Assembly: GCA_046292385.1 (NCBI GenBank)
Contig: JBKBRF010000008.1
Span: forward strand, 32,001-96,000
From: Armatimonadota bacterium
Lineage (GTDB): Bacteria; Armatimonadota; SYMT01
DNA length: 64,000 nt
Direction of reading: 5' to 3'
Within the stretch, counting starts at the first letter, position 1. Every line of letters starts with the position of its first letter. Below are positions 1 through 64,000 of the stretch, one piece after another. The notes below the pieces were generated by a model. That model ran no database searches and was not told the DNA's origin. It was given only the letters and a program-made list of their open reading frames with translations. The position numbers were made by a program, and so were the translations under genes.

Positions 1-11
1 CCGCTCCCCAG

Positions 12-1160
12 GTGCCGGTGAAGTGGCGGGTGCCGGTCTCGAACGGCTACAGCGGGCCGACCGTAGCGGCAGGCCGGGTCTACCTGACCGACCGCGTCAC
101 CGAGCCGAAGCAGCAGGAGCGGGTCCACTGCTTCAACGCGGAGACGGGCGAGACGCTCTGGACGCACGTCTACGACGCGGCGTATGGCGGGGTCGGTTAC
201 CCGGACGGCCCGCGCGCCGCGGTAACTGTCCACGACGGCCGCGCCTACGCGCTGGGGGCGGTCGGGCACTTCCACTGCCTCGACGCCGCCTCCGGAAAGC
301 TGCTCTGGAGCCACGACCTGGACGCCCGCTACCAGATCCGGCTGCCGACCTGGGGCCTCACCGCGGCGCCGCTGATCGAGGGCGGCCTGGTGATCCTGCA
401 GATCGGCGGCGAAGGAGACGCGTGCGTGGTCGCCTTCGACCGCAAGACCGGCCAGGAGCGCTGGAAGGCCCTGCCGGACCAGGCGTCCTACTCCGCCCCG
501 ATCATCGTGGAGCAGGCCGGGAAGCGGGTCCTGGTGGTCTGGACCGGTGACCGGGTGGTCGGCCTCGATCCGCAGACCGGGACGCTCCTCTGGGCGCAGG
601 ACTTCCCCTCGCGGGAGCAGGTGATCGCTATCGCTACCCCCGCGCTCAGCGGTGACCGCCTCTTCCTCACCAGCTTCTACCAGGGCTCGCTGATGCTCCG
701 GCTCCCGAAGGACCGCCTGGCGGTGGAGAAGCTGTGGGAGCGCCGCGGTCGGAACGAGCTAAACACCGACGGCCTCCACTCGATCATCGCCACTCCCCTC
801 TTCCAGGGCGACTACGTCTATGGAGTCGACTCCTACGGCGAGCTGCGCTGCCTCGACGCGCAGACCGGCGAGCGGCTCTGGGAAAGCCAGGAGGCGGTGC
901 CGAAAGCGCGCTGGTCGACGATCCACTTCGTCCCGAACGGCGACCGGGTGTGGCTGTTCAACGAGCGCGGCCAACTCGTCATTGCGAAGCTGTCCCCGAA
1001 GGGCTACGAGGAGATCAGCCGCGCGCAGCTCATCCAGCCGACCCTCGGCCAGCTCCCCCAGCGGGGCGGCGTCACGTGGTCGCACCCCGCCTACGCGAAC
1101 AAGCACGTCTTCGCCCGCAACGATGCAGAGCTCGTCTGCGCCAGCCTCGCTGCGAGGTAG
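12..1160 (+). CDS. PQQ-binding-like beta-propeller repeat protein (5' end probably outside the window)
   Basis: Repeated 'CLDAxTGxxLW/AFDRKTGQERW' propeller motifs; C-terminal 'WSHPAYANKHVFARND'; frame open to the window edge. Confidence 0.85.
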   Translation: MPVKWRVPVSNGYSGPTVAAGRVYLTDRVTEPKQQERVHCFNAETGETLWTHVYDAAYGGVGYPDGPRAAVTVHDGRAYALGAVGHFHCLDAASGKLLWSHDLDARYQIRLPTWGLTAAPLIEGGLVILQIGGEGDACVVAFDRKTGQERWKALPDQASYSAPIIVEQAGKRVLVVWTGDRVVGLDPQTGTLLWAQDFPSREQVIAIATPALSGDRLFLTSFYQGSLMLRLPKDRLAVEKLWERRGRNELNTDGLHSIIATPLFQGDYVYGVDSYGELRCLDAQTGERLWESQEAVPKARWSTIHFVPNGDRVWLFNERGQLVIAKLSPKGYEEISRAQLIQPTLGQLPQRGGVTWSHPAYANKHVFARNDAELVCASLAAR

Positions 1161-1290
1161 GCAGGAAGCCGAACCGTTCAGGGGATCAGGGGATGGGATT
1201 GGGGCTGAGGGGATTTACTCCCAGCCTCGGTCTCCTCCGGCAGTACGGCGTCCGGACGACCCTCTTGCTCAGCGTGCGAGGGCGTTTTCC

Positions 1291-1347
1291 GGCGTCCGGA
1301 GGACGCTTGGCCGCAGGCCGACGAGCGAGGTATTTCAATGCCTCGCG
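1291..1347. repeat. REP-like double-hairpin unit (GCGTCC-GGA-GGACGC ... GCGAGGTATT-TC-AATGCCTCGC)
   Basis: 52/57 identical to 50767-50823; lies between convergent genes. Confidence 0.8.
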
Positions 1348-1413
1348 ACCTCCGAGGGCGGTAGATCCATCCCGATGATCGGAACTGGCGTTCAACCTCC
1401 GCCACTTACGTCG

Positions 1414-3774
1414 TTATCGGTAGAGCAGGTACTTTTGCCGGGAGCGCCGGAACGACTCCACGTCATCTCGGTACGACGCGACGATCTGCGCCATGCTGTC
1501 GCCCCGCAGGATCGCCTCCGGGATGGCGCGGGAGCCGAACCAGCGGGCGGTCGGCTCGATCTTCGGCTTGCCGGGGAAGAGGCGCACCAGGGCGTCGAGG
1601 ATCTCGATGGCGGTGCGGGTGCCGTCGAACGCCTCGCGGTCGAGCAGGCGGATGTCGACCCCCTCGCACCGCTCGCCCTTGAACTCGCGGGTGGTCGGCG
1701 TGAAGGTGACCGGCACGAACCGCAGCCCCGGGATCCGGCGGCGGTTCAGCTCCAGGCTCAGCTTCTCGCCGTCGATCCAGGGGGCTCCCACCCGCTCGAA
1801 CGGGGTGTCGGTGCCGCGGCCGACGGAGAGGTTCACCCCCTCGATCAGGCCGATGCCGGGGTAGAGCTCCGCCTGGAGCGTGTTCCGAATGTTCGGGCTC
1901 GGGTTGACCCACGGCTGGCCGGTCTCGTCGAACCACCGGTCCCGGCGCCAGTTCTCCAGCCGCACCACCTGCAAGTCGGCGTTGATCTTCCGCTCCGCGT
2001 TGAAGAGCTGCGCCAGCTCGCCGACCGTCATCCCGTGGCGGACCGGCAGCCGGTGGTGCGCGATGAAGCTCTCCAGCCCCGGCTGGAGGAGTGGGCCCTC
2101 CACCGCGAGGCCGTTCACCGGGTTCGGACGGTCGAGCACCACGAAGCGCAGGCCGTTCTCCGCCGCCGCCTGCATGCAGAGACCGAGGGTGGAGATGTAG
2201 GTGTAGTAGCGGACGCCGATGTCCTGGATGTCGAACACCAGCGTGTCGAGGCCGCGGAGCTGCTCCGGCGTCGGCTTGTACTTGCCCTGCCCGTAGAGGC
2301 TGTGGATCGGCAGCCCGGTCTTCTCATCCCGGGAGGAGGGCACTTCCTCGTCCAGGTCGGCGCGCAGGCCGTGCTCCGGGGAGAAGAGCGCGGCGAGGCG
2401 CACGTTCGGGGCGGAGTGGAGCAGGTCGATGGTGCTCACCCGGTCCCGGTTGATGCCGGTGCGGTTGGTGATGAGCCCCACGGTGCGCCCCTCCAGCAGC
2501 TTGAAGCCGTCCCGCTGGAGCACGTCGATTCCGGTCAGCACGGGGACCATCCGCGGCGTCACCTCCTTGCGCTCCGGCAGCTCCTGTGGCCGCACGATGC
2601 CCGCCGTCACGTTCGCCGCGCGCGCCCAGAGCGGCAGCACGTTGCCGCCGTCGCCGGGATGCACCCGGTTGGCAAGACCGATTACGAACGACTCGCTGTA
2701 CGGGTCGACCCAAATGTAGGTGCCGGTGAACCCGGTGTGGCCGAAGCTGCCGACCGGGAGCAGGTCGCCGCGGACATGGGAGTACGGGGAGTCGATGTCC
2801 CAGCCCAGGCCGCGCATCGGCACCCGCTCCGGAGAGTGCGGGCTGGTCATCGTGCGAATAGTGGCCGGCGCCAGCGGGTAGCGGCGGCTCCCCCTGCCAT
2901 CCGAAGAGAGCAGCATCCGCGCGAAGCGGGCGAGGTCGTCGGCCGTGCTGAAGAGGCCGGCGTGGCCCGCTACGCCGCCCATCACCGCGGCGTTCGGATC
3001 GTGCACCGCACCGCGCCGGAACTCGCCCGCGTAGGCGGTGGTCGGCGCGGTCCGCGGCTTCAGGCTCTCGGAGAGGTGGTAGCCGGTCTCCTTCATGCCG
3101 AGCGGCTCGAAGATGTGCTTCCGCGCGTAGACGTCGAGCGGCTCCCCGCTCACGCGGCGGACCAGCTCCCCCAGGGTGATGAAGCCGAGGTCGCTGTAGA
3201 CGAAGCGGGTATCGGTGGGATAGCTCAGCGAGGCCGCCGCCAGCGCTTCCATCACCTTGGGGGTGTGGTCCTGCACCGCCGGCCCCTGCGGATCGCCGAA
3301 CCGCTTCAAGTAGTTGTCCCACGCCGCCAGGCCGGAGGTGTGGGTCAGGAGCTGGCGGATGGTGATCTTGTCCTTCCCGTTCGCGCCGAACTCCGGCCAG
3401 TAGGTCACCACCCGGTCGTTCAGCCGCAGCCTCCCCCGCTCCACCAGGTCCATCACGCAGGAGGTCGTCGCCACCACCTTCGTCAGCGAGGCGAGGTCGA
3501 ACACCGTGTCCGGCGTCATCGCCTCCACCGCCGGCTGGACGCTCCGGTTGCCGAACGCCTTGCGGTAGACCACCTTCCCCCGGTGACCCACCAGCAGCAC
3601 CACGCCCGGCGTCTCGCCGCTCTGCACCGTCGCCCGCGCCGCGGCATCCAGGTCGGCCCACGGGTCGTCCGCTCGCGCCCCGGAGACGGAGAGGGAGCAG
3701 AACAGCGCGAGAAGCGCCGCGAGGGCAAGGACGAGACGGTGACTCCGGCGGACCGGCGGACAGAGGCGGCTCAT
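1414..3774 (-). CDS. Secreted serine hydrolase (beta-lactamase-like) fused to a DUF1343/NamZ exo-beta-N-acetylmuramidase domain
   Basis: Signal peptide; SxxK 'ASLTK', 'YSDLGF', 'GHTGFTG'; then NamZ motifs 'LFSPEHG', 'DIQDIGVRYYTY', 'LDRPNP', 'PSPN', 'GRGT'. Confidence 0.88.
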   Translation of the reverse strand: MSRLCPPVRRSHRLVLALAALLALFCSLSVSGARADDPWADLDAAARATVQSGETPGVVLLVGHRGKVVYRKAFGNRSVQPAVEAMTPDTVFDLASLTKVVATTSCVMDLVERGRLRLNDRVVTYWPEFGANGKDKITIRQLLTHTSGLAAWDNYLKRFGDPQGPAVQDHTPKVMEALAAASLSYPTDTRFVYSDLGFITLGELVRRVSGEPLDVYARKHIFEPLGMKETGYHLSESLKPRTAPTTAYAGEFRRGAVHDPNAAVMGGVAGHAGLFSTADDLARFARMLLSSDGRGSRRYPLAPATIRTMTSPHSPERVPMRGLGWDIDSPYSHVRGDLLPVGSFGHTGFTGTYIWVDPYSESFVIGLANRVHPGDGGNVLPLWARAANVTAGIVRPQELPERKEVTPRMVPVLTGIDVLQRDGFKLLEGRTVGLITNRTGINRDRVSTIDLLHSAPNVRLAALFSPEHGLRADLDEEVPSSRDEKTGLPIHSLYGQGKYKPTPEQLRGLDTLVFDIQDIGVRYYTYISTLGLCMQAAAENGLRFVVLDRPNPVNGLAVEGPLLQPGLESFIAHHRLPVRHGMTVGELAQLFNAERKINADLQVVRLENWRRDRWFDETGQPWVNPSPNIRNTLQAELYPGIGLIEGVNLSVGRGTDTPFERVGAPWIDGEKLSLELNRRRIPGLRFVPVTFTPTTREFKGERCEGVDIRLLDREAFDGTRTAIEILDALVRLFPGKPKIEPTARWFGSRAIPEAILRGDSMAQIVASYRDDVESFRRSRQKYLLYR

Positions 3775-3891
3775 GGGGAGGTGACCTTTCCCGGCGCCGG
3801 CGGAGGGTGCCCGGCGGCGGTTCAGCCTTAGTTACGAGTGCGGGGTCAGAGGGTCCTCCGAGCTCAAGGCGCTCGCCGCGTTGCGGTAACG

Positions 3892-4492
3892 ACTTCTCAC
3901 CGGCGTTCCACCCCGTGCCCTCACGCGGCGGAGCGGCCCTCCCGCGTGGGTGGCCCACCCGCAGTCCTTTCACGCTCCGCCTTCGGCTCCGCTAGCGGAT
4001 TGCTCCGGGCGTGCGCTCCGGCAGCCTGCGCCCCGCGACCGAAGACAACGATTCCCGCATTGCGGTGGTTCACGGGCCGCCCCGCCGCGCTCAAGCAGCC
4101 ACCCCCGGGTGCCCGCAAGCGGGCACCCGGGGGTGGCCACAAGTGAACCCCTCCAGCCCTGCCGCCGGCAGCCCTTCCGGGCTCCCATGGATTTGCAGGA
4201 ACCTGACCGGTGGCGTCCGGATGTGCGGCCGCAGGCGGCACTGGAGGGCGGCATTTGTGACCACCCCTGGGAGCCAGGGGTGGTCGCTCGACGGCGGCCG
4301 ATTCAGCCCGTGAACCAGACTGCTGTAGCAGTAGAGCGCACTGGCGCGGGATGAGCGCAGCGGTACGCACTCCCGGAGAGGCCCGCTAACGGAGCGAAGC
4401 GGAGTGTGAAAGGGCCGCCGGAGGGCACTCGCCGCGGGAGGGCTGAAGCGGCCGACTAGGGCGTGGGGTCGGTCTCACGGGTTCAACGCTGC
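3892..4492 (+). repeat. ~600-bp nested palindromic element, copy A (complete)
   Basis: Outer arms 3905-4014 and 4367-4470 are imperfect inverted repeats; perfect 19-bp stem 4098-4137; second ACCACCCCTGG..CCAGGGGTGGT palindrome at 4260-4284. Confidence 0.92.
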
Positions 4493-4605
4493 ATGACGCT
4501 GAGCCACAGCAGGCTCCGGAGCAACTCCAGCAATTCACGCGTCCTGAGCCGCCCCGGTGGTAAGACAGGAGAAAGGGCCTGCCAGGAGGCGGATCGGAGC
4601 GGCGG

Positions 4606-5916
4606 ATGAAGCGGTTTCTACAGGGATTGATCTTCGGGGCGGCGGTCGGGGCGGCGGTAGTCCTTGCGGCGGCGCCGGCGTTCGCGCAGCGCCCATCTTC
4701 TCTACCGGAAGAGCGGCCCGGGGGCGCCCTGGAGCGCGCGGAGCGTCCGGAGCTGGCGGTGCGGGTGACGCCGGAGATGGAGCGCTACTCCTCCACCCGC
4801 TACGCCCTCTACTTCCTCCGCAGCTTCCTGGGACTCCTGATCCTGCTGCTCTTCCTGTCCACCGGAGCCAGCGCGCGGCTGCGGGACCTGGCGGAGCGGC
4901 GGACCGGCAACCCGGTGCTCCGGACCTTCATCTACTTCCCGCTCCTCTGGCTCGGCATCACGGTCTGCTCGCTGCCGCTCTCCTTCTACAGCTCCTACCT
5001 GCTGCCGCACCAGTACGGGCTCTCCAACCAGACCGCCGCCGGCTGGGTGCAGGACGCGCTAAAGGGCTACGCGCTCACCGCGGTGATCGGCTCGCCGGTG
5101 GTGGCTCTGCTCTACTGGTCGCTCCGCCGCAGCCCGCGGCTCTGGTGGGTCGGCTTCTGGGTCGCGTGCATCCCGCTGCTGATCGCGGCGGTGCTGCTGA
5201 CGCCGCTGGTGGTCGACCCGCTCTTCAACCGGTACCGCCCGCTGCCGGAGTCGCCGCTGCGGGAGAGCCTGCTCGAGATGGCGGAGCGTGCCGGAATCGA
5301 GAACAGCCGCGTCTTCGAGGTCGACGCCAGCACCCGCACGAAGGCGGTGAACGCCTACGTGACCGGAATCGGTGGCTCGGCGCGGATCGTGCTGTGGGAC
5401 ACGCTGCTGGAAAAGCTGGATGACGACGAGGTGGTCGCCGTGATGGCACACGAGATGGGGCACTACGTGGAGCGCCACGTGGTGATCGGGCTCGGTGCCA
5501 GCATCGTCGGCACGCTGCTCGTCTTCATTCTGGTCGACCGCGGCGGCCGGCGCATCCTGGCTCGCAGGGGCGACCGCTGGCGGGTGCGCGGGCTCGACGA
5601 TCTCGCCGGCTTTCCGCTGGTGCTGCTCCTCGTCTCCGCCATCAACTTCTTCGGCGCCCCGGTGGAGAACGCCGTCTCCCGGACGATCGAGCGCCGGGCG
5701 GACGACTTCTCGCTGCGCCTGACGGGGGACGGCCGCGCCGCCGCCTCCGCTTTCGTGAAGCTCAGCGAGGCGAATCTCTCCCACCCGGCGCCGCCCCCGT
5801 TCATCGAGCTCTGGCTCTTCAGCCACCCGCCGCTGAACGAGCGGATCGAGAAAGCCTTGAGTTATCGATCATCAGCCAGCGCGGGGCTCGGGGAGGCGCC
5901 AGAGGACCAGCCCTAG
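4606..5916 (+). CDS. M48 family (Ste24-like) membrane zinc metallopeptidase
   Basis: HExxH 'AHEMGH', 'NAYVTG', 'ERRADDF', 'SHPP'; multiple TM segments. Confidence 0.9.
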   Translation: MKRFLQGLIFGAAVGAAVVLAAAPAFAQRPSSLPEERPGGALERAERPELAVRVTPEMERYSSTRYALYFLRSFLGLLILLLFLSTGASARLRDLAERRTGNPVLRTFIYFPLLWLGITVCSLPLSFYSSYLLPHQYGLSNQTAAGWVQDALKGYALTAVIGSPVVALLYWSLRRSPRLWWVGFWVACIPLLIAAVLLTPLVVDPLFNRYRPLPESPLRESLLEMAERAGIENSRVFEVDASTRTKAVNAYVTGIGGSARIVLWDTLLEKLDDDEVVAVMAHEMGHYVERHVVIGLGASIVGTLLVFILVDRGGRRILARRGDRWRVRGLDDLAGFPLVLLLVSAINFFGAPVENAVSRTIERRADDFSLRLTGDGRAAASAFVKLSEANLSHPAPPPFIELWLFSHPPLNERIEKALSYRSSASAGLGEAPEDQP

Positions 5917-7113
5917 TGCCAGGGCGGTGCCGACCGCGCCCGCGGCGAAGATCGGGCTGAAGCCGACCGCGCTGATCATCGAGCCGGCGGCCAGCGGCAG
6001 CAGCACGCGGAACGGGCCGGAGAAGAGGTTGAAAACGGCGGTATAGGTGCCGCTGCGCTGCGGAGGGCAGAGCTCCAGCACGTAGTTCTGGGCGCAGACG
6101 GCCCAGCCCTGGAGCGCCAGCTCGTTCAGCAGGAAGACCGGGTGCATCCAGAGCGGGCCGTCGGCGCCCCACGCCAGGGAGACCGCTCCCAGCCCGGCGA
6201 AGGTGGCGAGCTGGATGGCGCGCAGGTTACCATACCGGTCGGCCAGCCAGCCGATCAGCAGGTAGGTGACCGCGCGCCCCACATTGAGCACCTGGTTGTA
6301 CTCCGCCACGGTCCGCTCGCTCGCCCCGAGGCCGGTGATGGCAAAGTCGGTATAGAACGCGCCGGCCATCTGGTTCAGCGCGAAGAGCGCGACGCCGATG
6401 CAGAGCCAGAGGATGCGGGAATCGCGCCGCACCAGGGAGAGCGCCTTGCGCACCGGCTCCGGGGGTGGGATCTCGTGCTCCTCCGGGATGACCTCCCGCA
6501 TCACGCCCAGCGGAAGCAGGGTGACGGTCTGGATCACGAAGGCCGCCAGGAAGCAGGCGGCGTAGCCGTTGGGGAAGCCCCAGGCGCCGATGAACCGCTC
6601 CGCCAGGACCGCGCAGCCGAGACCCAGCACTCCCGCCGCCGCCCCGCCGAGGCCGTAGAGGCGCCCGCGCCGCGCGGCGGGAATCGTCTTGGCGATCAGC
6701 TTGTAGTAGGCGGGCAGGTTGGCGCCCAGCGCCAGGTTCATCACGAGCCAGCAGCCGAAGAAGGCGAGGAGCAGCGCGGACCGGCTCTCGCTGAAGCCCC
6801 AGCAGAGCACCGCCAGCACCAGGAGCATCAGGCGCTCCAGCAGCCCGACGCCGAGCACCCAGTACCGGACGTTCCGCAGCCGTTCGATGCGGCTCGCCAC
6901 CAGCACGCCCGGCACCAGCCAGCCGAACAGCATCAGCGCCGGGATCATGCCGATGGCGACCGGGCTAGGGGTGAGCTGCTTGACGAACAGCGGCAGGATC
7001 GTGAGGTGGGAGATGAACGCGACCCCGGTGTTCCAGCCGCACGCGTCGATCAGCGCCGCGCCGAAGTTCCACCGCCGGTCGGCCCGCGTTTCCCGTGGAG
7101 AGTCCGGTTTCAG
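5872..7113 (-). CDS. MFS transporter (start uncertain; possibly CTG at 7113)
   Basis: About 12 hydrophobic segments and 'GWLADRYG' MFS motif; MFS-like TM1 sequence continues upstream of the ATG at 6948. Confidence 0.8.
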   Translation of the reverse strand: MKPDSPRETRADRRWNFGAALIDACGWNTGVAFISHLTILPLFVKQLTPSPVAIGMIPALMLFGWLVPGVLVASRIERLRNVRYWVLGVGLLERLMLLVLAVLCWGFSESRSALLLAFFGCWLVMNLALGANLPAYYKLIAKTIPAARRGRLYGLGGAAAGVLGLGCAVLAERFIGAWGFPNGYAACFLAAFVIQTVTLLPLGVMREVIPEEHEIPPPEPVRKALSLVRRDSRILWLCIGVALFALNQMAGAFYTDFAITGLGASERTVAEYNQVLNVGRAVTYLLIGWLADRYGNLRAIQLATFAGLGAVSLAWGADGPLWMHPVFLLNELALQGWAVCAQNYVLELCPPQRSGTYTAVFNLFSGPFRVLLPLAAGSMISAVGFSPIFAAGAVGTALALGLVLWRLPEPRAG

Positions 7114-7131
7114 GGGAGTGCCCGGTAAGCG

Positions 7132-8283
7132 CTAGACCGCCAGCCCGACGATGGCCGACCGGAACTCGACCACCAGCGTGCGGCCCACCAGGGTGAGGTC
7201 CGGCACCATCCGCCGGGCCCGCAGCTCCCACGCCGGCTTACCGGTGGCGCGGTCGAGCGCCAGCACCAGCCAGCGGCCCTCCGGCTCCGGCGTATTCACG
7301 CGCAGGTAGAGCCGCTCCGCGTCACCGTCCAGCCCGTGCACCTGGCCCACTTTTCGCTCCCAGCGCAGCTCGCCGGTGGCCGGATCGAGGGCGAGGAGGC
7401 GCCCGCTCCAGGTTTCCGCGAAGAGCAGGTCGCCCTGGACCCGCAGCTTGAAGATCCGCTCCTCCCCCTCCGGCTCCCGCTTCCAGAGGCGGTCTCCGGT
7501 GAGCGCGTCGACCGCGTAGGCGGTGCCGTCCGTGAAGTAGCAGAGCATGCCGTGCGACACGCCCGGCTCCTCCACGCTGCCGGTGTTCTCCAGCCGCCAG
7601 CGGACCTGGCCCGAGACCAGGTCGACCCCCATGGCGCCGGCCTCGTGGCCGGAGATCGGGAGGAGGTCGCCGTTTGCCTGGCCGACGACCATCGGCTGCC
7701 CCTCCGCAGAGAGCGACCACCGCCGCGCCCCGCCCGCGGTCGCGAAGCCCTGCACGACTGCTTGCTCCGGATCCGAGACCACCAGCAGGTCTCGCTCCGG
7801 GAAGGGATAGAACTCCGGCTCCCCCTCCAGCGGAGCGCGCCACTCCTGCCGGCCGTCCGCCCGCGAGAGCGCGAACATCGGTCCCGGCCGCCGCTGCGTG
7901 ATCGCGGCGTAGAGGTGGCGCGGGTCGATGCCCAGCGTGTTCACCCGTCCGCCCAGCTTCTGCGCCCAGGCGCGCCGGCCGGTCGCCAGCTCCAGCGCCT
8001 CCAGCTCCTGCCCGCGCGCCAGGCACGCCAGCTCCGCGTCGACCGCCACCTCGTCCGGCAGCGCGGGGGAAGGTGCCTCCCACCGCACGGCGCCGTCCGC
8101 CGCCTCCCGCACCAGCAGCCGCTCCTTCTCCATCAGCAGCACGGCCCCACTGGCGGGCAGGCTCTGGGCCCACACCTGGCGCGCGGCGTGCTCCCACGCC
8201 ACGTCCGGCTGGCCGCCGGGGCAGTCTCCCCAGGAGTATTCCGGCTCGGCGGGTGCTTCTCGGTCGGGGCGGTTCTTTGGCAT
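7132..8283 (-). CDS. PQQ-like (BamB-like) beta-propeller repeat protein
   Basis: Repeated 'ALDxATGxxRW' motifs. Confidence 0.82.
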   Translation of the reverse strand: MPKNRPDREAPAEPEYSWGDCPGGQPDVAWEHAARQVWAQSLPASGAVLLMEKERLLVREAADGAVRWEAPSPALPDEVAVDAELACLARGQELEALELATGRRAWAQKLGGRVNTLGIDPRHLYAAITQRRPGPMFALSRADGRQEWRAPLEGEPEFYPFPERDLLVVSDPEQAVVQGFATAGGARRWSLSAEGQPMVVGQANGDLLPISGHEAGAMGVDLVSGQVRWRLENTGSVEEPGVSHGMLCYFTDGTAYAVDALTGDRLWKREPEGEERIFKLRVQGDLLFAETWSGRLLALDPATGELRWERKVGQVHGLDGDAERLYLRVNTPEPEGRWLVLALDRATGKPAWELRARRMVPDLTLVGRTLVVEFRSAIVGLAV

Positions 8284-8520
8284 CTCGTTAGGGGTCTAGG
8301 TTCAGGGCAAACGGTCGAGCCTGCGGGGCGTACGGTGAACGTGCCGCGCGCTCTCCGGAGACCATCTTGCCTCAGCCGGTTCGGATTCGGCCAGGAACGT
8401 ACGCGAAAGCGGCTCCCGAGACGTCCAGGGGACGCTGGGAGCCGTAAAGAGACCGCACCCGGGCTTGCCTCGTCCCGCCGCTGCAAACTACGGGGCTAGA
8501 CGGCGTAGGACGCCGAGGCC

Positions 8521-10449
8521 TCAGTGGGCGGGGGCGTCCGGGATGTAGTCTTTGCTCATCCCCAGCTCTTCCGGCGCGTGGAGTCGGAGCATCAACGAGT
8601 CGACCCCCTTGGGGACCTCCGCGGCGGTCAGCGCGCTCACCAGCCACATCAAGCCCAGGGAAAGCGGCACGCCCCAGATCGCCGGCTGCTCCAGCAGCGT
8701 GCGGACGATCGGATCGGGAGCCCAGGCCAGGATCTTCTTGTCGATCAGCATCGTGGAGATGATCGCTCCCAGGCTGGCGAGGCCGCCGATCAGCATGCCG
8801 GCGGCGGCGCCCTTGGCCGTGAGCCCTCGCCACCAGGCGCCCAGCAGCAGCAGCGGGAAATAGCTGGCGGCGGCGATGGCGAACGCCCAGCCGACGAGCA
8901 TGGCGATGTCCCAGCTCTCCGCGACCATTCCCAGCAGCGTGGCCAGAATCCCGACCCCCACCGCCGAGATCTTGAACGCCTTCAGCCGGTCTTCCGGGGT
9001 GGCGCTCGGCCGCAGGATCGAGCCGTAGATGTCGTGCGCCATCGCGCTCGACATGGAGACCAGCAGGCCGCTGAAGGTCGACATGAACGCCGCGAACGCG
9101 CCCGCTACCGTCACGCCCTTCAGCACCGGGCCCCAGACGCCGCCCAGGATGGTCGGCAGCTCTACCACCACGGCATCGGTCTTGCCGTTGGCGTAGAGCT
9201 CCGGCATCAGGAAGCGGCCCATCGCGCCCCAGATCCCCGGGAAGATGTAGAAGACGCCGATCAGCACCATCACCCAGAGGGTGGTCCGCTTCGCCGCGCG
9301 CCCATCCGGATTGGTGTAGAAGCGGACCAGGATGTGCGGCAGCCCCGCCGTCCCGAACACCAGGCCCACGATCAGCGAGAAGGTGTAGAGCAGCGGATAC
9401 CCGTGCTTGCTGGTGAAGGCGCCGAAGGGACGTACCCACTCTTCGTTCGAGACGGTCCCGGCCACCGGCTCTCCTGCCAGGAACCGGACCTGCGCGGGCT
9501 CGGCAAACTCCAGCTTCGCGCCGGTTAACCGGCCGGCCAGCTCCGCGGGCTGGAGCTCCAGGCGGGTGCCGGCGGGCCAGAAGAGCTCCGCGCCGTTCGC
9601 CGCGGAGGGCGCCGACGACATGAAGTCGGCGATCGTCCACTCCCGGCCCCCCGGAATCGCCTTCACCGCCGGGGCGACGCTCCGGAGCCGCGTGTCGGTG
9701 GCGAGCTCCAGGACCACCGGCTCGGGCGGCAGCGTGAGGAAGTCTCCGGCCTTGAACGCGCGCGTCGCCTCCCGGGGGTAGACCGGCAGCGGCCGGTCCG
9801 AGCCGCCGCCGCCGGAGACGAACCGGTCGTACGGCCCGAAGTACGCCATCAGCACGAAGACCGGCGCCGCGATGGCGAACATCTTCAGCCAGTACTGGAA
9901 CGCCTGGACGAAGGTGATGCCCTTCATGCCGCCCAGCGCCACGTTGAAGGAGATGACCACGCCCACCAGCGCCACGCCGACCCAATAGGGCGTCCCCAGG
10001 ATGCTCGTCATCGCCACGCCAGCACCCTTCATCTGCGGCATCGTGTAGAAGAACCCGATGAACAGCACGAAGGTCACGGCGATCTTCCGGAACGAGGGGC
10101 TGGAGAAGCGCCCTTCCGCGAAGTCCGGGATCGTGTAGGCGCCGAAGCGGCGCAGCGGGCCGGCGATGAACAGCAGCAAGAAGAGGTATCCGGTGGCGTA
10201 GCCGACCGGATACCAGAGCACGTCGTAGCCGAACTTCATCACCAGCCCCGCCACGCCCATGAACGAGGCGGCGGAGAGGTACTCGCCGGAGATGGCGGAG
10301 GCGTTCCAGAACACGCTGACGGAGCGCCCTGCCACGAAGAAGTCGCTGGCAGAGCGGGAGATGCGCGTCGTGTAGATGCCCAGGCCGATCGTGGCCAGCA
10401 CCACGGCCGCCACCATCACCACCGGAATCCAGTCCAGGTTACCTGTCAT
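8521..10449 (-). CDS. Sodium:solute symporter, cation/acetate symporter ActP-like
   Basis: 'SGEYLSAASFMG', 'GTAGLPHILVRFYTNPD', 'AFAAFMSTFSG'; paired with an upstream DUF485 gene. Confidence 0.9.
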   Translation of the reverse strand: MTGNLDWIPVVMVAAVVLATIGLGIYTTRISRSASDFFVAGRSVSVFWNASAISGEYLSAASFMGVAGLVMKFGYDVLWYPVGYATGYLFLLLFIAGPLRRFGAYTIPDFAEGRFSSPSFRKIAVTFVLFIGFFYTMPQMKGAGVAMTSILGTPYWVGVALVGVVISFNVALGGMKGITFVQAFQYWLKMFAIAAPVFVLMAYFGPYDRFVSGGGGSDRPLPVYPREATRAFKAGDFLTLPPEPVVLELATDTRLRSVAPAVKAIPGGREWTIADFMSSAPSAANGAELFWPAGTRLELQPAELAGRLTGAKLEFAEPAQVRFLAGEPVAGTVSNEEWVRPFGAFTSKHGYPLLYTFSLIVGLVFGTAGLPHILVRFYTNPDGRAAKRTTLWVMVLIGVFYIFPGIWGAMGRFLMPELYANGKTDAVVVELPTILGGVWGPVLKGVTVAGAFAAFMSTFSGLLVSMSSAMAHDIYGSILRPSATPEDRLKAFKISAVGVGILATLLGMVAESWDIAMLVGWAFAIAAASYFPLLLLGAWWRGLTAKGAAAGMLIGGLASLGAIISTMLIDKKILAWAPDPIVRTLLEQPAIWGVPLSLGLMWLVSALTAAEVPKGVDSLMLRLHAPEELGMSKDYIPDAPAH

Positions 10450-10787
10450 CGGCCCTGCCGCTCCTCACGGATCATCTGCGCCTCCTCCGCCTCCAGCTTC
10501 TCGGAAGACTTCACGAAGTAGGTCGAGAGCGCCCAGGTAATGGGATAGAACGCGATCCCCAGGATGAACCAGGAGAGCGGGAAGCCGAAGACCGGCTGCT
10601 GGGTCCAGGCCGGGGTGAACTGGGTCAGGAGCGGGAGCCCGAGGATCAGCACCAGGAACACGGCCGCTACGGTGATACCGAGGCCGGCCTGCTGCTTCAT
10701 CAACCGACTCGCAAGCTGGGCATCGGTGAGATGCGGATGAGGGGAGCCTTCCTCGGCTCCGGGGTTTCGCTGCGTCTTTGCCGCCAT
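10446..10787 (-). CDS. DUF485-like small membrane protein (YjcH-like ActP partner)
   Basis: Two TM helices; ATGA overlap with the symporter start. Confidence 0.8.
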   Translation of the reverse strand: MAAKTQRNPGAEEGSPHPHLTDAQLASRLMKQQAGLGITVAAVFLVLILGLPLLTQFTPAWTQQPVFGFPLSWFILGIAFYPITWALSTYFVKSSEKLEAEEAQMIREERQGR

Positions 10788-10904
10788 GAATGAAGTCCGG
10801 TCCGCCGGCTCGGGCCGCGCGGAACACGGAAGTATTGGACAGGCACGCGCCGACCGCCTCCACCCGGTGCGGATGGGATGTCAGCGGAGATCCCTCCATC
10901 CCTC

Positions 10905-11348
10905 CGAGCGGCTCAAGCGACCACCCCCACCGCCCGCAAGCGGGCACCCGGGTGGTCACAGGTGAAACTCTCCAGCCTTGCCTCCGGCAGCGCTTCCGGG
11001 CTTCGCGAACCCCGATGCCCTGGGGGCACGAAGCCGGTCGTGCTGCACCGCCTGAAGGCAACCCGTCGGCGGCCGACCGTGCCCAGACCACAGGCGCCCG
11101 CCGGGTGCCAGTTGTGGCCACCCCTGGGCGGCAGGGGTGGTAGCTCGAAGGGTCGGGAGGCAGCCCGTGAGCTGCCCTATCGGCGCGGGTTACGCATCCT
11201 GGCGCGGGAAGAGCTTTTCGACGTCAGCTCCCGCAGCGGCCTGCTAACGGAGCGCAGCGGAGTGTGAAAAGGCCGCGGAGGGCCTTCGTCGCGGGAGGGC
11301 TGCCTCCCGGCACAAGGGCTCGGGGTCGGGTCGCGGGATCGACGCTGC
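10905..11348 (+). repeat. Nested palindromic element, copy B (left outer arm missing)
   Basis: GCTCAAGC-ACCACCCC site, core, CCACCCCTGG..CAGGGGTGG site, and a right arm nearly identical to the reverse complement of copies D and E. Confidence 0.9.
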
Positions 11349-11411
11349 CTCTCGACGAGAAGCAAAGACGCCCCACAACTAAGGGGTCCGCTGGAGTGAT
11401 TGGCCGCTTTC

Positions 11412-11462
11412 GCCTCGGACTAAAGTCGAGGCTACACGGAGCGAAGCCCGCCTTCGCGGGCT
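11412..11462 (-). repeat. GTAG-type REP-like hairpin unit inside a 127-bp insertion (11381-11507)
   Basis: Minus strand reads AGCCCGC-GAAG-GCGGGCT..GTAG-CCTCGAC-TTTA-GTCCGAGG. Confidence 0.65.
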
Positions 11463-11615
11463 CAGAACTCCCCGGGAAAACGTGTCGGTGACTTCCCGCA
11501 ACCCCTTTGGCCCCTGCCGTCTTGGGAGGTCCAAGCGCGCAATGGCCGACGGTAGAATCTGCGCATCCGGGCAAGAATCTCGGGGTGAGTAGCGCAGAAG
11601 CAGCTGGACACACCC

Positions 11616-13115
11616 CTAAACGAGAAGATCCCGCATCACCTCTCCGCTCTCCACGAGAGGGAGCGGCCGCTGCTGCGGGTCGAGGATCATGCTGTGCGGG
11701 TCGATGCCGAGGAGGTGGTAGATGGTAGCGAGGACGTCCTTCGGGGAGACGGGGCGCTCCTCCGGGAAGCCGCCCTGAGCGTCGGTCTTGCCGATCACGG
11801 CGCCTTCCTTGATCCCGGCGCCGGCGAAGAGGTTGCAGTAGGCGCCCGCCCAGTGGTCGCGGCCGCCCCCGCCCTGCGGGCCGAAGCCGTCGTAGCCCTT
11901 GTTGAACTTCGGCGTGCGGCCGTGCTCGCTCAGGATGCAGACCAGCGTCTCGTCCAGCAGCCCGCGCTGGTCCATGTCGTGCATCAGCGCGTTAAACGCC
12001 CGGTCGAAGCCGGGGCAGAGCTCGTTCTGCATCCGGTTCACCAGGTAGACGTGCGTGTCCCAGGCGGAGTTTCCGAGATTGTACTCGTCCCAGAAGACGG
12101 TCACCACCCGCGCGCCCGCTTCGATGAGGCGGCGCCCCGCGAGGGTCGCCTGGCCGAAGAGGGTCATCCCGTACTCTTCGCGGAGCTTCATCGGCTCCTG
12201 GTGGATATCCATCGCGTTCCGGAGCTTCTCCGAGGTGAGCAGGCTCATGGCGAGCTGCTGCGACCGGCTCCACGCCGCCGCCTCGTCCGAGTGCTCCAGC
12301 AGGCGCCGCTGCTCGTCGAACTGCTGCAGGATTCCGGCGCGGCGGCTCAGGCGGTCGAGGGTGAGGTCACGCGCGGTGCTGCCCGGCATGAAGTGGAACT
12401 TGGTGTCCGGCGAGATCCCGCCGTACGGGTTCTCCCGGCCCTGCCCGTACGGGTCCTCGCCGGTCGACTTCCCCTCCCAGCTTGCCTCCACCGGCGCCCA
12501 GCCGCTCCCGAGCCAGTGCGGCTGCGGACCCGGGCGGCGGAACCGGTGCGGCAGGATGATGTTGTTCGGCACCGGGGAATCGGCGAGGCCCTGCTTCCGG
12601 CGCGCTTCGGTGTCGAGGTAGTCGACCACCGACCCGAAGTAGGGCCAGTGGCGCGGGTCGCGGGTGTTCGTCTCGCGGGCCAGGTCGGTCGTCGCCATTC
12701 CGGTCAGCGCGTAGGAGACGCAGTGGATCGGGTACTCGTGGGTGACCGAGCGGACCGTCGCGACCCGGTGCATCCACTTCGCCATCTTCGGCAGGTGCTC
12801 GCAGATGTCGATGCTCGGGTTGGAGGTGCGGATCGGCTTGAACGGGCCGCGGATGTCCTCCGGCGCGTCCGGCTTCATGTCCCAGGTATCGACCTGACCC
12901 GGGGAGCCGTAGAGGAACAGGATCAGGACGTTCTTCGCCTTGCCGAAGCTGCGCCCGGCGCCCGCCGGCGCGGGAGCGGCCTGCGCTTCCTTGAGCTGGA
13001 GCACGTCCGCGAGGGTGAGGCCGTAGAGCGAAAGCGCCCCGGCCTGGATCAGGTCTCGCCGGGTGATCCCGTCACAGGCGCGCGCGCCATTTCCCAGAAT
13101 GCGAACTCTCGACAT
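11616..13115 (-). CDS. DUF1501 domain protein
   Basis: 'TRRDL..G', 'QVDTWDMKP', 'WDTH', 'EHGRTP', 'GRDHW' motifs. Confidence 0.9.
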   Translation of the reverse strand: MSRVRILGNGARACDGITRRDLIQAGALSLYGLTLADVLQLKEAQAAPAPAGAGRSFGKAKNVLILFLYGSPGQVDTWDMKPDAPEDIRGPFKPIRTSNPSIDICEHLPKMAKWMHRVATVRSVTHEYPIHCVSYALTGMATTDLARETNTRDPRHWPYFGSVVDYLDTEARRKQGLADSPVPNNIILPHRFRRPGPQPHWLGSGWAPVEASWEGKSTGEDPYGQGRENPYGGISPDTKFHFMPGSTARDLTLDRLSRRAGILQQFDEQRRLLEHSDEAAAWSRSQQLAMSLLTSEKLRNAMDIHQEPMKLREEYGMTLFGQATLAGRRLIEAGARVVTVFWDEYNLGNSAWDTHVYLVNRMQNELCPGFDRAFNALMHDMDQRGLLDETLVCILSEHGRTPKFNKGYDGFGPQGGGGRDHWAGAYCNLFAGAGIKEGAVIGKTDAQGGFPEERPVSPKDVLATIYHLLGIDPHSMILDPQQRPLPLVESGEVMRDLLV

Positions 13116-13332
13116 GCTGCCTGCATCTCCCGCCCGCCGCGGCGCGGGCCTCCCTGGTTAGGATACCTGACGAGGGCCGGCGTTGCGGGGAGATCGAAGC
13201 TGTCGAAGAACCGCAACAGCGGGCTGATCTACCGGCGGCTGGTTAAACAAATGTTAGATTCCGGGGTGAGACGGGCTAAACCGTACCAGTACGGCGCTTG
13301 GGGCCGGGGTCGGTGAGTAGTTTGGATGCCGA

Positions 13333-14439
13333 ATGGAAGAGACTAGGGCGCTGCGGGAGCGGTTGGAGCGTCGCGAGCTGGAGCTGGACGCGGTCCGCCG
13401 TTTGAGCGCGGATCTCCGCGCGTGTCTGGATCCGGACGAGCTGGCGCGGCGCGCCCTCCGGGCGGCGATGGGGACCGTCGAGGCGCACGCGGGAGGGCTG
13501 CTCCTGCACGACCCGGACCGGGACACGCTGGAGTTTTGCGCCGTCGTCTCGGATTCCGAGGCGGTAGAGACCGCCCTGCTGGGAGCCCACGTGGCGCCGG
13601 GCGATCCGGCCTGGCTGGTCTTTGACGAGCGGCACGGTCGTGTCGATTACGATATCTCCGCGGACCTCCGCCACTACTTTGACGCGGACGCGATCGGCCG
13701 CACTCACCGCCGCAGCATGATCCGCGTCCCGATGATCGGCTCCTGCGGCGACTGCATCGGGGTGCTGGAGGTGGCGGACCGCCGCCGCGGCGCCTTCGAT
13801 CAGACCGACTGCGGGGTGCTGGAGATCCTGGCCGGGCAGGCCGCCTCCGCGATCGAGACTGCCCGCCTTCACGCCCGTATCCTGCGGGAAGAGGCGGAGC
13901 GGGAGCGGTTCTACCGGGAGGTGATCCGCTGCGTCACGCACGACTGCCTCCGCCTGGTAGATCACGCCGAAGTACCGACGGAGGGCAGGCAGGCCCTGCA
14001 GGTCGATCTCTCCGACCCCGCGGGATACCCGATGCTCCGGAACTGCCTGCGCGAGCTGGCGACCAGCGCGGGGATGTCGGAAGATGGCGCGGAGGATTTC
14101 ATCCTCGCCGCCGGGGAGGCCGCGACCAACGCGATCAAGCACGCGGACGGCGGCACCGGCTCGGTCTACCTCACGGAGAGCCGGATCATCGTGCGGATCG
14201 CGGACACCGGCAGCGGCATCCGCTCGAAGGACCTGCCGGCCACTCTCCTCCTCCCGGGCTTCTCAACCAAGGCCTCGCTCGGGATGGGCTTTACCCTCAT
14301 CCTGAAGCTGGTCGACCGCGTCTGGCTCGCCACCGACTGCAGCGGCACCGTGGTCCAGCTCGAGAAGTCGCTCGTCCCGGTGGATGACGACGAGTGGAGC
14401 ATGTCGCCACTGCTGGAGGATTCCTGGGCGAGGCTTTGA
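13333..14439 (+). CDS. GAF domain plus RsbW/RsbT-like HATPase (anti-sigma kinase) protein
   Basis: GAF ('SMIRVPM..IGVLEV', 'LAGQAASAIE'); C-terminal 'GEAATNAIKHA', 'DTGSGI', 'SLGMGF'. Confidence 0.8.
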   Translation: MEETRALRERLERRELELDAVRRLSADLRACLDPDELARRALRAAMGTVEAHAGGLLLHDPDRDTLEFCAVVSDSEAVETALLGAHVAPGDPAWLVFDERHGRVDYDISADLRHYFDADAIGRTHRRSMIRVPMIGSCGDCIGVLEVADRRRGAFDQTDCGVLEILAGQAASAIETARLHARILREEAERERFYREVIRCVTHDCLRLVDHAEVPTEGRQALQVDLSDPAGYPMLRNCLRELATSAGMSEDGAEDFILAAGEAATNAIKHADGGTGSVYLTESRIIVRIADTGSGIRSKDLPATLLLPGFSTKASLGMGFTLILKLVDRVWLATDCSGTVVQLEKSLVPVDDDEWSMSPLLEDSWARL

Positions 14440-14467
14440 GCCGTGGTGTGGGCTCGTTGTGTCGAAT

Positions 14468-14750
14468 GACGGCGTCGGCACCGAGAGTCCGACCCCGTGC
14501 CCTAGTCGACCGATTCAGCCCTCCCGCGTCGAGGGCCCTCCGCGGCCTTTTCACGCTCCGGCTTCGCCTCCGCTAGCAGGCCGCTCCGGAAGTGCACCCC
14601 GTATTGCGCTTCCCGCGCCACTTCGTCCTACCGCCCCAAAAGCCGAGTTCACGCGCTGAATCGGTCGCCGTCGAGCAACCACCCCTGATACTCCAGGGGT
14701 GGTCACAACTGCCGCCCTCCGGGCCATCCTGCGGCTGCCCCTCCGGACGC
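14468..14750 (-). repeat. Nested palindromic element, copy C (right half only, fused to a REP-like unit)
   Basis: Right arm, ACCACCCCTG..CAGGGGTGGT site and partial core match copies A, F and H. Confidence 0.88.
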
Positions 14751-14767
14751 CGGAGCCAGGCCCATCT

Positions 14768-14820
14768 GAGTCCCCGAAGGGGGACTTCGTGCCGTGGTTG
14801 CCGCGGTTTCAACCGCCCGG
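14768..14820 (-). repeat. REP-like unit (GTCCCC-GAAG-GGGGAC ... GTTGCCGCGGTTTCAACCGCCC)
   Basis: Reverse complement is 52/53 identical to 50698-50750. Confidence 0.85.
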
Positions 14821-14842
14821 TAGCTACTACCGCTAACCGCCG

Positions 14843-15970
14843 TCAGACGTAGTTGTAGCCGTACCACAGGTTCGGCAGCGGCAGCGCATTCGCCAGCACG
14901 TCTCGGATGCCGGACGGCAGCGGCGGCATCTCCACGCCGGTGTCGCTGGCGGTGCTGAAGAAGAGCGTCGTTGCCTGCGCCATGGTCGGCAGGCTTACCG
15001 TTTCGCTGCCCCACTCCAGCCGCACTCCCTCGCCCTCGGGTACGATCCGGAGCTGCTGCGCGGCGAGCTCTTCCAGAAGGGGGCGCACCGCCGTGAGGAA
15101 GCGCTCCGGGCTGATGATCCCCATGGTGGCGGAGTAGAGGAAGCGGCTGGAGGCCCAGCCGCGGGACTGCGCTACCTGCCGCCAGTCCGAGTCGTTCGGC
15201 TGTACCACCACGTCGGCGGCCTCCGCTCCCAGATCGCGCACCAGGCTGGGCAGCGCGCGGGAGAGGGCTCTGCGGCTGCCGGCGATCTCCCGTACGTGGA
15301 GCGGCTCTCCCGACCCCTCCGCCCCCTGTGCCGGGCGCTGGACTCCGGCGTAGGCCACGACCGCCCCGCCCCACCGGATGACGAAGAGGTCGGCGGGCCG
15401 GTTCATCAGCATCCCGCCTTCCATCAGCCGGCGCCAGTCTTCCATGGGACGGAAGAACCGTACCGGCTCCGCCTGGTAGAGGCTCGCCACGGCCGCCAGG
15501 TCCGCCCCCGCGTAGTGGCTCGACTGGTACGCGGGGTCCGGTTTGCCCGCGGGAACGGAGTAGGAGTCGAACGCGCCGACCTGCACGTACCCGAGCCGCT
15601 TGTAGAGGCCGCGGTCGCCGGAGATCAGCATCAGGCACGCGCCCTGCTCCACCGCCGAGGCGCGTGCCTCCGCCATCAGCCGGCTCGCGAGCCCCTGGCC
15701 CCGGTGCTCCGGGTCGGTGCCGACCGATCCGATCAGCGCGACCCGCAGGTTGGTGCCGAGAATGGCGGCGTCGCGCAGCACCACCCCCACGTGCGCCACG
15801 ATCCGGCCGCCGTTCCGCGCCACCCGCAGGTTCCGCCGGTTCGCCGGGTCGAAGAGGAGCGGATACTCCCGCACCATGTCGCCGGGACGCTCCGTGCGAA
15901 AGATGCGGTCGGCTAGCGCCCCCAACTCCTCCAGCTCGTCGGGGCCGCACGTTCCCAGCTCGTAGCTCAT
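14843..15970 (-). CDS. GNAT family N-acetyltransferase (Eis-like)
   Basis: Acetyl-CoA motif 'VGTDPEHRGQGLAS', 'LYKRLGY'. Confidence 0.85.
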   Translation of the reverse strand: MSYELGTCGPDELEELGALADRIFRTERPGDMVREYPLLFDPANRRNLRVARNGGRIVAHVGVVLRDAAILGTNLRVALIGSVGTDPEHRGQGLASRLMAEARASAVEQGACLMLISGDRGLYKRLGYVQVGAFDSYSVPAGKPDPAYQSSHYAGADLAAVASLYQAEPVRFFRPMEDWRRLMEGGMLMNRPADLFVIRWGGAVVAYAGVQRPAQGAEGSGEPLHVREIAGSRRALSRALPSLVRDLGAEAADVVVQPNDSDWRQVAQSRGWASSRFLYSATMGIISPERFLTAVRPLLEELAAQQLRIVPEGEGVRLEWGSETVSLPTMAQATTLFFSTASDTGVEMPPLPSGIRDVLANALPLPNLWYGYNYV

Positions 15971-16132
15971 CCCGGGCTCCTCCCTGTGGCTGCCCCGCTC
16001 CGCGGGGCTCGCGAGCCGAGCGCTCGACGCCTCAGAACGCGCCGTTCGCCGCCTCCGAGACCGGTTCCTGTGTCGCCGAGACCGCTTCCACTGGACGCCT
16101 GGGAACGCGCGGATTGACGGAGGCGGGCTCCC

Positions 16133-18994
16133 CTATCGCCGCGAGCCGGAGACGGGGACGCGCACCAGGGGACGGGCCGGGTCGTCGCTGGCGATCTCGA
16201 GAGTTTGCCGGAAGCTCCCCGCGTTCTGCGGCGTGAAGGTGACGACCAGCTCCTGGGACTGCTTCGGACCGAGGACCACCGGTCCGGTAGGGCTGACGCT
16301 GAACGGCTCCCCGAGCGACTGCACCTGGAGCGCAAGCGGCCCCTTTCCGGTATTGCGAGCCTTGAGCCGCTCGACCCGGGTCCGGCTGCGGGTGACGCGG
16401 CCGAAGCTGATCTTTCCAGGCGTCAGGCGGAGCACCCCCTCCGCGGCCGGGGTGGTGATCGTCGCCAGGTTGGAGTACGGCGAGGCTCCCATGGCGCTGA
16501 CCGCCCGTACGCGGTACGTGTAGGTCGTCTCCGCGGAGAGCCCGAAGTCGCGGTAGCTCTCGGTCCCCGCTGCTACGGTGGCGATCGTCTCGAAGCCGTC
16601 GCCGTCCCAATCGGCGGGGACGCCCCCGATCCGGCGCTCGATCTGGAAGCCTCCTCCGTCCTGGAACCGGTCCAGCCAGGAGAGATGGAGGACGGTGGCC
16701 GCGTGCGCGGTCAGCGTCAGGTTGGAAGGCGGGCCGAACGGCGCGAAGCCGACCTTCGCCACAAAGGCGTCCTCCCCGCCGCTGTGAGTGGCACCCGGTC
16801 CATTCACCACGGGAAAGCCCTGGCCCGGCGTGGAGTAGGCGGTTCCGCAGACGTGGGCGACTCCCTGCGTGTCGAGCGCGATCCCCTCGCCCGTCTCGTC
16901 GTCGCTCCCGCCGATATAACCCGCGTAGACGAGCCCCGTCCCCCCGGGCTGGATCCTCGCCACGAAGAGATCGCTGCCGCCATTGTGCGAGAGGTCCGGG
17001 CCGGAAAGCGCGGGAAAGCCCTGCGCCGAAGACGACCAGGTGGTGCCGCAGACGTACGCGCCTCCCTGGCCGTCTACCGCGATGCTCTCTCCGTAGTCCG
17101 CGCCGGCGCCGCCCAGGTAGCCGCAGTATTCCAGCCCGGAGCCGCCCGGCTGCACCTTGGCGACGAACGCGTCGAAGTTGCCGCCGTAGACGAGCTCCGG
17201 TCCTACGAGGGCCGGAAAGCCCTGGTGGGGCGAGGAGAGGGTGGTGCCGCAGAGATAGGCCGCCCCTACGCTGTCGATCGCGATGCCTTGCGCCCAATCG
17301 GACCCGCTGCCGCCCAGGTAGCCGCAGTATGCCAACCCGGTGCCGTTCGGCAGTACTTTGGCGACGAAGCCGTCGGTCCAGCCTGCGAAGGTGGTGTCGA
17401 GCCCGCCGCTCACCGGAAACCCCGGACCCTGACCCGAGGCAGGGGCGGAGCTGGTCCAGCCGCACACGTAGGCGGCCCCCTGCTGATCGACCGCGATGCT
17501 GCTCGCGTAGTCGTCGTCGCCGCCGCCGATGTAACCGCAGTACTCCAGCGCGGCGCCGCTGGGACGCAGCTTCGCCACCCAGGCGTCGAGTCCGTTGTTC
17601 CACTGGAGGTCCGGGCCGGTCTTCACCGGGAAATCGAAGTACTCGGTTGCCAGGGTCCAGCCGCACACGTAGGCCGCGCCGTTCTGATCGACTGCGATCC
17701 CCTGCGCCCGCGTCCCCCAGCCTCCCCCGATATAGCCGCAGTACTCCAGCACGTCTCCCTTGGAATTCAGCTTCGCGACCCAGGCGTTCGGGTTGGAGTT
17801 GAGGGGTCCGTTGAAGGTGAGATCGGGCCCTACCCGCGCCGGAAAGCCCTGGCTCTCCGCCGAGTAGGTGATCCCGCACAGGTAGGCGCTCCCCTGCTGG
17901 TCCACCGCGATGGCGTTCGCCGAGTCCAGCCGGTGCCCGCCAATGTAGCCGCAGTAGAGGAGCCCCGCCCCATCCGGCCGCACCCGGGCGACGAACGCAT
18001 CCTGGCTCGTCCCTTTTACGAGACTCGGTCCGAACGTGACCGGGAAGCCCTGGAGCTCGGAGGAGCTGGTGGTGCCGCAGACGTAGGCGTAGCCCAGGCG
18101 GTCGACCGCGATGGCGTGGGCCGACTCGTCCGCGGCGCCGCCCAGGTAGCCGCAGTAGAGCAGCACGGTCGGATCGATGACCAGGGTCTGCTCGCTGTCG
18201 TACGCGCCGAGCCGGAAGGAGACGACGGGATCTCCACCCGGCCCCGCTTCGACGCGATAGGCGGAAGACACCGCAGCTCGGCTCCCTCCGGCCTGGGTGA
18301 AGCTCATCGGCGCCTCATCGACCACCGTTCGGATCGGATTCTCCAGGCGCAGCCGGCCGGCGTCGTCTACCTTCACCCGTTCGGCGCCGCGTACGCGCAG
18401 GCGGATGACGCTCGGGTCCGCGCCGGGCTGCACCTCGAACTGATACTTCAGGGCGGAGCCGTCGCCGCGATAGACCAGGTCGATCCCCGGCCAGACCTCC
18501 CGGTACCTCACGCCCAGGAAGCTCGGCACGCCGGACTGCCAGTCGGCCTGCTCACCGCGGAAGAAGCTGAAGACGCACCCGGCAGGCTCGCTGCCTACCA
18601 CTTCCACCGCCGGATTGCTGTCTACGAACTCGACCCCCAGCGTCCACCGGCGCTCCGCCTCCTCCAGGGCTGCTTCCGCCGCTGGACGAGAGCCGGAGCG
18701 CAGGAGCGCGGCGTCCGCGCGCGGTGGGCTGCCGGACCGCTCCCGCAGCGTGAAGCGCACTCCGGTGCGCGTAAAGCCGACGTCCGCCTCGCTGCCGCGC
18801 GTGGAGTAGAGCACCTCCGCGCCGGCCTGCCCGCGGTTCTCCACGAAATAGAGCGGCACCCGGGCGAGCGAGGCGGCCGCGGGCGCGCTCGTGGCCGGGA
18901 GCGGCTGCAGGACGCCCCCGGGGAGGGCGAGTGTCGCTGCTCCGCCGATCAGGGTCAAGAGCAAAGTCCACGGGGCGCGAGCAGGTGCGGACAT
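16133..18994 (-). CDS. Secreted SBBP beta-propeller repeat protein with FN3 and Ig-like (ASPM-SPD-2-Hydin-like) domains
   Basis: 'FVENRGQ', 'LVIDP'; repeated 'YCGYLGG..D..IAVD..G.AYVCG.T.S'; FN3 'TYTYRVRA'; C-terminal 'NTG..L..F.P..G'. Confidence 0.85.
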   Translation of the reverse strand: MSAPARAPWTLLLTLIGGAATLALPGGVLQPLPATSAPAAASLARVPLYFVENRGQAGAEVLYSTRGSEADVGFTRTGVRFTLRERSGSPPRADAALLRSGSRPAAEAALEEAERRWTLGVEFVDSNPAVEVVGSEPAGCVFSFFRGEQADWQSGVPSFLGVRYREVWPGIDLVYRGDGSALKYQFEVQPGADPSVIRLRVRGAERVKVDDAGRLRLENPIRTVVDEAPMSFTQAGGSRAAVSSAYRVEAGPGGDPVVSFRLGAYDSEQTLVIDPTVLLYCGYLGGAADESAHAIAVDRLGYAYVCGTTSSSELQGFPVTFGPSLVKGTSQDAFVARVRPDGAGLLYCGYIGGHRLDSANAIAVDQQGSAYLCGITYSAESQGFPARVGPDLTFNGPLNSNPNAWVAKLNSKGDVLEYCGYIGGGWGTRAQGIAVDQNGAAYVCGWTLATEYFDFPVKTGPDLQWNNGLDAWVAKLRPSGAALEYCGYIGGGDDDYASSIAVDQQGAAYVCGWTSSAPASGQGPGFPVSGGLDTTFAGWTDGFVAKVLPNGTGLAYCGYLGGSGSDWAQGIAIDSVGAAYLCGTTLSSPHQGFPALVGPELVYGGNFDAFVAKVQPGGSGLEYCGYLGGAGADYGESIAVDGQGGAYVCGTTWSSSAQGFPALSGPDLSHNGGSDLFVARIQPGGTGLVYAGYIGGSDDETGEGIALDTQGVAHVCGTAYSTPGQGFPVVNGPGATHSGGEDAFVAKVGFAPFGPPSNLTLTAHAATVLHLSWLDRFQDGGGFQIERRIGGVPADWDGDGFETIATVAAGTESYRDFGLSAETTYTYRVRAVSAMGASPYSNLATITTPAAEGVLRLTPGKISFGRVTRSRTRVERLKARNTGKGPLALQVQSLGEPFSVSPTGPVVLGPKQSQELVVTFTPQNAGSFRQTLEIASDDPARPLVRVPVSGSRR

Positions 18995-19356
18995 GAGAGG
19001 CGGTCTCCGGGAGCGAACGGGTGCGGCCGGGCGCCGAGTGCCCTTCGCTGCGGCGTTCACCGCGGACGGCTGGTTGACCTCCGAACAGAGGGCCATCTCA
19101 CGGTAAAGAGATCGGCGGCAGAATGAAGGGCGCGTAATCGGGCGCGGGTTCGACAGTCCCGTCCGGAGTCCGAGAGGGAACGCGGGAGGCTGCGGCGAAT
19201 CGAAGACCAGTCCGCTCCCTCGCCCGAAGCCCGCGTAAGCCTCGCGCGGACCTCCCGGCGCTGAATGACTTGCGCCGGATTGCGGGACGGACTCTAGATT
19301 TCGCATCGATTCGCCGGCACTGCCGCTCTGGCAGCATCCGATAGTAGGAGCGTTCC

Positions 19357-20652
19357 ATGGCTCGAGCTTTCAATCGACGGACCTTTTTGATGGGCGCGCT
19401 CGCTGCGCCGGCGCTCACGCCGAGCATCGCACGGGCGGTACAGGAGCAGAAGCTCCGCGTGGCGGTGATCGGCGTGGGCGGCCAGGGCGCCTACACCTGG
19501 AGCAACCTCACCAGCGAGGAGATGGTGATGCTCTGCGACGTCGACCTCGCCCGCGTGGCGGACGCCGCGAAGCAGTACCCCAAGGCGGAAGTGGTGCAGG
19601 ACTTCCGGCGGGTGCTCGACCGGAAAGACATCGATGCTGTAGCGGTCTGCACGCCGGACCACTGGCACGCCATCCCCACCGTCTGGGCGATGCAGACCGG
19701 CAAGCATGTCTACTGCGAGAAGCCGCTGGGCCACTCCGTCTACGAGACCCGCGTGATGGCGGAGGTGGCGAAGGAGAAGAAGCGCGTCACCCAGATGGGC
19801 ACCCAGATCCATTCCGGCGGCAACTACCGGCGCGTGGTGGAGCTGGTACAGGCGGGCGCCATCGGCCCCGTGCGGCGGGTCGACGTCTGGTGCGAGCGCA
19901 GCCCGGACCGCGGCAAGCTCGGTCCGCAGGGGACGGCGCCGTCTACGCTCGACTACGACCTCTGGCTCGGCCCCGCGCCGGAGCGCCCGTTCAACTCCCA
20001 GATCGTGCCGTTCGGCTGGCGCTGGTGGTGGGAGTTCGGCGGCGGCGTGCTGGCGGACATGGCGTGCCACTTCATGGACCTCCCCCACTGGGCGCTCGGC
20101 CTGCGGCACCCGGAGCGGGTGAAGGCGGAAGGCACCACCTTTACCGACGCGGACAACACCGTTCCGAACCTGTTGAAGGTCGACTTCCACTACCCCGCGC
20201 GCGGCTCGCAGCCGCCGGTCCACCTGGTCTGGTGGCACGGCACCCCGGGCCCGCGGGATGACGAAGGGAAGGTCCGCAGCCTGCACGGCTTCGGCAGCGG
20301 CGTCCTCTTCACGGGCGAGAAGGGCCAGATCATCTCCGACTACGGCCGCCACATGCTGCTGCCGGAAGAGCAGTTCAAGGACTACCAGCGCCCCTCCCCG
20401 ACGATCCCCGACTCGGTGGGCCATCACCGGGAGTGGATCAACGCCATCAAGAACGGCGGCCCCACCACCTGCAACTTCGACTACAGCGGCGCCCTCACGG
20501 AGACGGTCCACCTCGGCAACGTCTCTTTCCGTCTCGGCGGCAAGGAGCTGCACTGGGATCCGAAGCGCCTCCGCGTCACTAACCTGCCGGAGAGCGAGTG
20601 GAAGCCGCTGATCCGCCGGGAGTACCGCGGGGATTGGAAGCTGAAGCGGTAG
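19357..20652 (+). CDS. Tat-exported Gfo/Idh/MocA family oxidoreductase
   Basis: 'NRRTFL' Tat motif, 'IGVGGQG', 'TPDHWH', 'YCEKP'. Confidence 0.9.
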   Translation: MARAFNRRTFLMGALAAPALTPSIARAVQEQKLRVAVIGVGGQGAYTWSNLTSEEMVMLCDVDLARVADAAKQYPKAEVVQDFRRVLDRKDIDAVAVCTPDHWHAIPTVWAMQTGKHVYCEKPLGHSVYETRVMAEVAKEKKRVTQMGTQIHSGGNYRRVVELVQAGAIGPVRRVDVWCERSPDRGKLGPQGTAPSTLDYDLWLGPAPERPFNSQIVPFGWRWWWEFGGGVLADMACHFMDLPHWALGLRHPERVKAEGTTFTDADNTVPNLLKVDFHYPARGSQPPVHLVWWHGTPGPRDDEGKVRSLHGFGSGVLFTGEKGQIISDYGRHMLLPEEQFKDYQRPSPTIPDSVGHHREWINAIKNGGPTTCNFDYSGALTETVHLGNVSFRLGGKELHWDPKRLRVTNLPESEWKPLIRREYRGDWKLKR

Positions 20653-20663
20653 CCTTTCAGGCG

Positions 20664-20850
20664 GGATTCTTCGACACAGAGGGACACAGAAGAACCAACA
20701 GAGGGGACACAGAAGTGAACGGGACGGGCGGGGCTTGCCGTGAGCCGAGGGGCTCGACGAGCGGCAGTAGGCAGGTAGGCCCGGCCTTATCCACCTGAAT
20801 TCTGTGTCCCCTCTGTTCCGTCTGTGTCTCTCTGTACTACTCACCGCGAG
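20664..20850. repeat. Inverted ACACAGAG-type repeat pair flanking element D
   Basis: GACACAGAGGGACACAGA...AACAGAGGGGACACAGAA paired with TTCTGTGTCCCCTCTGTT...TCTGTGTCTCTCTGT; same motif at 23578-23620 and 24484-24530. Confidence 0.8.
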
Positions 20851-20953
20851 AATCTTGCGGGGATGCGCAGATTCTGCTGGCGGTCATCGCGCGCCTGGGC
20901 CTCGCGGAGCCGGAGGGTGCCAGTTGTGTGGCGCTTTTGCTTCTCTTCGAGCT

Positions 20954-21562
20954 GCAGCCTCGATCCCGCAACCCGACCCCGCGCCCTTGTGCCGGGAGGC
21001 AGCCCTCCCGCGACGAAAGCCCTCCGCGGCCTTTCACACTCCGCTCCGCTCCGTTAGCAGGCCGCTGCGGGAACTCCCGCCGAGAAGCTCATCCCGCGCC
21101 AGGAAGCGTAACCCGTGCCGACAGGGAAGCTCACGGGCTGCCTCCCGACCCTTCGAGCTACCACCCCTCGCCAGGGGTGGTTACAACTGGCGCCCTCCGG
21201 GCGCCTCCGGTCTGAGCACGGTCGGCCGCCCGGTTGCCTCAAGCCGGTGCCGCACTACCAGCTTCGCGCCCCCAGCGCGTGGGGGTCTGCGAAGCCCGGA
21301 AGCACTGCCGAAGGCAGGGCTGGAGGGGTTCACCTGTGACCACCCCTGCGAGGGGTGGTCGCTTGAGCCGTCTGGAGCGGCCCGTGAACCGTGATCTGGC
21401 TACAGGCGCCGCCTACGGACGCGGAACGCAGCGCGCCGGGGAGCACGCCCGCAGCGCCCGCTAGCGGAGGCGAAGCCGGAGCGTGAAAGGGCCGCGGAGG
21501 GCCACCCACGCGGGAGGGCCGCTCCGGGCGGGGAGGGCGCGGGGTGGACCCTCGGCGCGATC
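20954..21562 (-). repeat. Nested palindromic element, copy D (complete)
   Basis: All modules present in reverse orientation; core 21187-21333. Confidence 0.92.
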
Positions 21563-21639
21563 CTGATCTCGACTATCCGAGCAGTCTTCCGCCGCCGTGA
21601 GATTGGTGGCGGCATCAGCCGTGCTGTGTCTGAAATCCG

Positions 21640-22710
21640 CTACGGCAGCCGCAGGCGGAAGGCTCTCGGCTGGCCGTTCAGGCGGCCCTGGCCGCAGACC
21701 TGGTTCGCCGCGTTGATCCCGTAGGCGATCTGCAGGTTCCAGCCGCTCCCCTTCGGCAGCAGGGTGTTCAGGTCGATCACCTTGTTCCCGCGCCAGAGGG
21801 TGGCGCGCAGCTCGCCGCCGGCCGTGGCGGAGTAGCCGACGATCTTCCCGGCCGGGTCGATGCCGTAGGCGCAGCTCACCGCTTCGCCGGGAAGGCTCTT
21901 CAGCGCGGTGGGGCGGGCATTCTTCCGGCTGGAGCGCCAGGCCACCGCGCGGCGCGTGCGGAAGCCGAGGTCGTCGGTCTTCCCCGTCTCCGACTCGCCG
22001 ACCGCAACTCCCCGGGTGTTGATGGCGTAGGCGGTGGCGAACTTCGAGCCCCTCAGCCCGCGGAGCGGCAGGAGCCGGCTCCCCTGGAACCGGGCCGGGG
22101 CGAACCGGACGGTGCCGTCTTTCTCCTCGCCGGTTGAGTAGCGGCCGGCCATGGTACCGCCGGTGTTGATGCCGAAGGCGAGGCTATAGTCGGCGTCATC
22201 TCGCGTCGCGTTCGGGCCGCGCAGGCCTTTCCACCGCACGCCGCGGAGCAGCCCCTCGGGGGTATCCGAGGTGCCGGCGATCAGCGTCGTGCCGGCAAGC
22301 GACCGCGCCGTACTGGACGAAGCGCCGGAGAGGACGGCGAGGTCCAGCATGGTCTCCTCGGCGTGGATGAAGGCGTGGTTGAACAGGCGTCCGGAGCCGG
22401 CGTCGGTGAGCGACTCCCCCACCACCTGCGGCCCCAACACCGCGCGGCCGAAGCTGTCGGTGCCGCCGGGGAGCGTGCCGAGATCCTGCGCTTCCCTGCC
22501 CAGCCAGGCCGTCGCGTGGAAGCGGCCGTCCGGCATCTGGGACGCGCCGGCGACGCGCCCGCTGGCGCAAATGCCGTACGCCACGCTGTAGGTGCCGCCG
22601 GGAAGCGGGGGGAGCGCGTCGATCTTGACACGCGCGGAGCCGACCTCGTCCTGGCAGAGCGCCAGGGCAGCGGCAGCGAAGATCAGGGCGGCGGCGCGGC
22701 GGGTCGACAT
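21640..22710 (-). CDS. Secreted HAF-type extracellular repeat protein
   Basis: Signal peptide; 'DLGTLPGG', 'AYAIN..G..VG.S', 'HAF', 'DLNTLLP..SGW.L..AYGIN'. Confidence 0.85.
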   Translation of the reverse strand: MSTRRAAALIFAAAALALCQDEVGSARVKIDALPPLPGGTYSVAYGICASGRVAGASQMPDGRFHATAWLGREAQDLGTLPGGTDSFGRAVLGPQVVGESLTDAGSGRLFNHAFIHAEETMLDLAVLSGASSSTARSLAGTTLIAGTSDTPEGLLRGVRWKGLRGPNATRDDADYSLAFGINTGGTMAGRYSTGEEKDGTVRFAPARFQGSRLLPLRGLRGSKFATAYAINTRGVAVGESETGKTDDLGFRTRRAVAWRSSRKNARPTALKSLPGEAVSCAYGIDPAGKIVGYSATAGGELRATLWRGNKVIDLNTLLPKGSGWNLQIAYGINAANQVCGQGRLNGQPRAFRLRLP

Positions 22711-22813
22711 TCGGCACTCCCCAGAGCGATCGATTCTCTGCCAGCCAATTGAGCGAGCGAAGGACAGTTCCCTCCCTCTGTGGAACAGCAGACCACCTTT
22801 CGTGGAGGGTCTG

Positions 22814-23578
22814 ATGAGTAACCGGGGACGTAAGTCGGCAGCCAGGATCGCAGTGGCAGTGGGAGTGCTGCTGCTGGTCTGCGCCTTTCTCTTCCGCGGG
22901 CACGCCGCGTCTGCGCTCGGCGGCGAGCCCGCGCTGACCGTCTACGTGCTGCGCAGCGGCAGCGCGGAGCAGGACGGCGCGGTGGAAGCGGCGCTGCAGG
23001 AAGCGGGCTACTCCGTGACGATGGGCGTGCCGACCCCGGTCTGGGACGGCACTTCCGCAGACCTCACCGCGTTCGACGTTGTGGTGCTGCTGAACAGCTA
23101 CAACTGGATCAGCACGGAGATGCCGTCTGCCGGCCAGCGCGCGCTGATGAGCTACGTCGCCGGCGGTGGCGGGCTGATTACGGCGGAGTGGCTGATGTGG
23201 AACGTCTACCGCAGCGGCGCCGCCTCCGGCCTGGCCCCGGCCCTCCCCGCCACCACCTCCAGCTACGTCGCCGCCGTCGAGCCGATCACCTACACTCGCG
23301 CGGCGGCCGACCCGGTGCTGGACGAGGGTGTCGCCGACTCCTTTACCTTCGCGCCGAACGACGTCTTCGGGAGCGAGTCGACCCTCAAGCCGAAGCAGGG
23401 CGCCACCGTCTTCTACCAGAGCGGCGGCGCGAGCGGCGCGGGTGTCCTCGGATGGGACTACCGCGAAGGGCGGGTGCTCAGCTTCTCCACCTTCATCAGC
23501 CAGGCCGAGCTGGCCCACCCGGACTACCGCCGCCTCTTCCGGAACGGGGTGCGCTGGGCGGCGGGGGATTCTTTTTAG
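22814..23578 (+). CDS. Secreted protein, probable class I glutamine amidotransferase-like/ThuA-like fold
   Basis: Signal peptide; 'DLTAFDVVVL', 'YVAGGGGL', 'LFRNGVRWAA'. Confidence 0.6.
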   Translation: MSNRGRKSAARIAVAVGVLLLVCAFLFRGHAASALGGEPALTVYVLRSGSAEQDGAVEAALQEAGYSVTMGVPTPVWDGTSADLTAFDVVVLLNSYNWISTEMPSAGQRALMSYVAGGGGLITAEWLMWNVYRSGAASGLAPALPATTSSYVAAVEPITYTRAAADPVLDEGVADSFTFAPNDVFGSESTLKPKQGATVFYQSGGASGAGVLGWDYREGRVLSFSTFISQAELAHPDYRRLFRNGVRWAAGDSF

Positions 23579-23817
23579 ACACAGAGGGACACAGAAGAAC
23601 CTGCAGAAGGAACACAGATTTGAATTGAGCCAGCGCTCTTGCCGGGTTCCGATAGCCCAACGGGAGTCGGAAGGGGCCTGAGTCGCTTGCTCACTTCTCT
23701 GTACTACTCACCGTGAGAGTTTTGTCGAGCCGGGCAGATTCTGCCGGCGGGCATGGCGCGTGGAGCTTGCGAAGCGGAAGGGGCCAGTCTTGAGGCATCT
23801 TTGCTTCTCTTTGAGAT

Positions 23818-24422
23818 GCAGCCTCGATCCCACGACCCGACCCCGAGCCCTTGTGCCGGAAGGCAGCCCTCCCGCGACGAAGGCCCTCCGCGGCCTTTTC
23901 ACACTCCGCTGCGCTCCGTTAGCAGGCCGCTGCGGGAGTGCAATTCGCCAAGCTCTTCCCGCGCCAGGAAGCGTAACCCGTGCCGACAGGGGAGCTCACG
24001 GGCTGCCTCCCGACCCTTCGAGCTACCACCCCTCGCCAGGGGTGGTCACAAGTGAACCCCTCCAGCCCTGCCTCCGGCAGCGCTTCCGGGCTTCGCAGAT
24101 CCGCTCGCCCGAGTGCGCGGCCGGTCGTGCCGGACCGGCTTGAGGCAACCCGTCGGCGGCGGACCGTGCCCAGACCACAGGCGTCCGGAGGACGCCAATT
24201 ATGACCACCCCTGGCGAGGGGTGGTCGCTTGAGCCGCCCGGAGCGGCCCGTGAGTCGCCGCATCGCTACTACCGCAGGCCACAAACGCGGAGCGCAGCCA
24301 GTCGAAGGGCACGCCCGGAGCAGTCCGCTAGCCCGGAGGGCGTGAAAGGACTGCGGGAGGGCCACCCACGCGGGAGGGCCGCTCCGGGTGGGGATGGCGC
24401 GGGGTGGACTCCCGGAGCGATG
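23818..24422 (-). repeat. Nested palindromic element, copy E (complete; central core inverted)
   Basis: Flanks collinear with copy D, but core 24052-24198 matches the reverse complement of the D core. Confidence 0.92.
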
Positions 24423-24528
24423 ACGGTCTCGACGAGAGAATCTTTCTCCCGCCGCCTCGAGTTTGGTTGCGGCATCAGCCGCGCTGTGTCCCCTCTGTTC
24501 AGTCTGTGTCCCTCTGTGTCGAAAGAAA

Positions 24529-25887
24529 TCACCCCACGGCGACCATGTGGGCCTGGGTGCGAAAGACCAGCATCTCCGGGGCGATGGCGGGGGTGGCCAT
24601 GCAGACCTCGCCCATCGGGTTGACGGAGAGCAGCTCGAACTTCTCACCCGCCTTCACCACGTAGATGTCGCCGTCTTCGCTGGTGAAGTAGAGGCGCCCG
24701 TCCGCGGCGACCGGTGACGCGGTGAATCCCGTGCGGCCGGTGCCGAGGCGCTCCTGGTAGACGCGGGCGCCGGTGCGGGCCTCATAGCAGCTCAGCGCGC
24801 CGTTGTCCCGGCAGACGTAGAGGTGGTCGCCGTAGACGATCGGCGTCTGCATGTAGCCGCCCTCCCGGTGGGTGCTCCAGGCGACGTGCGCGTTGGTGGT
24901 CGCCCCTTCCGGCAGGGAGATGTCCCCCTTGGCGTCGAGGCGGATCGCGTAGATCGGCGCCATGCGGCCGTGGGCATTGGTGATGAAGATCAGGTCGTGC
25001 GCGACTACCGGCGTGGGGACCGGGATGTCGCCGCCGCCGGTCAGGCGCCAGAGCTCCGCGCCGGTCTTCAGGTCGTACCCGCCGATCTGCTTCCACCCGT
25101 TCACGATCACCTGGGTGCGCCCGTTGGCGGTGTGGACCGTCGGCGTGCCCCAGGTCGGCACGTCGTTCCGCGGGGTGCGCCACAACTCGCTGCCGTTCCG
25201 CACGTCGAGCGCGGCCACGAAGCCGCCTTTCTGCACGTCACACTGCACCACCACCACGCCGTCGTGGATCACCGGCGAGCTGGCGAAGCCCCACTGCGCG
25301 GCAGGAACCATGAAGTAGCCGGAGTCGAGGACGCCGAAGTCTTTCTTCCAGAGCAGCTTGCCGTCCGGCGCGTAGCAGTAGAGCCCCTCCGAGCCGAAGA
25401 AGGCGACGGCGTGCTTTCCGTCGGTCGCCATCGTGGGGTTCGCCTGCGTCGCCTTCGTGTGCCGCTTCACCTTCGGCACGCCTTCGTGCGCGGTCCGCTC
25501 CCAGAGCACCTTGCCGCTCTTGCGGTCGAGGCAGAAGACGAGCCAGCGGTGGACGGTGTCGTCCTCTACCGGCCGGATGTCGCCGTAGAGCCCGACCTTC
25601 AGCTCCGGGTTCTCCTTCCCGCTCACGGCGGAGGTGACGTAGACGCGGTCGCCCCACACCACCGGGCTGGAGTGCCCGAGGCCGCGGATCGGGGTCTTCC
25701 AGCGGACGCCGGTGCCCGCCGCGGCGTCCCACTTAAGCGGCAGTCCCCTGACCGGGGAGACACCGGAGGCGTTCGGGCCGCGGAACGAGGGCCAGTGGGC
25801 GGCGGCCGGCGCGGCGAGAGCGCCCCGCGCGAGCAGGAGCGCCGGCGGGGCGAGGAGCAGCTCCCGGCGAGAGAAGGAACGAGACAT
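24529..25887 (-). CDS. Tat-exported PQQ-binding-like beta-propeller protein
   Basis: 'SRRELL', 'WPSFRGP', 'GHSSPVVWGD', 'ASPVAADG'. Confidence 0.88.
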   Translation of the reverse strand: MSRSFSRRELLLAPPALLLARGALAAPAAAHWPSFRGPNASGVSPVRGLPLKWDAAAGTGVRWKTPIRGLGHSSPVVWGDRVYVTSAVSGKENPELKVGLYGDIRPVEDDTVHRWLVFCLDRKSGKVLWERTAHEGVPKVKRHTKATQANPTMATDGKHAVAFFGSEGLYCYAPDGKLLWKKDFGVLDSGYFMVPAAQWGFASSPVIHDGVVVVQCDVQKGGFVAALDVRNGSELWRTPRNDVPTWGTPTVHTANGRTQVIVNGWKQIGGYDLKTGAELWRLTGGGDIPVPTPVVAHDLIFITNAHGRMAPIYAIRLDAKGDISLPEGATTNAHVAWSTHREGGYMQTPIVYGDHLYVCRDNGALSCYEARTGARVYQERLGTGRTGFTASPVAADGRLYFTSEDGDIYVVKAGEKFELLSVNPMGEVCMATPAIAPEMLVFRTQAHMVAVG

Positions 25888-25929
25888 ACACGGATCCTCC
25901 GGCGGACGGTAGCCGCCGGAGCCCGGCGC

Positions 25930-26352
25930 TCACTCGTCCTGCTTATCGGGAGACTCGGCGGGCTGGAAGTCGATCGAGACGGAGTTGATGCAGTAGCGCT
26001 GCCCGGTGGGGCGCGGCCCGTCCTCGAAGACGTGGCCCAGGTGCCCGCCGCAGCGGGCGCAGGTGACCTCCGTCCGGCGCATCCCGAAGCTCAGGTCTTC
26101 GTGGAGATCGATCTTCTCCGGATCGACCACGTCCCAGAAGCTGGGCCAGCCGCAGCCGGAATCGAATTTCTCGCTCGACGTGAACAGCTCCTGCCCGCAG
26201 CCGGCACAGGCATAAACGCCGTTGCCCTTGTGGTTCCAGTACTTCCCGGTGAACGGCCGCTCCGTCCCTTTCTCCCGCAGGACGTGGTACTCCATCGGGT
26301 CGAGCTCGCGCCGCCACTCCTCTTCCGACTTCCGGATCTTTTCGGTGCTCAT
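25930..26352 (-). CDS. msrB: Peptide-methionine (R)-S-oxide reductase
   Basis: 'GTERPF', 'GCGWPSF', 'HLGHVF.DGP', 'RYCINS', two CxxC motifs. Confidence 0.97.
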   Translation of the reverse strand: MSTEKIRKSEEEWRRELDPMEYHVLREKGTERPFTGKYWNHKGNGVYACAGCGQELFTSSEKFDSGCGWPSFWDVVDPEKIDLHEDLSFGMRRTEVTCARCGGHLGHVFEDGPRPTGQRYCINSVSIDFQPAESPDKQDE

Positions 26353-26469
26353 ACCGTCATCTTACCCGAGCCGGCGGTCGATCGGACGCGGCGGAGGACC
26401 GAACGCACGGCGGAATCCTGCTATTCCGGCGCCGGGACGGTGGTATACACAGAAGCGAGGAGAACTTCG

Positions 26470-27942
26470 ATGCCGATCCTGATCTCGACCCGCCGCGGCC
26501 TCTACCTGGTAGAAGGCGACGACGTGCTCGCCTCGCTGGAGGAGGAGCGGGAGTTCCTGGCGCTCGCCGCCGCTCCCTCCGCGCCCGGCCTGTGCTACTC
26601 GGCGACCGCCGACGGGCAGGTCTACCGCTCCGGAGACGGCGGCGGTACCTGGGAGGCGGTAGGCGCCATTCCGGAGTACGTGGAGCTCTCCTCTCTCGCC
26701 GTCTCCCCGGAGGACCCGCACCACCTGCTCGCCGGAATGGAGCCGGCCGCCCTCTTCCGCAGCTCCGACGGCGGCCTCACCTGGAATGAGGACTCGGTGA
26801 TCCGCGGGATGTCGGAGACGAACGGGTGGTCGGTGCCGTGGAGCGAGGCCCTGGGGCACGTGCGGAACATCGCCGTCGACCCGCGGGAGCCGCGCCGGAT
26901 CTACCTCGCCATCGAAGTCGGCGGCGTGGTGCGTACCGAGGACGACGGCGCCACCTGGGAGAACGTGCGCGGCGGTATCCACGACGACGTCCACATGGTC
27001 GCCGTTGATCCGAGCGCCTTCGCGGGCGATTTTTCGCCGGAGACCGCGGCTGCGCTGCCGGACGTGCTGCTCCAGGGCAAGGTGATCACTCCGGAGCAGC
27101 TGGCGCGCGTCCGAGAGATCTCCGAGCGTGAGGGCACTCCAATCACGGATGTTCTCATCCGGCAAGGGGTAGAGCCGTTCGTGATCCTCCAGGCCACCGC
27201 GTTCCTCCACAACATGAAGGCGGTCGATCTGAAGCAGCATGCACCAGCGGAGGACGCTCTCGAGGAGATTTCTCCGGAAGTGGCGCGGCGCGAGCGTGTG
27301 GTTCCGATCCGAAGGGCGGGACAGGGCGACCACGAACAACTCATCTGTGCGGTGGACAGCCCCAATAAGTCTCTCGCCTGGCAGAATTTGCAGTGCCGGA
27401 GTCGCTTCTGGAAGGTGGGCGCGGTGCTAGCCTGGCCGGAGCAGATCAGCGAGATGCTGGACCGCTACTATCCGGCGCCCGCCGGCGAATCTGGGTCAGG
27501 CCCTCGCGACACTGGCTCGCCTCGCCTCTACGCTGCCACGCGGCACGGGTTCGGGATCAGCGAGGACTACGGGCGCTCCTGGCGGCGCGTCGACGGGTTC
27601 GAGGGACAGGGATACTCCCGGATGCTGGCGCTCCACCCGGGCCGGCCCGGGCGCGTCTTCGCGGCGGCGGCGACCGCCGGCCCGTCCAGCTTCAGCCGCC
27701 CTACCGGCGCCGAATGCGGGATCTTCCGTTCCGACGACGGCGGCGAGACCTGGGCGCATCTTTCCAACGGCATCCCGGCCTATTTCCGCGCCTACGTCGA
27801 CGCCATCGGCATCGACCCCGCCGATCCGGACCACGTGGCGCTTGGCGACGGCGAGGGGAACGTGTATGTCAGCCGGGACGGGGGTGGGAGCTGGCGGGAG
27901 ACGTTGAGTTTGCCGCCGATCCGGCGGTTGTTGATGCTTTGA
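26470..27942 (+). CDS. BNR/Asp-box (WD40-like) beta-propeller protein with an internal MshEN/T2SSE_N-like insertion
   Basis: Six S/TxDxGxT/SW Asp-boxes; ~165-aa insert resembling the GspE/PilB N-terminal domain. Confidence 0.8.
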   Translation: MPILISTRRGLYLVEGDDVLASLEEEREFLALAAAPSAPGLCYSATADGQVYRSGDGGGTWEAVGAIPEYVELSSLAVSPEDPHHLLAGMEPAALFRSSDGGLTWNEDSVIRGMSETNGWSVPWSEALGHVRNIAVDPREPRRIYLAIEVGGVVRTEDDGATWENVRGGIHDDVHMVAVDPSAFAGDFSPETAAALPDVLLQGKVITPEQLARVREISEREGTPITDVLIRQGVEPFVILQATAFLHNMKAVDLKQHAPAEDALEEISPEVARRERVVPIRRAGQGDHEQLICAVDSPNKSLAWQNLQCRSRFWKVGAVLAWPEQISEMLDRYYPAPAGESGSGPRDTGSPRLYAATRHGFGISEDYGRSWRRVDGFEGQGYSRMLALHPGRPGRVFAAAATAGPSSFSRPTGAECGIFRSDDGGETWAHLSNGIPAYFRAYVDAIGIDPADPDHVALGDGEGNVYVSRDGGGSWRETLSLPPIRRLLML

Positions 27943-28000
27943 CGAGCTTTCAGTTGGGTCCGGTCCGGCTCTTGGATGCCCTACTCTCTTTTCGGGGAGG

Positions 28001-28604
28001 GCATCTCGCCGAGAATTCACCCCGTGCCCTCACCACCCGGAGCGGCCCTCCCGCGAGAATGGCCCTCCGCTGCCCTTTCACGCTCCGGCTTCGCCTCCGC
28101 TAGCGGGCGCTGCGGGCGTGCTGCCCAGAGCGTGCGCTTCGCGTCCGTCGGCTGCGGGTTGAGACAGCGCTGCGATTTACGGGCCACTCCGGGCGGCTCA
28201 AGCAGCCACCCCTATCGCCCGCAAGCGGGCACCCGGGGGTGGCCACAGGTGGAGCCTTCCGCCGCTGCCTACGGCAGCGCGTCCAGGCTCCTTCGGTAGC
28301 GTGAGCGAAGGCCTATCCCGTGGCGTTCGGAGGCGGAGCCGCAGGCTCTGCCGGAGGGCGGCAATTGTGACCACCCCTGGAGTGGCAGGGGTGGTAGCTC
28401 GACGGCGGCCGATTCAGCCCGTGAACTGGGCCTCTGTCACGGTAGCGCGCAGTGGCGCGGGAAGAGCGCAGCAGTACGCACTCCCGGAGCGGCCTGCTAG
28501 CGGAGGCGCAGCCGGAGCGTGAAAAGGCCGGCGGAGGGCACTCGCCGCGGGTGGGCTGAAGCGGCCGACTAGGGCTCGGGGTCGGGCCGCGGAATCGACG
28601 CTGC
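28001..28604 (+). repeat. Nested palindromic element, copy F (complete)
   Basis: All modules present; 116-nt core 28249-28364 closely matches the reverse complement of the G core. Confidence 0.92.
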
Positions 28605-28708
28605 CTCGCGGGAGCCATCAAGACTCCGAACTAATCACCCACCGTAGAGAACCGCGCCGGACTGAATGCCGTGAGTCCACACGGCCGGCCGCGAGCAAAT
28701 CCGAAGAC

Positions 28709-29029
28709 CTACTCCTCCTCATCCTCATCCGGCTCCACATTGCCGGAATCAGTGTAGGAGCTGATCTCCTCTCCGCGGAACACCGTCACCACGAAGTCTT
28801 CGCGGTCGAAGTGCGGCAGGTACGACGACACGATGTCGTCATCGATCTGCGTCAGCAGCTCTTCTTCGGAGGTCACGGAGAGGTCCGCTTCGAGGATCAT
28901 CGTGGCGTAGACCGTCTCGCCCTGGTAGTGCAGGTCGAGCTGCCCCACCCGGTTCTCCTCTTCCCAGATCATGTAGATCTCGGACGACTTCGTGCGAACC
29001 ACCCGGGTGAAGCGAAACCGTGCTTCCAT
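28709..29029 (-). CDS. Small acidic hypothetical protein
   Basis: AAGGA Shine-Dalgarno-like motif upstream; GC3-biased codons. Confidence 0.7.
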   Translation of the reverse strand: MEARFRFTRVVRTKSSEIYMIWEEENRVGQLDLHYQGETVYATMILEADLSVTSEEELLTQIDDDIVSSYLPHFDREDFVVTVFRGEEISSYTDSGNVEPDEDEEE

Positions 29030-29133
29030 GCGCCGTTCCTTTGTCCGAACCTCAATGCCGCCCCGCGGGCCGTCCCGGAGGCGAAGAGCCAGTGTACCGC
29101 GCCCCCGCGGCGCCGCGAATGCCCGGTGGAGTG

Positions 29134-29529
29134 CTACAGCTCGGTCTGGATGAGCTGGTAGCCCGTGGGCACGCGCACGTGTTCGACCGGCACCAGCCGG
29201 TCCGGGCGCACGGTGTAGTACGTCACCACCGTTACGAGCATATTCTGCGCCGTTTTCCCGTCTCGTGTCACGAGGCGCGGCTCCCGCGTGGCGACCACGA
29301 AGTGCATCGGGTCGAGCGGCTGCACGGAGATCGGCTGCGGCTCCACCGCCGCCGGCTGCGGCGGGTTCGTCACGCTCACGGTGGGCCCCGAAAGCGTCCC
29401 CACGCCGCCGATCGGCGGACCGAGCTGCTGCGCGGACGCCGGCCGCGCCGACCAGGCGACAAAACCGGCCGAGGCCGCGAGAGCGCCTGCGAGGGCGGCG
29501 GCGAGAAGCGGGAGGGAGCCGGACTTCAT
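29134..29529 (-). CDS. Secreted hypothetical protein
   Basis: Hydrophobic signal or anchor, then a Pro-rich linker and small beta domain. Confidence 0.65.
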   Translation of the reverse strand: MKSGSLPLLAAALAGALAASAGFVAWSARPASAQQLGPPIGGVGTLSGPTVSVTNPPQPAAVEPQPISVQPLDPMHFVVATREPRLVTRDGKTAQNMLVTVVTYYTVRPDRLVPVEHVRVPTGYQLIQTEL

Positions 29530-29775
29530 GGAGGGCCTCCAACGGTGAGGACTTCCGGCATGCGCCGGAGGGTTCCGAACATGCTAGCACGCGGCCGGCT
29601 TCGGGTCAATCCTGCCCTCTCTTGCACTGCAAGCGAGGTCGCAGCCTCGTCCGGTCGGCGTGCTCTATGTAAAGAGGTCGGTCGCCGCGGCGGGTGTCTT
29701 CCGCCGATAGGCAGGAGCAAGCCTCTTCGTCACGGGGGTTCGGAAGTCCGCACTCCGCCCTCTGCACTCCGTCCT

Positions 29776-30834
29776 TCAGCGCAGCAGTTCGAGTGCCCGG
29801 TCGGCGTTGCGCACTGCCTGCGCGCGGAGGTGCTCGGCGCGGGCTTCGCGGTCCTGGCGGCGGCGCTCGTCCTCTTCCAGGTAGGCCTCCAGCACCCGGC
29901 GCAGGTGGTCGGGATCGAGCTGGCCCGCGGTGCCGACTTTCGGCGCGCGGAGGCGGCCGAGGAGGGCGTCGACCTTCGGATCGTAGCTGATCCCGGCGAC
30001 GGGGACGGAGCGCGCGGCGGCGAAGATGAGGGCGTGGAGGCGCATGGCGACCACCGCGTCGGTCCACCCGGCGAGCGCCATCCACTCGCCGGGGCTCAGC
30101 GTCTCCCGCATCACCTGCATGCTCGGCAGGCGGCTCGCCAGCGCCTCGCACACCGGCAGGTCCTCCGCGCCGTAGAGCGGCCAGGCGTGCAGCGCCACCT
30201 CCCCCTCGAACCGGCCGAGCGCCGTTGCCAGCGGGTCGAGGATCCGCTCCACTCCCTCCCACGGGCGCAGAGAGACGGCGATGACGGGCCGGTGGAGCGC
30301 GGCGGCGGTCACGCGCTCGGTCACCTGCGGCTCCAGCGCGAAGACCGGGTCGGCGGTCACCTCCACCGACGGTCCCCGCACCCCGATCTCCTGGAGCAGC
30401 TCCGCGGAATCGGCGTCGCGGACGGTGATCGCGTCGACTCGCGAGAGCGTCTCGGCGGTCCAGCGGCGCGCGGCGGGGCGAACCAGCGGCCCGATCCCCT
30501 GGGCGAAGACCATCGTCCGCTTGCCCCAGAGCTTCGCCAGGCGGATCAGGAAGAGGTAGTAGATCAGTGACTTCAGGCTGGTGCGATCCTGCAGCAGGCT
30601 CCCGCCGCCGCTCAGGAACAGGCTGCACCGGCGGACGGCCGCCAGCGCCGCCGGGCTCATCCGCGGGGCCGCCTCGATGCCGAGAGCGTGGCGGGTTCCC
30701 GCCGGGTCCCCGCTCAGCGCTTCGAGGGTGAGGTCGGGCCGCCGCCCCCGCAGCATCCCCACGCTGGCGGCCAGCACCGCCTCGTCACCGGCATTTCCCA
30801 GCCCGTAATAGCCCGAAAAGAGGATTCGCCTCAT
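29776..30834 (-). CDS. csaB: Polysaccharide pyruvyl transferase CsaB
   Basis: 'SGYYGLGNAGDEA', 'GGGSLLQD.TS..S..YY', 'AQGIGP', 'MRLHALI', 'YDPKV'. Confidence 0.92.
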   Translation of the reverse strand: MRRILFSGYYGLGNAGDEAVLAASVGMLRGRRPDLTLEALSGDPAGTRHALGIEAAPRMSPAALAAVRRCSLFLSGGGSLLQDRTSLKSLIYYLFLIRLAKLWGKRTMVFAQGIGPLVRPAARRWTAETLSRVDAITVRDADSAELLQEIGVRGPSVEVTADPVFALEPQVTERVTAAALHRPVIAVSLRPWEGVERILDPLATALGRFEGEVALHAWPLYGAEDLPVCEALASRLPSMQVMRETLSPGEWMALAGWTDAVVAMRLHALIFAAARSVPVAGISYDPKVDALLGRLRAPKVGTAGQLDPDHLRRVLEAYLEEDERRRQDREARAEHLRAQAVRNADRALELLR

Positions 30835-30885
30835 CCACTCCCGCCCGTACTCTGCGTTTAGTTCGCGCTTCTTATGCTGTCGAAT

Positions 30886-30970
30886 GGAAGAGTGGGCGAG
30901 ACGGAGAGTGGGGGAAACCGCTCGCGGTGGGTTCGAATCCCCCACTCGCCCACTCCCCCTTGCACCCACT
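30886..30970. repeat. Inverted 8-mer (GAGTGGGN) degenerate tandem array
   Basis: GAGTGGGCGAG..GAGTGGGGGA paired with TCCCCCACTCGCCCACTC. Confidence 0.6.
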
Positions 30971-31014
30971 CCAATCCGGAAGAAGTAATTCCACGCGGCA
31001 AGAGCGCGGCCCGG

Positions 31015-33006
31015 CTAGCGCCGGAGCGCTCCCGCCCAGGGCCGCACCGGCGCGGAGAGCCACTGCCACACCACGACGAGCAGGATCCCGAGCAGGCCGC
31101 CGGTCCAGAGCCCGTTGAGCGTCCGGAGCAGCGTTACCTTCAGTGGGGAGTGGAGATGGCAGAACGAGTTGAGCATGCCGACCTGTCCGATGATCCCCAC
31201 CAGCAGCAGCGGGAGCGCCCAGAGCCGCCACTGGGGCCGCGCCGCCATCGCCAGGGAGAGCAGCAGCGCCGGGTGTCCGATCAGGAACTCCTTGGTGCGC
31301 GGGCGCACCCCCACCACGCGGTCGAGCAGCGAGCGGAACCGCAGCTCCAGCTCGGAGACGCCGACGCCCGGATCGTTGCCGGAGCGCGCGAGCAGCAGCG
31401 CCAGCGCCACGATACCGACCAGGATCGCCACCGCGTGCCAGACGCGGACCGGCTCGGAGAAGAAGCCGCGGAGTCGCGCGGTGACGCTCCGTCCCTCTTC
31501 CGAGAGCGAGGGGTAGAGACCGGTAAGGCCGGTCAGGTAGATCGCGCCGACCAGCAGCAGCGGGAGGGCGGTCGCCGCCTTGATGCCGACGAACTGCTCC
31601 GTCTTCACCAGGTAGGAGAGCTCGGAGAGCTGTGCGGCGACCATCAGCGCGCCGACCAGCGTCACCAGGGAGATGGCGGCGAACTCCGCCACGGCGGGCA
31701 CCACCGCCTCCGTCCGCTCTCGCACCGCCGCGTGCTCGTGCTCCTCGAACGCTCCCAGCGGCTGCGGGAAGAGCACGAAGGCGAGGGTCGGGAAGACAAT
31801 CGCCCCGGTCAGCGCCATCAGCTCCGGGCCGAGGTGGACCGGAGCGGCGCCCAGGGCCGCCCCGCCGAGTCCGAGCAGCGCCGCCGCGACCGCCTGCTGC
31901 GTCCGGGAGAGGACGAACACGCCGGCCAGCAGCAGCGCCGCGCCGGCCGCGATCCCGAGGCCAATCAGGCCGCCGAAGAGGGCGCGGAGGCCGGCGCTCT
32001 CCCAGACCTGGGTAAAAGGAATCGGTGCACCGAGCCCGAAGCCGGCGCGCACGGTTTGGCGGGAGAGGCGCTGGACGTAGTCGACGCTGTCCGCGAACGT
32101 CTGCTTCGTCACCGCGTCCGGCAGCCGCACGTAGTTGAGCCGGATATTCCGCTCCACCGCCGCGCGCACGTACCGCTCGATCGCGTCTTCCGGGGTGATC
32201 CGCGCCATCTCGGCCGGGCTGATCGAGTGGACCCGCACCAGCCGCTCCTCCAGGCGGGCGGAGAGGCCGGCGTCGCCGCGCTGCTTCCCGAGCTCGATGG
32301 TGCCGTAGAGCAGCCCCATGTCTTCAAAGAGGCGGGCGGTCTCCTCGATCAGCCCGCGGAAGCCGAGCACCTCGTCGCCCGCGAAGATGAAGGTGGTGGC
32401 GCCGAGCTGCTTCGCCCGCCAGAGCTTCCACTGGAGCGACGGCGCGGTGAGCCCGGGCGGGTTGTAGACGCGGGCGATCGGCTCCAGTCCCGCCGCGCGG
32501 ACCTCCCCCGCCGTGAGCGGGTCGATCCCCACCGGCGTGCCGCGCACGTCTTCCCAGCGTCCGAGGACGTAGATCCGGCCCCCGCCGAAGCCGGGGAAGG
32601 AGACGCGGTCGCCGGCGATCGGCTGCTCCGTGGCGCCGCCCACCAGCCGGCTCACGTGGTCGCCCACCTGCTCCGCCAGCTCGGGTGGGAGCCCTTCCAC
32701 CACGTACTCGCGACCGTCCGGCCGCTCCACCGCGCGCACCCGCAGCAGGCCGTCCAGCTCCAGGCCGGCCAGCGTGTCTTCCGTGAGCGCGATCCCGGTG
32801 ATTCCGGCCGCCTTGAAGCGCCGGTAGGCCTCCGGCAGCGGGACCCCGGTCGCGCTGGCGAGCCCCCGCAGATCGGCGTGGTCGAGCACCAGCGAGACGG
32901 CGCGGCTCCGGGCCTCGACGCCGTAGCGCTGGGTGAGGGTGGCGAGCGACGCGACGAAGCCGACGAACAGGAAGAGGAGCGGCAGCCAGTGGAAGCGGCG
33001 AAGCAT
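31015..33006 (-). CDS. DUF5693-like membrane protein (csaB-associated)
   Basis: 'RVHSI', 'RAAVERNIR', 'F.GIK', 'RPRTKEFLIGHP', 'NSFCHLHSP'. Confidence 0.82.
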   Translation of the reverse strand: MLRRFHWLPLLFLFVGFVASLATLTQRYGVEARSRAVSLVLDHADLRGLASATGVPLPEAYRRFKAAGITGIALTEDTLAGLELDGLLRVRAVERPDGREYVVEGLPPELAEQVGDHVSRLVGGATEQPIAGDRVSFPGFGGGRIYVLGRWEDVRGTPVGIDPLTAGEVRAAGLEPIARVYNPPGLTAPSLQWKLWRAKQLGATTFIFAGDEVLGFRGLIEETARLFEDMGLLYGTIELGKQRGDAGLSARLEERLVRVHSISPAEMARITPEDAIERYVRAAVERNIRLNYVRLPDAVTKQTFADSVDYVQRLSRQTVRAGFGLGAPIPFTQVWESAGLRALFGGLIGLGIAAGAALLLAGVFVLSRTQQAVAAALLGLGGAALGAAPVHLGPELMALTGAIVFPTLAFVLFPQPLGAFEEHEHAAVRERTEAVVPAVAEFAAISLVTLVGALMVAAQLSELSYLVKTEQFVGIKAATALPLLLVGAIYLTGLTGLYPSLSEEGRSVTARLRGFFSEPVRVWHAVAILVGIVALALLLARSGNDPGVGVSELELRFRSLLDRVVGVRPRTKEFLIGHPALLLSLAMAARPQWRLWALPLLLVGIIGQVGMLNSFCHLHSPLKVTLLRTLNGLWTGGLLGILLVVVWQWLSAPVRPWAGALRR

Positions 33007-33121
33007 GGATGGTTGACCGGTGAGGCGGATCCGGCAGCGTCCGGAATGCGGCAACGGGCCGCGGCCTCCTCACCAGTGTAGCATCCCACGCCGGAAGTTC
33101 AGAGCCGGTCCGAGTCGGCCT

Positions 33122-33898
33122 CTACCGCCAATCGGTATTGTCGTAGCGGCGGCGGTAGCCGCCGTAGCCCTGATCGCCGCGGCTGTACTCCTCGTGACGG
33201 TGGACCACTCCCAGCAGCCGCCCCAGCACCACCCCCGTCACGAATCCGCCCACGTGCGCCGCGTATGCCACTCCGCCCGCGTTCTGCCCTCCCAGGGCGG
33301 TGGCGCCGCGGATGAACTCCAGCACGAACCAGAAGCCGAGCACGATCCACGCCGGCAGGGCCCGGGTGAACCAGATGAAGCCCAGCGGGATCAAGGCGAT
33401 GACCCGGCTGCCCGGGAAGAGCACCAGGTAGGCGCCCAGCACGCCGCCGATGGCGCCGGAAGCGCCGACCATCGGGATCGTGTCGCCGGGTCCGGTGGCG
33501 ATCTGCGCCGCCGCCGCCACGGCTCCGGCGAAGAGGTAGAAGAGGACGTACTTCACCTTTCCCATGGAGTCCTCGACGTTATTGCCGAAGATCCAGAGGA
33601 ACCACATGTTGCCGATGATGTGCATCCACCCGCCGTGCATGAACATGGAGGTGAGCAGCGTGATCGGCGCGGGATTCAGGTTTTGCACCACCTCCCCGGG
33701 CGGCAGTCCCAACTGGCGCCCGCCGTAGGCGTTGTCCGCCCCCTGCAGCAGCTCCGCCGGAATGAGGCCGAAGCGGATGACGGAGGTCTCCAGCCCGATC
33801 GAGAGCTGGTACAGAAAGACCAGCACGTTGATCAGGATCAGCGCGATCGTGACCACCGGCGTGGACCGGGTCGGGTTATCGTCATGCAGGGGGAGCAT
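33122..33898 (-). CDS. Rhomboid family intramembrane serine protease
   Basis: 'HGGWMHIIGNM', 'GASG', 'AHVGGF'. Confidence 0.93.
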   Translation of the reverse strand: MLPLHDDNPTRSTPVVTIALILINVLVFLYQLSIGLETSVIRFGLIPAELLQGADNAYGGRQLGLPPGEVVQNLNPAPITLLTSMFMHGGWMHIIGNMWFLWIFGNNVEDSMGKVKYVLFYLFAGAVAAAAQIATGPGDTIPMVGASGAIGGVLGAYLVLFPGSRVIALIPLGFIWFTRALPAWIVLGFWFVLEFIRGATALGGQNAGGVAYAAHVGGFVTGVVLGRLLGVVHRHEEYSRGDQGYGGYRRRYDNTDWR

Positions 33899-33963
33899 CT
33901 TGTTCTCGAATAGCTGCTGATCCTGAGGGGCCGTCCGCCGCCCGCTCGCACACCGAGCCTATT

Positions 33964-35073
33964 CTACCCGGCACCCTCCACGGGCAACCGCGGGAGGCGC
34001 GCCGCCAGCCGCGTGAGCACCTCGTAGGGGATCGTCGCTGCCAGGTCTGCGATCTCCTGGGCGGTGATCTCCTCGTCCCCCTGCCGCCCCAGGAACACCG
34101 CTTCTTCGCCCACCTCCACCGGCGGCAGGTCGGTGACGTCGAGCAGCACCTGGTCCATGCAGACCCGCCCGCGGATCGGGACGCGCGTGCCCCGCACCAG
34201 GGCGGAGCCGCGGTTCGCCAGCGCCCACGGCAGGCCGTCCGCATAGCCGATCGGCGCCAGCGCCAGGCGCGAGGGCCTCTCGGTGGTCCAGGTGGCGCCG
34301 TAACTTACGGAGCGGCCGGCGGGGAGCTCACGCACCTGCACGATCCGGGCCTTGACGGAGGCGACCGGCCGCAGGGGGAACGGCAGCGCGCGCCGGGCCG
34401 GGGGGACGCCGTAGGTCACGAGGCCGCCGCGCACCCAATCGAGCCGCGCGGGCGGGAACCAGATGGCGGCGGCGCTGTTGGCGGCGTGCAGCACCGGTCG
34501 CGGCTTCCAGCGGCCTACTTCCTCCGCCACCGGCCGGAACCGCTCCCACTGCGCTTCGGTGACGGAGAGATCCTCGTCATCCGCGCAGGCGAAGTGGGTC
34601 AGCACGCCCCCCAGCTCCAACCCGGGGCTCTCCACCACGCGGCGGCAGAACGCGATCGCGTCCTCCGGCTCGATCCCGACGCGGGACATGCCGGTGTCGA
34701 CCTTCACGTGGACCGGCACGGGGCGGCCGTGTCGTCGCGCCGCGGCGGAGAGGGCGGCGAGCAGCTCGGGGCGGGTGACGACCGGCTCCAGGCGGTGCTC
34801 CAGCAGGAGGTCGGCCTGCTCCTCCAGGGAGAGGCCCAGCACCAGGATCCGGCCCGGATGGCCCGCGGAGCGCAGCTCGGCGCCCTCTTCCGGGAGAGCG
34901 ACCGCCACCCCGGGGCAGCCCGCCTCCAGCGCCGCGCGGGCCGTGAGGTGAAGACCGTGGCCGTAGCCATTCGCCTTGATCACGGCGAGAACCGGCCGGT
35001 CGCAGTGGCGGCTCAGCGCGCGGAGGTTGGCGCGATACGCGCCGAGGTCGACCTCCACCCACGCTGCCCGCAT
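33964..35073 (-). CDS. alr: Alanine racemase
   Basis: PLP-lysine motif 'AVIKANGYGHG', 'KVDTGMSRVG', 'GYADG', 'GRVCMD'. Confidence 0.96.
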   Translation of the reverse strand: MRAAWVEVDLGAYRANLRALSRHCDRPVLAVIKANGYGHGLHLTARAALEAGCPGVAVALPEEGAELRSAGHPGRILVLGLSLEEQADLLLEHRLEPVVTRPELLAALSAAARRHGRPVPVHVKVDTGMSRVGIEPEDAIAFCRRVVESPGLELGGVLTHFACADDEDLSVTEAQWERFRPVAEEVGRWKPRPVLHAANSAAAIWFPPARLDWVRGGLVTYGVPPARRALPFPLRPVASVKARIVQVRELPAGRSVSYGATWTTERPSRLALAPIGYADGLPWALANRGSALVRGTRVPIRGRVCMDQVLLDVTDLPPVEVGEEAVFLGRQGDEEITAQEIADLAATIPYEVLTRLAARLPRLPVEGAG

Positions 35074-35124
35074 GCCGCTCCGCCTCCGCCCTCGTCTTAA
35101 CCACGGATGGTGAGGCGCTCCGGC

Positions 35125-35235
35125 GGGGCCTCACCCCCAACCCCTCTCCTGCGAGGAGAGGGGAGCTCTCGGTGGGATGCCGCGGCCAAACCGGGTCTCC
35201 CAACCTGCAACCTGCCAAGTTGCCAACCTGAAACC
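35125..35235. repeat. CCTCACCCCC..CCCTCTCC..GGAGAGGG hairpin repeat plus a (CAACCTG)n array
   Basis: Same hairpin motif at 41721-41844 and 54341-54450; heptamers at 35200-35235. Confidence 0.75.
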
Positions 35236-35239
35236 GGGG

Positions 35240-38200
35240 CTACGCCGGCTGCGGCGCCCGCTGCTCCGCCTCCACCTGGGCCACCAGCGGGTCCGCCAGG
35301 GAGCAGGAGAGCACCTTGCTCACGCCGCGCTCCTCCATCGTCACGCCGTAGAGCGTGTCCGCGGCTTCCATCGTGCCGCGGTTGTGCGTCACCAGGATGA
35401 ACTGCGTCCGGTGCGCGAACTCCTTCAAGATCGAGGTGAAGCGCCCGACGTTGCTCTCGTCCAGCGGCGCGTCGACCTCGTCCATCACGCAGAACGGGCT
35501 CGGCCGCACCTTCATCAGCGCGAAGATCATCGCGCCGGCCGTCAGCGCCCGCTCCCCCCCGGAGAGGAGAAGCAGGTTCTGCTGCTTCTTCCCCGGCGGC
35601 TGCACGATCACGTCGATGCCGGTCTCCAGCACGTCGGCGGGGTCGGTGAGCCGCAGCTCAGTCGTGCCGCCTCCGAACAGCTTCTTAAACATCTCGTCGA
35701 ACGCGGCGGCGATCTCGCGGAAGGCGCGCAGGAAGGTGTCGCGGCTGGCGAGGTCGATCTCCCGGATGGCGGTCTCCAGCTTACCGCGCGCTTCTTCCAG
35801 GTCGGCGCGCTGCCCCGTGAGGAAGTCGAACCGCTCCCGCGCCTCCGAGAACTGCTCCACGGCGGCGGGGTTCACCGCGCCGAGCGCCCGGATCTGCCGC
35901 CGCAGGCGCGCGATCTCCGCCTCCGGATCGGAAGAGGTGGCAAGCACCGCCTCCGCCGCTGCCTGGTCCCACGCGGCGCGGAGGCGCTCCACGGTGACCG
36001 GCTCCGGCTCCGGCGGCGCCTCTTCCCCTTCGGCGAGCGGCTGTTCTTCCGCGGCGGCGGTCTCCGGCTGCTGGAAAGCCAGGACCGACTCGACCCACTG
36101 CTCGCCCAGGTGGCGGTACTGCGTGTCGAGGGCGGCCAGCTCCACGTCGGCCCGGTGGCAGCGCTCCATCAGCTCCCGCAGCCGGGCGTTGAGGTCCTGC
36201 GTGCGGGCGCGCGCCGAAGCCGCCTCTCCCGTCAGGCGCGTCCGCGTCGCCGCCAGCGTCTCCATCTGCGCCCGGGCGGCATTCACCGCCTCCTGCGCGT
36301 CCGCCGCCTCGCCGGCCAGGGTGCTGAACGAGAGCCGCCGCTGCTCGCTCTCGGCGGTGAGGGCGCCCTGCTCCTTGAGACGCTCCGCACGCTGGCGGTC
36401 GAGGAAGCCGCCCGCCTCCACGGCGCGCCGCGAGGCGGCGATCGCCCCCTGCAGCTTCTGCTCCTGCTCCGCCAGCCGGACCCGCAGCTCGGTCGCGGCG
36501 CGCTCCGCCTCCCGGGCTTCCAACTCCAGGCGGCCGACCTCCGTCCGCGCGGCGCTCACCGACTCTTCACTATCGGTCTGGTCGGTCGCGGCCGGCGCCT
36601 TCAGCTCCTCCTCGGCGGCGGCGAGCGACCGCGCCGCCGACTCCGCCTCCCGCTCCAGGCGCGCCACTTCCGCCTTCGCGCGCTCCAGGCGCCCCTGCGC
36701 ACGGCCGACGTCCTGCCCGCGCCGGTCCGCCTCCCTGGCCTGGGCGCGGTGCTCCACGCGGGCCGCTTCCGCGCGGCTCTCCCGCTCCCGCAGGACGCTC
36801 TGCAGCCGCTTCAGCTCGGCGTCGGCGGCGCGCACCGCCTCCCGCGCGTCCGCTGCCCGCTGCTCCAGCTCCGGCAGCTTGCCGCGGAGCGTCTCCAGCT
36901 CTCGCCGGCGCGCCAGCATCGCCGCGGCGGCGCCCTCCGCTCCGAGCGCTCCGCCCCCGACCGCGCCGTGCGCCGCCCGCCAGGAGCCGTCCCGCGCCAC
37001 CCAGAGGTCGGGAGCGTCGCCCCGCTCTTCCACGGCAGCGGAGGCGAGTGCTTCCGGCTCGCAGACGCGGACGCGGCCGAGCAGCAGCCGCGCCCAGGCC
37101 AGCGCCGGCCCCTCCCCCGTCACCTGCTCTCCCAGCGATGCCGGCAGCGGCGCCGCCGGGCAGAGCGGCTCTCCCGGCAGCAGCAGCGCCGCGAGCTTCT
37201 TCCCCTTGAGCCACCTGAGCGCCGCGGCAGCAGCCTCCGGCGAGTCGGCGAGCACCGCGTCGGCGTAGACCCCCAGCGCCGCCTCGACCGCCTTCTCCAG
37301 CCCGGCGGGGACCTGCAGCCGCTCCACCAGCAGCGACCACTCCCCGGCGACCTCCCGCCGGCGCGCGGCGGCGAGGAGCTGGCGGGCCCCGGCGGCGGCC
37401 CCCTCCCCGCGCTCCCCCAGCTCCGTCAGCGCCTGGAGACGGGCGCTGTGGCTGCTCAACTCCCCGGTGGTCCGGTCCAGCGTTCCGCGCGCGGCGGTGA
37501 GCGCCTGCTCGGCAGCGCGCGCCGCGTCCCGCTCGACCTTGATCTCGCCGGTCAGCGCCTCGGCCCGCGACAGGTGCTCCGCCGCCGCCTTCTGGAAACT
37601 CTCCCGTTCGAGCCGGATCCGCTCCAGCTCCGCCTCGGCGTCTTCCAGGCTCTCGGCGGCGCGCTTGCGGTCTGCCGCCAGGCTCTCCACCCGGCCGGCG
37701 AGCGACTTCGCCCGCGCCTCCAGCTCCGACTGCCTCCGCGCGCGCGCCAGCCACGCCTGCCTCAGCAGCTCGAGCTGTTCCGCCGCCGCCTGGTGGATGC
37801 GCGTCTTCTCCCGCGCTGCCCCCTGCGCGGCGATGAGCTGCTGGCGGAGCTGGTCGACCTCCCGCTTGAGCTCCGCCTCGTCTCGCGCCGTGTTCTCGGA
37901 GCGGCGGACCTGGTCCTCGATCCGGCCGGCCAGCTCGTCCAGCTCCTTCGCCAGCGTGCGGAGGCGGCGCTGCACCTCTCCGGCGCGCTCCTCCGCCCGT
38001 GCCTTCTCCGCTTCGGCGTCGGCCACTCGCTTGAGACCGTCGGTCTCCGCGCGGCGGAGCGCCTCCGCCTCCACCTCCAGCGCCTCGAGCTGCTTTCGGG
38101 TCTCCGCCTCCGCGGCCTGGCCGGCGGCAAGCTCCTCCTCCAGCCGCTTGCGCTCTCCGTGCAGCTCCTCCACGAGCTGCGCCAGCCCGCCGCGCTCGAT

Positions 38201-38914
38201 CTGGAACCGCCGCAGTTTCGCGCCGTACCAGGCGTTCTCCACCTCCAGCAAGCGCGCGGAAAGCTCCCGGAAGCGCTTCGCCGCCGCGGCCTGACGCTGG
38301 AGCGGCCCGAGCTGCGCCTCGATCTCGGCGACGATGTCGTTCACACGGAGCAGGTTCTGCTGCGTGTGCTCCAGCTTCCGCTCCGCCTCTTTCTTGCGGA
38401 CCCGGTACTTCTTGATCCCCGCCGCCTCTTCGAAGATCTCCCGGCGATCCTCCGCGCGGACGCTCAGGATCTGGTCGATCTCTCCCTGGTTCACCAGCGA
38501 GTAGGCGTCCCGACCCACCCCGGTATCGAGGAACAGCTCGTAGATGTCGCGCAGGCGGCACGGCACCTGGTTGATCCGGAACTCGCTCTCCCCGGAGCGG
38601 TAGAGCCGGCGGGTGACGGTGATTTCGGTGAAGTCGAGCGGCAGGGCGCGGTCGGAGTTATCCAGCGTGAGGGAGACCTCGGCCATGCCGAGCGGCCGGC
38701 GCCGGTCGTTGCCGGCGAAGATGACGTCCTGCGCCGAGCTGCCGCGCAGCTCCCGGACGTTGTTCTCGCCCAGCACCCAGAGGATGGCGTCCGAGATGTT
38801 GCTCTTGCCGGAGCCGTTCGGCCCCACCACGCAGGTGATGCCGGGGTTGAAGACGATCTGCGTCTTCTGGGCGAAGGTCTTGAACCCGTGGATGTCGAGC
38901 TGCTTGAGGTACAC
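35240..38914 (-). CDS. smc: Chromosome segregation protein SMC
   Basis: GTG start; Walker A 'GPNGSGKSN', coiled coils and hinge, 'LSGGE', 'DEVDAPLD'. Confidence 0.96.
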   Translation of the reverse strand: MYLKQLDIHGFKTFAQKTQIVFNPGITCVVGPNGSGKSNISDAILWVLGENNVRELRGSSAQDVIFAGNDRRRPLGMAEVSLTLDNSDRALPLDFTEITVTRRLYRSGESEFRINQVPCRLRDIYELFLDTGVGRDAYSLVNQGEIDQILSVRAEDRREIFEEAAGIKKYRVRKKEAERKLEHTQQNLLRVNDIVAEIEAQLGPLQRQAAAAKRFRELSARLLEVENAWYGAKLRRFQIERGGLAQLVEELHGERKRLEEELAAGQAAEAETRKQLEALEVEAEALRRAETDGLKRVADAEAEKARAEERAGEVQRRLRTLAKELDELAGRIEDQVRRSENTARDEAELKREVDQLRQQLIAAQGAAREKTRIHQAAAEQLELLRQAWLARARRQSELEARAKSLAGRVESLAADRKRAAESLEDAEAELERIRLERESFQKAAAEHLSRAEALTGEIKVERDAARAAEQALTAARGTLDRTTGELSSHSARLQALTELGERGEGAAAGARQLLAAARRREVAGEWSLLVERLQVPAGLEKAVEAALGVYADAVLADSPEAAAAALRWLKGKKLAALLLPGEPLCPAAPLPASLGEQVTGEGPALAWARLLLGRVRVCEPEALASAAVEERGDAPDLWVARDGSWRAAHGAVGGGALGAEGAAAAMLARRRELETLRGKLPELEQRAADAREAVRAADAELKRLQSVLRERESRAEAARVEHRAQAREADRRGQDVGRAQGRLERAKAEVARLEREAESAARSLAAAEEELKAPAATDQTDSEESVSAARTEVGRLELEAREAERAATELRVRLAEQEQKLQGAIAASRRAVEAGGFLDRQRAERLKEQGALTAESEQRRLSFSTLAGEAADAQEAVNAARAQMETLAATRTRLTGEAASARARTQDLNARLRELMERCHRADVELAALDTQYRHLGEQWVESVLAFQQPETAAAEEQPLAEGEEAPPEPEPVTVERLRAAWDQAAAEAVLATSSDPEAEIARLRRQIRALGAVNPAAVEQFSEARERFDFLTGQRADLEEARGKLETAIREIDLASRDTFLRAFREIAAAFDEMFKKLFGGGTTELRLTDPADVLETGIDVIVQPPGKKQQNLLLLSGGERALTAGAMIFALMKVRPSPFCVMDEVDAPLDESNVGRFTSILKEFAHRTQFILVTHNRGTMEAADTLYGVTMEERGVSKVLSCSLADPLVAQVEAEQRAPQPA

Positions 38915-39142
38915 GTGGGAAACCGGGCGAGGGGTACCGCTGGCGCGGGGTCGGTGGGTTTTCCATTCTAGCCGGTGGGAGGGCTGGGCGGAACCCATGG
39001 AGGGATTGTCGGCGGGCTCCAGGGAGTGGCTGTATGACGGGTGAGAGATTCGCGCTGGGAGTGATGCAGCGTTGGAACCGCGGGACCGCCCTCTTGCGAT
39101 AGTCGAGGGACTCCTTGTCCGGTTCGTGCACTACCATCGTGG

Positions 39143-39723
39143 GCAGCGTTGGAACCGCGGGACCGACCCCGAGCCCTAGTCGTCCGCTTCAGCCCTCCCG
39201 CGACGTGTGCCCTCCGCCGGCCCTTTCACACTCCGCTTCGCTCCGTTAGCGGGCCGCTCCGGGTGTTCAGCCTGGCATGCTCTTCCCGCGACTCCGCGCG
39301 CTACCGTGACAGAGGCCCAGTTCACGGGCTGAATCGGCCGCCGTCGAGCTACCGCCCCTGACACCCAGGGGCGGTCACAAAGGGCGTCCTCCGGCAGAGC
39401 CTACGGCTCCGCCTCCGAACGCCACTGGATAGGCCTTCGCTCGCGCTACCGAAGGAGCCTGGAGGCGCTGCCGGAGGCAGCGGCGGAAGGCTCCACCTGT
39501 GGGCACCCCTGGAGAGGGGTGGCTGCTTGAGCCCGGCGGAGTGGCCCGTGAGTCGTTGTATCGAAGAAGGCGCAGCGCCCGAACGCGGCGCGCAGGTCCT
39601 CGCCGCGCACGCCCGGACCAGCCCGTTAGCGCCGGAGGCGCGTGGGAGGGCTGAGGGAGGGCCAACCACGCGGGAGGGCCGGTCCGCCGGGTGAGGGCAC
39701 GGGGTGAAACCTCGGGAAGAAGC
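39143..39723 (-). repeat. Nested palindromic element, copy G (complete)
   Basis: All modules present; palindrome variant ACCGCCCCTG..CAGGGGCGGT carries a compensatory change. Confidence 0.92.
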
Positions 39724-39883
39724 GCTTCTCGTGAAGCGGAAGAACACCCCGGAGAAGGCCTCCCACCTCCCCCGCCGAAGTAGTCGATGGCGGCACGCAC
39801 GTTTTCGCCTAAGCAGGAGCCTGCCTGCTCGCCACAATCTAGGTCGGCACGCGCCGGGGCGTGCCGGTTGCCGGAGAGCCGCG

Positions 39884-40957
39884 ATGGCCCTGTTCCTGCA
39901 GATCCTGGGAATCCTGTTCCTCGTCCTGGTGCTGGTGGTGGTGGGAGGCTTCTTCCTGCTGCGCAGCAAGTTCCGCAAGGCGATGTCTGAACTGGTGGCG
40001 CAGGCCGAGGAGATGAAGTACGGGATCACCCCCACCCGCATCCACCTGCGCCGGCGGGACGCCGTGGCGTGGCAGAATCCGGAGGCGGCGGAATCGTACT
40101 CCAGCGCGCTCCTGGCCCTGGGATTCGAGGACGCGGGCAGCTACGACATCGAGGAGCTCGACTTCGTCCGCCTGCGCGGCTTCGCCCACCCGGGGGAGTC
40201 GGTCTACGCCGCCGTCTACGAGCACGAGAAGGCGGGCACGTGGTTCGACCTCGTCAGCTTCTACCAGGACGGCACCAGCGCCACCTACAGCAACGCGCCG
40301 CGCCTGGCGCAGGGGATGGACCAGCGGCCGGGGCATTCCAAGACGTTCGACAACGGCGCCGACCTGCAGACGCTGTTCCAGCGGATGCTGGCGGAGCGCC
40401 CCGGCGGCGCCCTCTCCCCCGCCACGACCTCCGGGTTCGCGAACGCGCTGGAGCGGGCCTACGCGGACCACATGGACTGGCGCCACGCCCGCGGCCCTTC
40501 CGAGGACGAGATCCGGTTCGTCGCCGCCGAGATGGGAGAAGAGCCCTCCGACGAGCAGCTCGCCGAGGTGCGGGAGCAGCTGGAGCTGCAGTCGCTCGCC
40601 GGTCTGGACGAGAGCCTGCGGGAGCGGTTTCTGGAGCAGTCGAGCCTCTCCGCCGCAGAGTGGGAAGCCGTGCGGGAGCGCGTGGTGATCGTCCACGACC
40701 GCCTCAAGCCGGAGATGCTCGCCGAGCGTTACACCGAATGGGTCAACATGTGCGGCGAGTACGCGGAAGAGGAGGACGAGCGGGAAGAACAGGACGACCC
40801 GGAGTACCAGAAGGCGCTCGCCGCCGCCCGCGTCTCCGAGCCCCGCGCCGCCTTCGCCGCCCTGAACGAGCAGCTCCCGGAAGAGAAGCGGTTCCGCCTC
40901 CTCGGCACCGTGACCTACCCCCTCCCCGCAGCCGTCTACGTCGCTCCGGAGGGATAG
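39884..40957 (+). CDS. Membrane-anchored hypothetical protein
   Basis: N-terminal TM helix; GGAGAG Shine-Dalgarno motif; strong coding bias. Confidence 0.75.
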   Translation: MALFLQILGILFLVLVLVVVGGFFLLRSKFRKAMSELVAQAEEMKYGITPTRIHLRRRDAVAWQNPEAAESYSSALLALGFEDAGSYDIEELDFVRLRGFAHPGESVYAAVYEHEKAGTWFDLVSFYQDGTSATYSNAPRLAQGMDQRPGHSKTFDNGADLQTLFQRMLAERPGGALSPATTSGFANALERAYADHMDWRHARGPSEDEIRFVAAEMGEEPSDEQLAEVREQLELQSLAGLDESLRERFLEQSSLSAAEWEAVRERVVIVHDRLKPEMLAERYTEWVNMCGEYAEEEDEREEQDDPEYQKALAAARVSEPRAAFAALNEQLPEEKRFRLLGTVTYPLPAAVYVAPEG

Positions 40958-40992
40958 GTCAGCTCTTCACTCGCTATCGCCCGTCGGCACTG

Positions 40993-41424
40993 CTACTGAA
41001 CCCCAGCCTGCCTGGCGCGCCGCGCCTCGCGCAGCCTGGCGAGGCGGCGCCGCATGATGCTGGAGTAGGCGCTCCCGACCATCCAGGCGCCGTAACCGAT
41101 CAGCCCGAGCGTGCGCCAGGGTTCTGGAGCGGCAACGATCGAGATGAGTTGGGGAACAGTGCAAGCTCCGGTGAGCACTCCTTCACCCACGAACACGATC
41201 CACGCTGGCAGGAAGCGTCTCAGCTTGGCGCGAGTCTCCGCCGGGTCCGCCCGGCTCCCGGTCCGGCAGAGGTAGATCCCCCACGCTGCGATGATCATCC
41301 ACGCCGCGCCTGGCAAGATCCACCACTCCGGCGCGTGAAGGATCGCCGCCACCTGCAGCGCTAGTCCTCCGAACACCAGGACTATCGCGAGCCCCGCCGG
41401 CGCCATCATCCGAAGAGTGCGCAC
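40993..41424 (-). CDS. Small 4-TM hypothetical membrane protein
   Basis: Four hydrophobic segments; AAAGGGG upstream of a GTG start. Confidence 0.55.
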   Translation of the reverse strand: MRTLRMMAPAGLAIVLVFGGLALQVAAILHAPEWWILPGAAWMIIAAWGIYLCRTGSRADPAETRAKLRRFLPAWIVFVGEGVLTGACTVPQLISIVAAPEPWRTLGLIGYGAWMVGSAYSSIMRRRLARLREARRARQAGVQ

Positions 41425-41720
41425 GTTTGCGTCCCCTTTCGATGGATGAGACGCTGGTGATGCGAGCGAGTTGCGGGCGCTGTTAGGCTGCGCACGTTCC
41501 AGTTAGTCCAGCATTTCCGGCGGGCCGTCCTGCGCTCCGCAATCGTAGGCGAGATCGGTGTTGATAGTGCAGAGACGGAATGGGCCGGCCTCGGTCCGGG
41601 TCGGCGGCTTCCACCGCTCGAGTCCGGAACACGAAGCCGGCCCTCGCTTCCCGTGAGGGAATCGCCGGATCTGAGAAGCACCCCTGGCGGAGACGCTCCG
41701 GAATGTCGGCACTGCGGCGC

Positions 41721-41844
41721 GGCCTAACCCCCCAAACCCTCCCCCGTTCGAGGGACAAGCCTCACCAGAGAGGGAAGGGGAAGTTAGCCCGCTAATCACC
41801 AATAGCTCTCCTCTCCCCTCAGGAGAGGGGCCGGGGGTGAGGCC
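41721..41844. repeat. Inverted pair of CCCTCTCC/GGAGAGGG hairpin repeats
   Basis: Reverse complement of 41804-41844 is 39/41 identical to 54343-54383. Confidence 0.8.
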
Positions 41845-41854
41845 CTGTGAGGGA

Positions 41855-42976
41855 TCAGTATTTCACGACGTAGCGGTAGCCTTTGTCCTGGCGCATCAGG
41901 TCGAAGGCGTCGTTGATGTTCTCGAGGGCGATCTCTTTCGTCACCATCTCGTCGATCTTCAGGCGCCCGTCCATGTACCAGTCGACCAGCCACGGAAGCT
42001 GCGTGCGGCCCTTGCAGCCGCCGAACGCGGTGCCGGTGAGCTGGCGGCCGGCGATCAGCATGCGGGGGACCACGGAGAGCTCCTCGCCGGTCTTCGCCAC
42101 GCCGATCAGGACGCACTTGCCGCCGCCGTAGCGGACCGACTCGAATGCCTGACGCATCACGGTGGTGTTGCCGGTCGCTTCGAAGCTGTAGTCGCAGCCG
42201 CCGCCGGTCAGGTCCTTCACGGCGCTGGTGGCGTTGCCGCCGAAGTCGGCCGCGTTGACCAGGTGGGTGGCGCCGAGCTGCTTCGCCATCTCCAGGCGCT
42301 CCGGCTTGAGGTCGACGGCGATGATCTTCTCCGCCAGCGCCAGCCGCGCGCCCTGCACCACGTTCAGGCCGATCGGGCCGCAGCCGAACACCGCCACGGA
42401 GGCGCCGGGGTGGACCTTGGCGGTCCAGAGCGCCGCGCCTACGCCCGTGGTGATGGCGCAGCCGAGGAGGCAGACGCGGTCGAGCGGGGCATCCTTGCGG
42501 ATCTTCGCGAGGGCGACTTCCGGCACCACGGTGTACTGGGAGAAGGTGGAGGTGCCCATGAAGTGGTAGGCATCCCGGCCCTTCCAGTGGAAGGCGGGCT
42601 TGCCGTTCATCATCACGCCCTCGTAGTAGCCCTTGTCATCCAGGTAGCTGCAGAGGTTCGTCTCCGGGTTCTTGCACTCCGGGCAGACGCCGCACTCGGA
42701 GATGTAGAGCGGCACCACGTGGTCGCCTTCCTCCAGGGAGGTAACGCCCGCGCCGCACTTCACCACCACCCCGCCGCCCTCGTGGCCCAGGATCCGGGGC
42801 GAGAGCTGGCCGTAGTCGACGTTGTCGCCGCCGCCCATGTACCAGATCTCGGTGTGGCAGAGGCCGGTGGCGTCCAGCTTCACGAGGCATTCGCCGGGAC
42901 CGGGATCGTCCACCTCGATCTCGTCGACGATCAGGGGCTTGCCAATCTCCGTGAAAATGGCGGCCTTCGATTTCAT
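41855..42976 (-). CDS. Zn-dependent alcohol dehydrogenase, class III/formaldehyde dehydrogenase-like
   Basis: 'CHTE', 'GHEGGG', structural Zn site 'CGVCPEC..NLC', 'GTSTFSQYTV', 'GTAFGG'. Confidence 0.9.
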   Translation of the reverse strand: MKSKAAIFTEIGKPLIVDEIEVDDPGPGECLVKLDATGLCHTEIWYMGGGDNVDYGQLSPRILGHEGGGVVVKCGAGVTSLEEGDHVVPLYISECGVCPECKNPETNLCSYLDDKGYYEGVMMNGKPAFHWKGRDAYHFMGTSTFSQYTVVPEVALAKIRKDAPLDRVCLLGCAITTGVGAALWTAKVHPGASVAVFGCGPIGLNVVQGARLALAEKIIAVDLKPERLEMAKQLGATHLVNAADFGGNATSAVKDLTGGGCDYSFEATGNTTVMRQAFESVRYGGGKCVLIGVAKTGEELSVVPRMLIAGRQLTGTAFGGCKGRTQLPWLVDWYMDGRLKIDEMVTKEIALENINDAFDLMRQDKGYRYVVKY

Positions 42977-43204
42977 TCGGGTCTCCTTCTCAATCCGTTC
43001 TCCCGGCGAGGGGGCGGGAAGCCTCTCCGCGCGGCTCGTCCGGGAGCCAGCCAGAGGGGAGTTCGTCAGGCCGCAGGCGTGCCCCTTCTACCCGACCGCG
43101 TGCCCGAGGATGGAATTCGCTCTCCGGTGGTGAACCTGACTCCCGGCCGGTCTCGCGGAGTGGCGAGGGTTGCCGGCGCAGCGTTCAGAGAGAGGTTCTA
43201 AGGA

Positions 43205-43903
43205 ATGAATCGCTTGATCCTTCGGGCGGCCGGCTTCGCCGCGACGGCTCTGGTGGCGGGCTCCCTCATCGGCAGCGGCCCGGCCCGCGCTGCCACCGGC
43301 TGGCAGCCGCTCTTCAACGGCAAGAACTGGGACGGGTGGTACACGTGGGTTCCCGGCCACGGCAAGAACAATGATCCGGACAAGATCTTCACCATCGAGA
43401 AAGATGGCTCGATCCACGTCACCGGCGAGAAGTTCTCGTTCATCAGCACGGACAAGGACTACGAGAACTACCGCCTGAGCGTCGACTTCAAGTGGGGCCA
43501 GAAAAAGTGGCCGCCGCGGGAGAACGCCGTCCGCGACGCGGGCATCCTCTACCACTGCGTGGGGCCGGACAAGGTCTGGAACAAGTCGCTGGAGCTGCAG
43601 ATCCAGGAAGGCGACACCGGCGACATGTGGCTCACCGGCGGCGAGGGCGGCGCGCCGTCGCTCACGGTGCTCGGCAAGACCTACACCGGCGGCCGCGTGG
43701 TGAAGTGGTCCGACCCGGAGAAGCCGCATGGCCAGTGGAACACCGTGATGGTGGTGGCGAAGGGCGACAAGATCGAGCACTGGGTGAACGGCAAGGTGAA
43801 CATGGTCGGCACCGACGCCAGCCTCACCAAGGGCCGTATCAACCTTCAGTCCGAGGGTGCGGAGCTCTGGTACCGCAACATCATGATCGAACCGATCGAG
43901 TAG
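43205..43903 (+). CDS. DUF1080 (3-keto-disaccharide hydrolase-like) secreted protein
   Basis: 'LFNGKNWDGW', 'GQWN', 'G.I.LQSEG', 'YRNI'. Confidence 0.9.
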   Translation: MNRLILRAAGFAATALVAGSLIGSGPARAATGWQPLFNGKNWDGWYTWVPGHGKNNDPDKIFTIEKDGSIHVTGEKFSFISTDKDYENYRLSVDFKWGQKKWPPRENAVRDAGILYHCVGPDKVWNKSLELQIQEGDTGDMWLTGGEGGAPSLTVLGKTYTGGRVVKWSDPEKPHGQWNTVMVVAKGDKIEHWVNGKVNMVGTDASLTKGRINLQSEGAELWYRNIMIEPIE

Positions 43904-43982
43904 CTCCTCGGTCGTGCTGATTGGCTTCCGCTTTCCCGCGGGAGCGTGCTTAAGGATGCGGCAGCCTCTCTCGGGGGGCTGC

Positions 43983-44171
43983 CGTATTCCGTATCGCGTA
44001 TTGCGTGTGAGGAGCTTCTGCCGCTTTGCGGAAGCGGTCGAGCCACCGGGGAGGTGCCGGCTCCCACTCGCCCGCGGACTGCGTCTGGAACGAGGAACGG
44101 GGCTCTCCGATGGCCCGAGATGCGCCGCCGAAGAGCCCCGCTTCCACACGGAATACGCGTTACGGAATACG
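43983..44171. repeat. Inverted (CGTATTC)n heptamer arms enclosing a 135-nt spacer
   Basis: 43983-44009 versus the reverse complement of 44145-44171: 25/27; same array at 63944-63973. Confidence 0.8.
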
Positions 44172-44173
44172 CC

Positions 44174-45028
44174 CTACGCCGCCGGCGGGAGCTTCTCCAC
44201 CGCGGCGCGGACCGCTTCCAGGCACTTGCGGATGTCCGCGATCGGGTCCATCGGGTTCTCTTCGTACTCCAGCGCCAGGACGTCGCTGAACTTCACGTCG
44301 CGAAGGGCGCGGAGCGTGCCGACCAGGTCGAGGTCACCTTCTCCCAGGATCGTGAACTTGGTGGTGTCCTTCACGTCCTTCAGGTGGCAGCCGTAGACCC
44401 GCTCGCCGAGCGTCTCGATCACCTTCACCGGGTTCTCGCTGGAACGGAGGAAGTGGCCGGTGTCGACGCAGGCGCCGATCAGCTTGTGCCGGCCGTTGAC
44501 CGCCTTCGTCACGTCTTCCAGCTTGTCGTAGCGATGGCCGGGACCGTGGTTGTGGATGGCGATCTTGATGTTGAACTCCTGGACCAGCTCTTCCAGGTTG
44601 TCGAACGACTCCGGCGCGGGGTCGGCGCTGATCGTCGGAATCCCCATCGCCTTCGCCGCCTCGAAGACCTCGCGGTTCTTCGCCTTGTCCGCTCCGAAGG
44701 CAGCGACGCCGTGTGCCATCATGCGGACGCGCGCGGCACGCAGCTTCTCCCGCAGCGCCATGATCTCCCCCGCGTTGGTGGTGAGCGGAATGTGGCCGCC
44801 GTAGGCCTCCCACGCGCGCACACCGAGGGCGTTGGTGTGCTGAAGCGCCTCGTCCAGTTTGTAGCCGCGCAGGGAGTAGCTCTGGAGGCCCATCCGGAAC
44901 GGGCCGTAGCGGCGGCGGCGCTGGTCCTGCTCCTGCGCGGAGAGCGCGGAGAGCGGGGCGGCGGCGAGGGCCGCGCCGGCGGTCCACCGCAGCATCTCGC
45001 GGCGATCCATCCTGGTATTGACTGACAT
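44174..45028 (-). CDS. Tat-exported sugar phosphate isomerase/epimerase (xylose isomerase-like TIM barrel)
   Basis: 'DRREML', 'IHNHG', 'DTGH', 'HLKD', 'LEYE'. Confidence 0.88.
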   Translation of the reverse strand: MSVNTRMDRREMLRWTAGAALAAAPLSALSAQEQDQRRRRYGPFRMGLQSYSLRGYKLDEALQHTNALGVRAWEAYGGHIPLTTNAGEIMALREKLRAARVRMMAHGVAAFGADKAKNREVFEAAKAMGIPTISADPAPESFDNLEELVQEFNIKIAIHNHGPGHRYDKLEDVTKAVNGRHKLIGACVDTGHFLRSSENPVKVIETLGERVYGCHLKDVKDTTKFTILGEGDLDLVGTLRALRDVKFSDVLALEYEENPMDPIADIRKCLEAVRAAVEKLPPAA

Positions 45029-45124
45029 CGGGTTCCTGCCTCTCCGTCGCCGCCATCGGCGACCATCGAACGGGACTAACGGCAAAATCCCCTATAGGTC
45101 AGTCGTGCGGGATCGTTCTCCCTC

Positions 45125-45937
45125 TCACGCGCCCGCTCGCTGGGGCATGGCTCTTACGCTGCGCATGATGCGGGCCAGCCGCCGGTAGAGCGCGCCGGCG
45201 ACCCTCCGCCACGGTGGAGGGTAGAGGTGACACGATTTCGGCGGCAGCCCCCGCGCCAGCAGCGCCTCCCGGCAGCGGGCGTAGTCGTACGGCACCGCCT
45301 GGAATTGGGCCTGCTCCCGGTCGAGATCGAGGACCAGCACCTGCGCCGCGACCCGGCGCTCCCGCGACTGCCCCACGCTGCCGGGGTTCAGCAGCATCCG
45401 GACGTGCAGCGGGATGCCGGCGGCGCGGCCGCGGGCGAGGGTCCCCTCTCCCTCCGCAAAGGCCCACGCGCGGTGCGTGTGCCCCAGCACCACCATCCGG
45501 GCGCCGGGATGGAGCCGGTCCAGGAGCGCGAGCTGCTCCTCCGCCTGGTCCGGCCGGGTGACGTACTCCTGCGGGTCTTCCAGCGATCCGTGTGCCAGCA
45601 CTACGCCGCCCTCCACCTCCAGCCGCTCCGGCAGCGCGGCGAGGTAGGCGCGGGTGTCGTCCCGCAGCTGCTCTCGCGTCCAGTTCAGGCTGTCGCGGGC
45701 GAGGGTGATGCAGCGGTCGGTGGTGAGGCGCCCCAGCGCGATCAGGTCGTGGTTGCCCGCCACGCACGCGGCGCCGAGCTCCGCCACCCGCTCGACGCAC
45801 TCGTTCGGGTGCGGACCGTAGCCGACCAGGTCCCCCGTGCAGAGGAAGCGGTCGACCCCCTCCCGCCGCAGCGCTTCGACCGCGGCCTCCAGGGCGGGCA
45901 GGTTGGCGTGGATATCGGAGAGGATGCCGTAGCGCAT
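45125..45937 (-). CDS. Metallophosphoesterase family protein
   Basis: 'SDIHAN', 'GDLVGYG', 'GNHD', 'HGS', 'GHTH', 'NPGSVGQ'. Confidence 0.92.
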   Translation of the reverse strand: MRYGILSDIHANLPALEAAVEALRREGVDRFLCTGDLVGYGPHPNECVERVAELGAACVAGNHDLIALGRLTTDRCITLARDSLNWTREQLRDDTRAYLAALPERLEVEGGVVLAHGSLEDPQEYVTRPDQAEEQLALLDRLHPGARMVVLGHTHRAWAFAEGEGTLARGRAAGIPLHVRMLLNPGSVGQSRERRVAAQVLVLDLDREQAQFQAVPYDYARCREALLARGLPPKSCHLYPPPWRRVAGALYRRLARIMRSVRAMPQRAGA

Positions 45938-45952
45938 AGCGGTGAGCTCTGT

Positions 45953-46038
45953 TTCAGGTTTGCAGGTTAACAGGTTGCAGGTTGGAACCAGCTTTCGCAT
46001 CCCGGAACCTGGAACTTGAAAAACTGCAACCTGCTAAC
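45953..46038. repeat. Inverted (CAGGTTG)n/(CAACCTG)n heptamer arrays
   Basis: Degenerate heptamers in head-to-head orientation; also at 35200-35235 and 55834-55868. Confidence 0.75.
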
Positions 46039-46044
46039 AGCGAG

Positions 46045-47229
46045 TTAATGACCGGCCTGCGCGAGCAGCGGACCGCCGGGACGGCGGAGGGCGCGGGAGA
46101 GGCGCCGCCAGACTACGCCGCGGAGGAACGGCATCGGGTCGTCGATTGCCACGGCCGACTTCGCCTCGCAGGAGAGCGCCCAGGGCACCCACTGGTGGAC
46201 GGGAACGCCCCACCCGCGGGAGGCCATCGCGTCGTACCACAGGTAGCACCAGCGAGCGTCCGGCTTGCGGAGCGCCACCTCCGGGCGCGGCAGGCCAGCC
46301 AGGTCTGCGTAGACCACCGCCGGCAGGTTCACCCCGGCCACGGCGCCCAGGTGGTGCCACAGGTTGAAGCGGGGGTTCACCTCCAGCAGGTACAGGCTGC
46401 CGTCCGGGGCGCGCTTGAAGTCGAGCTTCGCCACGCCGCGGAAGCCCATCCGCCGCGCCAGCTCCCGCCCCAGCTCCGCCACGTCGGCGGCGCGGGTGAG
46501 GGAAAGCGCGGTGCTGTAGCCGCACTCCACCGGGTAGGTGCGGACCTTCTTCCCGGTAAACTCCGCCGCCACGAACCCCTCCGCGTCGACGTACGCGTGG
46601 TAGCTCTCGATGGCGGTCTCCGGACCGTCGATCCACTCCTGGACCAGCACCTCCAGCTCCGCTTCGGCCAGCCGAGCCCACAGCTCCCGGAGCGCCGCCG
46701 GGCTCTCCACGCGCAGCGCCTTGTTCGCGCCGGCGATCGGCATCCACGACTCGGTCTTCCGCGTGAGCGGCTTTACCACCAGCGGGTAGCGGAGCCCCTC
46801 CGCCGCGTCCGGGCCGGTCTGGTGCGGGGCGGCCCGGCGGGTCCGGGGCACCGGCAGCTCCAACCGCTCCGCCAGCACCTGGAACCGGGCCTTGTCGACC
46901 AGGTCCTCCGTCAGCTCCCGGTCCGGCACCACGAAGCGGAACGCGCCCGCGAGCCGGTCCCGGTAGCGGGAGGTCAGCAGCAGGCTCCGGTCTTCCTGGT
47001 AGAAGAGCACCGGCGGCGCCGGCTGCTTCGCGGCGAACTCCAGCAGGCGCGAGACGAGCGCCTCCGGCTCTTTCCACGGGTCGAGCCAGCCGATCCGCGC
47101 CTCGGTGAAGCGCGAGTAGCAGGTCGGGTCCCCCTCCTCCACCACCACGGCGCACCGGATCCCCGCCAGCCCGAGGGCGCGGACCAGGTCGATGTCTCCC
47201 ATCACACAGGCCAGCGGTCTGGCAGTCAT
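46045..47229 (-). CDS. ATP-grasp carboxylate-amine ligase (D-aspartate ligase-like)
   Basis: 'YPLVVKP', 'VQEWIDG', 'DFKR..DG..YLLEVNPR'. Confidence 0.85.
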   Translation of the reverse strand: MTARPLACVMGDIDLVRALGLAGIRCAVVVEEGDPTCYSRFTEARIGWLDPWKEPEALVSRLLEFAAKQPAPPVLFYQEDRSLLLTSRYRDRLAGAFRFVVPDRELTEDLVDKARFQVLAERLELPVPRTRRAAPHQTGPDAAEGLRYPLVVKPLTRKTESWMPIAGANKALRVESPAALRELWARLAEAELEVLVQEWIDGPETAIESYHAYVDAEGFVAAEFTGKKVRTYPVECGYSTALSLTRAADVAELGRELARRMGFRGVAKLDFKRAPDGSLYLLEVNPRFNLWHHLGAVAGVNLPAVVYADLAGLPRPEVALRKPDARWCYLWYDAMASRGWGVPVHQWVPWALSCEAKSAVAIDDPMPFLRGVVWRRLSRALRRPGGPLLAQAGH

Positions 47230-48425
47230 GGCATGCTCTCCCGTACGGCCGGGGCGCGGTGCCCGCGGAGTCGCTCCGCCACGCCGAGCGGCAGCAGCGC
47301 GGCCGGCTTGCTCTTTCGCGTGACCCAGAGCTGCAGCGCGGCGCGCGCGAAGGCGTAGCTCTTCAGCCGCCAGCGCGGCGCCACGAGCAGCACAAACGCC
47401 AGCATCCCGCTGAGCGTGGGCGGGTAGAGCGCCAGGTAGCGGATGGCGCGCGTGAACATCGTCCGCTCCGCCTTGTACACCTCGTCGCCGCTCATGAAGT
47501 CGTATTCCCGCCGGCCGCTCTCCCACGCGCGCTGGATGGAGAGGCAGTCGAGCACGCCCCCGGGCGAGAACTTGCGGTAGTCCTCGTCGTAGGCGCCCTG
47601 GTAGAGCCAGATCCGCTCCGGCGTGAGGAAGTTGATCTCGAAGGCGACCGGCTGGCCGTCCATCCGGGCGATCCAGAGCTCCATCTCCTCGCCGCCGCCG
47701 AGCGCCAGGAGCGCCCGACGCAGCAGCTCCTGCCCCTCGCCCGGCTGGAACCGCGCCACGCCTTCGCGTCCCTTCCACGAGCGCGCCTCGATCGCCGCCA
47801 CCTCCTCCACGCGCGCCGCCGCCTCCGCGCCGACGTAGCGCTCCACCGTGCCGCCCTCCTTCAGCCACTTGCGGCCGGCCTTCTGCATCCGCTTCAACCA
47901 GCCGGGGCCGCGGGCGCAGAGCGCGGTCCAGTCGGCGTCCATGGCGGTGTACGGAGCGGTAGTCCCCTCCACCCCCGCGGAGCGGAGGCCCTTCGGCGCG
48001 GGGACGCGCGTCAGCTCCGAGTAGCCGTCGCCAAGCTGCCGGAGCACCGCGAGGTCCCATTCCCCGCGGCGGCGCTGAAGCTCGTCCAGCAGCAGCCGCT
48101 CCGCCTCGGGGCAGTCCGCCGCAAAGAGGAAGCCGAGGTAGTCCGAGCGGCCGTCGCCGATGAATCTCAGCACGCGGAAGCCGAGCTGGCGCTCCCGGCG
48201 CAGCGGCGCCACGCCGACCAGCTCCCCGCCGCGCCGGGCGGTGAGCACGTACGGCTCGCAGCCGGCGCAGAGCTGCTCCCAGCAGATCTCGGTCCAGTCG
48301 AAGCTAAGGAATGGGTTGCGGGGAGCGCTCCGAGCGTAGAGCGCTCCCCATTCTTCACGCAGCGCCCGGAGCTCGCCGGGTGTGCGGAGACATTCGATGG
48401 TCGTTCCGGAGTTGTCCAGGGACAT
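47226..48425 (-). CDS. CelD/BcsL-like GNAT acetyltransferase
   Basis: 'NPFLS.DW', 'LVGVAPL', 'SDYLG', 'SPGGVL', 'DFMSGDEVYK'. Confidence 0.85.
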   Translation of the reverse strand: MSLDNSGTTIECLRTPGELRALREEWGALYARSAPRNPFLSFDWTEICWEQLCAGCEPYVLTARRGGELVGVAPLRRERQLGFRVLRFIGDGRSDYLGFLFAADCPEAERLLLDELQRRRGEWDLAVLRQLGDGYSELTRVPAPKGLRSAGVEGTTAPYTAMDADWTALCARGPGWLKRMQKAGRKWLKEGGTVERYVGAEAAARVEEVAAIEARSWKGREGVARFQPGEGQELLRRALLALGGGEEMELWIARMDGQPVAFEINFLTPERIWLYQGAYDEDYRKFSPGGVLDCLSIQRAWESGRREYDFMSGDEVYKAERTMFTRAIRYLALYPPTLSGMLAFVLLVAPRWRLKSYAFARAALQLWVTRKSKPAALLPLGVAERLRGHRAPAVRESMP

Positions 48426-48753
48426 GGCTTGCTTTTATTGGGAGGCCGGCCGCAGCCGGGCCTGTTGCTTGAGTCTCTAGCGCGGACTTTCAGGCGGCTC
48501 CATCGGGCGTCTGACGCCGGAGCCCGGGGCCCGTCGATCCTGCATCCGGCCGATACTACCCCGGCGTCTGGATCTCAAACCCTTCCCCGGGAACGGAGCG
48601 GGCGCTCTTGCCGGGAGCGGTTCCCTTGCGAGCGCCGGGAGGGCTTGCGGTTTAGGTGGGGGCGTGCCGGGTAGAAGGGAGTGGCCGGCCGGTTCGCGGC
48701 TGGGTTGCAATCCAGCGTGTGAAGGCGAGGATGACCTCATCTTGCAGGAAGCG

Positions 48754-49359
48754 GCATCTCTTCGAAGTTCCACCCCGTGCCCTCACCGGGGGGAGCGGCC
48801 CTCCCGCGTGTTTGGCCCTCCCTCAGCCCTTTCACGCTCCGGCTGCGCCTCCGCTAGCGGGCTGGTCCGGGCGTGCTCTTCGCCAGGCTGTGCTCCGCGT
48901 TCGCAGGCTGCGGTGTCTCCATCACGGCGACTCACGGGCCGCTCCCCCCGGCTCAAGCAACCACCCCTCGCCAGGGGTGGTCACAAGGGGAGCCCTCCGC
49001 CGCTGCCTTCGGCCGCGCCTCCGTGCTCCTTTGGACTGGCTGGCTGCGTCGTGACTGGCTCGGTAGTCCAGAACTCGGACGTCCAGAGGGGCAGCCGCAG
49101 GCTGGACCGGAGGACGGCACCTGTGACCACCCCTGGGCGCCAGGGGTGGTCGCTCGACGGCGGCCGGTTCAGCCCGTTAACCCGGGTTTTGGTGAGATGG
49201 GGGGCCGTGGCGCGGGAAGAGCTTCACGCGGCGCACTCCCGGAGCGGCCTGCTAGCGGAGGCGAAGCCGGAGCGTGAAAAGGCCGCGGAGGGCTCTCGCC
49301 GCGGGAGGGCTGAACCGACCGACTAGGGCGCGGGGTCGGTCCGGCGGTGCCGACGCCGC
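48754..49359 (+). repeat. Nested palindromic element, copy H (complete, with an extra inverted terminus at 49388-49420)
   Basis: All modules present; perfect 16-bp arm stem 48786-48801/48936-48951. Confidence 0.92.
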
Positions 49360-49474
49360 TCTGAGTTCAGAAATGCCCCGTGTCCGAGTGAGGGCACGGG
49401 GTGGAACCCCGGGGAGATGCCGTCACCGGGAAGTAATCCTACAGAAACGGTCAAGAGAAGAGACAAAGAACACG

Positions 49475-50692
49475 ATGCGCATCCTCCTCCTCACCAGCTA
49501 CTTCCCCCGCTCCACCGACCCGGTGCGCGGCATGTTCAACTACCAGCAGGCGCACGCGCTGGCGCGGCACTGCGAGGTGAAGGTGGTGGCGCCGGTGCAG
49601 TGGTTCCCGGTGCGACTCTGGCACGGGGCCGGGCCGGACTCCGCCCCGTACCGGGAGACCGTGGGCGAGCTGACCACGTGGCACCCGCGCTACTTCCTGC
49701 CGCCGCGGATTGGGCGGGACTTCTACTCGCTGCAGATGGCGGCGTGGGTGCTGCCGCGGTTGGCCCGCATCCGGCGGGAGTACCCGTTCGACGTCCTCCT
49801 CGCCACCTGGGCGTTCCCGGACGTGATCGTCGGCGCGCTGGCCGCGCGGTTGTGGAACGTGCCGCTGCTGGCGAAGGTCCACGGCAGCGACATCAACGTG
49901 CAGACCGACTTCCCCCTGCGGCGAAAGCAGATCCGCTGGGCGCTGGACCAGGCGCACCGGGTCCTCGCGGTGAGCGGCGCGCTGCGCGAGCGGCTGATCG
50001 GCCTCGGCGTGCCGGCGGAGCGGATCATGGTCCACCACAACGGGGTCGACCGCGAGCGCTTCCGCCCCGGTGACCGCGCGGAGGCCCGTCGTCATCTGAA
50101 GATCCCGGTCGAGGGGAAGGCGCTGGTCTACGTCGGCTACATGAATCCACCCAAGGCGGTGAACGTGCTGATCGACGCCCTGGGGGAGCTGCGCGCCTCC
50201 GGCCGGCTCGACTTCACCGCACACCTGGTCGGCTGCGGCCCGCTCAAGGAGGACCTGGAGGCGCAGGCCCGCTCCCTCGGGCTGGCGGAGTCGGTCGTCT
50301 TTCACGGTCGCCGGCCGCACGACGAGATCCCGCACTGGATGCGCGCCGCGGACGTCTTCTGCCTCCCGAGCATCCGGGAAGGCTGCCCGAACGTGGTGCT
50401 GGAAGCGCTCGCGAGCGGCTGCCCGCTCGTCTCTACGAGGGTCGGGAGCGTGCCGGATATGGTCGACCCTACCGCCGCCGTCCTCGTCCCGCCCGGCGAG
50501 TCCTCCCCCCTGGCGGAGGGGATCCGCACGGCGCTCGACCGGCAGTGGGATCCGGAGGCGCTGCGACGCAGCGTGAGCCACTACGACTGGGATACCAGCG
50601 CCCGCGCCCTCTACGAGGCGGCGTGCGAGGCGGTAGAGCTGCGGAGGGCGCCCCAGCCGGAGCGAGCGCTCGCGGCTAACTCGGAGGGGTAG
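49475..50692 (+). CDS. Glycosyltransferase family 4 (TuaC-like)
   Basis: 'HGSDIN', 'HNGVD', 'EGCPNVVLEALASG'. Confidence 0.92.
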   Translation: MRILLLTSYFPRSTDPVRGMFNYQQAHALARHCEVKVVAPVQWFPVRLWHGAGPDSAPYRETVGELTTWHPRYFLPPRIGRDFYSLQMAAWVLPRLARIRREYPFDVLLATWAFPDVIVGALAARLWNVPLLAKVHGSDINVQTDFPLRRKQIRWALDQAHRVLAVSGALRERLIGLGVPAERIMVHHNGVDRERFRPGDRAEARRHLKIPVEGKALVYVGYMNPPKAVNVLIDALGELRASGRLDFTAHLVGCGPLKEDLEAQARSLGLAESVVFHGRRPHDEIPHWMRAADVFCLPSIREGCPNVVLEALASGCPLVSTRVGSVPDMVDPTAAVLVPPGESSPLAEGIRTALDRQWDPEALRRSVSHYDWDTSARALYEAACEAVELRRAPQPERALAANSEG

Positions 50693-50697
50693 AGCTT

Positions 50698-50823
50698 CCG
50701 GGCGGTTGAAACCGCGGCAACCACGGCACGAAGTCCCCCTCCGGGGACTCGGGACAGCCTGGTTCGGGCGTCCGGAGGACGCTTGGCCGCAGGCCGCACA
50801 GCGAGGTATTCTAATGCCTCGCG
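50698..50823. repeat. REP-like doublet (two double-hairpin units)
   Basis: Left unit matches 14768-14820 (reverse complement); right unit matches 1291-1347. Confidence 0.82.
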
Positions 50824-51079
50824 GCCCGGCGCGCGGCTATCCGGCCGCTTCCGCTGCGGCTACCGCCGGGCGAGCTGATCCAGCTTCTGCTCCACCACGC
50901 CGATACCGCAGAGCAGAAGCCCGGAGACCCGGCGTTCCCCCGATGAGCCCCCCTTCTCGCTCCATTGGTACTTCCCGTATGGCACCAGCCGGTCCGTATC
51001 GAACCAACCGGTATGCGTTCCTCCGCTGCTCACGGGTGAGCGCGACGGTACGAGGGCGGGAAGCGCGGCGGGTGGACCG

Positions 51080-51790
51080 ATGCTAGAGATCAGGCACAAG
51101 CGTTCCGGAAAGCTCCTCTACCGCAGTGACGACTGGAGAGTCGACGCCCGCGGGCGGGAGCTCATCGGCGCTCACCTGTCCGGATGGAGCCTGCGGGAGG
51201 CGCGACTCCGTGGCGTCGATCTCCGCGGCAGCAGCCTGGACGGTGCGGACCTGAGCGGTGCCGATCTGCGCGGTGCCCGTTTTCGCGGAGCCTCCTTTCG
51301 GGATGCCGTTGCCATCCCCGCGGGTGCGCTGGCCGCACTACTCCTGGCGTTTGCCGGGACCACTCCGTCGATCTGGCGGAACTGGTGGCTCAACCCGAGT
51401 CTCTACTTCGGGGTGATGGTGGCCGGCGCACTGGTCGTTTCACTCCGCTCGGACCGGGCGCTCTTTGAAGACGCCACCCTGGACGGCGCACAACTGGACG
51501 GTGCCCACTACGACCGAGAGACCACCTGGCCGCGCGGCTTCGATCCCCAGGCTCATGGCGCCGTGCGGGTCCAGCCCGCCGCGGCCGCGAGCCGGGGGCC
51601 GTTCTCGATCCTGAAGCGGATCGACCTTTCGCTGGTCGTCGCGGCGCTCCTCGCCTGCTCCGCGGTCGGGTTCATCGTCGTCGGCTTCGAAGACGGGAAT
51701 TGGCTGCGCCTTTCGGCAGGCATCTCCAACACGTTCATGGCGGGGTGGCTCCTCTGGTCCCGCCGTCGAGTTGCCGGGGAGGCGGAGTGA
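51080..51790 (+). CDS. Pentapeptide-repeat protein with TM segments
   Basis: A(D/N)LxG repeats, 'YDRETTWP.GFDP', four hydrophobic helices. Confidence 0.78.
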   Translation: MLEIRHKRSGKLLYRSDDWRVDARGRELIGAHLSGWSLREARLRGVDLRGSSLDGADLSGADLRGARFRGASFRDAVAIPAGALAALLLAFAGTTPSIWRNWWLNPSLYFGVMVAGALVVSLRSDRALFEDATLDGAQLDGAHYDRETTWPRGFDPQAHGAVRVQPAAAASRGPFSILKRIDLSLVVAALLACSAVGFIVVGFEDGNWLRLSAGISNTFMAGWLLWSRRRVAGEAE

Positions 51791-51964
51791 CCGCGGCGGA
51801 AGTCGAGGAGCTCGAGGGGCGCTGTCTGGAGCGAGCGCGGGCGCAGCCTCTCATCGCCGCGACAGGCTACCTGCCGGTGCTGGATGCAGGAGGCGTTCCG
51901 CAGCGTGGTCGCGGAGACAGGCGCGTAGCCGCCGAGGTTTCGGAGCTACCGGAGCAATCAGAGC

Positions 51965-52543
51965 ATGCTAACGCGAACGCACTTGTCGCTCGTCCTCGTG
52001 GCGCTGCTCACCTTCTCCGGCAGTCTTCTCATCATCGGGGGAGTTCACGGTGGTGGATGGCTCCGGCTCTCGACCGGGGTCTGCAACGTGATCGTGGCCG
52101 GCGTGATCCTCCGGGGCCTGCTCCGGCCGGCTGGACCCGGGCCCGAACCAGTATGGCACGGGCAATCGGATCCGAGTGTGACGCCGCCGGACGGCGCCTT
52201 CGGAGTGAGCCCTCCGCAAGAGCGGCAGCGGACGTTGCGCTGGCTGCGGAGCCTTACTGACAAGGGATTCGCCGAGCTCTTCTACGAAGCGGTGAAAGAT
52301 CGTAAAACGGACGGTGGCTACGGACACTTCGTCCTGGCCGAGGCAGCGAGACGTGACCTCATAGAAGGTCCCTGGGACGTTGACTTCATCGGGCTCCATG
52401 ATCGAGAGCACTACGGCGGCGAGTGGGACGACGATGCCCCAATCTGCCAATCCGGAACCTGCCGCGAGTGTGGAGTTGACGTGCGAAGCTGGGCTAAGGA
52501 AGCAGTGTGTCCAGTCTGCGGCTCCAAGGTGTACGGAACCTAG
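51965..52543 (+). CDS. Hypothetical protein: N-terminal TM hairpin and C-terminal zinc ribbon
   Basis: Two TM helices; 'CRECG' and 'CPVCG'. Confidence 0.55.
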   Translation: MLTRTHLSLVLVALLTFSGSLLIIGGVHGGGWLRLSTGVCNVIVAGVILRGLLRPAGPGPEPVWHGQSDPSVTPPDGAFGVSPPQERQRTLRWLRSLTDKGFAELFYEAVKDRKTDGGYGHFVLAEAARRDLIEGPWDVDFIGLHDREHYGGEWDDDAPICQSGTCRECGVDVRSWAKEAVCPVCGSKVYGT

Positions 52544-52557
52544 AGCCGTCGGGAACG

Positions 52558-52599
52558 CTTCGGCGGGTGCCTGCGGTGGATGAAAGGCACCCGCCGAAG
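52558..52599. terminator. 15-bp perfect stem-loop between convergent genes
   Basis: CTTCGGCGGGTGCCT / AGGCACCCGCCGAAG; no U-tract, so possibly REP-like instead. Confidence 0.5.
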
Positions 52600-52611
52600 T
52601 ATCTCCTACTC

Positions 52612-53022
52612 CTATCGCACCACCAGGACGGAGCACTCCAGGCGGTCGACGACCGACTTGGCGGTGCTGCCGAGGAAGAACTCCTCCAGCGCGCCGACGC
52701 CGCGGTGTCCGACGACCACCAGGTCGTAGCTCCCTTCCTTGGCGGCGAGGACGATCGCGTCGTCGGGCGCTTCGACGGAGACCTGCGCGTCGGCGGTGAC
52801 GCCGCTCTCGCGGGCGCGAGCCGCTCCGGATTCGGCGCAGCGGCGGCCGAGGTCCTCGTCGGCGGACATGGTGACCACGCCGTCCTCGCGGACCAGGCGG
52901 TCGGAAGCGGCGGTGAGCACGGTGAGGGAGGCGCCGCACGCCTTCGCCAGCTCGATCGCCCGGTCGAGGGCATGGGTGGCGGCTTCGGAGCCATCATAGC
53001 CGACGAGAATGCGCTGGATCAT
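52612..53022 (-). CDS. Universal stress protein
   Basis: 'ILVGYDGSE', 'DLVVVGHRG', 'FLGSTA', 'CSVLVVR'. Confidence 0.93.
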   Translation of the reverse strand: MIQRILVGYDGSEAATHALDRAIELAKACGASLTVLTAASDRLVREDGVVTMSADEDLGRRCAESGAARARESGVTADAQVSVEAPDDAIVLAAKEGSYDLVVVGHRGVGALEEFFLGSTAKSVVDRLECSVLVVR

Positions 53023-53912
53023 CGTTTCCGTCCTGCCGCGGGGTAGATCAGGTAGACCTGCCGGCCCGTTTCCGCGGCGAGTAGATGCCCGGTGCCGGTA
53101 GTCACGTAGAGCGTAGAAAGGGTCGGACCGCCCCAGGTGCAGTTGGTGGGACGGTCGTACGGTACCGGGTGCGTGGCGAGCACCCGGCCCGTGGGGCTGA
53201 AGACGTAGATCATCGGGCCGGGGCCGCTCTCGGCCCAGCCGGCGGTCGCCACGATGTTGCCCTCCGCGTCCAGGCACATCCCGTCGATGCCGCGGTGCGG
53301 ATAGAAGTTGTGGAGCACGCCGTGCTCTCCCAGGGAGCCGTCGTCGTGGATCGGGTAGGCGCGCAGCTCCCGCTTGCGATCGGCGCCGTACTCGCTCTGC
53401 GCCACGTAGAGCGTCCGTCCGTCCGGAGAGACCAGCAGTCCGTTCGGCCGGGTGGTGTCCCAGGTGACCCGGTGCAGGCTCCAGCCGCCGTCCGGCTGCG
53501 GGTCGGCGCGGTAGACCGACTCGTGATCCAGCTCCATGTCCTCGCGGAAGTCGCCGTAGCGAGGATCGGTGAACCAGAGGCGGCCCTGCGGATCGAAGGC
53601 GAGGTCGTTCGGGCTGTTCAGCCGCCTGCCTTCGAACCGGTCGGCGATCACCGTCTCACCGTCCGCGTCGTAGCGTACCACGCGGCGCTCGCCGCCCCCG
53701 CCCTGGCAGCCGTAGAGGCGGCCGTCGGCGTCGAAGATCAGGCCGTTCCCCTCGAAGGTGCCCTCGCGGTAGACCGTCGTCTCGCCGGTCTTCGGGGAGT
53801 AGCGCATGATGCGGCTGGCGGGGATGTCGGCGAAGAGCACCGCCTCACCATCCCACGCCGGCCCCTCCGCGAAGCCGACCGGCCCCGCCACCGTCTCGAA
53901 GACCCAGTCCAT
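53019..53912 (-). CDS. SMP-30/gluconolactonase/LRE family protein
   Basis: 'EGPAW', 'LNSPND', 'PNGL..SPDG', 'DGM..D.EGN', 'TNC.WGG'. Confidence 0.92.
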   Translation of the reverse strand: MDWVFETVAGPVGFAEGPAWDGEAVLFADIPASRIMRYSPKTGETTVYREGTFEGNGLIFDADGRLYGCQGGGGERRVVRYDADGETVIADRFEGRRLNSPNDLAFDPQGRLWFTDPRYGDFREDMELDHESVYRADPQPDGGWSLHRVTWDTTRPNGLLVSPDGRTLYVAQSEYGADRKRELRAYPIHDDGSLGEHGVLHNFYPHRGIDGMCLDAEGNIVATAGWAESGPGPMIYVFSPTGRVLATHPVPYDRPTNCTWGGPTLSTLYVTTGTGHLLAAETGRQVYLIYPAAGRKR

Positions 53913-53936
53913 CCGTCTCGCCCTCTCTGCCCGGCG

Positions 53937-54287
53937 TCAGGCGCTGAGCTCGCTGAAGATCTGGTCGGTCTTCGCCGCGGAGATGAAGTCGTTCCGGTGC
54001 AGGCCGCGGATCTTGTGCGTCCACCAGCTCACCGTCACCCGCCCCCACTCGGTCAGGATCGCCGGATGGTGGCCTTCGTCCTCCGCGAACTCCCCTACCC
54101 GGTTCGTAAAGGCGAGTGCCTCGGCGAAGTTCTTGAACTTGAACTGTCGCTCCAGCCGCGGGATGCCGTCCTTTTCCAGCAGCTCCCACTCCGGAATCTG
54201 CGGCTTCAGCTCGGCGATCTCCGCCTCGGTCACTCTCGGGGCGTCGGCACGGCATGCAGTACACTTTTCGCTGGTCAGCTCTGCCAC
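53937..54287 (-). CDS. phhB: Pterin-4-alpha-carbinolamine dehydratase
   Basis: 'EGHHP', '[20 protein letters not shown]'; GTG start with AGGAG Shine-Dalgarno motif. Confidence 0.92.
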
Positions 54288-54340
54288 GTGAATCTCTCCT
54301 CCTGTGGGGGCTAGTGGGTCGAAGGGCCGGGGTCTTCGGT

Positions 54341-54450
54341 GGGGCCTCACCCCCGGCCCCTCTCCTGAGAGGAGAGGGGAGCTACGGGTGTTTTGCCTGC
54401 CTGGCCTCCCCCTTCCACTTCAGGAAAGGGGGTTGGGGGGTTAGGCCGCG
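54341..54450. repeat. Inverted pair of CCCTCTCC/GGAGAGGG hairpin repeats
   Basis: Matches 41721-41844 (reverse) and 35125-35167. Confidence 0.8.
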
Positions 54451-54600
54451 AAAGAACGCCGACCCATCGTCCTCCCCCTGAAACCCGACCCCTGATCCCT
54501 GCCCTTCACGTGGTATATTCTGTCCTCGTTCATGGTTCCCTGTCGCGGCAGCGATGCCGCGCCTGTTTCGCCGCTGGAGATGCGGCCGGAGGTGAGCTCG

Positions 54601-54837
54601 ATGCCCGTTCCCGTGCGCCAGGCCGATATGGACGCCGTCTTCCGCGTGACCGACGAGCTGGGGATCCACCGGGAATCGGTGACGGTGCCGCTGGCACGCC
54701 AGGATCCGGGCGGGGTGAAGGACCTGGGCGGCGGGCAGCTCCGGATCACGCTGCCGGAATCCGAGGAGCCGGACGCCTGGGCGGAGGGCACGCTGCGGGG
54801 GGAGCTGGAGAAGCTCGGCTACGAGCCGCTTCCGTGA
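54601..54837 (+). CDS. Small hypothetical protein
   Basis: GGAGGTG Shine-Dalgarno motif before the ATG; coding-like codon bias. Confidence 0.6.
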   Translation: MPVPVRQADMDAVFRVTDELGIHRESVTVPLARQDPGGVKDLGGGQLRITLPESEEPDAWAEGTLRGELEKLGYEPLP

Positions 54838-54957
54838 TCGCGGCGGTCGCCGGCGGAACCGCCCGCGCGGGGGACCGGTATTCAGTGCATGGCAGGGCGG
54901 CGCGCGACGCCGCGCGCGGGGGGCGGCCCCGGCGCCACTCCCTCTGCCGGTTCTCCT

Positions 54958-55830
54958 ATGCTCAATAACCTGCGCGAGCTCTGGAAGTTCCGCGAGCTGC
55001 TCATCATCCTGGTCCGGCGCGACCTGAAGATCCGGTACAAGAACTCGGTTCTCGGCTTCGGCTGGTCGCTGCTCAACCCGCTGGCGCAGGTGCTCACCAT
55101 CACGCTGGTGCTCAAGTTCCTGGGCGCGCAGGGGGTGACGGAGAACTACCACGCCTACGTCTTCTGCGCGCTGCTGCCGTGGCTCTTCTTCAGCACCGCC
55201 ACGATGGACGCCGGGATGTCACTGGTGGCGTTCCACGACCTGCTCCGGCGCGCCTACTTTCCGCGGGAGGCGCTGCCGCTCACCACGGTCGCGGCGAACT
55301 TCATCCACTTCCTGCTCGCGATGGGCGTCTTCCTGGTCTACGAGACGCTCAACCCGCTCTTCTGGTGGGTGGTGGATGGCAAGTTCAACTTCCCGATCCA
55401 GCCGACCGTGGTGCTGACGGTGATCCCGATGGCGGGGCTCTTCCTGCTCGTCTCCGGGATCGCGATGTTCATCTCGGTCTGGACGCTCTACTTCGAGGAC
55501 GTGCGCTACCTGGCGGACAGCGGCATGAAGATCCTCTACTGGCTGGTGCCGGTGCTCTACTTCCCGGAGCTGATCCTGCACCGGGACCCGGGCGGCCGCG
55601 GGGAGCTGATTTACACGCTCTACATGCTCAACCCGCTCTCCGCCTTCATCACCAGCTTCAAGAAGCTCACCCTGCCGCCGACGAAGTCGCCCGGCGGGGA
55701 GTGGATGACCACGCCGATGGGCGCGCAGGACTGGGGCTTCCTGGGGATCGCCATGGTGGTGTCGCTCGTCTTCTTCCTGCTGGCGCACCGCTACTTCAAC
55801 GCCCGAAAGTGGAAGCTGGCCGAACGTTAA
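54958..55830 (+). CDS. ABC-2 polysaccharide export permease (Wzm-like)
   Basis: 'RDLKIRYKNSVLG..WSLLNP', 'PVLY', 'LNP'. Confidence 0.9.
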   Translation: MLNNLRELWKFRELLIILVRRDLKIRYKNSVLGFGWSLLNPLAQVLTITLVLKFLGAQGVTENYHAYVFCALLPWLFFSTATMDAGMSLVAFHDLLRRAYFPREALPLTTVAANFIHFLLAMGVFLVYETLNPLFWWVVDGKFNFPIQPTVVLTVIPMAGLFLLVSGIAMFISVWTLYFEDVRYLADSGMKILYWLVPVLYFPELILHRDPGGRGELIYTLYMLNPLSAFITSFKKLTLPPTKSPGGEWMTTPMGAQDWGFLGIAMVVSLVFFLLAHRYFNARKWKLAER

Positions 55831-55952
55831 ACTCAGTTGCAGGTGGTCAGGTTGCAGGTTTCAGGTTGGCTGCTAACGATGGAATGAGCCAGTCCGCGGA
55901 TCGGCTGCACCTTAAACCCTAAACCCTAGGCCCTAGACCAGACCCTCTCCCC

Positions 55953-56723
55953 ATGACGATGCCGATCATCGAAGCGCGCGACCTCCAGAAGGAGTTCACC
56001 CTGGAAATGGGGCCCGGCTCCATCAAGCGGCTCATCCTCACCGGCCGCCGGGGCGAGCGGCGGCACGTCCACGCGCTGCGCGGGATCACGTTCTCGATCC
56101 AGCCGGGCGAGGCGGTGGCGCTGGTCGGCCGCAATGGCTCCGGGAAGAGCACCTTCCTGAGCCTGGTCGGCCGCATCTACCTCCCTACCTCCGGCACGCT
56201 TTCGGTGCGCGGTCGCGTGGCGCCGCTGCTGCAGCTCGGGGCGGGGTTCCACCCGGACCTGACCGGCCGGGAGAACATCGAGTGGAACGGGGTGATCCTG
56301 GGGCTCACCCGCCAGCAGGTGAGGGAGCGGACGCCGGAGATCGTTCGCTTCGCGGAGCTGGAGCGGTTCATCGACGCTCCGCTCCGCAGCTACAGCTCCG
56401 GCATGATGATGCGCCTCGGGTTCGCAATCGCGGCGCACACCGATTCGGAGATCCTGCTGGTCGACGAGGCGCTGGCGGTCGGCGACGAGCACTTCCAGGA
56501 GAAGTGCTTCGCCCGCATTCAGGAGCTGATCGCCGCGGGGCGCACCGTGCTCTTCGTCTCGCACGAGATGACCGACGTCACGCGCGTGGCGCGGAGGGCG
56601 ATCTGGCTGGACCAGGGCCTGGTGCGGATGGACGGCCCTCCGGAAGAAGTAGTGGAGGCCTACCTCGCCGACGCGCGCGCGCCGAGTGAGGTCACCGCCG
56701 GCGCCGTGACGACGGCGGAGTAG
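55953..56723 (+). CDS. ABC polysaccharide export ATPase (Wzt/TagH-like)
   Basis: 'GRNGSGKST', 'YSSGM..RLGFA', 'DEALAVGD..FQ.KC'. Confidence 0.92.
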   Translation: MTMPIIEARDLQKEFTLEMGPGSIKRLILTGRRGERRHVHALRGITFSIQPGEAVALVGRNGSGKSTFLSLVGRIYLPTSGTLSVRGRVAPLLQLGAGFHPDLTGRENIEWNGVILGLTRQQVRERTPEIVRFAELERFIDAPLRSYSSGMMMRLGFAIAAHTDSEILLVDEALAVGDEHFQEKCFARIQELIAAGRTVLFVSHEMTDVTRVARRAIWLDQGLVRMDGPPEEVVEAYLADARAPSEVTAGAVTTAE

Positions 56724-56728
56724 CGCGC

Positions 56729-57670
56729 GTGGAGACTGCCCCTTCCCCCACTCGTCCGGACGTCTCCCTGGTGATCCCGGCTTACAACCGGGCCGACCTG
56801 CTGGAGAAGTGCCTGGCGAGCCTGTACCGCTCCGAAGGGGTGACCTGGGAGGCGACGGTGGTCGACAACGCCTCTCCCGAGGACCTCTCCGGCGTCGCGG
56901 CGCGCTTCCCGGAGCTGCGCTGGCTGCGGATGGAGCGGAACCTCGGCTACGCGGCGGCGAACAACCGGGGGCTGGAGGGCGCGCGCGGCCGGCACGTCTG
57001 CTACCTCAACTCCGACGCCGAGTTGTTCCCCGACACCCTGGCTGGCCTGGCGCGCTACCTCGATACGCATCCCGAGGCCGGCGCCGTGACGCCGTGCAAC
57101 GTCGGGCCGGACGGTCTTCCCCAGCATACCCTCTCTCCGGAACACACGCTCCAGATGGCGTGGCTGCGCGACTCCGGCTTCCACCTGCTCTTCCCGAACG
57201 CGCCGCCATTTCGCGGCTGGATGCTGCCGGACTTCGACTTCGAGCGGGAGCAGGAGGTGGCGCACGCGCAGACCACCTGTCTGTTGATCCGCGCCGAGGC
57301 CTACCAGCAGTCGGGCGGGATGGACGAGTCGCTGTTCCTCTTCTACAACGACGTCGACTTCTGCCGCCGCCTCCGCACCGCCGGCTGGAAGCTGGTCTAT
57401 CTCCCCCAGCCCCGGGTGCTGCACCACGGCAGCGCCAGCGTGGAGACCGCGCCCTGGAAGGAGCGCCAGCTCTGGCGAGACCGCTACCGGTTCTTCCGCC
57501 GCTGGTACGGCACCCGCGGCACCCTCGGCGTCCGCTTCGCCTGCCTCCACCGCAGCGTCACCCGCACCCTCGCCCAGCTCGTCCAGGGCCGCCCCGGCAA
57601 CATCGCCCCCATGTGGCGCCACGGTCTGGACCTGTACCGAGCGCTAAGCGAAGAGTATAACGGCGGCTGA
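56729..57670 (+). CDS. Glycosyltransferase family 2
   Basis: 'VIPAYN', 'VVDNAS', 'NLGYAAANN', 'LNSD', 'DVDFC'. Confidence 0.92.
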   Translation: METAPSPTRPDVSLVIPAYNRADLLEKCLASLYRSEGVTWEATVVDNASPEDLSGVAARFPELRWLRMERNLGYAAANNRGLEGARGRHVCYLNSDAELFPDTLAGLARYLDTHPEAGAVTPCNVGPDGLPQHTLSPEHTLQMAWLRDSGFHLLFPNAPPFRGWMLPDFDFEREQEVAHAQTTCLLIRAEAYQQSGGMDESLFLFYNDVDFCRRLRTAGWKLVYLPQPRVLHHGSASVETAPWKERQLWRDRYRFFRRWYGTRGTLGVRFACLHRSVTRTLAQLVQGRPGNIAPMWRHGLDLYRALSEEYNGG

Positions 57671-57689
57671 GGTCGGCAGAGTGTAAGAA

Positions 57690-57840
57690 AAGGAGATGTG
57701 GGGATGAAAGCTGGGGATATGGCGATGGGAACCAGCGGGTGAGCAGGCCCGACCCTCTCATCGACGCGTTAGAATTCAGCCTTTAGCCTTTTGCCTTTAC
57801 TATCCCCTCATCCCCGTTCCCACATCCCCCCATCCCCTGA
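57690..57840. repeat. Inverted (GGGGAT..)n/(ATCCCC..)n degenerate arrays between convergent genes
   Basis: GGGGATG/GGGGATA/GCGATGGG paired with ATCCCCTCATCCCC..CATCCCCCCATCCCC. Confidence 0.6.
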
Positions 57841-57868
57841 AAGGTTCGGGCTCTCTTCGCTCGCTGAC

Positions 57869-59002
57869 TTACCATCCTTCCGGCAGGCGGACGCCGCGGT
57901 TGCGGAGGTCGTGGGCGAGGGCGGAGAGGCGCTGGCGCAGGTTAGGGCGCTTCGGGCGCAGGCGGGGCATCAGCGTGGGGGCGGGGGGGCCGACCGCTTT
58001 CGACTTCCGCAGGAATACCTGCAGCGCCTCTGGCTCCGTGGGGATCGGGCCTCGCGCGGGGCGCAGCGCGTACCAGCCGTCCTTCCCCACCACCGGCGCC
58101 TCCGGCTGCAGGAGCAGCTCGTTCGCGAGCCAGGGGAGCCACTGGCGGCGGTCGAGGTCCATGGTCGTGCTGTGGAGCCGCGGGACGTCATCCGGCGGCC
58201 AGTGCATGGGGGTGGCGGGGCGGGCGTTTACGTAGCCCTGGCGCTCCAGGTCCCGCTCCTCGATCTCGGGAGTCACCAGCCGCCATGGCGCCCGCTCCCG
58301 CTCGCGGTGGTAGAGCAGGCTCAGGATCTTCTCGGGGGCCAGATTGGTGTCCAGGTCCTTTGCGCCGACGGTTGCCAGGAGGCGGGAGAGGTTCCGCCGG
58401 AGGGCGGGAGAGACGTTGCCGCCGGATGGCCCAAACGTGGCGCTGCCGAAGTGGACCACGTCCCAGCCGGTGAGCCAGGCCAGGCCGTAGCCGTGCTTCC
58501 AGCATTGGAGGGTGGTGTAGGCCTCGTCGTAGCCGTAGCCGCTCATCGTCTCCGGCATTCCGCCCCAGGCGCGGTAGGCGCCCGGCCGCACGCACCACGT
58601 GGCGCCGTTCACGCCGCCGTACATGAACTCCAGCTCGGAGTCTCCCTCCGCGCGGCCCGGGCTTACCACCCCCAGCAGCGGCCATTCCGCGAAGACCTTC
58701 TCCAGCCGGGAGAGATCGTCGGTGGAGCAGAACTCGATGTCGTTGTTGGCGATGATCCAGAGGTCGCCGGTCGCGGCGTTGGCCCCCGCATTGACCGCGG
58801 CGCAGTAGTTGAACACCGGCTCCCGGTACGGAACCACCCGCGCGCCGATCTGGCGGCAGTAGTCCGGCGTGCCGTCGGTGCTGCCGGAGTCGACGATGAC
58901 CCATTCGACCTCGATCCCGGGATTGCGGTCCCGGACCGATTCGACCAGCCCTCGCGTGTAGTCGAGGCCGTTCCGGACCGGCACGATGAACGAAAAGCTC
59001 AC
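57869..59002 (-). CDS. Glycosyltransferase family 2
   Basis: 'IVPVRN', 'VDSGSTDGT', 'FNYCAAVN.GA', 'NNDIE'. Confidence 0.85.
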   Translation of the reverse strand: MSFSFIVPVRNGLDYTRGLVESVRDRNPGIEVEWVIVDSGSTDGTPDYCRQIGARVVPYREPVFNYCAAVNAGANAATGDLWIIANNDIEFCSTDDLSRLEKVFAEWPLLGVVSPGRAEGDSELEFMYGGVNGATWCVRPGAYRAWGGMPETMSGYGYDEAYTTLQCWKHGYGLAWLTGWDVVHFGSATFGPSGGNVSPALRRNLSRLLATVGAKDLDTNLAPEKILSLLYHRERERAPWRLVTPEIEERDLERQGYVNARPATPMHWPPDDVPRLHSTTMDLDRRQWLPWLANELLLQPEAPVVGKDGWYALRPARGPIPTEPEALQVFLRKSKAVGPPAPTLMPRLRPKRPNLRQRLSALAHDLRNRGVRLPEGW

Positions 59003-59117
59003 GATCGAGACCCCTGCGGTGAGAGCACGAGGAAGCGGCTGGAGCGCGGCCGCATTGGCGGTGCGCTGGACATGTTAACAGGGTATACGCGCGGCGGGGC
59101 TCCCGCAACTTGAGTAT

Positions 59118-59357
59118 GCGGTGCGGAGTGAACTCCGCGGATTGGTTCCGCCGGAGGTCAACCTCCGGCGATCTAAGCGCGGCGGGGCTGGCGCCCCGGA
59201 GGGGCGCGAGCGGATAGCCGGGGGTCAGCGTAGCGCAGCCCCCGGATCCCGAGCCGCGACCACGTTCCGCCCTGGATGGGCGGGAGGAATACTCGGGAAG
59301 CGGTGCGGAGTGAGCTCCGCGGGTTGGCTTCGCCGGCAGTCAACTGCCGGCGATCTA
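59118..59357. repeat. REP/BIME-like cluster: two 58-nt direct repeats bracketing a GCCCC-GGA-GGGGC/ATAGCC hairpin set
   Basis: 59118-59175 and 59300-59357, each containing two hairpins. Confidence 0.8.
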
Positions 59358-59460
59358 GCTCTCCCCGCGCCGTGGTGCAGCGCAGCGCGATCCGCGGAAC
59401 GGCTCGAACAGCTGCCTCCGCCGCTCGCTCTCTGTCGCTCCGTCCCTCTGTCTCTCCGTC

Positions 59461-61380
59461 TCAGTTACGGGTGGCCGCGTGGTGGTCCGCGCCGTCGAGG
59501 TGCGAGTCCGGCTGGGGGAAGTCGCCGGCGGGATGGATCGGCAGCTCGATGCGGAATCTCGCGCCGCCTTCGGGGGCGTTGTCCGCGCAGATCTGACCGC
59601 CGTGCGCGTCGACGATCCGCTTGCAGAGCGCCAGCCCCAGGCCGGTACCGGTCGACTTGGTGGTCACCAGCGGTTCGAAGATCGTGTCCCGGAGCTCTTC
59701 CGGAATGCCGGCGCCGGTGTCCTCCACCTCGATCACGCAGTGATCCCCGCTCTGGCTGGTGCTGACGCGCACCTGTCCTCCCTCCGGCATTGCCTGTACC
59801 GCGTTGCGGACCAGGTTCTCCAGCACCTGGAAGAGCTGGGCGCGGTCCAGCCGGACGGCCGGCAGGTGCGGATCGAGCCGCAGGCGCAGCTCCACCGGGT
59901 CTTCCGGATGCACTACGTCCGCCACCTCTTCCACCAGGTCGTTCAGGTCGCACCACTGGAGCTGCGGCTCTCCGGTGCGGGCGAACGCCAGCAGGGTCCG
60001 GATGATCTGGTCGGACCGCTTCAGCTCCCGCTGCATAATCTCGAGGCGCGCTTCCAGGCGCTCGTCCTTCTGATCGTTCAGACGCATCCGCAGCCAGTGC
60101 AGCGTGAGGCTGATCGTGTTGAGCGGGTTGCGCAGATCGTGGGCGATGGCGGAGGAGAGCAGCCCCAGGGTCGAGAGCCGCTCCGCGCGGAGCAGCTTCT
60201 CGTGCTCCCACTCCAGCTCTCGCGTGCGCTCCCGCACCCGTTCCTCCAGCGCCTGGTTTGCCGCCACCAGCTGGTCGTGCGTGGACGCGAGACGGAGCGC
60301 CATTGAGTTGAACGCCTCCACCAGCGGCTCGAACTCCCGCACCTCCGCGGGAGGCAGCCGGAGGGAGAGGTCGCCGCTGCCGAGCTTCCGCGCCGCGGCG
60401 GAGAGACGCACCACGGGACGCATGCTGAGGCGCAGCAGCAGGTAGATCGCCGCGCCGAAGGCGATTACCACGCCCAGCATCAGGATGATCTTGGGCCGGG
60501 TGTCGTCCGGCCAGAGGCTGGCCAGCTCCTGCTCCGACTGCAGGGAAACGAGCTGCCAGGGAGTCCCCGGCACCGGCACTGCGTGGCCCACCATCGGCGC
60601 GCCGTTCAGCATCAGCTCGAAGGGGCGGTTCTGGCCGACCGCCAGCGCGCGCTTCAGGGCGGCCTCCAGCTCCGGGCGGGCGACCAGCGGATGGTCCGCG
60701 GCGATCGGCGTGCCGGTCTGGTCCAGGAGCAGGTCGGCCTCCGACTCCCCGGTCTTCGCGAGCAGGCTCGCCAGGGCGGAAGCCTCGAACTCCATCGTCA
60801 CGGCGCCGAGCACCTCCGGGGTGCCGGAGGGGAGTGCGGAGGATCCGGGGCGCGCCCGCCGCGTCACGAGCGTGGCGACCCAGACCCGCGGCGGCTCGCC
60901 CTCGATGGGGCGGTAGACGTCGGAGACCTGGCGCGGCGCCTGCGGGGTCAGACCGGGGACCTGGATCTGTTTGCGCACGTTGGTGTCCGGTGCGCCGTAC
61001 TGCACGGTCCAGTCGGTCCCGATAACCTGGAGGCCCACCAGGCCCTCGTATTGCTCCTTCACCACGCGGAGATAGCCGTTCGCCTGCGCGTCCGGCACCC
61101 ACCTGCCGAGGACCGACTCCCCGATCACCTCCTGGGAGCGGTGGATCTGGTCGAGCGCGGCGCGGAGCATGCCCGCTTCGGCGCGGGCGGCGCGGAGCTG
61201 CCGGCCGATCAGCACCTGACGCCGGTGGTGGACGCGGTGGAAGTACTCCTGTGATTCCAGCGTCAGCAGCACCAGCAGGAGCCCGACCAGCGTGTACAGC
61301 AGCTTGCCCCGAAGCGAGCTCCAGTGGAGCACCGCCATCGAGTTGAGCCGCCGCCAGGTTTTCTCCGCGAAGCTCCTCAT
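59461..61380 (-). CDS. Membrane sensor histidine kinase (HAMP-HisKA-HATPase)
   Basis: Two TM segments, HAMP, H-box 'AHDLRNPL', 'NAVQAM', 'DTGAGI', 'GTGLGL'. Confidence 0.92.
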   Translation of the reverse strand: MRSFAEKTWRRLNSMAVLHWSSLRGKLLYTLVGLLLVLLTLESQEYFHRVHHRRQVLIGRQLRAARAEAGMLRAALDQIHRSQEVIGESVLGRWVPDAQANGYLRVVKEQYEGLVGLQVIGTDWTVQYGAPDTNVRKQIQVPGLTPQAPRQVSDVYRPIEGEPPRVWVATLVTRRARPGSSALPSGTPEVLGAVTMEFEASALASLLAKTGESEADLLLDQTGTPIAADHPLVARPELEAALKRALAVGQNRPFELMLNGAPMVGHAVPVPGTPWQLVSLQSEQELASLWPDDTRPKIILMLGVVIAFGAAIYLLLRLSMRPVVRLSAAARKLGSGDLSLRLPPAEVREFEPLVEAFNSMALRLASTHDQLVAANQALEERVRERTRELEWEHEKLLRAERLSTLGLLSSAIAHDLRNPLNTISLTLHWLRMRLNDQKDERLEARLEIMQRELKRSDQIIRTLLAFARTGEPQLQWCDLNDLVEEVADVVHPEDPVELRLRLDPHLPAVRLDRAQLFQVLENLVRNAVQAMPEGGQVRVSTSQSGDHCVIEVEDTGAGIPEELRDTIFEPLVTTKSTGTGLGLALCKRIVDAHGGQICADNAPEGGARFRIELPIHPAGDFPQPDSHLDGADHHAATRN

Positions 61381-61407
61381 CTCTGGAGAATCCTGTCCCG
61401 ACCTCAA

Positions 61408-62208
61408 CTAGGCGTCAGTAGACGCGCCCCAGTGGTGGTAGACGAGCCGGGCGATATGCCGGATGCCGTTCTCCGCCAGCGCCGGCTCCGCAATCCCACT
61501 CGTCAGCACCGCCAGCACCAGCGGGCCGGCGGGGCTGTAGATAATCCCGATGTCGTGGCAGATCCCGGTGATGCTCCCGGTCTTGTTGGCTACCGGCGTG
61601 TCCGGCGGCAGCAGGCGGGGGATGCGGCCGTCGAACTGCTGCCGGCGCATGATCGACAGCATCTTCTCGCACGCGCTCGCGCTCACCACCTCCCGCCGCT
61701 CGATCCGGGTCAACAGCTCCGCCATCTCCCTCGCGGTGGCCCAGTTCTCGAGGCCCCGCTCCCGCGCTTCGAAATCGAAGAACTTGCGCCCCATGCAGGT
61801 CTGTGTCAGCCCCAGGCTGCGCATCCGCTGGTTCACGCGGTCCAGGCCCAGAATGCCGAGCAGCATGTTGGAGGCGGTGTTGTCGCTGACGCAGATCATC
61901 AGGTGGGCCAGGTCCTCCAGCGTCAGCTCCATCCCGGGGTGGAGCATACTCAGGACCCCGCTTCCCGGGACCTTTTCCGCGTCGGCCAGACTTCGCCGCT
62001 CGTCCAGCCGCACCTCCCCCGCCTCGGCCTGTGCCAGCAGCTCCACCAGGATCGCCACCTTGATGATGCTCGCCGCGAAGAGCCGCTCATCCGCCCGCAG
62101 GTCCAGCGCTTCCCCCCGGCGGAGGTCTCGCGCCGAGACCGAGACGATCCCCCCGATCTCCGCCGCTACCTCCTCGATCCCACGTGCTAACCGTTCACTG
62201 GTCGTCAT
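61408..62208 (-). CDS. Class A beta-lactamase-related serine hydrolase
   Basis: 'ASIIK' (SxxK), 'SDN', 'KTG'. Confidence 0.9.
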   Translation of the reverse strand: MTTSERLARGIEEVAAEIGGIVSVSARDLRRGEALDLRADERLFAASIIKVAILVELLAQAEAGEVRLDERRSLADAEKVPGSGVLSMLHPGMELTLEDLAHLMICVSDNTASNMLLGILGLDRVNQRMRSLGLTQTCMGRKFFDFEARERGLENWATAREMAELLTRIERREVVSASACEKMLSIMRRQQFDGRIPRLLPPDTPVANKTGSITGICHDIGIIYSPAGPLVLAVLTSGIAEPALAENGIRHIARLVYHHWGASTDA

Positions 62209-62429
62209 GTATACCCAGCCAGGCCCTCGTTTTGTAACCAGCCGCTCGCCTCTGTGGGACCCCGTATCATGGATTACCCGGGAACGGCCCTGGCGCGTAC
62301 TAAAGAATGATGCAGACCCCGGGGAGCGACCGAGGTTCCCGTGCCGACGATTCGGTCCGCGCGAGACGGCGTACAGAGTAAATACCTTCCGGAGCGGGCA
62401 TGTGCCTCTGCCGGAGTCGGATTGACCCG

Positions 62430-62461
62430 AAAAAACCAAAGAGGGAGCGCGAGGCTCCCTC
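62430..62461 (-). terminator. Intrinsic terminator
   Basis: Minus strand GAGGGAGC-CTCGC-GCTCCCTC followed by TTTGGTTTTTT, just downstream of 62493-63020. Confidence 0.75.
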
Positions 62462-62492
62462 CAGTCCGGTCTGCTCCTGGTGGAGCGGCAGG

Positions 62493-63020
62493 CTACTGCG
62501 ACTCGTCGGGCCGCATCTGCTCCAACTGGTGTTTGTCTCGCTCCACCGACTCCGTCAGACGGTGGAGGGACTGGACGACGTTGTCCATCACCTGTCCGGC
62601 GTAGGTGTAGGAATTCTCCCGGATCTCGCGCGCGGTATCCTGGGCGCGGGAGAGGGTCGCCTCCGCCTGCTCCAGCGCGCGCTGGCGGATGGCGCTTGCC
62701 TCCACCAGCCGGTCGGCCTCTTCGCGCGCGGCGGTGACGAGCTGGTCCGACTCGGCTCGCGCCTCGTCCAGCAGCCGGCGCGCTTCCTCCTTCGCGTCTT
62801 CGATGATCCGCTGCTCTTCCCGCGTGATGCGGCGGGCGCGGCGGATCTCCTTCGGGAGGAGCGCGACGATGTGCTCGATGCGCGACTCCAGCTCCTCCAG
62901 GTCGATGAAGATCCGGTGGTTCAGGACACTGGGGCCCTGCGTGACGAACTCGCGCAGGCTCTCCAGCTCGGCTTCGAGGTCGACTTCGGTTCGCGGGAGA
63001 GCTTCGGTGGCTTCTTCCAT
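62493..63020 (-). CDS. Coiled-coil protein (DivIVA/ATP synthase subunit b-like family)
   Basis: 'LP.EIRRA..I..E..RII.DA..EA', 'YA..V'. Confidence 0.7.
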   Translation of the reverse strand: MEEATEALPRTEVDLEAELESLREFVTQGPSVLNHRIFIDLEELESRIEHIVALLPKEIRRARRITREEQRIIEDAKEEARRLLDEARAESDQLVTAAREEADRLVEASAIRQRALEQAEATLSRAQDTAREIRENSYTYAGQVMDNVVQSLHRLTESVERDKHQLEQMRPDESQ

Positions 63021-63458
63021 GGAAGGTCCTGAAATGGGGATGCCGAGCGAGGAGGTAGGCTCCGGCCCGATTCCGGACGGCGCCGGCCCCGTGCCTGTTC
63101 TGCGTCGACGGCTGCGAGCCACGGGCATTCCTCCGGCACCGGCCCCCGCCTGCCCCGTCGGGCGCTGGTGCGGCGCGGCCGTGCGGCTCCGCGATCGGTT
63201 GCATCTCCACCCGGCGCCGGGCTTCGATGCGTGGAGATTAGAGGTCGGTAGACGGGGCTCCCGCCGGCTCCGTCACCGGTCCGGGTTAGTATAAGGTTGC
63301 TTGTTTGGCACCGTCAAGTTGGAGAGCCCCCGCTCCCCTCCGCCTTTGGTAGGTGCGGTCTTCCCCCGAGAGTGTGCACCCGGCGAGCCGGGGTCTGTTT
63401 TGCCCGCTGGCGGACCGGGCAGCATGAAGCCGGGGAAGTGCACCCCGGAGGAGGACCG

Positions 63459-63938
63459 ATGCAGGGAACGGATAGCGAACTGAAACAACGGATCGAGCAG
63501 CTTCTGGAGGGGACGTCGCGGGTGGACCACCGCGAGGTAGAGGTCTCGGTGCGGGACTCCGTCGTCACCCTGCGGGGTCAGGTCGACAGCGCCATCGAGA
63601 AGCGGTACGCGCGCGAAGTGGCGGAAGAGACGCCCGGGGTCCGGCGGGTGGTCGACGAGATGACGGTAAAGAACTTCGTCAAGCGCTCCAACGCGGAGCT
63701 GGCGGAGGCGGTGCGGCACGCGCTGGCGCGAGACGCTTACGCGCAGAACGGAAAGATCGAAGTCTACGCCAACCACGGCGAGATCCGGCTGGACGGCAGC
63801 GTGCCGGACTACCACACCCGAAAGGCGGCCGGCGACGTGGCGTGGTGGACGCCCGGCGTCATCAACGTCGAGAACCTGCTGTTGGTGACGGAAGAGGAGT
63901 TCGTCGACGTCTCCCCGCTCGAGGTGCCGAACGCGTAG
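63459..63938 (+). CDS. Double BON domain protein
   Basis: Two 'VTL.G.V......A...A....GV..V...L.V' repeats; GGAGG Shine-Dalgarno motif. Confidence 0.9.
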   Translation: MQGTDSELKQRIEQLLEGTSRVDHREVEVSVRDSVVTLRGQVDSAIEKRYAREVAEETPGVRRVVDEMTVKNFVKRSNAELAEAVRHALARDAYAQNGKIEVYANHGEIRLDGSVPDYHTRKAAGDVAWWTPGVINVENLLLVTEEEFVDVSPLEVPNA

Positions 63939-63943
63939 GGGGC

Positions 63944-63973
63944 GTATCTCGTATCGCGTATTCCGTATTGCGT
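63944..63973. repeat. (CGTATTC)n heptamer array
   Basis: Same unit as 43983-44009. Confidence 0.7.
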
Positions 63974-64000
63974 AGCGGCGCGCCGGTCCCGCTTTACCTG

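Follow-up and report, generated by a model that had tools for sequence, protein, structure and literature searches.

In BIMEs, units of two types (Y and Z) alternate. The sso and priming signals of rolling-circle replicons are folded in a strand- and orientation-specific manner over 150–300 nt and have long imperfect stems; a TAGCGT-like loop motif is conserved in ssoA. According to PMC3116915, single-stranded DNA is thought to be the substrate in REP/BIME/REPIN biology. The bcr1 repeat, a dispersed element of about 155 bp in the Bacillus cereus group, is described in PMC3184786 as transcribed and as bearing compensatory changes that keep a cruciform-like RNA structure; the same source gives its genomic distribution as not conserved. 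Here we describe a repeat in a window of 64,000 nucleotides from an Armatimonadota bacterium (GCA_046292385.1 JBKBRF010000008.1:32001-96000), whose first letter is the origin of all window coordinates below.

The repeat resembles REP, BIME and REPIN elements as a set of multicopy intergenic palindromic units, usually in inverted pairs but with solos as well, that persists for long in its lineage; compensatory changes across the hairpin occur both here and, as PMC3116915 reports, in REPINs. It differs in that the unit is 240–340 nt long with at least five helices, compared with a hairpin of 20–40 nt, and in that selection for pairing acts demonstrably on one strand only. Whereas a REPIN combines two short REPs in one hairpin, each arm here folds alone into a multi-helix structure of about 240 nt, and the arms form two classes. 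In contrast to the REPIN/RAYT system, no cognate RAYT was found here, and the Y1 genes are flanked by different palindromes. Compared by description, bcr1 comes from another phylum, is shorter and simpler (two stem-loops) and has 5-bp flanking direct repeats, whereas none could be demonstrated for the repeat analysed here. We read the latter as related to REP/BIME/REPIN- and bcr1-type repeats, but new and unusually complex.

With MITEs (Correia/nemis, Nezha, Chunjie, ERIC) the repeat has in common its non-coding intergenic nature, inverted arms, stable predicted folds, high copy number, terminal inverted repeats and the lack of an internal transposase. In contrast to MITEs, its arms are diverged classes, each a self-contained fold that also occurs alone (79 solos), no clear target-site duplication and no parent IS were found, and it is conserved over three genera with structure-preserving changes. 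The sso signals are likewise folded and oriented, and the TAGCGG, TAGCAG or TAACGG motif of the repeat is comparable with the TAGCGT-like motif of ssoA; however, about 140 chromosomal copies are present here. A rolling-circle sso beside a Rep gene was rejected as a candidate, as the copies are chromosomal, their neighbours are ordinary housekeeping genes, and collections of plasmid (72,556) and phage (50,697) records contained no match to the unit.

Arrangement and distribution of the repeat family

The left and right arms of the sequence-only reading represent two classes of a single folded unit, which is also found as a solo. The arms are copies of this unit and belong to a lineage-specific dispersed repeat family. 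A search with nhmmer gave 140 matches to the unit in the genome, 133 of them near-full, and model R1 gave 141, of which 15 lie in the window. The near-full copies comprise 27 inverted pairs and 79 solos. In 26 of the 27 pairs a class I arm is joined to a class II arm, and 25 pairs have a length of 538–593 bp; all terminus-outward arm pairs within 900 nt span 385–688 nt. Both ends of a pair bear CCCCGNGCCCT in opposite orientation, and the whole arms can be aligned with each other. Class I, beta and gamma are distinct subfamilies, the latter two within class II. Copies are intergenic and clustered, with 12 loci on contig C8 (2.5 expected) and 8 loci on contig C40 (1.0 expected).

The repeat was detected in three of seven genomes of one bacterial family, with 141, 13 and 8 matches; 134 further genomes from the phylum were all negative, which makes three of the 141 sampled overall. 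From the 141 copies in this genome, against 13 and 8 in its relatives from two other genera, the family would have multiplied here, both as solos and as inverted pairs of class I and class II. Rfam 15 gave no match at the gathering score in the 64,000-base window; a permissive Rfam scan of 3800-4600 gave 11 matches, all far below gathering, the best with 28.7 bits (threshold 90) and 25.9 bits (threshold 48).

Predicted fold of the repeat unit

The unit is read from the pair centre outward to the terminus, where it ends in ...AGGGCNCGGGGT. In this direction the fold comprises a conserved hairpin, P3 (CCACCCCU..AGGGGUGG), which covaries across copies. It is followed by an irregular helix of about 30 bp that consists of P0, tandem G.A pairs at 112:279 and 113:278, and the 15-bp closing stem P1. 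This helix is capped by a branched domain of about 130 nt that contains additional covarying helices (P2, P2b) as well as invariant single-stranded motifs. The TAGCGG, TAGCAG or TAACGG motif mentioned above is likewise invariant in the unit. C(GNA)G triloops are present on the selected strand at P2c in all 87 copies fitting the search pattern, and near the centre in 66 of 90 perfect hairpins. The multi-helix architecture and the conserved junction nucleotides are common to the three genera.

Copies of the repeat within the window

All seven stem pairs quoted in the sequence-only reading were found in place, together with a palindrome in copy G, and the enclosed domains, given there as about 130 nt, have loops of 128–135 nt. 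Of the seven stems, four are perfect, two have one mismatch each and one has two.

At copy A, the class I arm (3899..4152, minus strand, R1 score 180.9 bits) contains the stem 3924-3939/4074-4089. The fold of this arm is read on the minus strand from centre to terminus, and the one A/C mismatch of the stem on the plus strand corresponds to a U.G pair on the minus strand. The P3 hairpin of the arm (4098..4137; CCACCCC...GGGGTGG, read directly from the sequence) carries an inserted mini-hairpin, and the tetraloop of this P3 insert is CTTG, CTCG or CGTG in eight copies. The class II (beta) arm of copy A lies at 4245..4480 on the plus strand (224.5 bits) and contains the stem 4295-4309/4440-4454. 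Copy B is a class II (gamma) arm at 11102..11337 (plus strand, 217.1 bits) with the perfect stem 11155-11166/11297-11308 and no class I partner; to its left there is centre-like sequence only, at 10917-11002 (family D4). Copy C is a solo arm of class II (beta; C8_46493) at 14481..14718 on the minus strand (214.2 bits) and contains the perfect stem 14507-14519/14655-14667.

In copies D and E a class II (gamma) arm on the minus strand (20965..21196, 203.1 bits, and 23829..24061, 223.7 bits, respectively) is paired with a class I arm on the plus strand (21324..21556, 188.9 bits, and 24189..24416, 182.7 bits). The gamma arm of copy D belongs to a gamma/alpha2 form of about 800 nt with outer modules. 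Copy F has its class I arm at 28008..28258 on the minus strand (175.9 bits) and its class II (beta) arm at 28355..28593 on the plus strand (212.2 bits). The class II (beta) arm of copy G (39155..39390, minus strand, 213.8 bits) contains the doubly changed P3 palindrome ACCGCCCCTG..CAGGGGCGGT at 39351-39375, and its class I arm (39487..39716, plus strand, 172.1 bits) contains the stem 39532-39547/39676-39691 with two adjacent mismatches. Both arms of copy H have perfect stems: 48786-48801/48936-48951 in the class I arm (48761..48996, minus strand, 206.7 bits) and 49165-49175/49307-49317 in the class II (beta) arm (49111..49347, plus strand, 207.7 bits).

Compensatory changes among copies and between genera

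The proposal that both strands of a stem change together from copy to copy was borne out by alignment of the genomic copies, where compensation is strong, exceeds what chance or shared ancestry would give and survives phylogenetic controls. RNAalifold predicted 45 pairs from 14 arms of the window, 17 of which are changed on both sides. When 29,768 column pairs were scanned blind, P3, P0 (N':N, 178 nt apart), P1 and P2 were among the top-scoring ones. In 43 phylogenetically independent sister pairs of copies, 137 base pairs are doubly and 118 singly changed, and 115 of the 137 double changes are Watson-Crick in both sisters. Permutation of partners (2000 permutations) gave on average 31.0 double changes, 3.5 of them Watson-Crick, with a Watson-Crick maximum of 13.3.

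The analysis was extended to 49 distinct copies from three genomes, in an alignment built to fit the structure of the model and hence leaning towards it; the MAFFT-based counts (P3 covariation, sister pairs, wobble) are free of this bias. In the three-genome alignment 95.8% of cells pair compared with 77.9% in shuffles, and 357 cells are doubly changed compared with 110.7 ± 8.1 in shuffles, none of 500 shuffles being as high; with partners slid, 27–61 such cells were obtained. Compensation was seen in 28 of 45 pairs, including 13 of the 15 pairs of the closing stem, with up to five pair types per position. The two other genera show compensation as well, with closing stems that are quite different in sequence but fully complementary.

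Subfamily structure, mosaic recombination or insertion into palindromic targets might mimic such a pattern in the absence of any constraint on pairing. Class I, beta and gamma are indeed clear subfamilies, and some sister pairs are mosaic, with an inner divergence of 0.02–0.08 and an outer divergence of 0.30–0.35. However, the independent-contrast counts lie above every permutation, and three mosaic pairs, nearly identical in the inner domain but divergent in the frame, show 0, 0 and 1 double changes. A frame lacking the inner domain was never seen: the span from terminus to P0 is 180–259 nt in 87 of 88 cases, and the sole shorter one is due to an internal deletion. Together with the different, fully complementary stems of the other genera and a strand-biased wobble that cannot arise without selection (see below), this makes an origin of the pattern in copy history alone very improbable.

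The sequence-only reading had also offered active copy-correction of the stems, in which one half would be re-templated from the other during propagation, by snap-back synthesis or hairpin repair, in the absence of selection. As such a process would give, many of the stems are perfect, and among sisters double changes are about as common as single ones (137 versus 118). Against it, wobbles and mismatches are inherited throughout subfamilies (the U.G at 117:274 in gamma, the C/T mismatch at column 27 in beta and, in the CTCCCG subfamily, a 3x3 block of mismatches), and two wobble pairs are nearly invariant. The stems differ in 1–18% of pairs between sisters compared with 30–40% in variable loops and flanks, and the closest sister pairs carry single changes and no double ones. 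The strand bias of the mismatches (77 versus 7) is likewise not expected from symmetric re-templating. These data speak against active copy-correction, which in our view is already largely refuted and which we regard as hardly credible. Double changes track the divergence of the inner domain (r = 0.63) and not that of the outer frame (r = 0.20), which speaks against recombination; this rise with divergence is the pattern expected from stepwise compensatory evolution.

Strand specificity of the wobble pairs

A strand bias of G-U/G-T pairs had been noted from a few cases and was confirmed at scale. Counted from the six most frequent pair types at each position, the wobble cells of the long helix number at least 268 on the centre-to-terminus strand compared with 7 on the other, and 77 compared with 7 when the nearly fixed positions 110:281 and 111:280 are left out. 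Of 133 copies, 131 have U.G at 110:281 and 130 have it at 132:259, and position 111:280 is C:G in 72 copies and U:G in 60. At model pair 78:373, U.G is retained in 48 of 48 copies from the three genomes. Alternation of A:U and G:U occurs on the selected strand alongside that of C:G and U:G. Because wobble pairs are tolerated almost exclusively there, selection acts on the centre-to-terminus strand alone.

The phylogenetic controls, the two further genera and the strand specificity all agree with the suggestion that the fold is under selection as ssRNA or ssDNA. Very probably, therefore, a strand-specific single-stranded fold of a dispersed repeat is kept by purifying selection, whichever molecule forms it, and the copy-specific matched changes are ordinary compensatory substitutions fixed under this selection.

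Transcript or single-stranded DNA

As to the molecule, we lean towards a transcript, at slightly less than even confidence in the full explanation including the fold: the unit may be a structured non-coding RNA module of a mobile or formerly mobile repeat. Several features point in this direction, namely the invariant U.G pairs, the C:G/U:G and A:U/G:U alternation, the tandem G.A pairs, the CUUG/CUCG tetraloops of the P3 insert on the selected strand, and the multi-helix architecture with conserved junctions in three genera. Transcription combined with compensatory changes is described for bcr1 (PMC3184786), and REPs are transcribed according to PMC4550694.

Folded ssDNA comes as a close second and is a possible, if less likely, form of the selected molecule. 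The repeat would then belong with REP/REPIN-like or single-strand-signal-like elements, though giant in size. A trans-acting enzyme (an HUH-type transposase or a priming/nicking protein) would recognise its centre-to-terminus strand while this is transiently single-stranded, and propagation would be limited to copies that keep the fold. The C(GNA)G triloops recurring on the selected strand are consistent with this, GNA-loop mini-hairpins being described as a classic, extraordinarily stable DNA motif (PMC13037366, PMC3201870), as are the expanded number and clustering of copies and the compensatory changes common in REPIN hairpins (PMC3116915). The two classes are inverted in 26 of 27 pairs, as in REPINs and BIMEs. 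A scan for sigma-70 sites in 20500-40400, which covers four pairs, revealed no promoter-like site inside the elements, the sigma-70 consensus being one that may not be the host's, and intrinsic-terminator-like sites in the same region numbered 7 compared with 6.2 expected. This evidence is weak, and neither a promoter or terminator nor a partner enzyme was identified. PF00078 (reverse transcriptase) gave no match in this genome, which is 98.45% complete, and was found in four of six relatives. Any spread would therefore have been through DNA, and a retron ncRNA or RT-copied RNA was rejected as a candidate. Finally, solos have their functional strand on the C-rich strand in 33 cases versus 15, a weak bias as clustered copies are not independent.

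On the other hand, this C-rich bias would be opposite to that expected for folding of the lagging-strand template. This genome has two strong Y1-transposase genes (Y1_Tnp, C51:25920-26261 and C22:55627-55965 of G000), and both are flanked by different short palindromes of their own and not by the arms. By comparison of coordinates, the Y1 genes of relatives do not adjoin copies either, and the relatives G005 and G006 have no Y1 match on the contigs of copies or beside them. Y1 is present in six of the seven genomes and the element in three, so that their presence does not track. PF07282 (TnpB) was absent from all seven family genomes, with 8 of 14 control genomes positive, and a TnpB omega-RNA or IS200-IS605 derived element was rejected on this basis. 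Moreover, a multi-junction fold of 240 nt with invariant G.T and tandem G.A pairs is unusual for known ends of ssDNA transposons.

Alongside the transcript reading, it is conceivable, though rather doubtful, that the repeat is a new class of large structured nucleic-acid module in which class I and class II form divergent "heterodimer" gene pairs, either as a self-propagating structured RNA gene or as a chromosomal single-strand signal. Such a module would comprise about 240–340 nt with a 30-bp irregular helix and a branched domain, and would have multiplied to about 140 copies in this genome. Its fold would be required either for the spread of the module, carried out by a kind of enzyme for which substrates of this sort have not yet been described, or for some function in the host, for example the organisation of the chromosome.

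Ends, mobility and genomic context

The gamma/alpha2 form extends between TCTGTACTAC... and ...GCGCTGTG; a possible CTGT at both ends is indistinguishable from the element's own sequence, and the borders of solos fade gradually into the flanks. Contigs from other samples provided no clean example of an empty site. As neither the ends nor any target duplication could be delimited, the mobility of the repeat is a matter of inference. Within the match list for this genome there was no plus/minus arm pair 0.9–6 kb apart, as an autonomous parent IS would give.

Orientation towards neighbouring genes, based on crude gene calls, was unbiased for pairs (25 versus 29), solos (39 versus 40) and the centre side (37 versus 36). 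The lack of a fixed orientation argues against a gene-linked cis-regulatory RNA, whether leader or 3′ UTR. A guide-type RNA aimed at neighbouring DNA was rejected as well, as the longest words that variable segments of a copy share with its own 3-kb flanks averaged 9.44 and 8.75 nt, compared with 9.37 and 8.71 nt for segments from other copies. Genes that flank the copies of the relatives map in this genome mostly to places distant from all copies.

Organization of the repeat unit

The arms represent a single repeat unit, each arm being one copy, and 14 arm sequences of the window could be aligned over their whole length. An HMM built from these arms had 140 matches in the source genome (7.04 Mb in 91 contigs, approximately 70% G+C), 133 of them near-full, and a covariance model had 141, of which 15 are located in the window. 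The unit is roughly 240–340 nt long. Its outer terminus is CCCCGNGCCCT on the inward-reading strand, and it continues approximately 35 nt outward of this terminus and approximately 85 nt past the P3 hairpin on the inner side. Inverted pairs with outward termini number 27 and account for 54 of the 133 arms; they span 385–688 nt (538–593 nt in 25 of the 27). The other 79 arms are solo, a count that is too high since some of these arms are found at contig ends or adjoin a truncated partner.

With one exception, a class I arm faces a class II arm in these pairs (26 of 27). Class I arms carry the tag CAC or CCC and a stem ending in GGAGCGGCCC, class II arms the tag AGT, TGT or CGT and a stem ending in CAGCCC. 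The left and right arms distinguished in the sequence-only reading correspond to class I and class II, but both are copies of a single unit and copy G is merely inverted.

The gamma + alpha2 subfamily, gamma being a class II group, is young and possesses additional outer modules (approximately 800 nt). These modules, approximately 138 and 85 nt, are conserved in copy D (approximately 20840–21640), copy E (23700–24490) and 10 further loci. TCTGTG-like words abound in the flanks of gamma + alpha2 pairs and might represent a target motif or another small repeat. At 20913–20938, in the gamma outer module, a T-run directed into the element comes after a terminator-like hairpin. The genome has 228 terminus motifs compared with approximately 133 arms, an excess that may reflect short pieces with the terminus only or a small repeat related to the unit. 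An isolated additional terminus motif (GAGGGCACGGGGTG...) is located approximately 50 nt past the right end of copy H (49384–49433; also 39687–39736; family D19), with a motif match at 49392 and a flank able to form a small hairpin.

Covariation of the stems

Co-variation within the arms is real, as four independent lines of evidence demonstrate. All seven stem pairs quoted in the sequence-only reading were recovered exactly at their positions in the window, as was the palindrome at 39351–39375. The seven stems enclose 128–135 nt; four are perfect and the others have one, one and two mismatches. RNAalifold analysis of the 14 window arms yielded 45 pairs, 17 of which had changes on both sides. 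In a structure-blind MAFFT alignment of the 133 arms, three to five pair types were found at positions of the closing stem. At the alignment columns 28:173, for example, 58 copies have AT, 33 GC and 30 TA, and at 24:177, 54 have GC, 45 CG, 12 AT and 4 TA.

To control for relatedness, a tree was constructed from non-stem columns and the comparison was restricted to 43 sister pairs and 39 base pairs. The sister pairs showed 118 single and 137 double changes; in 115 of the latter, the pair was Watson–Crick in each sister. Permutation of the partners gave 31.0 ± 6.7 doubles and 3.5 Watson–Crick doubles (maximum 13.3 in 2000 permutations), and slid partners gave 2–11. Joint changes of the stems, as described for the window, persist in larger alignments and beyond phylogeny. 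When all 29,768 column pairs were screened blindly for changing together in sister pairs, the top matches included P3 (87:105, 89:103), the closing stem P1 and the inner helix P2, and also the long-range pair N':N (107:284), whose columns are 178 nt apart.

Copies in two other genera have very different closing stems, e.g. CACCCGCAGGCTCCC / GGGAGCCTGCGGGCG, which are still complementary. In an alignment of 49 distinct copies from three genomes, which was fitted to the model and is hence biased towards it (the MAFFT-based counts are free of this bias), 95.8% of the cells were paired versus 77.9% in shuffles, 357 cells showed double changes compared with 110.7 ± 8.1 in shuffles (none of 500 as high) and 27–61 with slid partners, and both sides had changed in 13 of 15 closing-stem pairs.

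Strand specificity and architecture of the fold

Read from the centre of the pair to the terminus, the long helix tolerates wobbles at positions where the opposite strand would have A.C mismatches. U.G is present in 131 of 133 copies at 110:281 and in 130 of 133 at 132:259; at 111:280, 72 copies have C:G and 60 have U:G, and 117:274 has 33 wobbles. Counted from the six pair types listed per position, at least 268 wobble cells were found on this strand versus 7 on the opposite one. Without the two nearly fixed positions the counts were 77 versus 7, and the G-U strand bias suspected from a few cases is thereby upheld over 133 copies. The invariant U.G is retained in 48 of 48 copies from the three genomes.

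The helix P0 (N'GCUY / RGGCN) is in register with P1, the column sum being 391 for both, and tandem G.A pairs join the two (G.A at 112:279 in 132 of 133 copies). Together they form an irregular helix of approximately 30 bp, which is capped by a branched domain of approximately 130 nt with the covarying helices P2 and P2b; GCUNGA, CCGU, CGCGG and UA(G/A)C are among the motifs of this domain common to the three genera. For the right arm of copy A, single-sequence folding gave −121.1 kcal/mol (z = −2.94) for the centre-to-terminus strand and −107.1 kcal/mol (z = −3.75) for the other strand, so that the strands are indistinguishable by folding alone.

Origin of the matched changes

The evidence points to stepwise compensatory evolution under purifying selection as the source of the matched changes, not to mechanical re-templating. 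Between sister copies, stems differ in 0.9–18% of the sister pairs per position class, compared with 30–40% for variable loops, flanks and centre. Mismatch blocks and wobbles are passed on through whole subfamilies, and C:G, U:G and U:A intermediates coexist at single positions. The earlier inference had left the choice between a selected single-stranded fold and active copy-correction. Its first part is supported by the co-variation and the one-stranded wobbles; the slow stems, the inherited wobbles and mismatch blocks, the one-stranded bias and the coexisting intermediates argue for selection and against the second part.

Recombination was considered as a source of the double changes. Mosaic sister pairs, nearly identical in the inner domain yet divergent in the frame, do occur, and show 0, 0 and 1 double changes. 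Over all sister pairs, the number of double changes correlated with divergence of the inner domain with r = 0.63 and with that of the frame with r = 0.20; in the closest sister pairs, all changes are single. A small element inserting into palindromes already in place does not explain the matched changes, because no empty frame without inner domain was found among 88 spans, 87 of which measure 180–259 nt, the remaining short one being an internal deletion.

RNA or single-stranded DNA

Selection may well act on RNA, although we hold this reading only tentatively. The invariant U.G pairs, the tandem G.A, the multi-junction architecture and CUUG/CUCG tetraloops in the P3 insert (8 copies) point to RNA, and there are precedents in the descriptions of bcr1 as a transcribed repeat with compensation (PMC3184786) and of transcribed REPs (PMC4550694). 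A selected ssDNA is a possibility to which we give somewhat less credence. C(GNA)G triloop hairpins recur at two places on the selected strand, at P2c in 87 of 87 copies fitting the pattern and near the centre in 66 of 90 perfect hairpins, and match a DNA mini-hairpin motif described as extraordinarily stable (PMC13037366, PMC3201870). The population biology of the unit also resembles that of REP/BIME/REPIN as outlined in PMC3116915. Likewise in favour of ssDNA, a scan of 20500–40400 for sigma-70 promoters and terminators found no such sites inside elements, with a sigma-70 consensus that may not be the host's.

Whether selection acts on REP-like repeats as RNA, as ssDNA or just during propagation is a long-standing question, which the strand-specific wobble signal makes testable and for which this family is a clean system.

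Distribution and candidate partners

The unit was detected in three of seven genomes of one bacterial family (141, 13 and 8 matches), corresponding to three of eight genomes of the order and three of 141 sampled from the phylum; the remaining genomes searched gave no match. Copies of the relatives occur as pairs, solos and tandem runs. The genes flanking them map mostly away from copies in the source genome (tblastn, 16 filtered ORFs), which fits independent insertion. The sole flanking gene of a relative near such a copy is of ADH type (best match 84% identity, within approximately 3.3 kb), and a 41%-identical paralogue is located 131 nt from another copy; this is not convincing as shared synteny of copies across genera.

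TnpB was not found in any of the seven genomes of the family, nor a reverse transcriptase in the source genome. Y1 transposase genes are present in the latter but were rejected as partners, being framed by different short palindromes. These IS200/RAYT-like genes (G000:C51:25920-26261 and G000:C22:55627-55965, on two other contigs of the source genome) each lie between their own short inverted palindromes, GCGAGGGGTTGAAAACCCCTCGC and its inverse for the first, and seem to be REP/RAYT-type systems of their own, with no relation to the arms. A guide function was also rejected, as variable loops match local flanks no better than permuted loops.

Neither a matching Rfam family nor similar DNA in plasmid and phage collections was found. 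A loose pattern scan of a contig collection returned 113 stretches, and the 80 loci listed were all single and from unrelated taxa and were taken as chance. DNA runs X2–X6, from three other studies, contain 21–42% of the sampled words of window positions 30000–39999, so that near-identical strains are present in other samples and, with better assembly, could provide filled and empty sites; no RNA run was listed for these positions. Contigs from runs X2–X5 over 20400–40399 were short pieces only, with joint sides of 20–24 letters and no usable empty site.

No paper on the repeat unit was found in the open-access library searched. Within the structured dispersed bacterial repeats, the unit is a hitherto undescribed member of unusual complexity. 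Dispersed repeats with compensating hairpins are already known from REPINs and bcr1. The present unit differs from these in its much larger, multi-helix and strand-specific fold, in the two unit classes that pair together and in a structure conserved over three genera, all from a bacterial family that has received little study. Its secondary structure is defined by covariation among approximately 160 natural variants, which makes it a candidate new Rfam family.

Genomic setting

The copies are intergenic and clustered: of 111 loci in all, 12 are on the contig of the window (2.5 expected) and 8 on contig C40 (1.0 expected). By crude, GC3-based gene calls, no orientation preference relative to adjacent genes was seen for pairs (25 vs 29), solos (39 vs 40) or the centre side (37 vs 36). 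Genome-wide, where |GC skew| exceeds 0.01, solo arms have their selected strand on the C-rich strand in 33 cases and on the G-rich one in 15. As a sign of replication-strand bias this is weak and is not relied on, the counts being non-independent owing to a run of 8 same-orientation solos on C40.

Judged only from DUF1501 and 3-keto-disaccharide hydrolase domains among its genes, the host family is probably planctomycete-like. An 86-nt inverted repeat, 90% complementary (14740–14825 / 50693–50778, pair I16), falls outside the arm model; it adjoins copy C and lies downstream of a glycosyltransferase gene. Inside a 1078-codon minus-strand ORF (16133–19369), a unit of 201 or 213 nt is repeated six to seven times in tandem (families D1, D6 and D7). 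Pfam assigns these copies to SBBP beta-propeller repeats, along with DUF7948 and Ig-like domains. The composition is extreme at 36001–38000 (G+C 0.772, GC skew −0.150, AT skew −0.241), within an SMC-type gene (35243–39130).

Follow-up and report, generated by a model that had tools for sequence, protein, structure and literature searches.

The eight large repeats that lie within a 64-kb stretch of Armatimonadota DNA (hereafter the window) raise the question of what kind of element they represent, a mobile DNA or a structured RNA. A first-pass annotation had described them as one family of ~600-bp nested palindromes, and all eight loci were found again, at or slightly beyond the positions given there, with strand calls that match the left-type/right-type order of their parts and a module order that is visible in a six-copy alignment. 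The host is an uncultured soil bacterium with a 7.04-Mb genome of 70% GC, 98% complete and assembled in 91 contigs. This genome has 85 occurrences of a 22-base spaced motif taken from the element and none of its reversed control, and the motif is absent from 40 relatives, so the family is repeated far above chance.

A family of ~300-nt units

Extending the search from the window to the whole genome, as that annotation had proposed, gave 118 loci with 155 unit matches and 127 near-full units. The basic unit is ~300 nt long; the ~600-bp element stands as an inverted pair of two diverged unit types. Units are arranged as 26 inverted pairs and 75 singles, the head-out geometry is identical in every close pair, and different unit types are joined in 26/27 pairs. 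The ~600-nt nested palindromes are tail-to-tail pairs of two diverged module types, some of which spread as pairs.

Within the window, copies F (27985-28609, plus strand; units 27985-28300 and 28304-28609), G (39137-39740, minus strand; units 39137-39442 and 39445-39740, with a centre in common with F) and H (48737-49373, plus strand; units 48737-49040 and 49063-49373, with an extra outer-end fragment at 49385-49434) are short inverted pairs. Copy A (3879-4502, plus strand), placed by nhmmer unit matches and alignments, is an inverted pair of a left-type unit (3879-4194) and a right-type unit (4193-4502) between divergent genes. Copy B (10903-11598, plus strand) is a truncated long form with a left-unit remnant (10903-11006), a right-type unit (11086-11363), an outer extension and a terminal module (11542-11598), and copy C (14462-14755, plus strand) is one right-type unit alone, with its fold on the minus strand. 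The initial view of the copies as non-coding, structured and placed between genes in any orientation is supported: across the genome, the outer gene runs in the same or the opposite direction 36 and 39 times, respectively, for single units and 23 and 29 times for pairs. No gene is enclosed by any of the genome's pairs of units, and a check for copies enclosing a transposase or nuclease gene, suggested at the outset, revealed no transposase inside any copy; the reported lack of an internal transposase and of a clear target-site duplication was confirmed.

The family is old, being shared by three genera with a median identity of 60% between unit copies (some blocks are strongly conserved), and it is strongly expanded in this genome. 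Two related genera have the unit fold as well, in 16 and 8 copies, as do two metagenome contigs, and a covariance-model search that covered 150 of the phylum's genomes gave matches only in two of the six from the same family. The 24 matches from the two other genera keep the fold (91.1% vs. 77.6% pairing; 0/500 shuffles), and four of the copies in those relatives form pairs with the same geometry. The distribution is patchy inside one genus, in which genome G006 has copies and G001 has none, and in the low-copy relative the copies occupy variable regions, where their neighbours are CRISPR-cas, restriction-modification and AbiJ genes and a DDE transposase. No protein gene was found to recur next to units in the relatives, no plasmid, phage or viral match to the family was obtained, and neither the relatives nor the metagenome contigs offered a clean empty orthologous site, which the first-pass annotation had proposed to look for. 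In line with its view of the family as undescribed, there were 0 matches to Rfam 15 at the gathering threshold over the whole window; at E up to 10, copy F gave three chance-level matches of 14-16 bits.

Insertion of one lineage directly 3' of CACAG

One lineage of the family has sharp, asymmetric ends. Its 23 complete copies measure ~402 nt (7 copies), 791-823 nt (11 copies) and 550, 614, 643 and 890 nt, and they include copies D and E of the window, which had been taken as ~600 bp but are both ~800 nt, with extra terminal modules. Copy D (20832-21628, minus strand; ~797 nt; units 20939-21212 and 21286-21579) has its CACAG junction at 21624-21628 (minus strand) and a terminal ACAG at 20832-20835, and copy E (23699-24488, minus strand; ~790 nt; units 23803-24107 and 24153-24442) has them at 24484-24488 and 23699-23702, respectively. 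The lineage inserts in one orientation, directly 3' of CACAG: the left junction is an exact CACAG in 20/29 copies, with one mismatch in 5 more, and the right end is an exact ACAG in 17/27.

The preferred target of the long form is a ~48-nt repeat with four CACAG, the ACAG box, which is intact in the window at 20673-20713 and 23578-23618 (both plus strand). Six of the 23 complete copies lie in or at such a box, all in one orientation. Copy E abuts a box at 24484-24525 (minus strand), the last CACAG of which is its junction, and copy D splits another, whose first part lies at 21624-21640 and whose distal part lies at 20796-20831 (minus strand). Joining the flanks restores the whole box for three of the six copies (nhmmer E 1e-17, 1e-10 and 1e-9, the second being that of D). 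These three copies split a repeat that is intact at 16 other places in the genome, which provides empty sites.

The lineage lacks a terminal inverted repeat, and a possible duplication amounts at most to ACAG. Its left end holds an invariant 4-bp stem only and its right end gave no consensus fold with DNA parameters, so that the ends are without similar hairpins. Inside these ends, the ~402-nt form has the module with its C-rich side on the target strand, whereas the ~800-nt form has it in both orientations; in the latter form, the right-type unit reads in the sense direction toward the right end and flank.

Mobility is demonstrated by this insertion evidence for at least one lineage. It is shown for that lineage only, because the 77 units outside it have fuzzy borders (nearest paralogue 76-88% identical) and show no enrichment of CACAG (3/53 vs. 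1/53 background). The module may have been captured by a small carrier, which would be the mobile lineage. The proposal of a mobile element mobilised in trans is therefore borne out in its first part, for one lineage; the mobilising enzyme was not found.

The fold of the unit and the search for its mover

On the G-rich strand, the unit folds into two hairpins, the first of them 5', with an invariant YUGUGA linker between them, and its multi-branch core is closed by a long-range helix of 15 bp; many of the hairpin loops are C(GNA)G triloops. Among 28 units, 20 of the 46 predicted pairs have compensatory changes and one U-G pair is invariant (28/28), and the long-range helix contains up to four Watson-Crick pair types per position among 127 units. 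Predicted pairs are formed in 97.1% of cases, compared with 84.4% in shuffles and 35-51% in slid controls, and the covariation score is 0.393 vs. 0.159 in shuffles, with 0/500 shuffles as high. Read on the C-rich strand, the same 127 units have 554 A:C mismatches vs. 185 G:T, which assigns the wobble pairs to the G-rich strand; invariant G-U pairs likewise put the fold there. Less favourable is the folding energy of single sequences, a modest gain over shuffles in which the G-rich strand (z -1.9) does no better than the C-rich one (z -2.7). Copies D, E and F and their surroundings yielded no sigma-70-like promoter, and the three terminator-like sites found, one of them in the outer extension of D, compare with 3.2 expected from shuffles. 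The element may be mobile DNA or structured RNA.

The genome contains five Y1-type (HUH) genes, three of which are judged RAYT-like from motifs similar to those of the E. coli RAYT. Each of the five lies between short hairpin repeats of its own that are unrelated to the units, and neither units nor long-form ends were present at these loci, although the 91-contig assembly could hide a copy. Y1 homologues in the seven genomes of the host's taxonomic family do not follow the presence of units. The TnpB domains (PF07282 and PF01385) and the reverse transcriptase domain (PF00078) gave 0 matches in the 98%-complete genome with working positive controls, the latter result ruling against a group II intron or other retroelement. 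The IscB RRXRR domain (PF14239) gave 0 matches with a control that matched nowhere, as did the IS91-type Y2 transposase (PF04986) with a control that matched in no genome. Two IS110-type loci (contigs 6 and 91) hold no unit, which argues against an IS110 bridge RNA; the contig 6 copy of the multi-copy IS110 is inserted in a different repeat, at a CT core, and has nothing in common with the units.

Explanations of the family and comparison with known systems

On balance, and with modest confidence, we favour an undescribed family of non-autonomous selfish interspersed repeats, built on a ~300-nt folded non-coding module and including one mobile lineage, with probable mobilisation in trans and a probable RNA fold. 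An enzyme from elsewhere in the genome would catalyse the movement, and the likeliest route is a single-strand one directed by a target motif, similar to that of the IS200/IS605 Y1 transposases. The fold would belong to a transcript, since the wobble pairs are strand-specific and the module occurs in either orientation relative to the mobile ends, and the RNA would serve the propagation or persistence of the element rather than the regulation of neighbouring genes.

The observations could be explained in several other ways. First, it is possible, if on the unlikely side, that the module is a true gene for a non-coding RNA that serves the cell, acting in trans as an RNA or as the partner of a protein, or in cis within flanking transcripts, and that its copies arose by duplication and by hitch-hiking on a small, unrelated CACAG-targeting carrier, so that it is not a mobility device. 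A complex, covarying and strand-specific fold with invariant G-U pairs across three genera, strongly conserved blocks at a 60% median identity that resemble purifying selection rather than decay, the joining of two different types in nearly all pairs, the confinement of CACAG targeting to copies with special end modules, and the free orientation of the module within those ends are all consistent with this explanation. However, to our knowledge >125 copies of a ~300-nt RNA gene would be unprecedented for a cellular RNA, and the patchy distribution within a single genus, the location of the low-copy relative's units among defence and transposase genes, the absence of promoter-like sites and the lack of an orientation rule with respect to genes argue against it.

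Second, the fold could act in single-stranded DNA, forming when a strand is excised or replicated, and be the substrate that a single-strand transposase reads, in the manner of IS200/IS605 ends, REP/REPIN-RAYT and integron attC sites. We consider this unlikely. It would fit the target-directed, orientation-specific insertion without terminal inverted repeats, the presence of Y1 genes (three of them presumably RAYT-like) and the many C(GNA)G triloops, which are very stable in DNA; G-T wobbles are also tolerated in DNA. Yet we know of no precedent in single-strand transposition for a ~270-nt multi-branch fold, the strand of the ~402-nt form with the 5' CACAG target carries the C-rich, mismatched version of the module, the Y1 genes have cognate short repeats of their own, and the fold is kept in genomes with few copies.

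Third, it is quite unlikely, though conceivable by analogy, that the module is the RNA part of an undiscovered RNA-dependent mobility or DNA-targeting system, in which YUGUG would read CACAG and the orphans would be RNA-only satellites of a protein encoded elsewhere; HEARO RNAs were likewise known as orphan copies before IscB was understood. A related reading, in which the module is the guide or scaffold RNA of an unrecognised RNA-dependent recombinase or nuclease, comparable to TnpB/IscB omega RNAs or IS110 bridge RNAs, and orphan RNA-only copies dominate, appears very unlikely. The size and complexity of the module resemble those of such RNAs, its invariant YUGUG, which is single-stranded, matches the CACAG target as a reverse complement, the sense direction of the right-type unit in the ~800-nt form corresponds to the TnpB-type RNA layout in PMC10055086, and an sRNA module spread by a transposase in trans has been described in PMC12288879. 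However, the 5-nt complementarity is weak and its variable Y does not covary with the target, the TnpB search was negative, as was that for RRXRR, with a control that matched nowhere, the multi-copy IS110 is unrelated to the units, and no protein gene recurs beside units in relatives.

Finally, the original picture of the whole ~600-nt element as one giant hairpin, which as a long hairpin or cruciform might act for example as a bidirectional terminator, an insulator or an RNase III substrate, is hardly credible: although the arms of each pair include inverted stretches of 35-69 nt that are 70-81% complementary, convergent genes often flank pairs, as with D and E, and D holds a terminator-like site, arm-to-arm complementarity is 64-83% (median 67.5%, n=26) compared with 97% within units, the covarying pairs are intra-unit, 75 units are single and terminator-like sites do not exceed shuffled expectation, and any giant hairpin is secondary because the arms of a pair are just ~67% complementary.

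Bacterial interspersed repeats are usually short, simple hairpins. The present module is as large and intricate as a riboswitch or guide RNA, exists in >100 copies and is kept across genera of a barely studied phylum, and its end-bounded lineage is a clean record, left by nature, of insertion that is specific for both site and orientation. If an RNA carries the fold, few large structured RNAs of bacterial genomes would be as abundant, and it would be a candidate partner of an enzyme yet to be found; if DNA carries it, the substrates of single-strand transposition would come to include far more elaborate ones. Assemblies break at the family, which also swells intergenic DNA, and with the present covariance model it can be detected and annotated by others.

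ERIC, Correia/NEMIS, bcr1, RUP and BOX are non-coding intergenic repeats that are co-transcribed with genes and fold into hairpins, but they are simple hairpins of 100-200 nt with inverted terminal repeats and target duplications, whereas the unit exceeds them in size and is multi-branched, and such repeats and duplications are both absent from its mobile lineage. A classical MITE is rejected likewise, as the long form has unlike ends with no duplication beyond a possible ACAG and the short pairs, which have inverted ends only because they are unit pairs, lack a duplication. REP/REPIN-RAYT systems are closer: they too are intergenic, high-copy, long-lived and patchy, without an internal gene, and occur as singles and inverted doublets with the doublet as a replicating unit, and the host genome has Y1/RAYT-like genes. 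However, REPs are simple hairpins of ~20-40 nt and REPINs are ~100 nt, compared with a ~300-nt unit with a multi-branch covarying fold and doublet arms that differ in type and pair poorly; this size, and the flanking of the RAYT-like genes by other short repeats rather than units, led us to reject this assignment.

HEARO/omega RNAs of IscB/TnpB are structured, ~150-300 nt long, present in many copies per genome, tied to mobile DNA and first described as orphan motifs. The units share their large size, structure, copy number and frequent lack of an adjacent gene, but have no Rfam match, no TnpB or IscB was found, and the inverted-pair architecture is not theirs. In Pseudomonas putida, ssr9 of ISPpu9 (IS110 family) behaves as a selfish sRNA module spread by a transposase encoded elsewhere (PMC12288879); it has about eight copies and is linked to an identified IS110, unlike the >100 copies of the units, which are unrelated to the IS110 of their genome. 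The bulk of our element is a large structured module not known in IS200/IS605-derived elements, most units have no such ends, the left and right ends of the long form lack similar subterminal hairpins, and no tnpA with the same ends was found. The end-bounded lineage, and only that lineage, does insert in a single orientation 3' of a 4-5-nt motif and without duplication. Its long form resembles IS200/IS605-derived elements, as PMC10055086 portrays them, in its asymmetric ends without a terminal inverted repeat, its protein-free nature with probable mobilisation in trans, its oriented insertion next to a short motif, on the 3' side and with no long duplication, and an end that carries a similar motif.

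Anatomy and fold of the repeat unit

The family of large, structured interspersed repeats in this genome is real, abundant and undescribed. All eight loci of the first-pass annotation (A to H) are genuine and are linked by families of direct repeats; long, imperfect inverted arms are present in every full copy, and the module order described for them was borne out in an alignment of six copies. A profile built from six full copies yielded 233 matches, merging into 118 loci, when the genome-wide copy number was checked as that annotation had proposed (7.04 Mb in 91 contigs; the window, at 70% G+C, belongs to contig 8). A 22-base spaced motif of the element has 85 occurrences in the genome, against none for the reversed control and none in 40 relatives. 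The idea that the ~600-nt element is the basic unit did not hold: most genomic matches to the ~600-nt profile cover only its left or right half, and the halves are two diverged versions, left-type and right-type, of one ~300-nt module, into which the copies split. The profile of this unit gave 155 matches, 127 of them near full length, arranged as 26 inverted pairs and 75 singles. In the genome as a whole there are 60 left-type and 72 right-type units. Close pairs show identical geometry throughout, with the unit heads outward, and 26 of 27 adjacent inverted pairs combine a left-type with a right-type unit. Median pairwise identity between units is only 60%, yet blocks within them are more than 90% conserved. 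In the window, a third, isolated left-type outer end of ~50 nt lies inverted after copy H (49385-49434).

The consensus structure of the 127 units includes a long-range helix of 15 bp, with as many as four Watson-Crick pair types at individual positions. A:C mismatches on the C-rich strand are more numerous than G:T (554 vs 185 in the 127 units), and the wobble pairs were therefore assigned to the G-rich strand; one position that reads C:A in 126 of the 127 units corresponds to a conserved U-G pair on the opposite strand. RNAalifold, applied to 28 units in the G-rich sense, returned 46 pairs, 20 of them with compensatory changes. Pairing reached 97.1%, compared with 84.4% in shuffled alignments and 35-51% in slid controls, and the covariation score was 0.393, vs 0.159 in shuffles, none of which (0 of 500) attained the observed value. 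The single-sequence energy z-scores of one unit (-1.9 for the G-rich strand and -2.7 for the C-rich strand) were not decisive, and a 3'-terminal hairpin was dropped from consideration, as the small stems seen by eye outside the core are absent from the consensus.

The whole element had been read as a giant imperfect hairpin. Across the 26 pairs, however, arm-to-arm complementarity is 64-83% (median 67.5%), far below the 97.1% pairing inside the unit, and this poor complementarity, together with covarying pairs within units, places the conserved structure within each unit. The "giant hairpin" is thus a by-product of two related units pairing up.

Genomic neighbourhood and distribution

The units are intergenic. 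For singles, the first gene past the outer end runs with the G-rich strand 36 times and against it 39 times; for pairs, the counts are 23 and 29. No unit pair encloses a gene, so composite elements were rejected, and the genes flanking the window's copies are ordinary housekeeping and envelope genes. The absence of orientation bias and of an enclosed gene, along with these ordinary neighbours, argues against a gene-specific regulator, as the first-pass annotation had argued. A scan in and beside copies D, E and F produced no promoter-like sites, and terminator-like sites did not exceed the shuffled level. Eight same-strand units spaced at ~3.5 kb on contig 40 were considered as a repeated cassette, but the genes between them are unrelated. 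An ~80-nt repeat rich in small hairpins occurs directly beside several units (window ~14756-14850, minus strand; contigs 51, 17, 4 and 30); metagenome contigs stop at it, with loose ends at 14784. The direct repeats of 201/213-nt period at 16810-18175, inside a 1057-codon gene (16133-19306), are SBBP beta-propeller repeats of the encoded protein and not a DNA element.

The proposed novelty of the family stands with respect to Rfam, in which it has no match, and neither full-text literature searches nor a term look-up in one preprint on non-coding families (supplements aside) turned up a description of such an element. Among 150 genomes of the phylum, the covariance model matched only two, both of the same family: G005 (9.1 Mb), with 16 copies, and G006, with 8. 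Four other genomes of the family, one congeneric with G006, gave no units with this model. The 24 matches in the relatives keep the fold (pairing 91.1% vs 77.6% shuffled, 0 of 500 shuffles) as well as the U-G and G-U pairs of the window genome's units, and G005 has four pairs of identical geometry; scores were too close for left- and right-type assignment in the relatives. Two metagenome contigs also carry true units, including compensatory changes. Units were not found in plasmid, phage and viral-contig collections, and the sole pattern match in a genome-contig collection (L011) is not a unit.

The G005 copies occupy variable regions next to a type I-E CRISPR-cas locus, a restriction-modification gene, AbiJ, Uma2 and a DDE transposase. 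Four units bracket the CRISPR-cas locus (L032; contig 3, 824000-843000), two just past the far end of the array of 61-bp period (7685-10490 within the locus) and two between cas1 and a cas6e-like gene. At another G005 locus (L036, contig 11), a 37-nt repeat is present twice in identical form, with a distance of 78 nt, as a mini CRISPR-like array (7917-8031); a unit lies ~500 nt away, and a crude filter called no gene in this stretch of 6.7 kb.

A site-specific mobile lineage

Copies D (20832-21628) and E (23699-24488), both on the minus strand, are members of a sharply bordered subgroup whose identity is much higher. Profiles of its special terminal modules found 29 left and 27 right ends, which are unlike each other, and 23 complete end-bounded elements. 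Seven have a ~402-nt form consisting of left end, one left-type unit and right end; eleven have a 791-823-nt form that adds a right-type unit and an extension to this layout; and four are deletion or insertion derivatives. The left junction is an exact CACAG at 20 of 29 ends, with one mismatch at five more, and the right end is an exact ACAG at 17 of 27, usually followed by A. A ~48-nt repeat containing four CACAG motifs, the ACAG box, accounts for many of the flanks. The genome has 16 intact copies of it (in the window at 20673-20713 and 23578-23618), and it usually follows a short T-run just past a gene end. Of the 23 elements, six are located in or at such a box, all in the same orientation, a relation directly visible in the window for D and E (boxes at 20796-20831 and 24484-24525, minus strand). 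When the flanks were joined with one CACAG kept, a complete box was restored in three elements, two on other contigs and copy D (E-values 1e-17, 1e-9 and 1e-10, respectively). These restored boxes are paralogous empty sites and show precise insertion 3' of CACAG in one orientation, any duplication being limited to a possible ACAG. One lineage is thus demonstrably mobile and site-specific.

The other 77 units have fuzzy ends, judged by BLAST extension among paralogues, and CACAG is not enriched where they border on flanking DNA. Copies F (27985-28609, plus strand) and G (39137-39740, minus strand) share their centre, which implies that short pairs also spread as pairs. An orthologous empty site was not found in DNA searches of family genomes with three window stretches, where synteny is weak; upstream of the SMC gene, relatives have a different gene of 709-733 codons in place of copy G and its neighbour. 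Over 19.5 kb, contigs from four DNA metagenome runs gave no clean bridge or skip of any element; they break at the elements, and the sole joint, of 2.87 kb, connects D with E through their similar flanks. These contigs revealed neither an empty site nor a polymorphism.

RNA, single-stranded DNA and candidate movers

We favour a fold acting as RNA, because its wobble pairs keep to one strand and do not vary between genera, because the fold is kept in low-copy genomes, and because it is not bound to a single strand of the transposon: in the ~402-nt form, the mismatched version of the module is found on the strand with the target motif. The fold may instead act in single-stranded DNA, in keeping with the many C(GNA)G triloops in the units.

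IS110 was rejected as the mover: it occupies a CT core within a different repeat, and neither its ends nor its insertion site is related to the units. This multi-copy element (contig 6, 73995-75293, and several contig ends) lies inside a ~240-nt MITE; contig 91 is occupied by another, distinct IS110. The MITE is classical, with terminal inverted repeats and a target duplication, and is inserted in the second hairpin of several units (contig 9, 132456-132692; contig 40, 35316-35543; contig 23, 108802-108953; contig 2, 197676-197827); it has REP-like hairpins ending in CCACAG and is located at many contig ends. TnpB and reverse transcriptase had no match in the genome; the IscB RRXRR domain likewise had none, its control also matching nowhere, and the IS91-type domain had none, with a control that matched in no genome.

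Five Y1 (HUH) transposase genes are present, of which the motifs mark three as RAYT-like and two as IS200-like (L016, contig 40, 61900-62790; L017, contig 83, 9667-10395; L018, contig 5, 162855-163676; L014; L015), each with short hairpin repeats of its own on its flanks; the one on contig 51 has a 24-nt hairpin on either side, the two copies being inverted. Co-occurrence does not single them out as the mover, since homologues are also found in family genomes without units. IS200/IS605 elements are described as having a transposon-adjacent motif that recurs in similar form at the element end, as being asymmetric with respect to the top strand and as including minimal copies that are protein-free (PMC10055086). 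The end-bounded lineage behaves in this way, although it lacks the similar subterminal hairpins of that family. We accordingly regard the lineage as working like an IS200/IS605 element, without classing it as a member.

Follow-up and report, generated by a model that had tools for sequence, protein, structure and literature searches.

Length-fixed, sequence-variable linkers in a putative structured repeat family of an Armatimonadota bacterium

Spacers and paired units in the window

An element of ~580 nt recurs in the window (the whole stretch of 64,000 nt that was analysed, positions 32,001 to 96,000 of contig C8), and its copies raise the question of why two internal spacers should keep their length while their sequence diverges. 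The original prediction put the left spacer at 55 nt in six complete copies and the right one at 53 or 54 nt, and it offered a molecular ruler, substitution-biased diversification or acquired, guide-like segments as possible causes. The lengths stand. In the window, GGGCGTGC-N(50-60)-TCACGGG occurs 5 times in exact form, where shuffles predict 0.01 matches, and a sixth copy (F, with the anchor TTACGGG) is found when one anchor mismatch is allowed. In this pattern search, the left spacer is 55 nt in all six full copies, in the positions predicted. The right spacer is 53 nt in A, F, G and H, and 54 nt in B, D and E. That of copy C, whose anchors are one base off the pattern, was counted by hand on its row of alignment A3 instead of by regular expression, and is also 53 nt.

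The element is a head-to-head pair of ~280-nt units, of subtypes L and R. Unit coordinates are given as nhmmer unit hits on contig C8 minus 32000, and in each of the following doublets the first unit is on the minus strand and the second on the plus strand. Doublet A (3904..4478), identified by nhmmer, by its spacer lengths and by a long-hairpin fold, has an L-type unit at 3904-4187 and an R-type unit at 4215-4478, with spacers at 4015-4069 and 4314-4366. The order is the same in doublet F (28009..28595; L-type 28009-28293, R-type 28331-28595; spacers 28122-28176 and 28425-28477) and doublet H (48763..49344; L-type 48763-49031, R-type 49084-49344; spacers 48877-48931 and 49180-49232). It is R then L in doublet G (39155..39717; 39155-39415 and 39452-39717; spacers 39269-39321 and 39552-39606) and in two doublets of a long subtype, D (20963..21555; 20963-21221 and 21291-21555; spacers 21077-21130 and 21388-21442) and E (23827..24415; 23827-24094 and 24165-24415; spacers 23942-23995 and 24254-24308). 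The similarity between D and E extends to ~20911 and ~21630 in D (families D15 and D16). Copy B (10903..11339) combines an L-side remnant on the minus strand (10903-11004, model positions 5-84) with a full R-type unit on the plus strand (11078-11339; spacer 11171-11224), and copy C (14483..14748, minus strand; spacer ~14596-14648) is a solo R-type unit. The set of modules comprises the L unit, the R unit, an optional centre insert and, in the long subtype of D and E, optional L and R extensions.

A single-strand fold and the linkers within it

Each unit is about 265-300 nt long, contains at least six helices and folds on its own strand, the one ending ...AGGGCNCGGGGT. The fold includes a hairpin at the 5' side, another hairpin (ACCACCCCTGG/CCAGGGGTGGT), a long-range helix of 15 bp, a nested arm of three helices and a terminal hairpin at the 3' side. 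Its core is exemplified by the R-type unit of doublet F (28396..28582, plus strand; first row of alignment A3), as delimited by RNAalifold, pair counts and the covariance model R1. The 15-bp helix (A3 columns 11-25 with 213-227) closes a domain of ~190 nt, and this unit has an outer 5-bp helix. Inside the 15-bp helix lie, in order, the segment V1 (31 nt), a CGCGGGAAGAGC core, the segment V2 and the nested arm (A3 columns 94-96/196-198, 102-106/185-189 and 111-113/178-180). What had been described as a spacer is the strand between the closing helix and the nested arm, i.e., V1 (30-33 nt), the conserved CGCGGG core and V2 (about 12-15 nt).

The helices are maintained across diverged copies. In 49 sequences and 35 pairs (1708 cells), the paired fraction is 96.6%, compared with 81.0% in shuffles, none of which (0 of 500) reaches the real value. 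Covariation scores 0.456 (shuffles 0.165), and slid controls are 30-50% paired. In the long-range helix, 11 of its 15 pairs have changed on both sides. G:U pairs are far more numerous than A:C pairs (166 against 10), whereas the base composition would give about as many of one as of the other. Two wobble pairs hardly vary (one is U:G in 48 of the 49 sequences, the other G:U in 35 and A:U in 12). Doublet A also yields a long-hairpin fold (-382 kcal/mol, z -12.7). The covarying helices are not the same in the two arms of the element, so that conservation concerns the fold inside each arm and not pairing from one arm to the other.

The constancy of length holds far beyond the window. Among the 117 near-full units of the genome, V1 is 30-33 nt in every case: 32 nt in 50 of the 57 L-type units, and 30, 31 and 32 nt in 13, 30 and 15 of the 58 R-type units, respectively. 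V2 is 15 nt in 110 of the 117. V1 is also 31-33 nt in 17 of 18 units from two other genera, where the V1 sequences are unrelated (hand count on the alignment), and 31-32 nt in all five metagenome relatives (alignment A3). The broad length distribution that the original prediction had named as speaking against it was not observed. What did not stand is that this property is special to the spacers, because nearly all segments between conserved blocks are fixed in length (e.g., one is 14 nt and another 5 nt, each in 115 of the 117 units). Length varies only at the doublet centre and at two hairpin tips, which range freely (1-19 nt and 5-11 nt). The narrow distribution in this genome, its persistence in the two other genera and the metagenome relatives, and the variable tips support a constraint on length of the molecular-ruler kind.

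One way to build such a ruler would be to have the conserved blocks act as protein-binding sites on duplex DNA, with spacers that keep the helical phase. Many short invariant blocks at fixed mutual distances would suit this arrangement. We consider it very improbable, since Watson-Crick covariation between distant columns and an excess of G:U over A:C would make no sense in a DNA double helix, and since right spacers come in two lengths (53 and 54 nt) and R-type V1 segments in three (30, 31 and 32 nt).

The divergence of the spacer sequences is real: the mean pairwise p-distance is 0.17 in the scaffold but 0.56 in V1 and 0.50 in V2. The differences within 19 independent close pairs are 0.029 in the scaffold, 0.221 in V1 and 0.344 in V2. 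Could equal lengths simply mean that a neutral, decaying MITE family has had too little time for indels? Indels are indeed rare throughout the element (in the close pairs, gap cells against substitutions are 3 vs 82 in the scaffold and 4 vs 132 in V1). Yet V1 is near saturation and has kept to its 30-33 nt in all units, the same length recurs with unrelated V1 in other genera and metagenome relatives, hairpin tips do vary in length, and the helices retain their pairing through compensatory changes. This reading is hardly credible, and the relatives already contradict it.

Substitution-biased diversification, the second cause originally envisaged, also fares badly. V1 differs by 70 transitions and 62 transversions in the 19 close pairs, with no A-specific bias. 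The variant segments are common to several copies and reassorted, rather than copy-specific, which counts against it as well: there are 59 V1 classes and 44 V2 classes among the 117 units, and V1 and V2 recombine freely. Doublets G and F have the R half and the centre in common at 92% and differ in the L-side V1. A diversity-generating retroelement was considered and rejected, as no reverse transcriptase (RVT_1) was found in the genome, which is 98% complete, and the substitution spectrum is unbiased.

The linkers show no sign of pairing. V1 covaries with no other column, and neither real V1 nor real V2 stabilises the fold more than shuffled versions do; when whole units are folded, the real V1 gives the lower energy in 15 of 40 cases and the real V2 in 19 of 40. 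The V1 and V2 strands would thus lack conserved base pairing and merely bridge fixed points of the fold. Because linkers of this kind need only span those points, their length would be under selection while most of their sequence would be free. We infer that the constraint is geometric, the spacer being an unpaired junction strand in a conserved single-strand fold; a distance measured out on duplex DNA, from one site to another, fits less well.

Copies, relatives and candidate partners

The unit HMM gives 150 hits in the genome, of which 129 exceed 100 bits. Pairs with less than 250 nt between the units number 27; all are (-)(+), and the three other orientations are absent. All 20 pairs that could be typed on both sides combine L and R. 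No (-)...(+) pairs 250-3000 nt apart were found in the genome, so unit arms enclose no gene at this scale. Solo units are more numerous than doublets, and paired units are better conserved (174.8 bits against 165.3 bits for solo units, p 0.004). The midpoint of the unit falls outside called genes in 123 of 129 cases. Best non-self matches are ~80-90% identical and near-identical copies are absent, which gives no evidence of recent transposition. Among the 22 doublets, no 5-bp direct repeat was shared by 4 or more at any pair of offsets, and no defined terminus was found.

Relatives are few. The covariance model R1 finds 15 units in genome G005, 8 in G006 and 1 in G004, and none in G001 and G002; among 150 sampled genomes of the phylum, its only matches are in G005 and G006 (2/150). 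Diverged units occur at five metagenome loci. Copy number is ~130 here against 1-15 in sister genera, a range between genera of ~100-fold.

These data allow a second view of the family, in which the units are host RNA genes, i.e., a large paralogous family of structured non-coding RNAs whose every copy is functional. The strand-specific fold, with its G:U excess and its two near-fixed wobble pairs, speaks for this view. In close pairs the linkers have diverged 8-12 times more than the scaffold, which points to selection acting on individual copies, and both the lack of near-identical copies and the low-copy persistence in sister genera agree with it. Several results pull the other way. At a doublet, neither a sigma-70-like promoter nor an internal terminator was found, and units favour neither orientation towards the gene on their 3' side (60 co-oriented, 69 convergent). 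Copy number differs ~100-fold from genus to genus, and heterotypic head-to-head pairing and mosaic recombination are habits of repeat elements. No Rfam family matches: Rfam 15 gave 0 matches at the gathering threshold over the whole window and, for doublet F at E up to 5, only two chance-level matches. On balance we find RNA genes unlikely, while giving them some weight.

The original prediction had also suggested that the variable parts might be acquired or guide-like. V1 and V2 could in principle be programmable specificity segments, loops in the style of bridge RNA, omega RNA or crRNA that would direct a putative effector. They are two fixed-length, apparently unpaired and diverse segments that reassort independently, V1 is ~32 nt long, and 4 of the 15 units of G005 flank two CRISPR arrays and a cas1-like ORF. 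The searches gave no support to this idea. Shuffled V1 segments match the repeat-masked genome as well as the real ones do (28.9 bits against 29.2 bits), and the real ones match neither their own flanks nor other V1 segments in reverse complement. Doublet F has no match in phage and plasmid collections, a search that covers 2 of the 117 V1 segments, and the scaffold motif was not found in viral contigs. Furthermore, V1 carries an invariant G and several semi-conserved positions, which are not expected of captured foreign sequence. TnpB, Piwi and reverse transcriptase were not found, the two IS110 genes lie on contigs without units, and no unit lies less than 11 kb from a CRISPR array of this genome. 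Guide-like loops are therefore quite improbable. It is just as much of a long shot that the ~130 copies are one RNA scaffold in which each pair of V1 and V2 loops would form a two-part address for a putative effector; were this true, the genome would hold a large address library, and no targets would have been found because they lie outside the genome.

The search for a mobilising enzyme linked to the units found none, and neither a transcript nor a polymorphic insertion came to light. Short REP hairpins of their own flank the Y1 genes on contigs C51 and C22, and model R1 gave no unit at E of 0.6 or better at 13 loci (12 around Y1 genes of this bacterial family and one around a RAYT-like ORF on contig C40). 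Genes flanking the eight window copies and the copies in G005 and G006 belong to unrelated families, with the exception of the one cas1-like ORF in G005.

We thus favour, with a probability of roughly 0.55, an undescribed REPIN/BIME-like family of structured repeats whose linker length is fixed by the fold. The family would belong with the non-coding, dispersed extragenic repeats of the REP/BIME/REPIN kind, its unit being much larger and more complex than theirs, and may have expanded to ~130 units here and diversified by point mutation and recombination between copies. The fold is probably read by a putative protein on a single strand, either DNA during copying or RNA. A function at the level of the host would also be expected to produce strong scaffold conservation in old, diverged copies. 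Linkers that are free in sequence and fixed in length, with indels tolerated at helix tips only, in more than 100 diverged copies, mark a molecule that is recognised by its shape in three dimensions; a dedicated enzyme or binding protein therefore probably awaits discovery in this little-studied phylum, and model R1 is available for the family.

Comparison with known systems

Bacterial interspersed repeats are usually regarded as short hairpins, and a ~280-nt unit whose multi-helix, strand-specific fold is kept by compensatory change is unlike that picture. In most MITE families doublets are not outnumbered by solo units, as they are here, and no full-length autonomous element with the same ends was found in the genome at 250-3000 nt between arms, other genomes having been viewed around their best hits. 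The ends of IS200/IS605 elements and their gene-less derivatives resemble the units here in that they have strand-specific folds read in single-stranded form, two unlike ends and, as here, no target-site duplication found. However, IS200/IS605 elements have both end hairpins on the same strand, whereas the arms here fold on opposite strands and no tnpA or tnpB partner was found.

The bacterial interspersed mosaic elements (BIMEs) of enterobacteria are likewise mosaics of modules whose variants reassort between copies, but the modules here are an order of magnitude larger and each is structured. In the REPIN/REP-RAYT system, a REP is a palindrome of some 20-35 nt, whereas the unit here has ~280 nt and a multi-helix junction; its doublets join arms of different subtypes, each with the conserved fold inside it, and no RAYT gene is flanked by units, the RAYT-like genes carrying short REPs of their own. 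The two are also alike in several respects. Both are extragenic and randomly placed, both are confined to one lineage, and in both, inverted doublets that can fold into a long hairpin when single-stranded exceed other arrangements in number and are better conserved than lone units.

Unit and doublet architecture

The window, with a G+C content of 69-70%, lies within contig C8 of a 7.04-Mb assembly in 91 contigs (G000). A repeat search and an eight-copy alignment show that its 64 kb hold eight copies (A to H) of an imperfect palindrome of ~580 nt, and each strand of copy A folds as a single long hairpin (-382 kcal/mol, z about -12). A profile of the full element retrieves ~25 full copies across the genome and many more half copies. 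Since the halves far outnumber the full copies, the half, of ~280 nt, is the basic unit. The unit profile has 150 matches in G000, 129 of them scoring over 100 bits, and the alignment contains 117 near-full units. These comprise 57 L-type units, with the 3' end GGGGTGGA..., 58 R-type units, with the 3' end GGGGTCGG..., and two untyped ones. In each unit, GGGGT is followed on its 3' side by a terminal hairpin and then by a purine-rich tail. A long subtype, represented in the window by doublets D and E, carries extra conserved extensions and a centre insert.

The arrangement of neighbouring units is strict: all 27 pairs less than 250 nt apart are (-)(+), i.e., with their 5' ends facing, none having another orientation, and the 20 pairs typed on both sides (H from alignments) all join one L to one R unit. 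Bit scores are higher for units in pairs than for solo units (174.8 vs 165.3 bits, p 0.004). An isolated extra L-type 3' end (GAGGGCACGGGGTGGAACCCC...) lies at 49384-49433, ~50 nt past doublet H, and may be the remnant of another unit.

Neither a protein-coding nor a tRNA origin was retained for the units. In a reading of the consensus, conserved TGA and TAG triplets in fixed blocks were taken to interrupt every forward frame, and one of the reverse frames is interrupted by a conserved CTA; ARAGORN gave no match in the window.

Spacer length and the conserved fold

The spacers of constant length described in the original prediction consist of two variable linkers which, in unit orientation, follow the order V1, conserved core, V2; the core is CGCGGGAAGAGC in R units and a 13-nt variant of it in L units. 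The reported counts are correct. The exact pattern GGGCGTGC-N(50-60)-TCACGGG has five matches in the window for 0.01 expected, and the left spacer measures 55 nt in all six full copies, at the positions reported for them, when one anchor mismatch is allowed. The right spacer is 53 nt long in copies A, F, G and H, as well as in the solo unit C (counted by hand in alignment A3), and 54 nt long in B, D and E.

This regularity extends to the whole genome. V1 has 32 nt in 50 of the 57 L units, and 30, 31 or 32 nt in 13, 30 and 15 of the 58 R units, respectively; V2 has 15 nt in 110 of 117 units. The remaining segments between conserved blocks are as fixed in length (14 nt in 115/117 and 5 nt in 115/117). 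Length varies at two hairpin tips (1-19 nt and 5-11 nt), and one unit of contig C46 carries a 21-nt hairpin insert. The V1 length is kept in sister genera (31-33 nt in 17 of 18 units of the relatives G005 and G006, counted by hand) and in metagenome units (31-32 nt in 5/5), so the length rule predates the expansion of the family in this genome. In our view, the fixed spacer length is real and selected for.

We analysed the fold in 49 sequences, i.e., 14 units of the window, 30 located on other contigs and 5 relatives found in metagenomes. Mutual information over all pairs of columns revealed Watson-Crick covarying pairs within single units, and RNAalifold assigned 35 pairs to 7 helices, with double changes at 17 pairs; in the long-range helix, both sides have changed in 11 of the 15 pairs. 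Paired cells amount to 96.6% against 81.0% in 500 shuffles, none of which reached the observed value, and the covariation score is 0.456 against 0.165; these shuffle controls overstate the significance because all units belong to a single paralogous family. The stronger argument for the fold is that sliding the partner by 1-3 columns leaves 30-50% of the cells paired, together with the occurrence of several pair types per column.

The fold can also be assigned to a strand. Among 1708 cells there are 166 G:U and 10 A:C, whereas the composition of the scaffold (G 0.45, C 0.29, A 0.16, T 0.10) predicts similar numbers of the two. This excess indicates that the fold belongs to the strand ending in GGGGT. 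The covarying helices differ between the L and R units of a doublet, which shows that what is conserved is the fold inside each arm and not a long hairpin of the whole doublet. The molecular ruler initially proposed to explain the spacers, with protein binding or cleavage at a fixed distance, was right in spirit: length is fixed throughout the genome and in relatives, probably as a constraint of the fold.

Sequence and origin of the linkers

The linkers diverge much more than the scaffold, with mean p-distances of 0.56 (V1) and 0.50 (V2) against 0.17. V1 nevertheless has conserved positions: all 115 typed units have G as its 12th base, and several other bases are semi-conserved. In the 19 independent pairs of close units (scaffold distance <0.05), differences per site are 0.029 in the scaffold, 0.221 in V1, 0.344 in V2 and ~0.10 in the variable helix halves. 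A substitution-biased diversification had been suggested to account for such divergence. The substitution spectrum of the 19 close pairs supports neither this nor hypermutation, since transitions are about as frequent as transversions, without an adenine bias. In some pairs, V1 (0.06) and the scaffold (0.013-0.020) are shared but the V2 segments are unrelated (0.50-0.58). There are 59 classes of V1 and 44 of V2, a single V2 class being found with up to 9 V1 classes. Both segments are passed on and recombined, not created afresh in each copy.

The alternative that the variable parts are acquired or guide-like sequences found no support among the targets searched. The mean best match of V1 to the repeat-masked genome is 29.2 bits, compared with 28.9 for shuffles; identity or complementarity to a unit's own flanks is no higher than to the flanks of other units; and reverse-complement matches to other V1 segments show no excess (8.21 vs 8.18). 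Doublet F, which carries 2 of the 117 V1 segments, has no match in phage or plasmid collections, and a pattern scan for the scaffold motif found none in viral contigs.

Pairing by the linkers was equally elusive. No covariation was found between V1 columns and any other column, and the core folds no better with its own V1 than with a shuffled one. Among 40 whole units, the real sequence has lower energy than its V1-shuffled version in 15 and than its V2-shuffled version in 19. V1 was rejected as a hairpin (z -0.17 against shuffles), as was base pairing of the left V1 with the right V1 within a doublet, the two being dissimilar in unit orientation (by eye, from alignment A1 and the V1 listing).

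Genomic context, distribution and comparison with known repeats

Of 129 units, 123 are intergenic according to a rough gene prediction based on GC3. The orientation of the units is indifferent to that of the neighbouring genes: 60 units run in the same direction as the gene 3' of them and 69 are convergent with it, and on the 5' side of solo units the split is 36 to 37. The genes flanking the copies of the window, G005 and G006 belong to unrelated Pfam families, with no recurrent family among them, and no consistent target-site duplication was found. The 79 solo units of G000 favour the locally C-rich strand (55 to 24 within 5 kb either side, p 0.0006), less so at 60 kb (41 vs 31); as the units are G-rich, this bias may come from decayed partner arms alongside. 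On contig C40, eight consecutive units occupy one strand.

DNA runs X1-X9 contain this species, and a search of sequencing runs listed no RNA run that does. In four DNA sequencing runs covering window positions 20001-40000, contigs break at the repeats, pieces of other copies cross-map and no element is bridged. The contigs of three runs (X1, X2, X3) join 20894 to 23766, omitting 2871 nt, which equals the distance from the left edge of doublet D to the near-identical one of doublet E. This join may reflect a genuine deletion variant that arose when copies recombined, or else contigs cross-joined at the repeat during assembly. Elsewhere in the window, 6-7 tandem copies of a 201/213-nt repeat (16810-18175, 60-89% identity) lie inside a large minus-strand ORF (16133-19369) and would be a protein-internal repeat of ~67 residues.

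The units have a narrow distribution. BLAST of one unit against 40 relatives gave a single weak match, in G005; a long pattern scan of genome contigs gave none, and nhmmer recognised no unit among the 68 loci matched by a short one. Of 150 genomes sampled from the phylum, only G005 and G006 were matched by a covariance model of the unit core (R1; 187 positions, 35 pairs). When 150 candidates per genome were scored, the model identified 15 units in G005, 8 in G006, 1 in G004 and 0 in both G001 and G002. The (-)(+) pairs are also present in G005. G006 has recent tandem duplicates of units (95-97% identity; L131:3670-4911 and L130:9068-9995), spaced by 428-629 nt, an arrangement not seen in G000. 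In G005 (locus L132, C3:826000-841000), 4 of the 15 detected units adjoin two CRISPR arrays (L132:6110-8460 and 10985-12847; 29-nt repeats and 32-nt spacers) as well as a divergent cas1-like ORF (9223-10233, minus strand). This adjacency is probably a coincidence, because no unit lies closer than 11 kb to either of the two arrays of G000 (C28 and C58; repeat of 37 nt).

Among candidate enzyme partners, none of Y1_Tnp, TnpB, RVT_1, IS110 and Piwi is linked to the units. G000 encodes two clear Y1/RAYT-like genes and three weaker matches. The Y1 gene of C51 (25920-26261) is flanked on both sides by short hairpins in inverted orientation (GCGAGGGGTT..AACCCCTCGC; L004:4843-4867 and 5389-5414), apparently a REP-RAYT arrangement of the classical kind, with no relation to the large units. 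The one of C22 (55627-55965) is flanked by different GC-rich hairpins (CCGGGGG..CCCCCGG; L005 ~5034-5060 and 5449-5476). The end of contig C40 holds a third RAYT-like ORF (L003:4261-4791), which encodes 176 aa and carries HxH and Y..Q.NP motifs. No unit was found at 12 Y1 loci of the same bacterial family, and Y1 genes are also present in genomes without units. TnpB, reverse transcriptase (RVT_1) and Piwi were not found in G000, and its two IS110 genes are on contigs without units.

We found no description of this family in the literature searched and no corresponding family in Rfam 15. Bertels and Rainey describe REPINs as extragenic and hairpin-forming, with inverted doublets that are over-represented and better conserved than singlets. 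The ~280-nt units resemble them in every one of these traits. They differ in that the unit is not a short palindrome and that no RAYT gene flanked by such units was found. Because both the short palindromic unit and the cognate RAYT are lacking, we regard the family as REPIN- or BIME-like, one that by analogy would work as these elements do without being a member of either.

Follow-up and report, generated by a model that had tools for sequence, protein, structure and literature searches.

The attC sites of integrons are hairpins that are conserved in structure rather than in sequence. According to the cited parts of two reports, template switching between strands is well established as a way to invert the spacer between inverted repeats; spacers in those published cases are a few bases long and the arm search in yeast allowed up to 70, so that the 147 nt inverted here are longer (PMC5453318, PMC8604942). 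The repeat copies designated D and E lie in a window of 64,000 nt (the whole stretch of DNA that was analysed) and differ in the orientation of their central core.

Copies D and E and their repeat family

D and E are head-to-head pairs (~800 nt) of two related, structured ~290-nt monomers, types L and R. Outward from the centre, each monomer consists of an inner hairpin, YTGT, a hairpin termed H1 and a large folded arm; the core comprises the two inner hairpins and the spacer between them. The features of both copies and the neighbouring genes are as follows.

19357..20652, + strand, Gfo/Idh/MocA oxidoreductase gene, 3' end towards D
20832..21628, no strand assigned, copy D, a complete doublet of the long type (L monomer, core and R monomer) in canonical orientation
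21159..21186, + strand, left boundary hairpin of D (H1 of the L monomer) plus ACAA
21187..21333, + strand, core of D, 147 nt, oriented like the majority and made up of an L-type inner hairpin, a middle part and an R-type inner hairpin
21334..21360, + strand, right boundary of D, CTGT plus H1 of the R monomer
21640..22710, - strand, 356-aa ORF with no Pfam match, 3' end towards D
22814..23578, + strand, 254-aa ORF with a weak ThuA-like match under the cut-off, 3' end towards E
23579..24524, no strand assigned, smaller inverted-repeat element with GACACAG-rich ends, ends approximate
23699..24488, no strand assigned, copy E, a complete doublet of the long type, core flipped
23703..24023, - strand, left (L-type) arm of E
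24024..24051, + strand, left boundary hairpin of E plus ACAA
24052..24198, - strand, core of E, 147 nt, opposite in direction to 13 of 14 further long-type cores
24199..24226, + strand, right boundary hairpin of E, including the right arm (24202-24225) of a 24-bp inverted repeat
24227..24488, + strand, right (R-type) arm of E
24529..25887, - strand, PQQ_2/BamB-like beta-propeller gene, 3' end towards E

Copy D ends with CTGT at the left and CTGTG at the right, and a YTGT-type tetranucleotide is also found at both outer ends of long copies. For the left arm of E, folding favoured the strand that reads away from the core, and both monomers of E retained the inner hairpin and H1 when folded. Copy E appears to be nested in the smaller GACACAG-ended element (23579..24524); joints in contigs of run X1 skip 865-906 nt around this element, probably because they derive from other copies without the insert.

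The family has 121 loci in the genome, among them 27 facing pairs of 550-810 nt, and one locus contains a weak predicted ORF. The monomer fold is multi-branched. With a crude gene call, flanking genes were arranged ++ at 32 loci, +- at 31, -- at 23 and -+ at 20, and 15 loci lay at contig ends. Rfam 15 at gathering score gave no match in the window, and matches in 20600-24600 were at chance level and outside the element. The element may bear some likeness to group II introns, to omega-RNA/HEARO and to the ends of IS91. A DNA search of the genomes of 40 relatives (none of the same genus) gave weak matches in four, convincing only in G005; a scan of a genome collection gave six loci from a single record set. 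At a relative's loci (L025-L030) each arm type carried its own inner segment in four of four pairs, as judged by eye. One locus with one diverged monomer was found in a viral scan, with no transposase-like ORF visible by eye, a metagenome scan with the long-type L junction found none, and the literature searched mentioned neither this repeat nor any REPIN/BIME linker that had been flipped. The repeat family is uncatalogued.

Orientation of the core

The 147-nt core of E was confirmed to be the reverse complement of that of D, inside collinear arms, as the initial annotation had proposed. Global alignment of the two cores (147 nt each) scored 213 with one core reverse-complemented and 75 on the same strand, with 86% identity over aligned columns between the D core and the reverse-complemented E core. 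BLAST aligned D with E collinearly at 77% over 751 nt and, in reverse through the centre, at 78% over 409 nt. The inverted repeat said to bound the E core, perfect over 24 bp, was located at 24025-24048 and 24202-24225, with the crossover inside this repeat, and copies A (window position ~4143) and B (~10962) were indeed oriented like D. A second flipped copy was found on contig C9, with a unique junction of its own; it holds the only identical counterpart of 24035-24102 in E.

Beyond the genome assembly, evidence on orientation consisted of assembled contigs of four runs. It is highly improbable that E is an assembly artefact in which similar copies were mis-joined, even though the genome assembly is in 91 contigs and the left part of E is made of exact repeats of 79 bp and 68 bp common to C18 and C9. 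Contigs of run X1 matched the flanks (22700-23878 and 24463-25400) without differences, and no X1 piece among the matches listed spans 23879-24462, which would also fit mis-joining. Against this, each type-switching junction of E occurs once genome-wide and is unique within a mere 44 nt (left) or 45 nt (right), well within one read, which makes misassembly unlikely; the longest exact repeat across the right site is 35 bp, and the same flip stands on contig C9 with its own junction between two arms that agree phylogenetically. Run X3 contained one opposite-strand joint (24034/24216, depth 2.1), which canonical copies would give too, and run X4 a 179-nt skip (depth 3); other copies could produce both at 90% likeness, and neither was taken as evidence.

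The core flip is rare. Among 15 long-type cores, 13 were canonical and two flipped (E and the copy on C9; p=0.004 against 50:50, with copies that are not independent); ~400-nt R-only derivatives were excluded from this count. Flipped cores made up 1/25 of the intact L-R pairs, and an R-type inner segment was present on two of 76 L-type arms. A canonical copy (C8:6882) with a 29-bp perfect inverted repeat, longer than the 24 bp of E, stays unflipped. Two candidates for further flipped copies (C23:52904 and C50:23827) were ruled out by their L-type inner segments, and a supposed odd-orientation copy (C8:18254) was without an H1 or inner segment to score. Several R arms scored as carrying L-type inner segments had either been misparsed at GCAA loops or were L arms placed in the wrong bin; the inner segment of the R arm at C32:6380 is mixed, and this arm was not included among the flipped ones. 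In copy C31 the whole core was lost between the same two boundary sites; C57 and C18 carry different deletions, whose ends show short homology. A non-systematic look for arm hybrids turned up no flip whose breakpoints lie in the arms.

Boundary hairpin, mosaicism and origin of the flip

The two halves, otherwise ~70% alike, match best over H1 and the TCACA next to it, and the two boundary sites are inverted as well as direct repeats of each other because H1 itself is palindromic. The hairpin is conserved in shape and variable in sequence: pairing was kept in 616 of 630 cells (shuffle mean 422, maximum 445), a score that leaves out 11 of 137 arms and is inflated by selection for at least six of nine pairs, while the 126 scored hairpins had 32 different 7-nt stem starts. 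ACAA or ACAG, which is YTGT on the folded strand, followed 121 of the 126. Of 12 intact long-type pairs, 7 had their longest perfect inverted match at H1 and the other five had it elsewhere; the 24-bp match of E ranked second longest among 25 pairs. All three whole-core events (E, C9, C31) took place at H1, which is also an insertion point of a separate small element, so that H1 may be a specific substrate and not just the longest match.

The repeat family is mosaic along its whole length. Over 128 informative sites in 11 canonical copies, linkage (r2) was 0.38 for sites up to 25 nt apart and 0.11-0.15 for those more than 50 nt apart; compatibility of nearby sites exceeded all 500 permutations, with no distinct drop at H1, though with only 11 copies, and with repeated and compensatory changes, the signal is blurred. 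The E core differs from the family consensus in 16 columns (10-29 in other copies), so it is not a fresh copy. A clade of the E and C9 arms was rejected (p-AU 8e-7 and 1e-6); their cores formed a weak group (67/41), and the two copies are identical over 68 bases that span the flipped junction. The C9 arms are nearest those of C21a (94-95%), but the C9 core is 78% like that of C21a and 91% like that of E; a C9-C21a core clade had p-AU 0.23 and was not rejected by the tree test. E and C9 may represent two independent flips, or a single flip that was copied into a second set of arms.

The genome encodes matches to 18 tyrosine recombinases, two serine recombinases and two IS110 transposases. None of these matches lies on contigs C8 and C9, and the tyrosine recombinase nearest to any copy is 6.3 kb off. 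The search proposed by the initial annotation for an invertase or tyrosine recombinase near the sites, here within about 5 kb, came out negative, which leaves room for an unlinked enzyme. Five Y1 proteins are encoded, on contigs C40, C83, C5, C51 and C22, and no Y1 gene lies within 5.5 kb of any copy. Two RAYT proteins exceed the NF047646 cut-off; the gene on contig C40 is 22 kb from the nearest repeat copy, contig C83 with the other carries no copies, and both adjoin another, GGAGTG-type repeat (by eye). No integron integrase in the genome reached the cut-off (best piece for TIGR02249 90 against 265 bits; none above either in control genomes), no reverse transcriptase (PF00078) was found in the genome, and the model for IS91-type Y2 transposases gave no match and was silent in every control as well. 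With the sigma-70 consensus, the only promoter type searched, 20600-24700 contained no promoter-like site. Both flipped copies lie between converging gene 3' ends.

We consider it probable (roughly 0.68) that the flip in E goes back to an old inversion of the spacer, through template switching or recombination at the H1 common to both sides, combined with conversion between copies: a slow rearrangement and no regulated switch. A rare template switch in replication, or short-homology recombination, between the two H1 sites would leave the core either reversed (E, C9) or deleted (C31). A flip would merely trade inner hairpins between the monomers, and its product would be tolerated because each monomer still has an inner hairpin, YTGT, H1 and an arm; patchwise conversion among dispersed copies would then carry pieces between loci. 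The data fit template switching and RecA-type recombination and cannot tell the two apart. Weighing against this reading are the use of H1 in all three whole-core events, the lack of identified flips within the arms although five of 12 long pairs have their longest match outside H1, and a spacer longer than in the published cases.

A dedicated invertase is unlikely. Of the earlier proposal that the palindromes are crossover sites, the crossover itself stands, with breakpoints inside them in both flipped copies and a fit to template switching; a site-specific recombinase flipping an invertible cassette does not, given the 13:2 bias, the two of 76 L arms, the unflipped 29-bp repeat, the variable site sequence and the lack of such an enzyme on C8 and C9. 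The same observations, together with the missing promoter-like site and the converging 3' ends, make it improbable that the core is a phase-variable inverton whose palindromes are bound in double-stranded DNA by a dedicated tyrosine, serine or IS110-type recombinase, for which the 24-bp perfect repeat around a 147-nt spacer (inverton repeats are 10-40 nt in the cited part of PMC11892184), two flipped copies in different arm backgrounds and the enzymes encoded elsewhere in the genome would speak. It is less improbable, but still doubtful, that H1 with the flanking YTGT is a structure-defined single-strand recombination site, at which the enzyme responsible for spreading the family (either an HUH/Y1 transposase in trans or an integrase that reads hairpins) cuts and rejoins, so that cores are sometimes excised, reinserted backwards and swapped between loci. 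The pairing kept despite 32 stem variants, the near-constant ACAA/ACAG and the same tetranucleotide at the outer ends of long copies would suit such a site. A conserved tetranucleotide at the foot of a hairpin is also the layout of REPs, pairs of which TnpA-REP cleaves and strand-transfers in vitro as described in the cited part of PMC3333891. The two RAYT proteins and the C9 copy, with C21a-like arms and a core closer to that of E, point the same way. Against it stand the distance of Y1 genes from all copies, the GGAGTG-type repeat beside the RAYT genes, the low integrase score, mosaicism without a focus on H1 and the p-AU of 0.23 for the C9-C21a core clade. More speculative still is the wider proposal that H1-YTGT is the structure-read, single-stranded site of an undescribed ~290-nt mobile element, with a trans-acting HUH or integrase-like enzyme inverting, deleting and swapping ~150-nt cores among more than 100 copies, which would amount to attC-like shuffling without an integron, E and C9 being trapped products.

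Significance and comparison with known systems

As most likely read, E is a clean natural spacer inversion over 147 nt within a dispersed bacterial repeat, and it cautions that a flipped segment with inverted repeats across paralogues does not make an inverton. The flip is chiefly of use for understanding the uncatalogued host family: flip, core deletion and insertions all indicate H1-YTGT as a module boundary, with inner hairpins exchangeable between L and R monomers. H1-YTGT is thereby a named candidate substrate for the Y1 proteins of this genome and, if an enzyme acts there, would belong to a new structure-specific recombination system.

Like integron attC sites, H1 is kept in structure and not in sequence; unlike attC cassettes, which are tandem, the repeats occur in all four flanking-gene arrangements and no integrase exceeds its cut-off. 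With invertons, as described in the cited part of PMC11892184, the copies share inverted repeats of 10-40 nt around a short segment and the occurrence of two orientations, seen here between copies in the contigs; they differ by a strong bias, variable sites and no nearby enzyme or promoter-like site found. BIMEs and REPINs with TnpA-REP/RAYT offer more parallels in the cited portions of PMC3333891 and PMC3116915: hairpin repeats that are plentiful between genes and occur singly or as inverted pairs of two types, compensatory changes, a tetranucleotide conserved at the foot of the hairpin, a linker that varies, another mobile element that targets the repeat and RAYT genes in the genome. The monomer here is, however, ~290 nt and multi-branched, against 30-40 nt in the REPs described there, its tetranucleotide is YTGT and not the GTAG of E. 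coli, and no copy adjoins a RAYT gene. Template-switch spacer inversion of the Ripley model, as far as it is set out in the cited parts of PMC5453318 and PMC8604942, shares with E and C9 the collinear flanks, the reversed spacer and breakpoints within short inverted repeats, and likewise arms that are perfect after the event and no dedicated enzyme. The spacer here is 147 nt instead of a few bases, the core can also be deleted, since each repeat arm is itself a hairpin, and the inversion in E lies in a multicopy element that is dispersed and exchanges sequence among its copies.

Orientation of the core in copy E

The window contains the following features.

16133-19306, minus strand: 1057-aa ORF with seven internal repeats at 201-213 nt spacing
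20675-20835: small GACACAG/CTGTGTC-rich inverted-repeat element, beside copy D
20832-21628: copy D of the hairpin-rich intergenic repeat (core 21187-21333, 147 nt)
23579-24524: GACACAG/CTGTGTC-rich element, around copy E
23699-24488: copy E (core 24052-24198, 147 nt)
24025-24048 and 24202-24225: boundary sites of the E core

The initial annotation described the E core as the reverse-complement homologue of the D core, and alignment bears this out: the D core scored 213 against the reverse complement of E and 75 against E on the same strand, and the flanks are collinear although the cores are reversed. Cores of copies A and B are oriented as in D, as had been stated, and the boundary sites of E do form a perfect 24-bp inverted repeat, to within which alone the crossover is resolvable. 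The two E junctions where a core end adjoins an arm of the other type (44 and 45 nt) occur once each in the whole genome, and the longest exact repeat spanning the right site is 35 bp; an assembly mis-join is therefore unlikely. Among the contigs listed for four sequencing runs, none extends across copy E.

The repeat family and neighbouring elements

The source genome (7.04 Mb, 91 contigs, 69% G+C) was searched with profiles built from 13 copies, which gave 121 loci, intergenic and with all four flanking-gene arrangements represented (crude gene call). The repeat had no match in Rfam; conserved-motif matches in the genome collection fell exclusively in records labelled Armatimonadota, and related elements are present in a genome of the same family (G005). 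Monomers of ~290 nt are of two types, L and R, ~70% alike. Single monomers make up the majority of loci, and the 27 facing pairs comprise 25 L-R pairs with a core, one L-L pair and one pair without a core. When a consensus fold was computed from 108 of the 137 arms (67 L and 41 R monomers), the strand that reads outward from the centre was favoured (G-T versus A-C cells: outward, 199:14 and 319:14; inward, 20:30 and 118:24). On that strand the order is inner hairpin, the tetranucleotide YTGT, hairpin H1 and a large arm. The palindromic sites noticed initially correspond to the H1 hairpins; the core consists of both inner hairpins and the spacer between them. D and E are of the long type (~800 nt), with fixed ends (left CTGT, right CTGTG); several long copies adjoin the GACACAG/CTGTGTC-rich repeat at CTGT. 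A ~400-nt subfamily (C2:5044, C10:43565, C14:58422, C16:77361, C35:24644 and C4:205465) has the R monomer only and keeps both long-type outer ends, which suggests that these ends define a mobile unit.

Copies are clustered: C40:13676-39959 (26 kb) has eight monomers and contig C8 (159 kb), which contains the window, has 12 loci, versus zero on several large contigs. By eye, two loci of the relative (L026 and L028) have family monomers within or adjoining a CRISPR-like repeat array near Cas1/Cas2-like ORFs. One diverged monomer lies amid phage-like ORFs on a viral contig (L031), which may mean that phages carry the element.

A second element (~255 nt, 18-nt terminal inverted repeats starting GATACTG) was found at G000:C9:132455-132692 (L009), where it is inserted in the loop of the right H1 hairpin of the C9 copy with a 6-bp duplication, and at many contig ends. 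The genome has 71 such ends; 20 adjoin an H1-like half site and 44 are no more than 300 nt from a contig end, which makes the element a probable cause of many assembly breaks. It also inserts into another hairpin repeat (end CGCAAG). Between two of its ends, at C6:73829-75366, is an IS110-family transposase ORF (362-aa frame), possibly inserted into the element or possibly its parent; a second IS110 gene occupies the 1.4-kb contig C91.

Rarity of the flip and exchange between copies

Eighteen long-type loci were chosen by hand from the profile-search set. The core was measurable in 15, giving a tally of 13 canonical (D-like) and two flipped cores, namely E and one further copy, on contig C9. 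Under a 50:50 ratio the chance of two or fewer flipped is 0.004, for copies that are kin and so not independent. Only E is flipped among the 25 intact L-R pairs, a set outside which the C9 copy falls, its right arm being interrupted. An R-type inner segment was found in 2/76 L arms (E and C9, both -45.5 in a leave-one-out classifier; next L arm -6.1), and arm and inner type matched by eye in 4/4 pairs of the relative. At canonical copy C8:6882, which is unflipped, the perfect repeat extends over 29 bp, more than in E. In the L-L pair (C14:104408-105097, L008) the perfect inverted repeat at H1 measures 39 bp, and a flip there would not show by arm type. At C31:13321-13934 the entire core of a long-type copy is deleted between the H1 sites, leaving L arm, one hairpin and R arm. 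Two palindromic sites repeat each other in direct as well as in inverted orientation, and this makes such a deletion possible. The C57 and C18 copies have other deletions with endpoints in short homologies.

A clade of E and C9 arms was rejected (p-AU 8e-7 for the left arm, 1e-6 for the outer right arm), and the C9 arms group with copy C21a (94-95% identity). The E and C9 cores are mutual best matches (91%) with weak grouping (67/41), and across the flipped left junction they are identical over 68 bases that occur nowhere else; this stretch is the family consensus, and its last 51 nt are fully matched in 0/13 canonical cores. Since the arms are rejected as a clade while the cores weakly group and share these bases, either two flips occurred or one flip was copied to the second locus, a transfer that we infer as one of the two options. 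A core clade of C9 and C21a was not rejected (p-AU 0.23), so that core swapping between loci is only suggested. In 11 complete canonical copies (128 informative sites), r2 is 0.38 for sites up to 25 nt apart and falls to 0.11-0.15 for those more than 50 nt apart, and neighbouring sites show better compatibility than in all 500 permutations (0.30 against 0.49). Across H1, linkage (0.07-0.10) shows no drop relative to the core (0.09-0.15) or to some positions in the arms (0.06-0.09); exchange between copies is therefore general along the element and not confined to the palindromes, as judged from 11 copies and blurred by repeated or compensatory changes.

Routes to inversion

Double-strand recombinases require a conserved binding sequence. 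H1 pairing holds in 616/630 cells (shuffle mean 422, maximum 445; 11/137 arms were dropped, and choosing well-paired stems raises the figure), and H1 stem starts show 32 variants among 126 hairpins. The genome encodes 18 tyrosine and two serine recombinases and two IS110 transposases; none of these is on C8 or C9, and the shortest distance between a tyrosine recombinase and a copy is 6.3 kb. No integron integrase above cut-off and no reverse transcriptase were found in the assembly, which is 98% complete by markers but may lack repeats. In 20600-24700 no sigma-70-like promoter was detected; E and C9 both lie between converging gene 3' ends (at E, a weak ThuA-like ORF and a beta-propeller gene), and a flip would have no obvious gene under its control. 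On these tests copy E does not qualify as an inverton: variable site sequence, lack of a promoter-like site or of a recombinase on C8/C9, and the 13:2 bias speak against one. Of the proposal that the palindromes are crossover sites, the breakpoints at H1 stand and template switching fits, and the recombinase-driven switch is not supported.

H1 with its tetranucleotide might instead be a structure-defined single-strand site, cut and joined by a REP-transposase-like (Y1) enzyme. REP elements are laid out alike, with a hairpin conserved in structure and a conserved tetranucleotide at its foot, and cleavage and strand transfer of REP pairs in vitro are described for the E. coli REP transposase (PMC3333891). 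The same tetranucleotide is at the outer ends of long copies, H1 was used in 3/3 whole-core events, and two proteins of the genome exceed the RAYT cut-off; but the copies have no Y1 gene within 5.5 kb, breakpoints are not concentrated on H1 in the linkage test, and, whereas RAYTs are described as adjoining their own repeats (PMC3116915), both here adjoin another repeat by eye. Such a site is unlikely, and enzyme-driven core exchange at it slightly more so. The two RAYTs (C40:62314-62790 and C83:9667-10143, above the NCBIfam cut-off) lie beside GGAGTG-type hairpin repeats, whose partner they may be; these repeats also occur inside the GATACTG element.

A rare inversion from H1 to H1 without a dedicated enzyme, through short-homology recombination or an inter-strand template switch, is the most economical reading. 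In 7/12 intact long pairs the longest perfect match between the halves falls at H1, and spacer inversion with arm homogenisation by inter-strand template switching is described in PMC5453318 and PMC8604942. Each monomer retains inner hairpin, YTGT, H1 and arm after the flip, and folding energies are similar (-148 and -146 kcal/mol in E, -152 and -157 kcal/mol in D), so the flipped product, which we infer to be old and neutral, need not be selected against. The E flip is real but rare, and is best read as a side effect of the palindromic sites carried by a repeat family that recombines. Searches of mainly non-subscription literature turned up no description of the family, nor of linkers flipped in repeats of its kind. 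The flip works as does the known inversion of spacers between inverted repeats. The host repeat is like an oversized BIME/REPIN, but its unit size and absent RAYT linkage place it outside that group.
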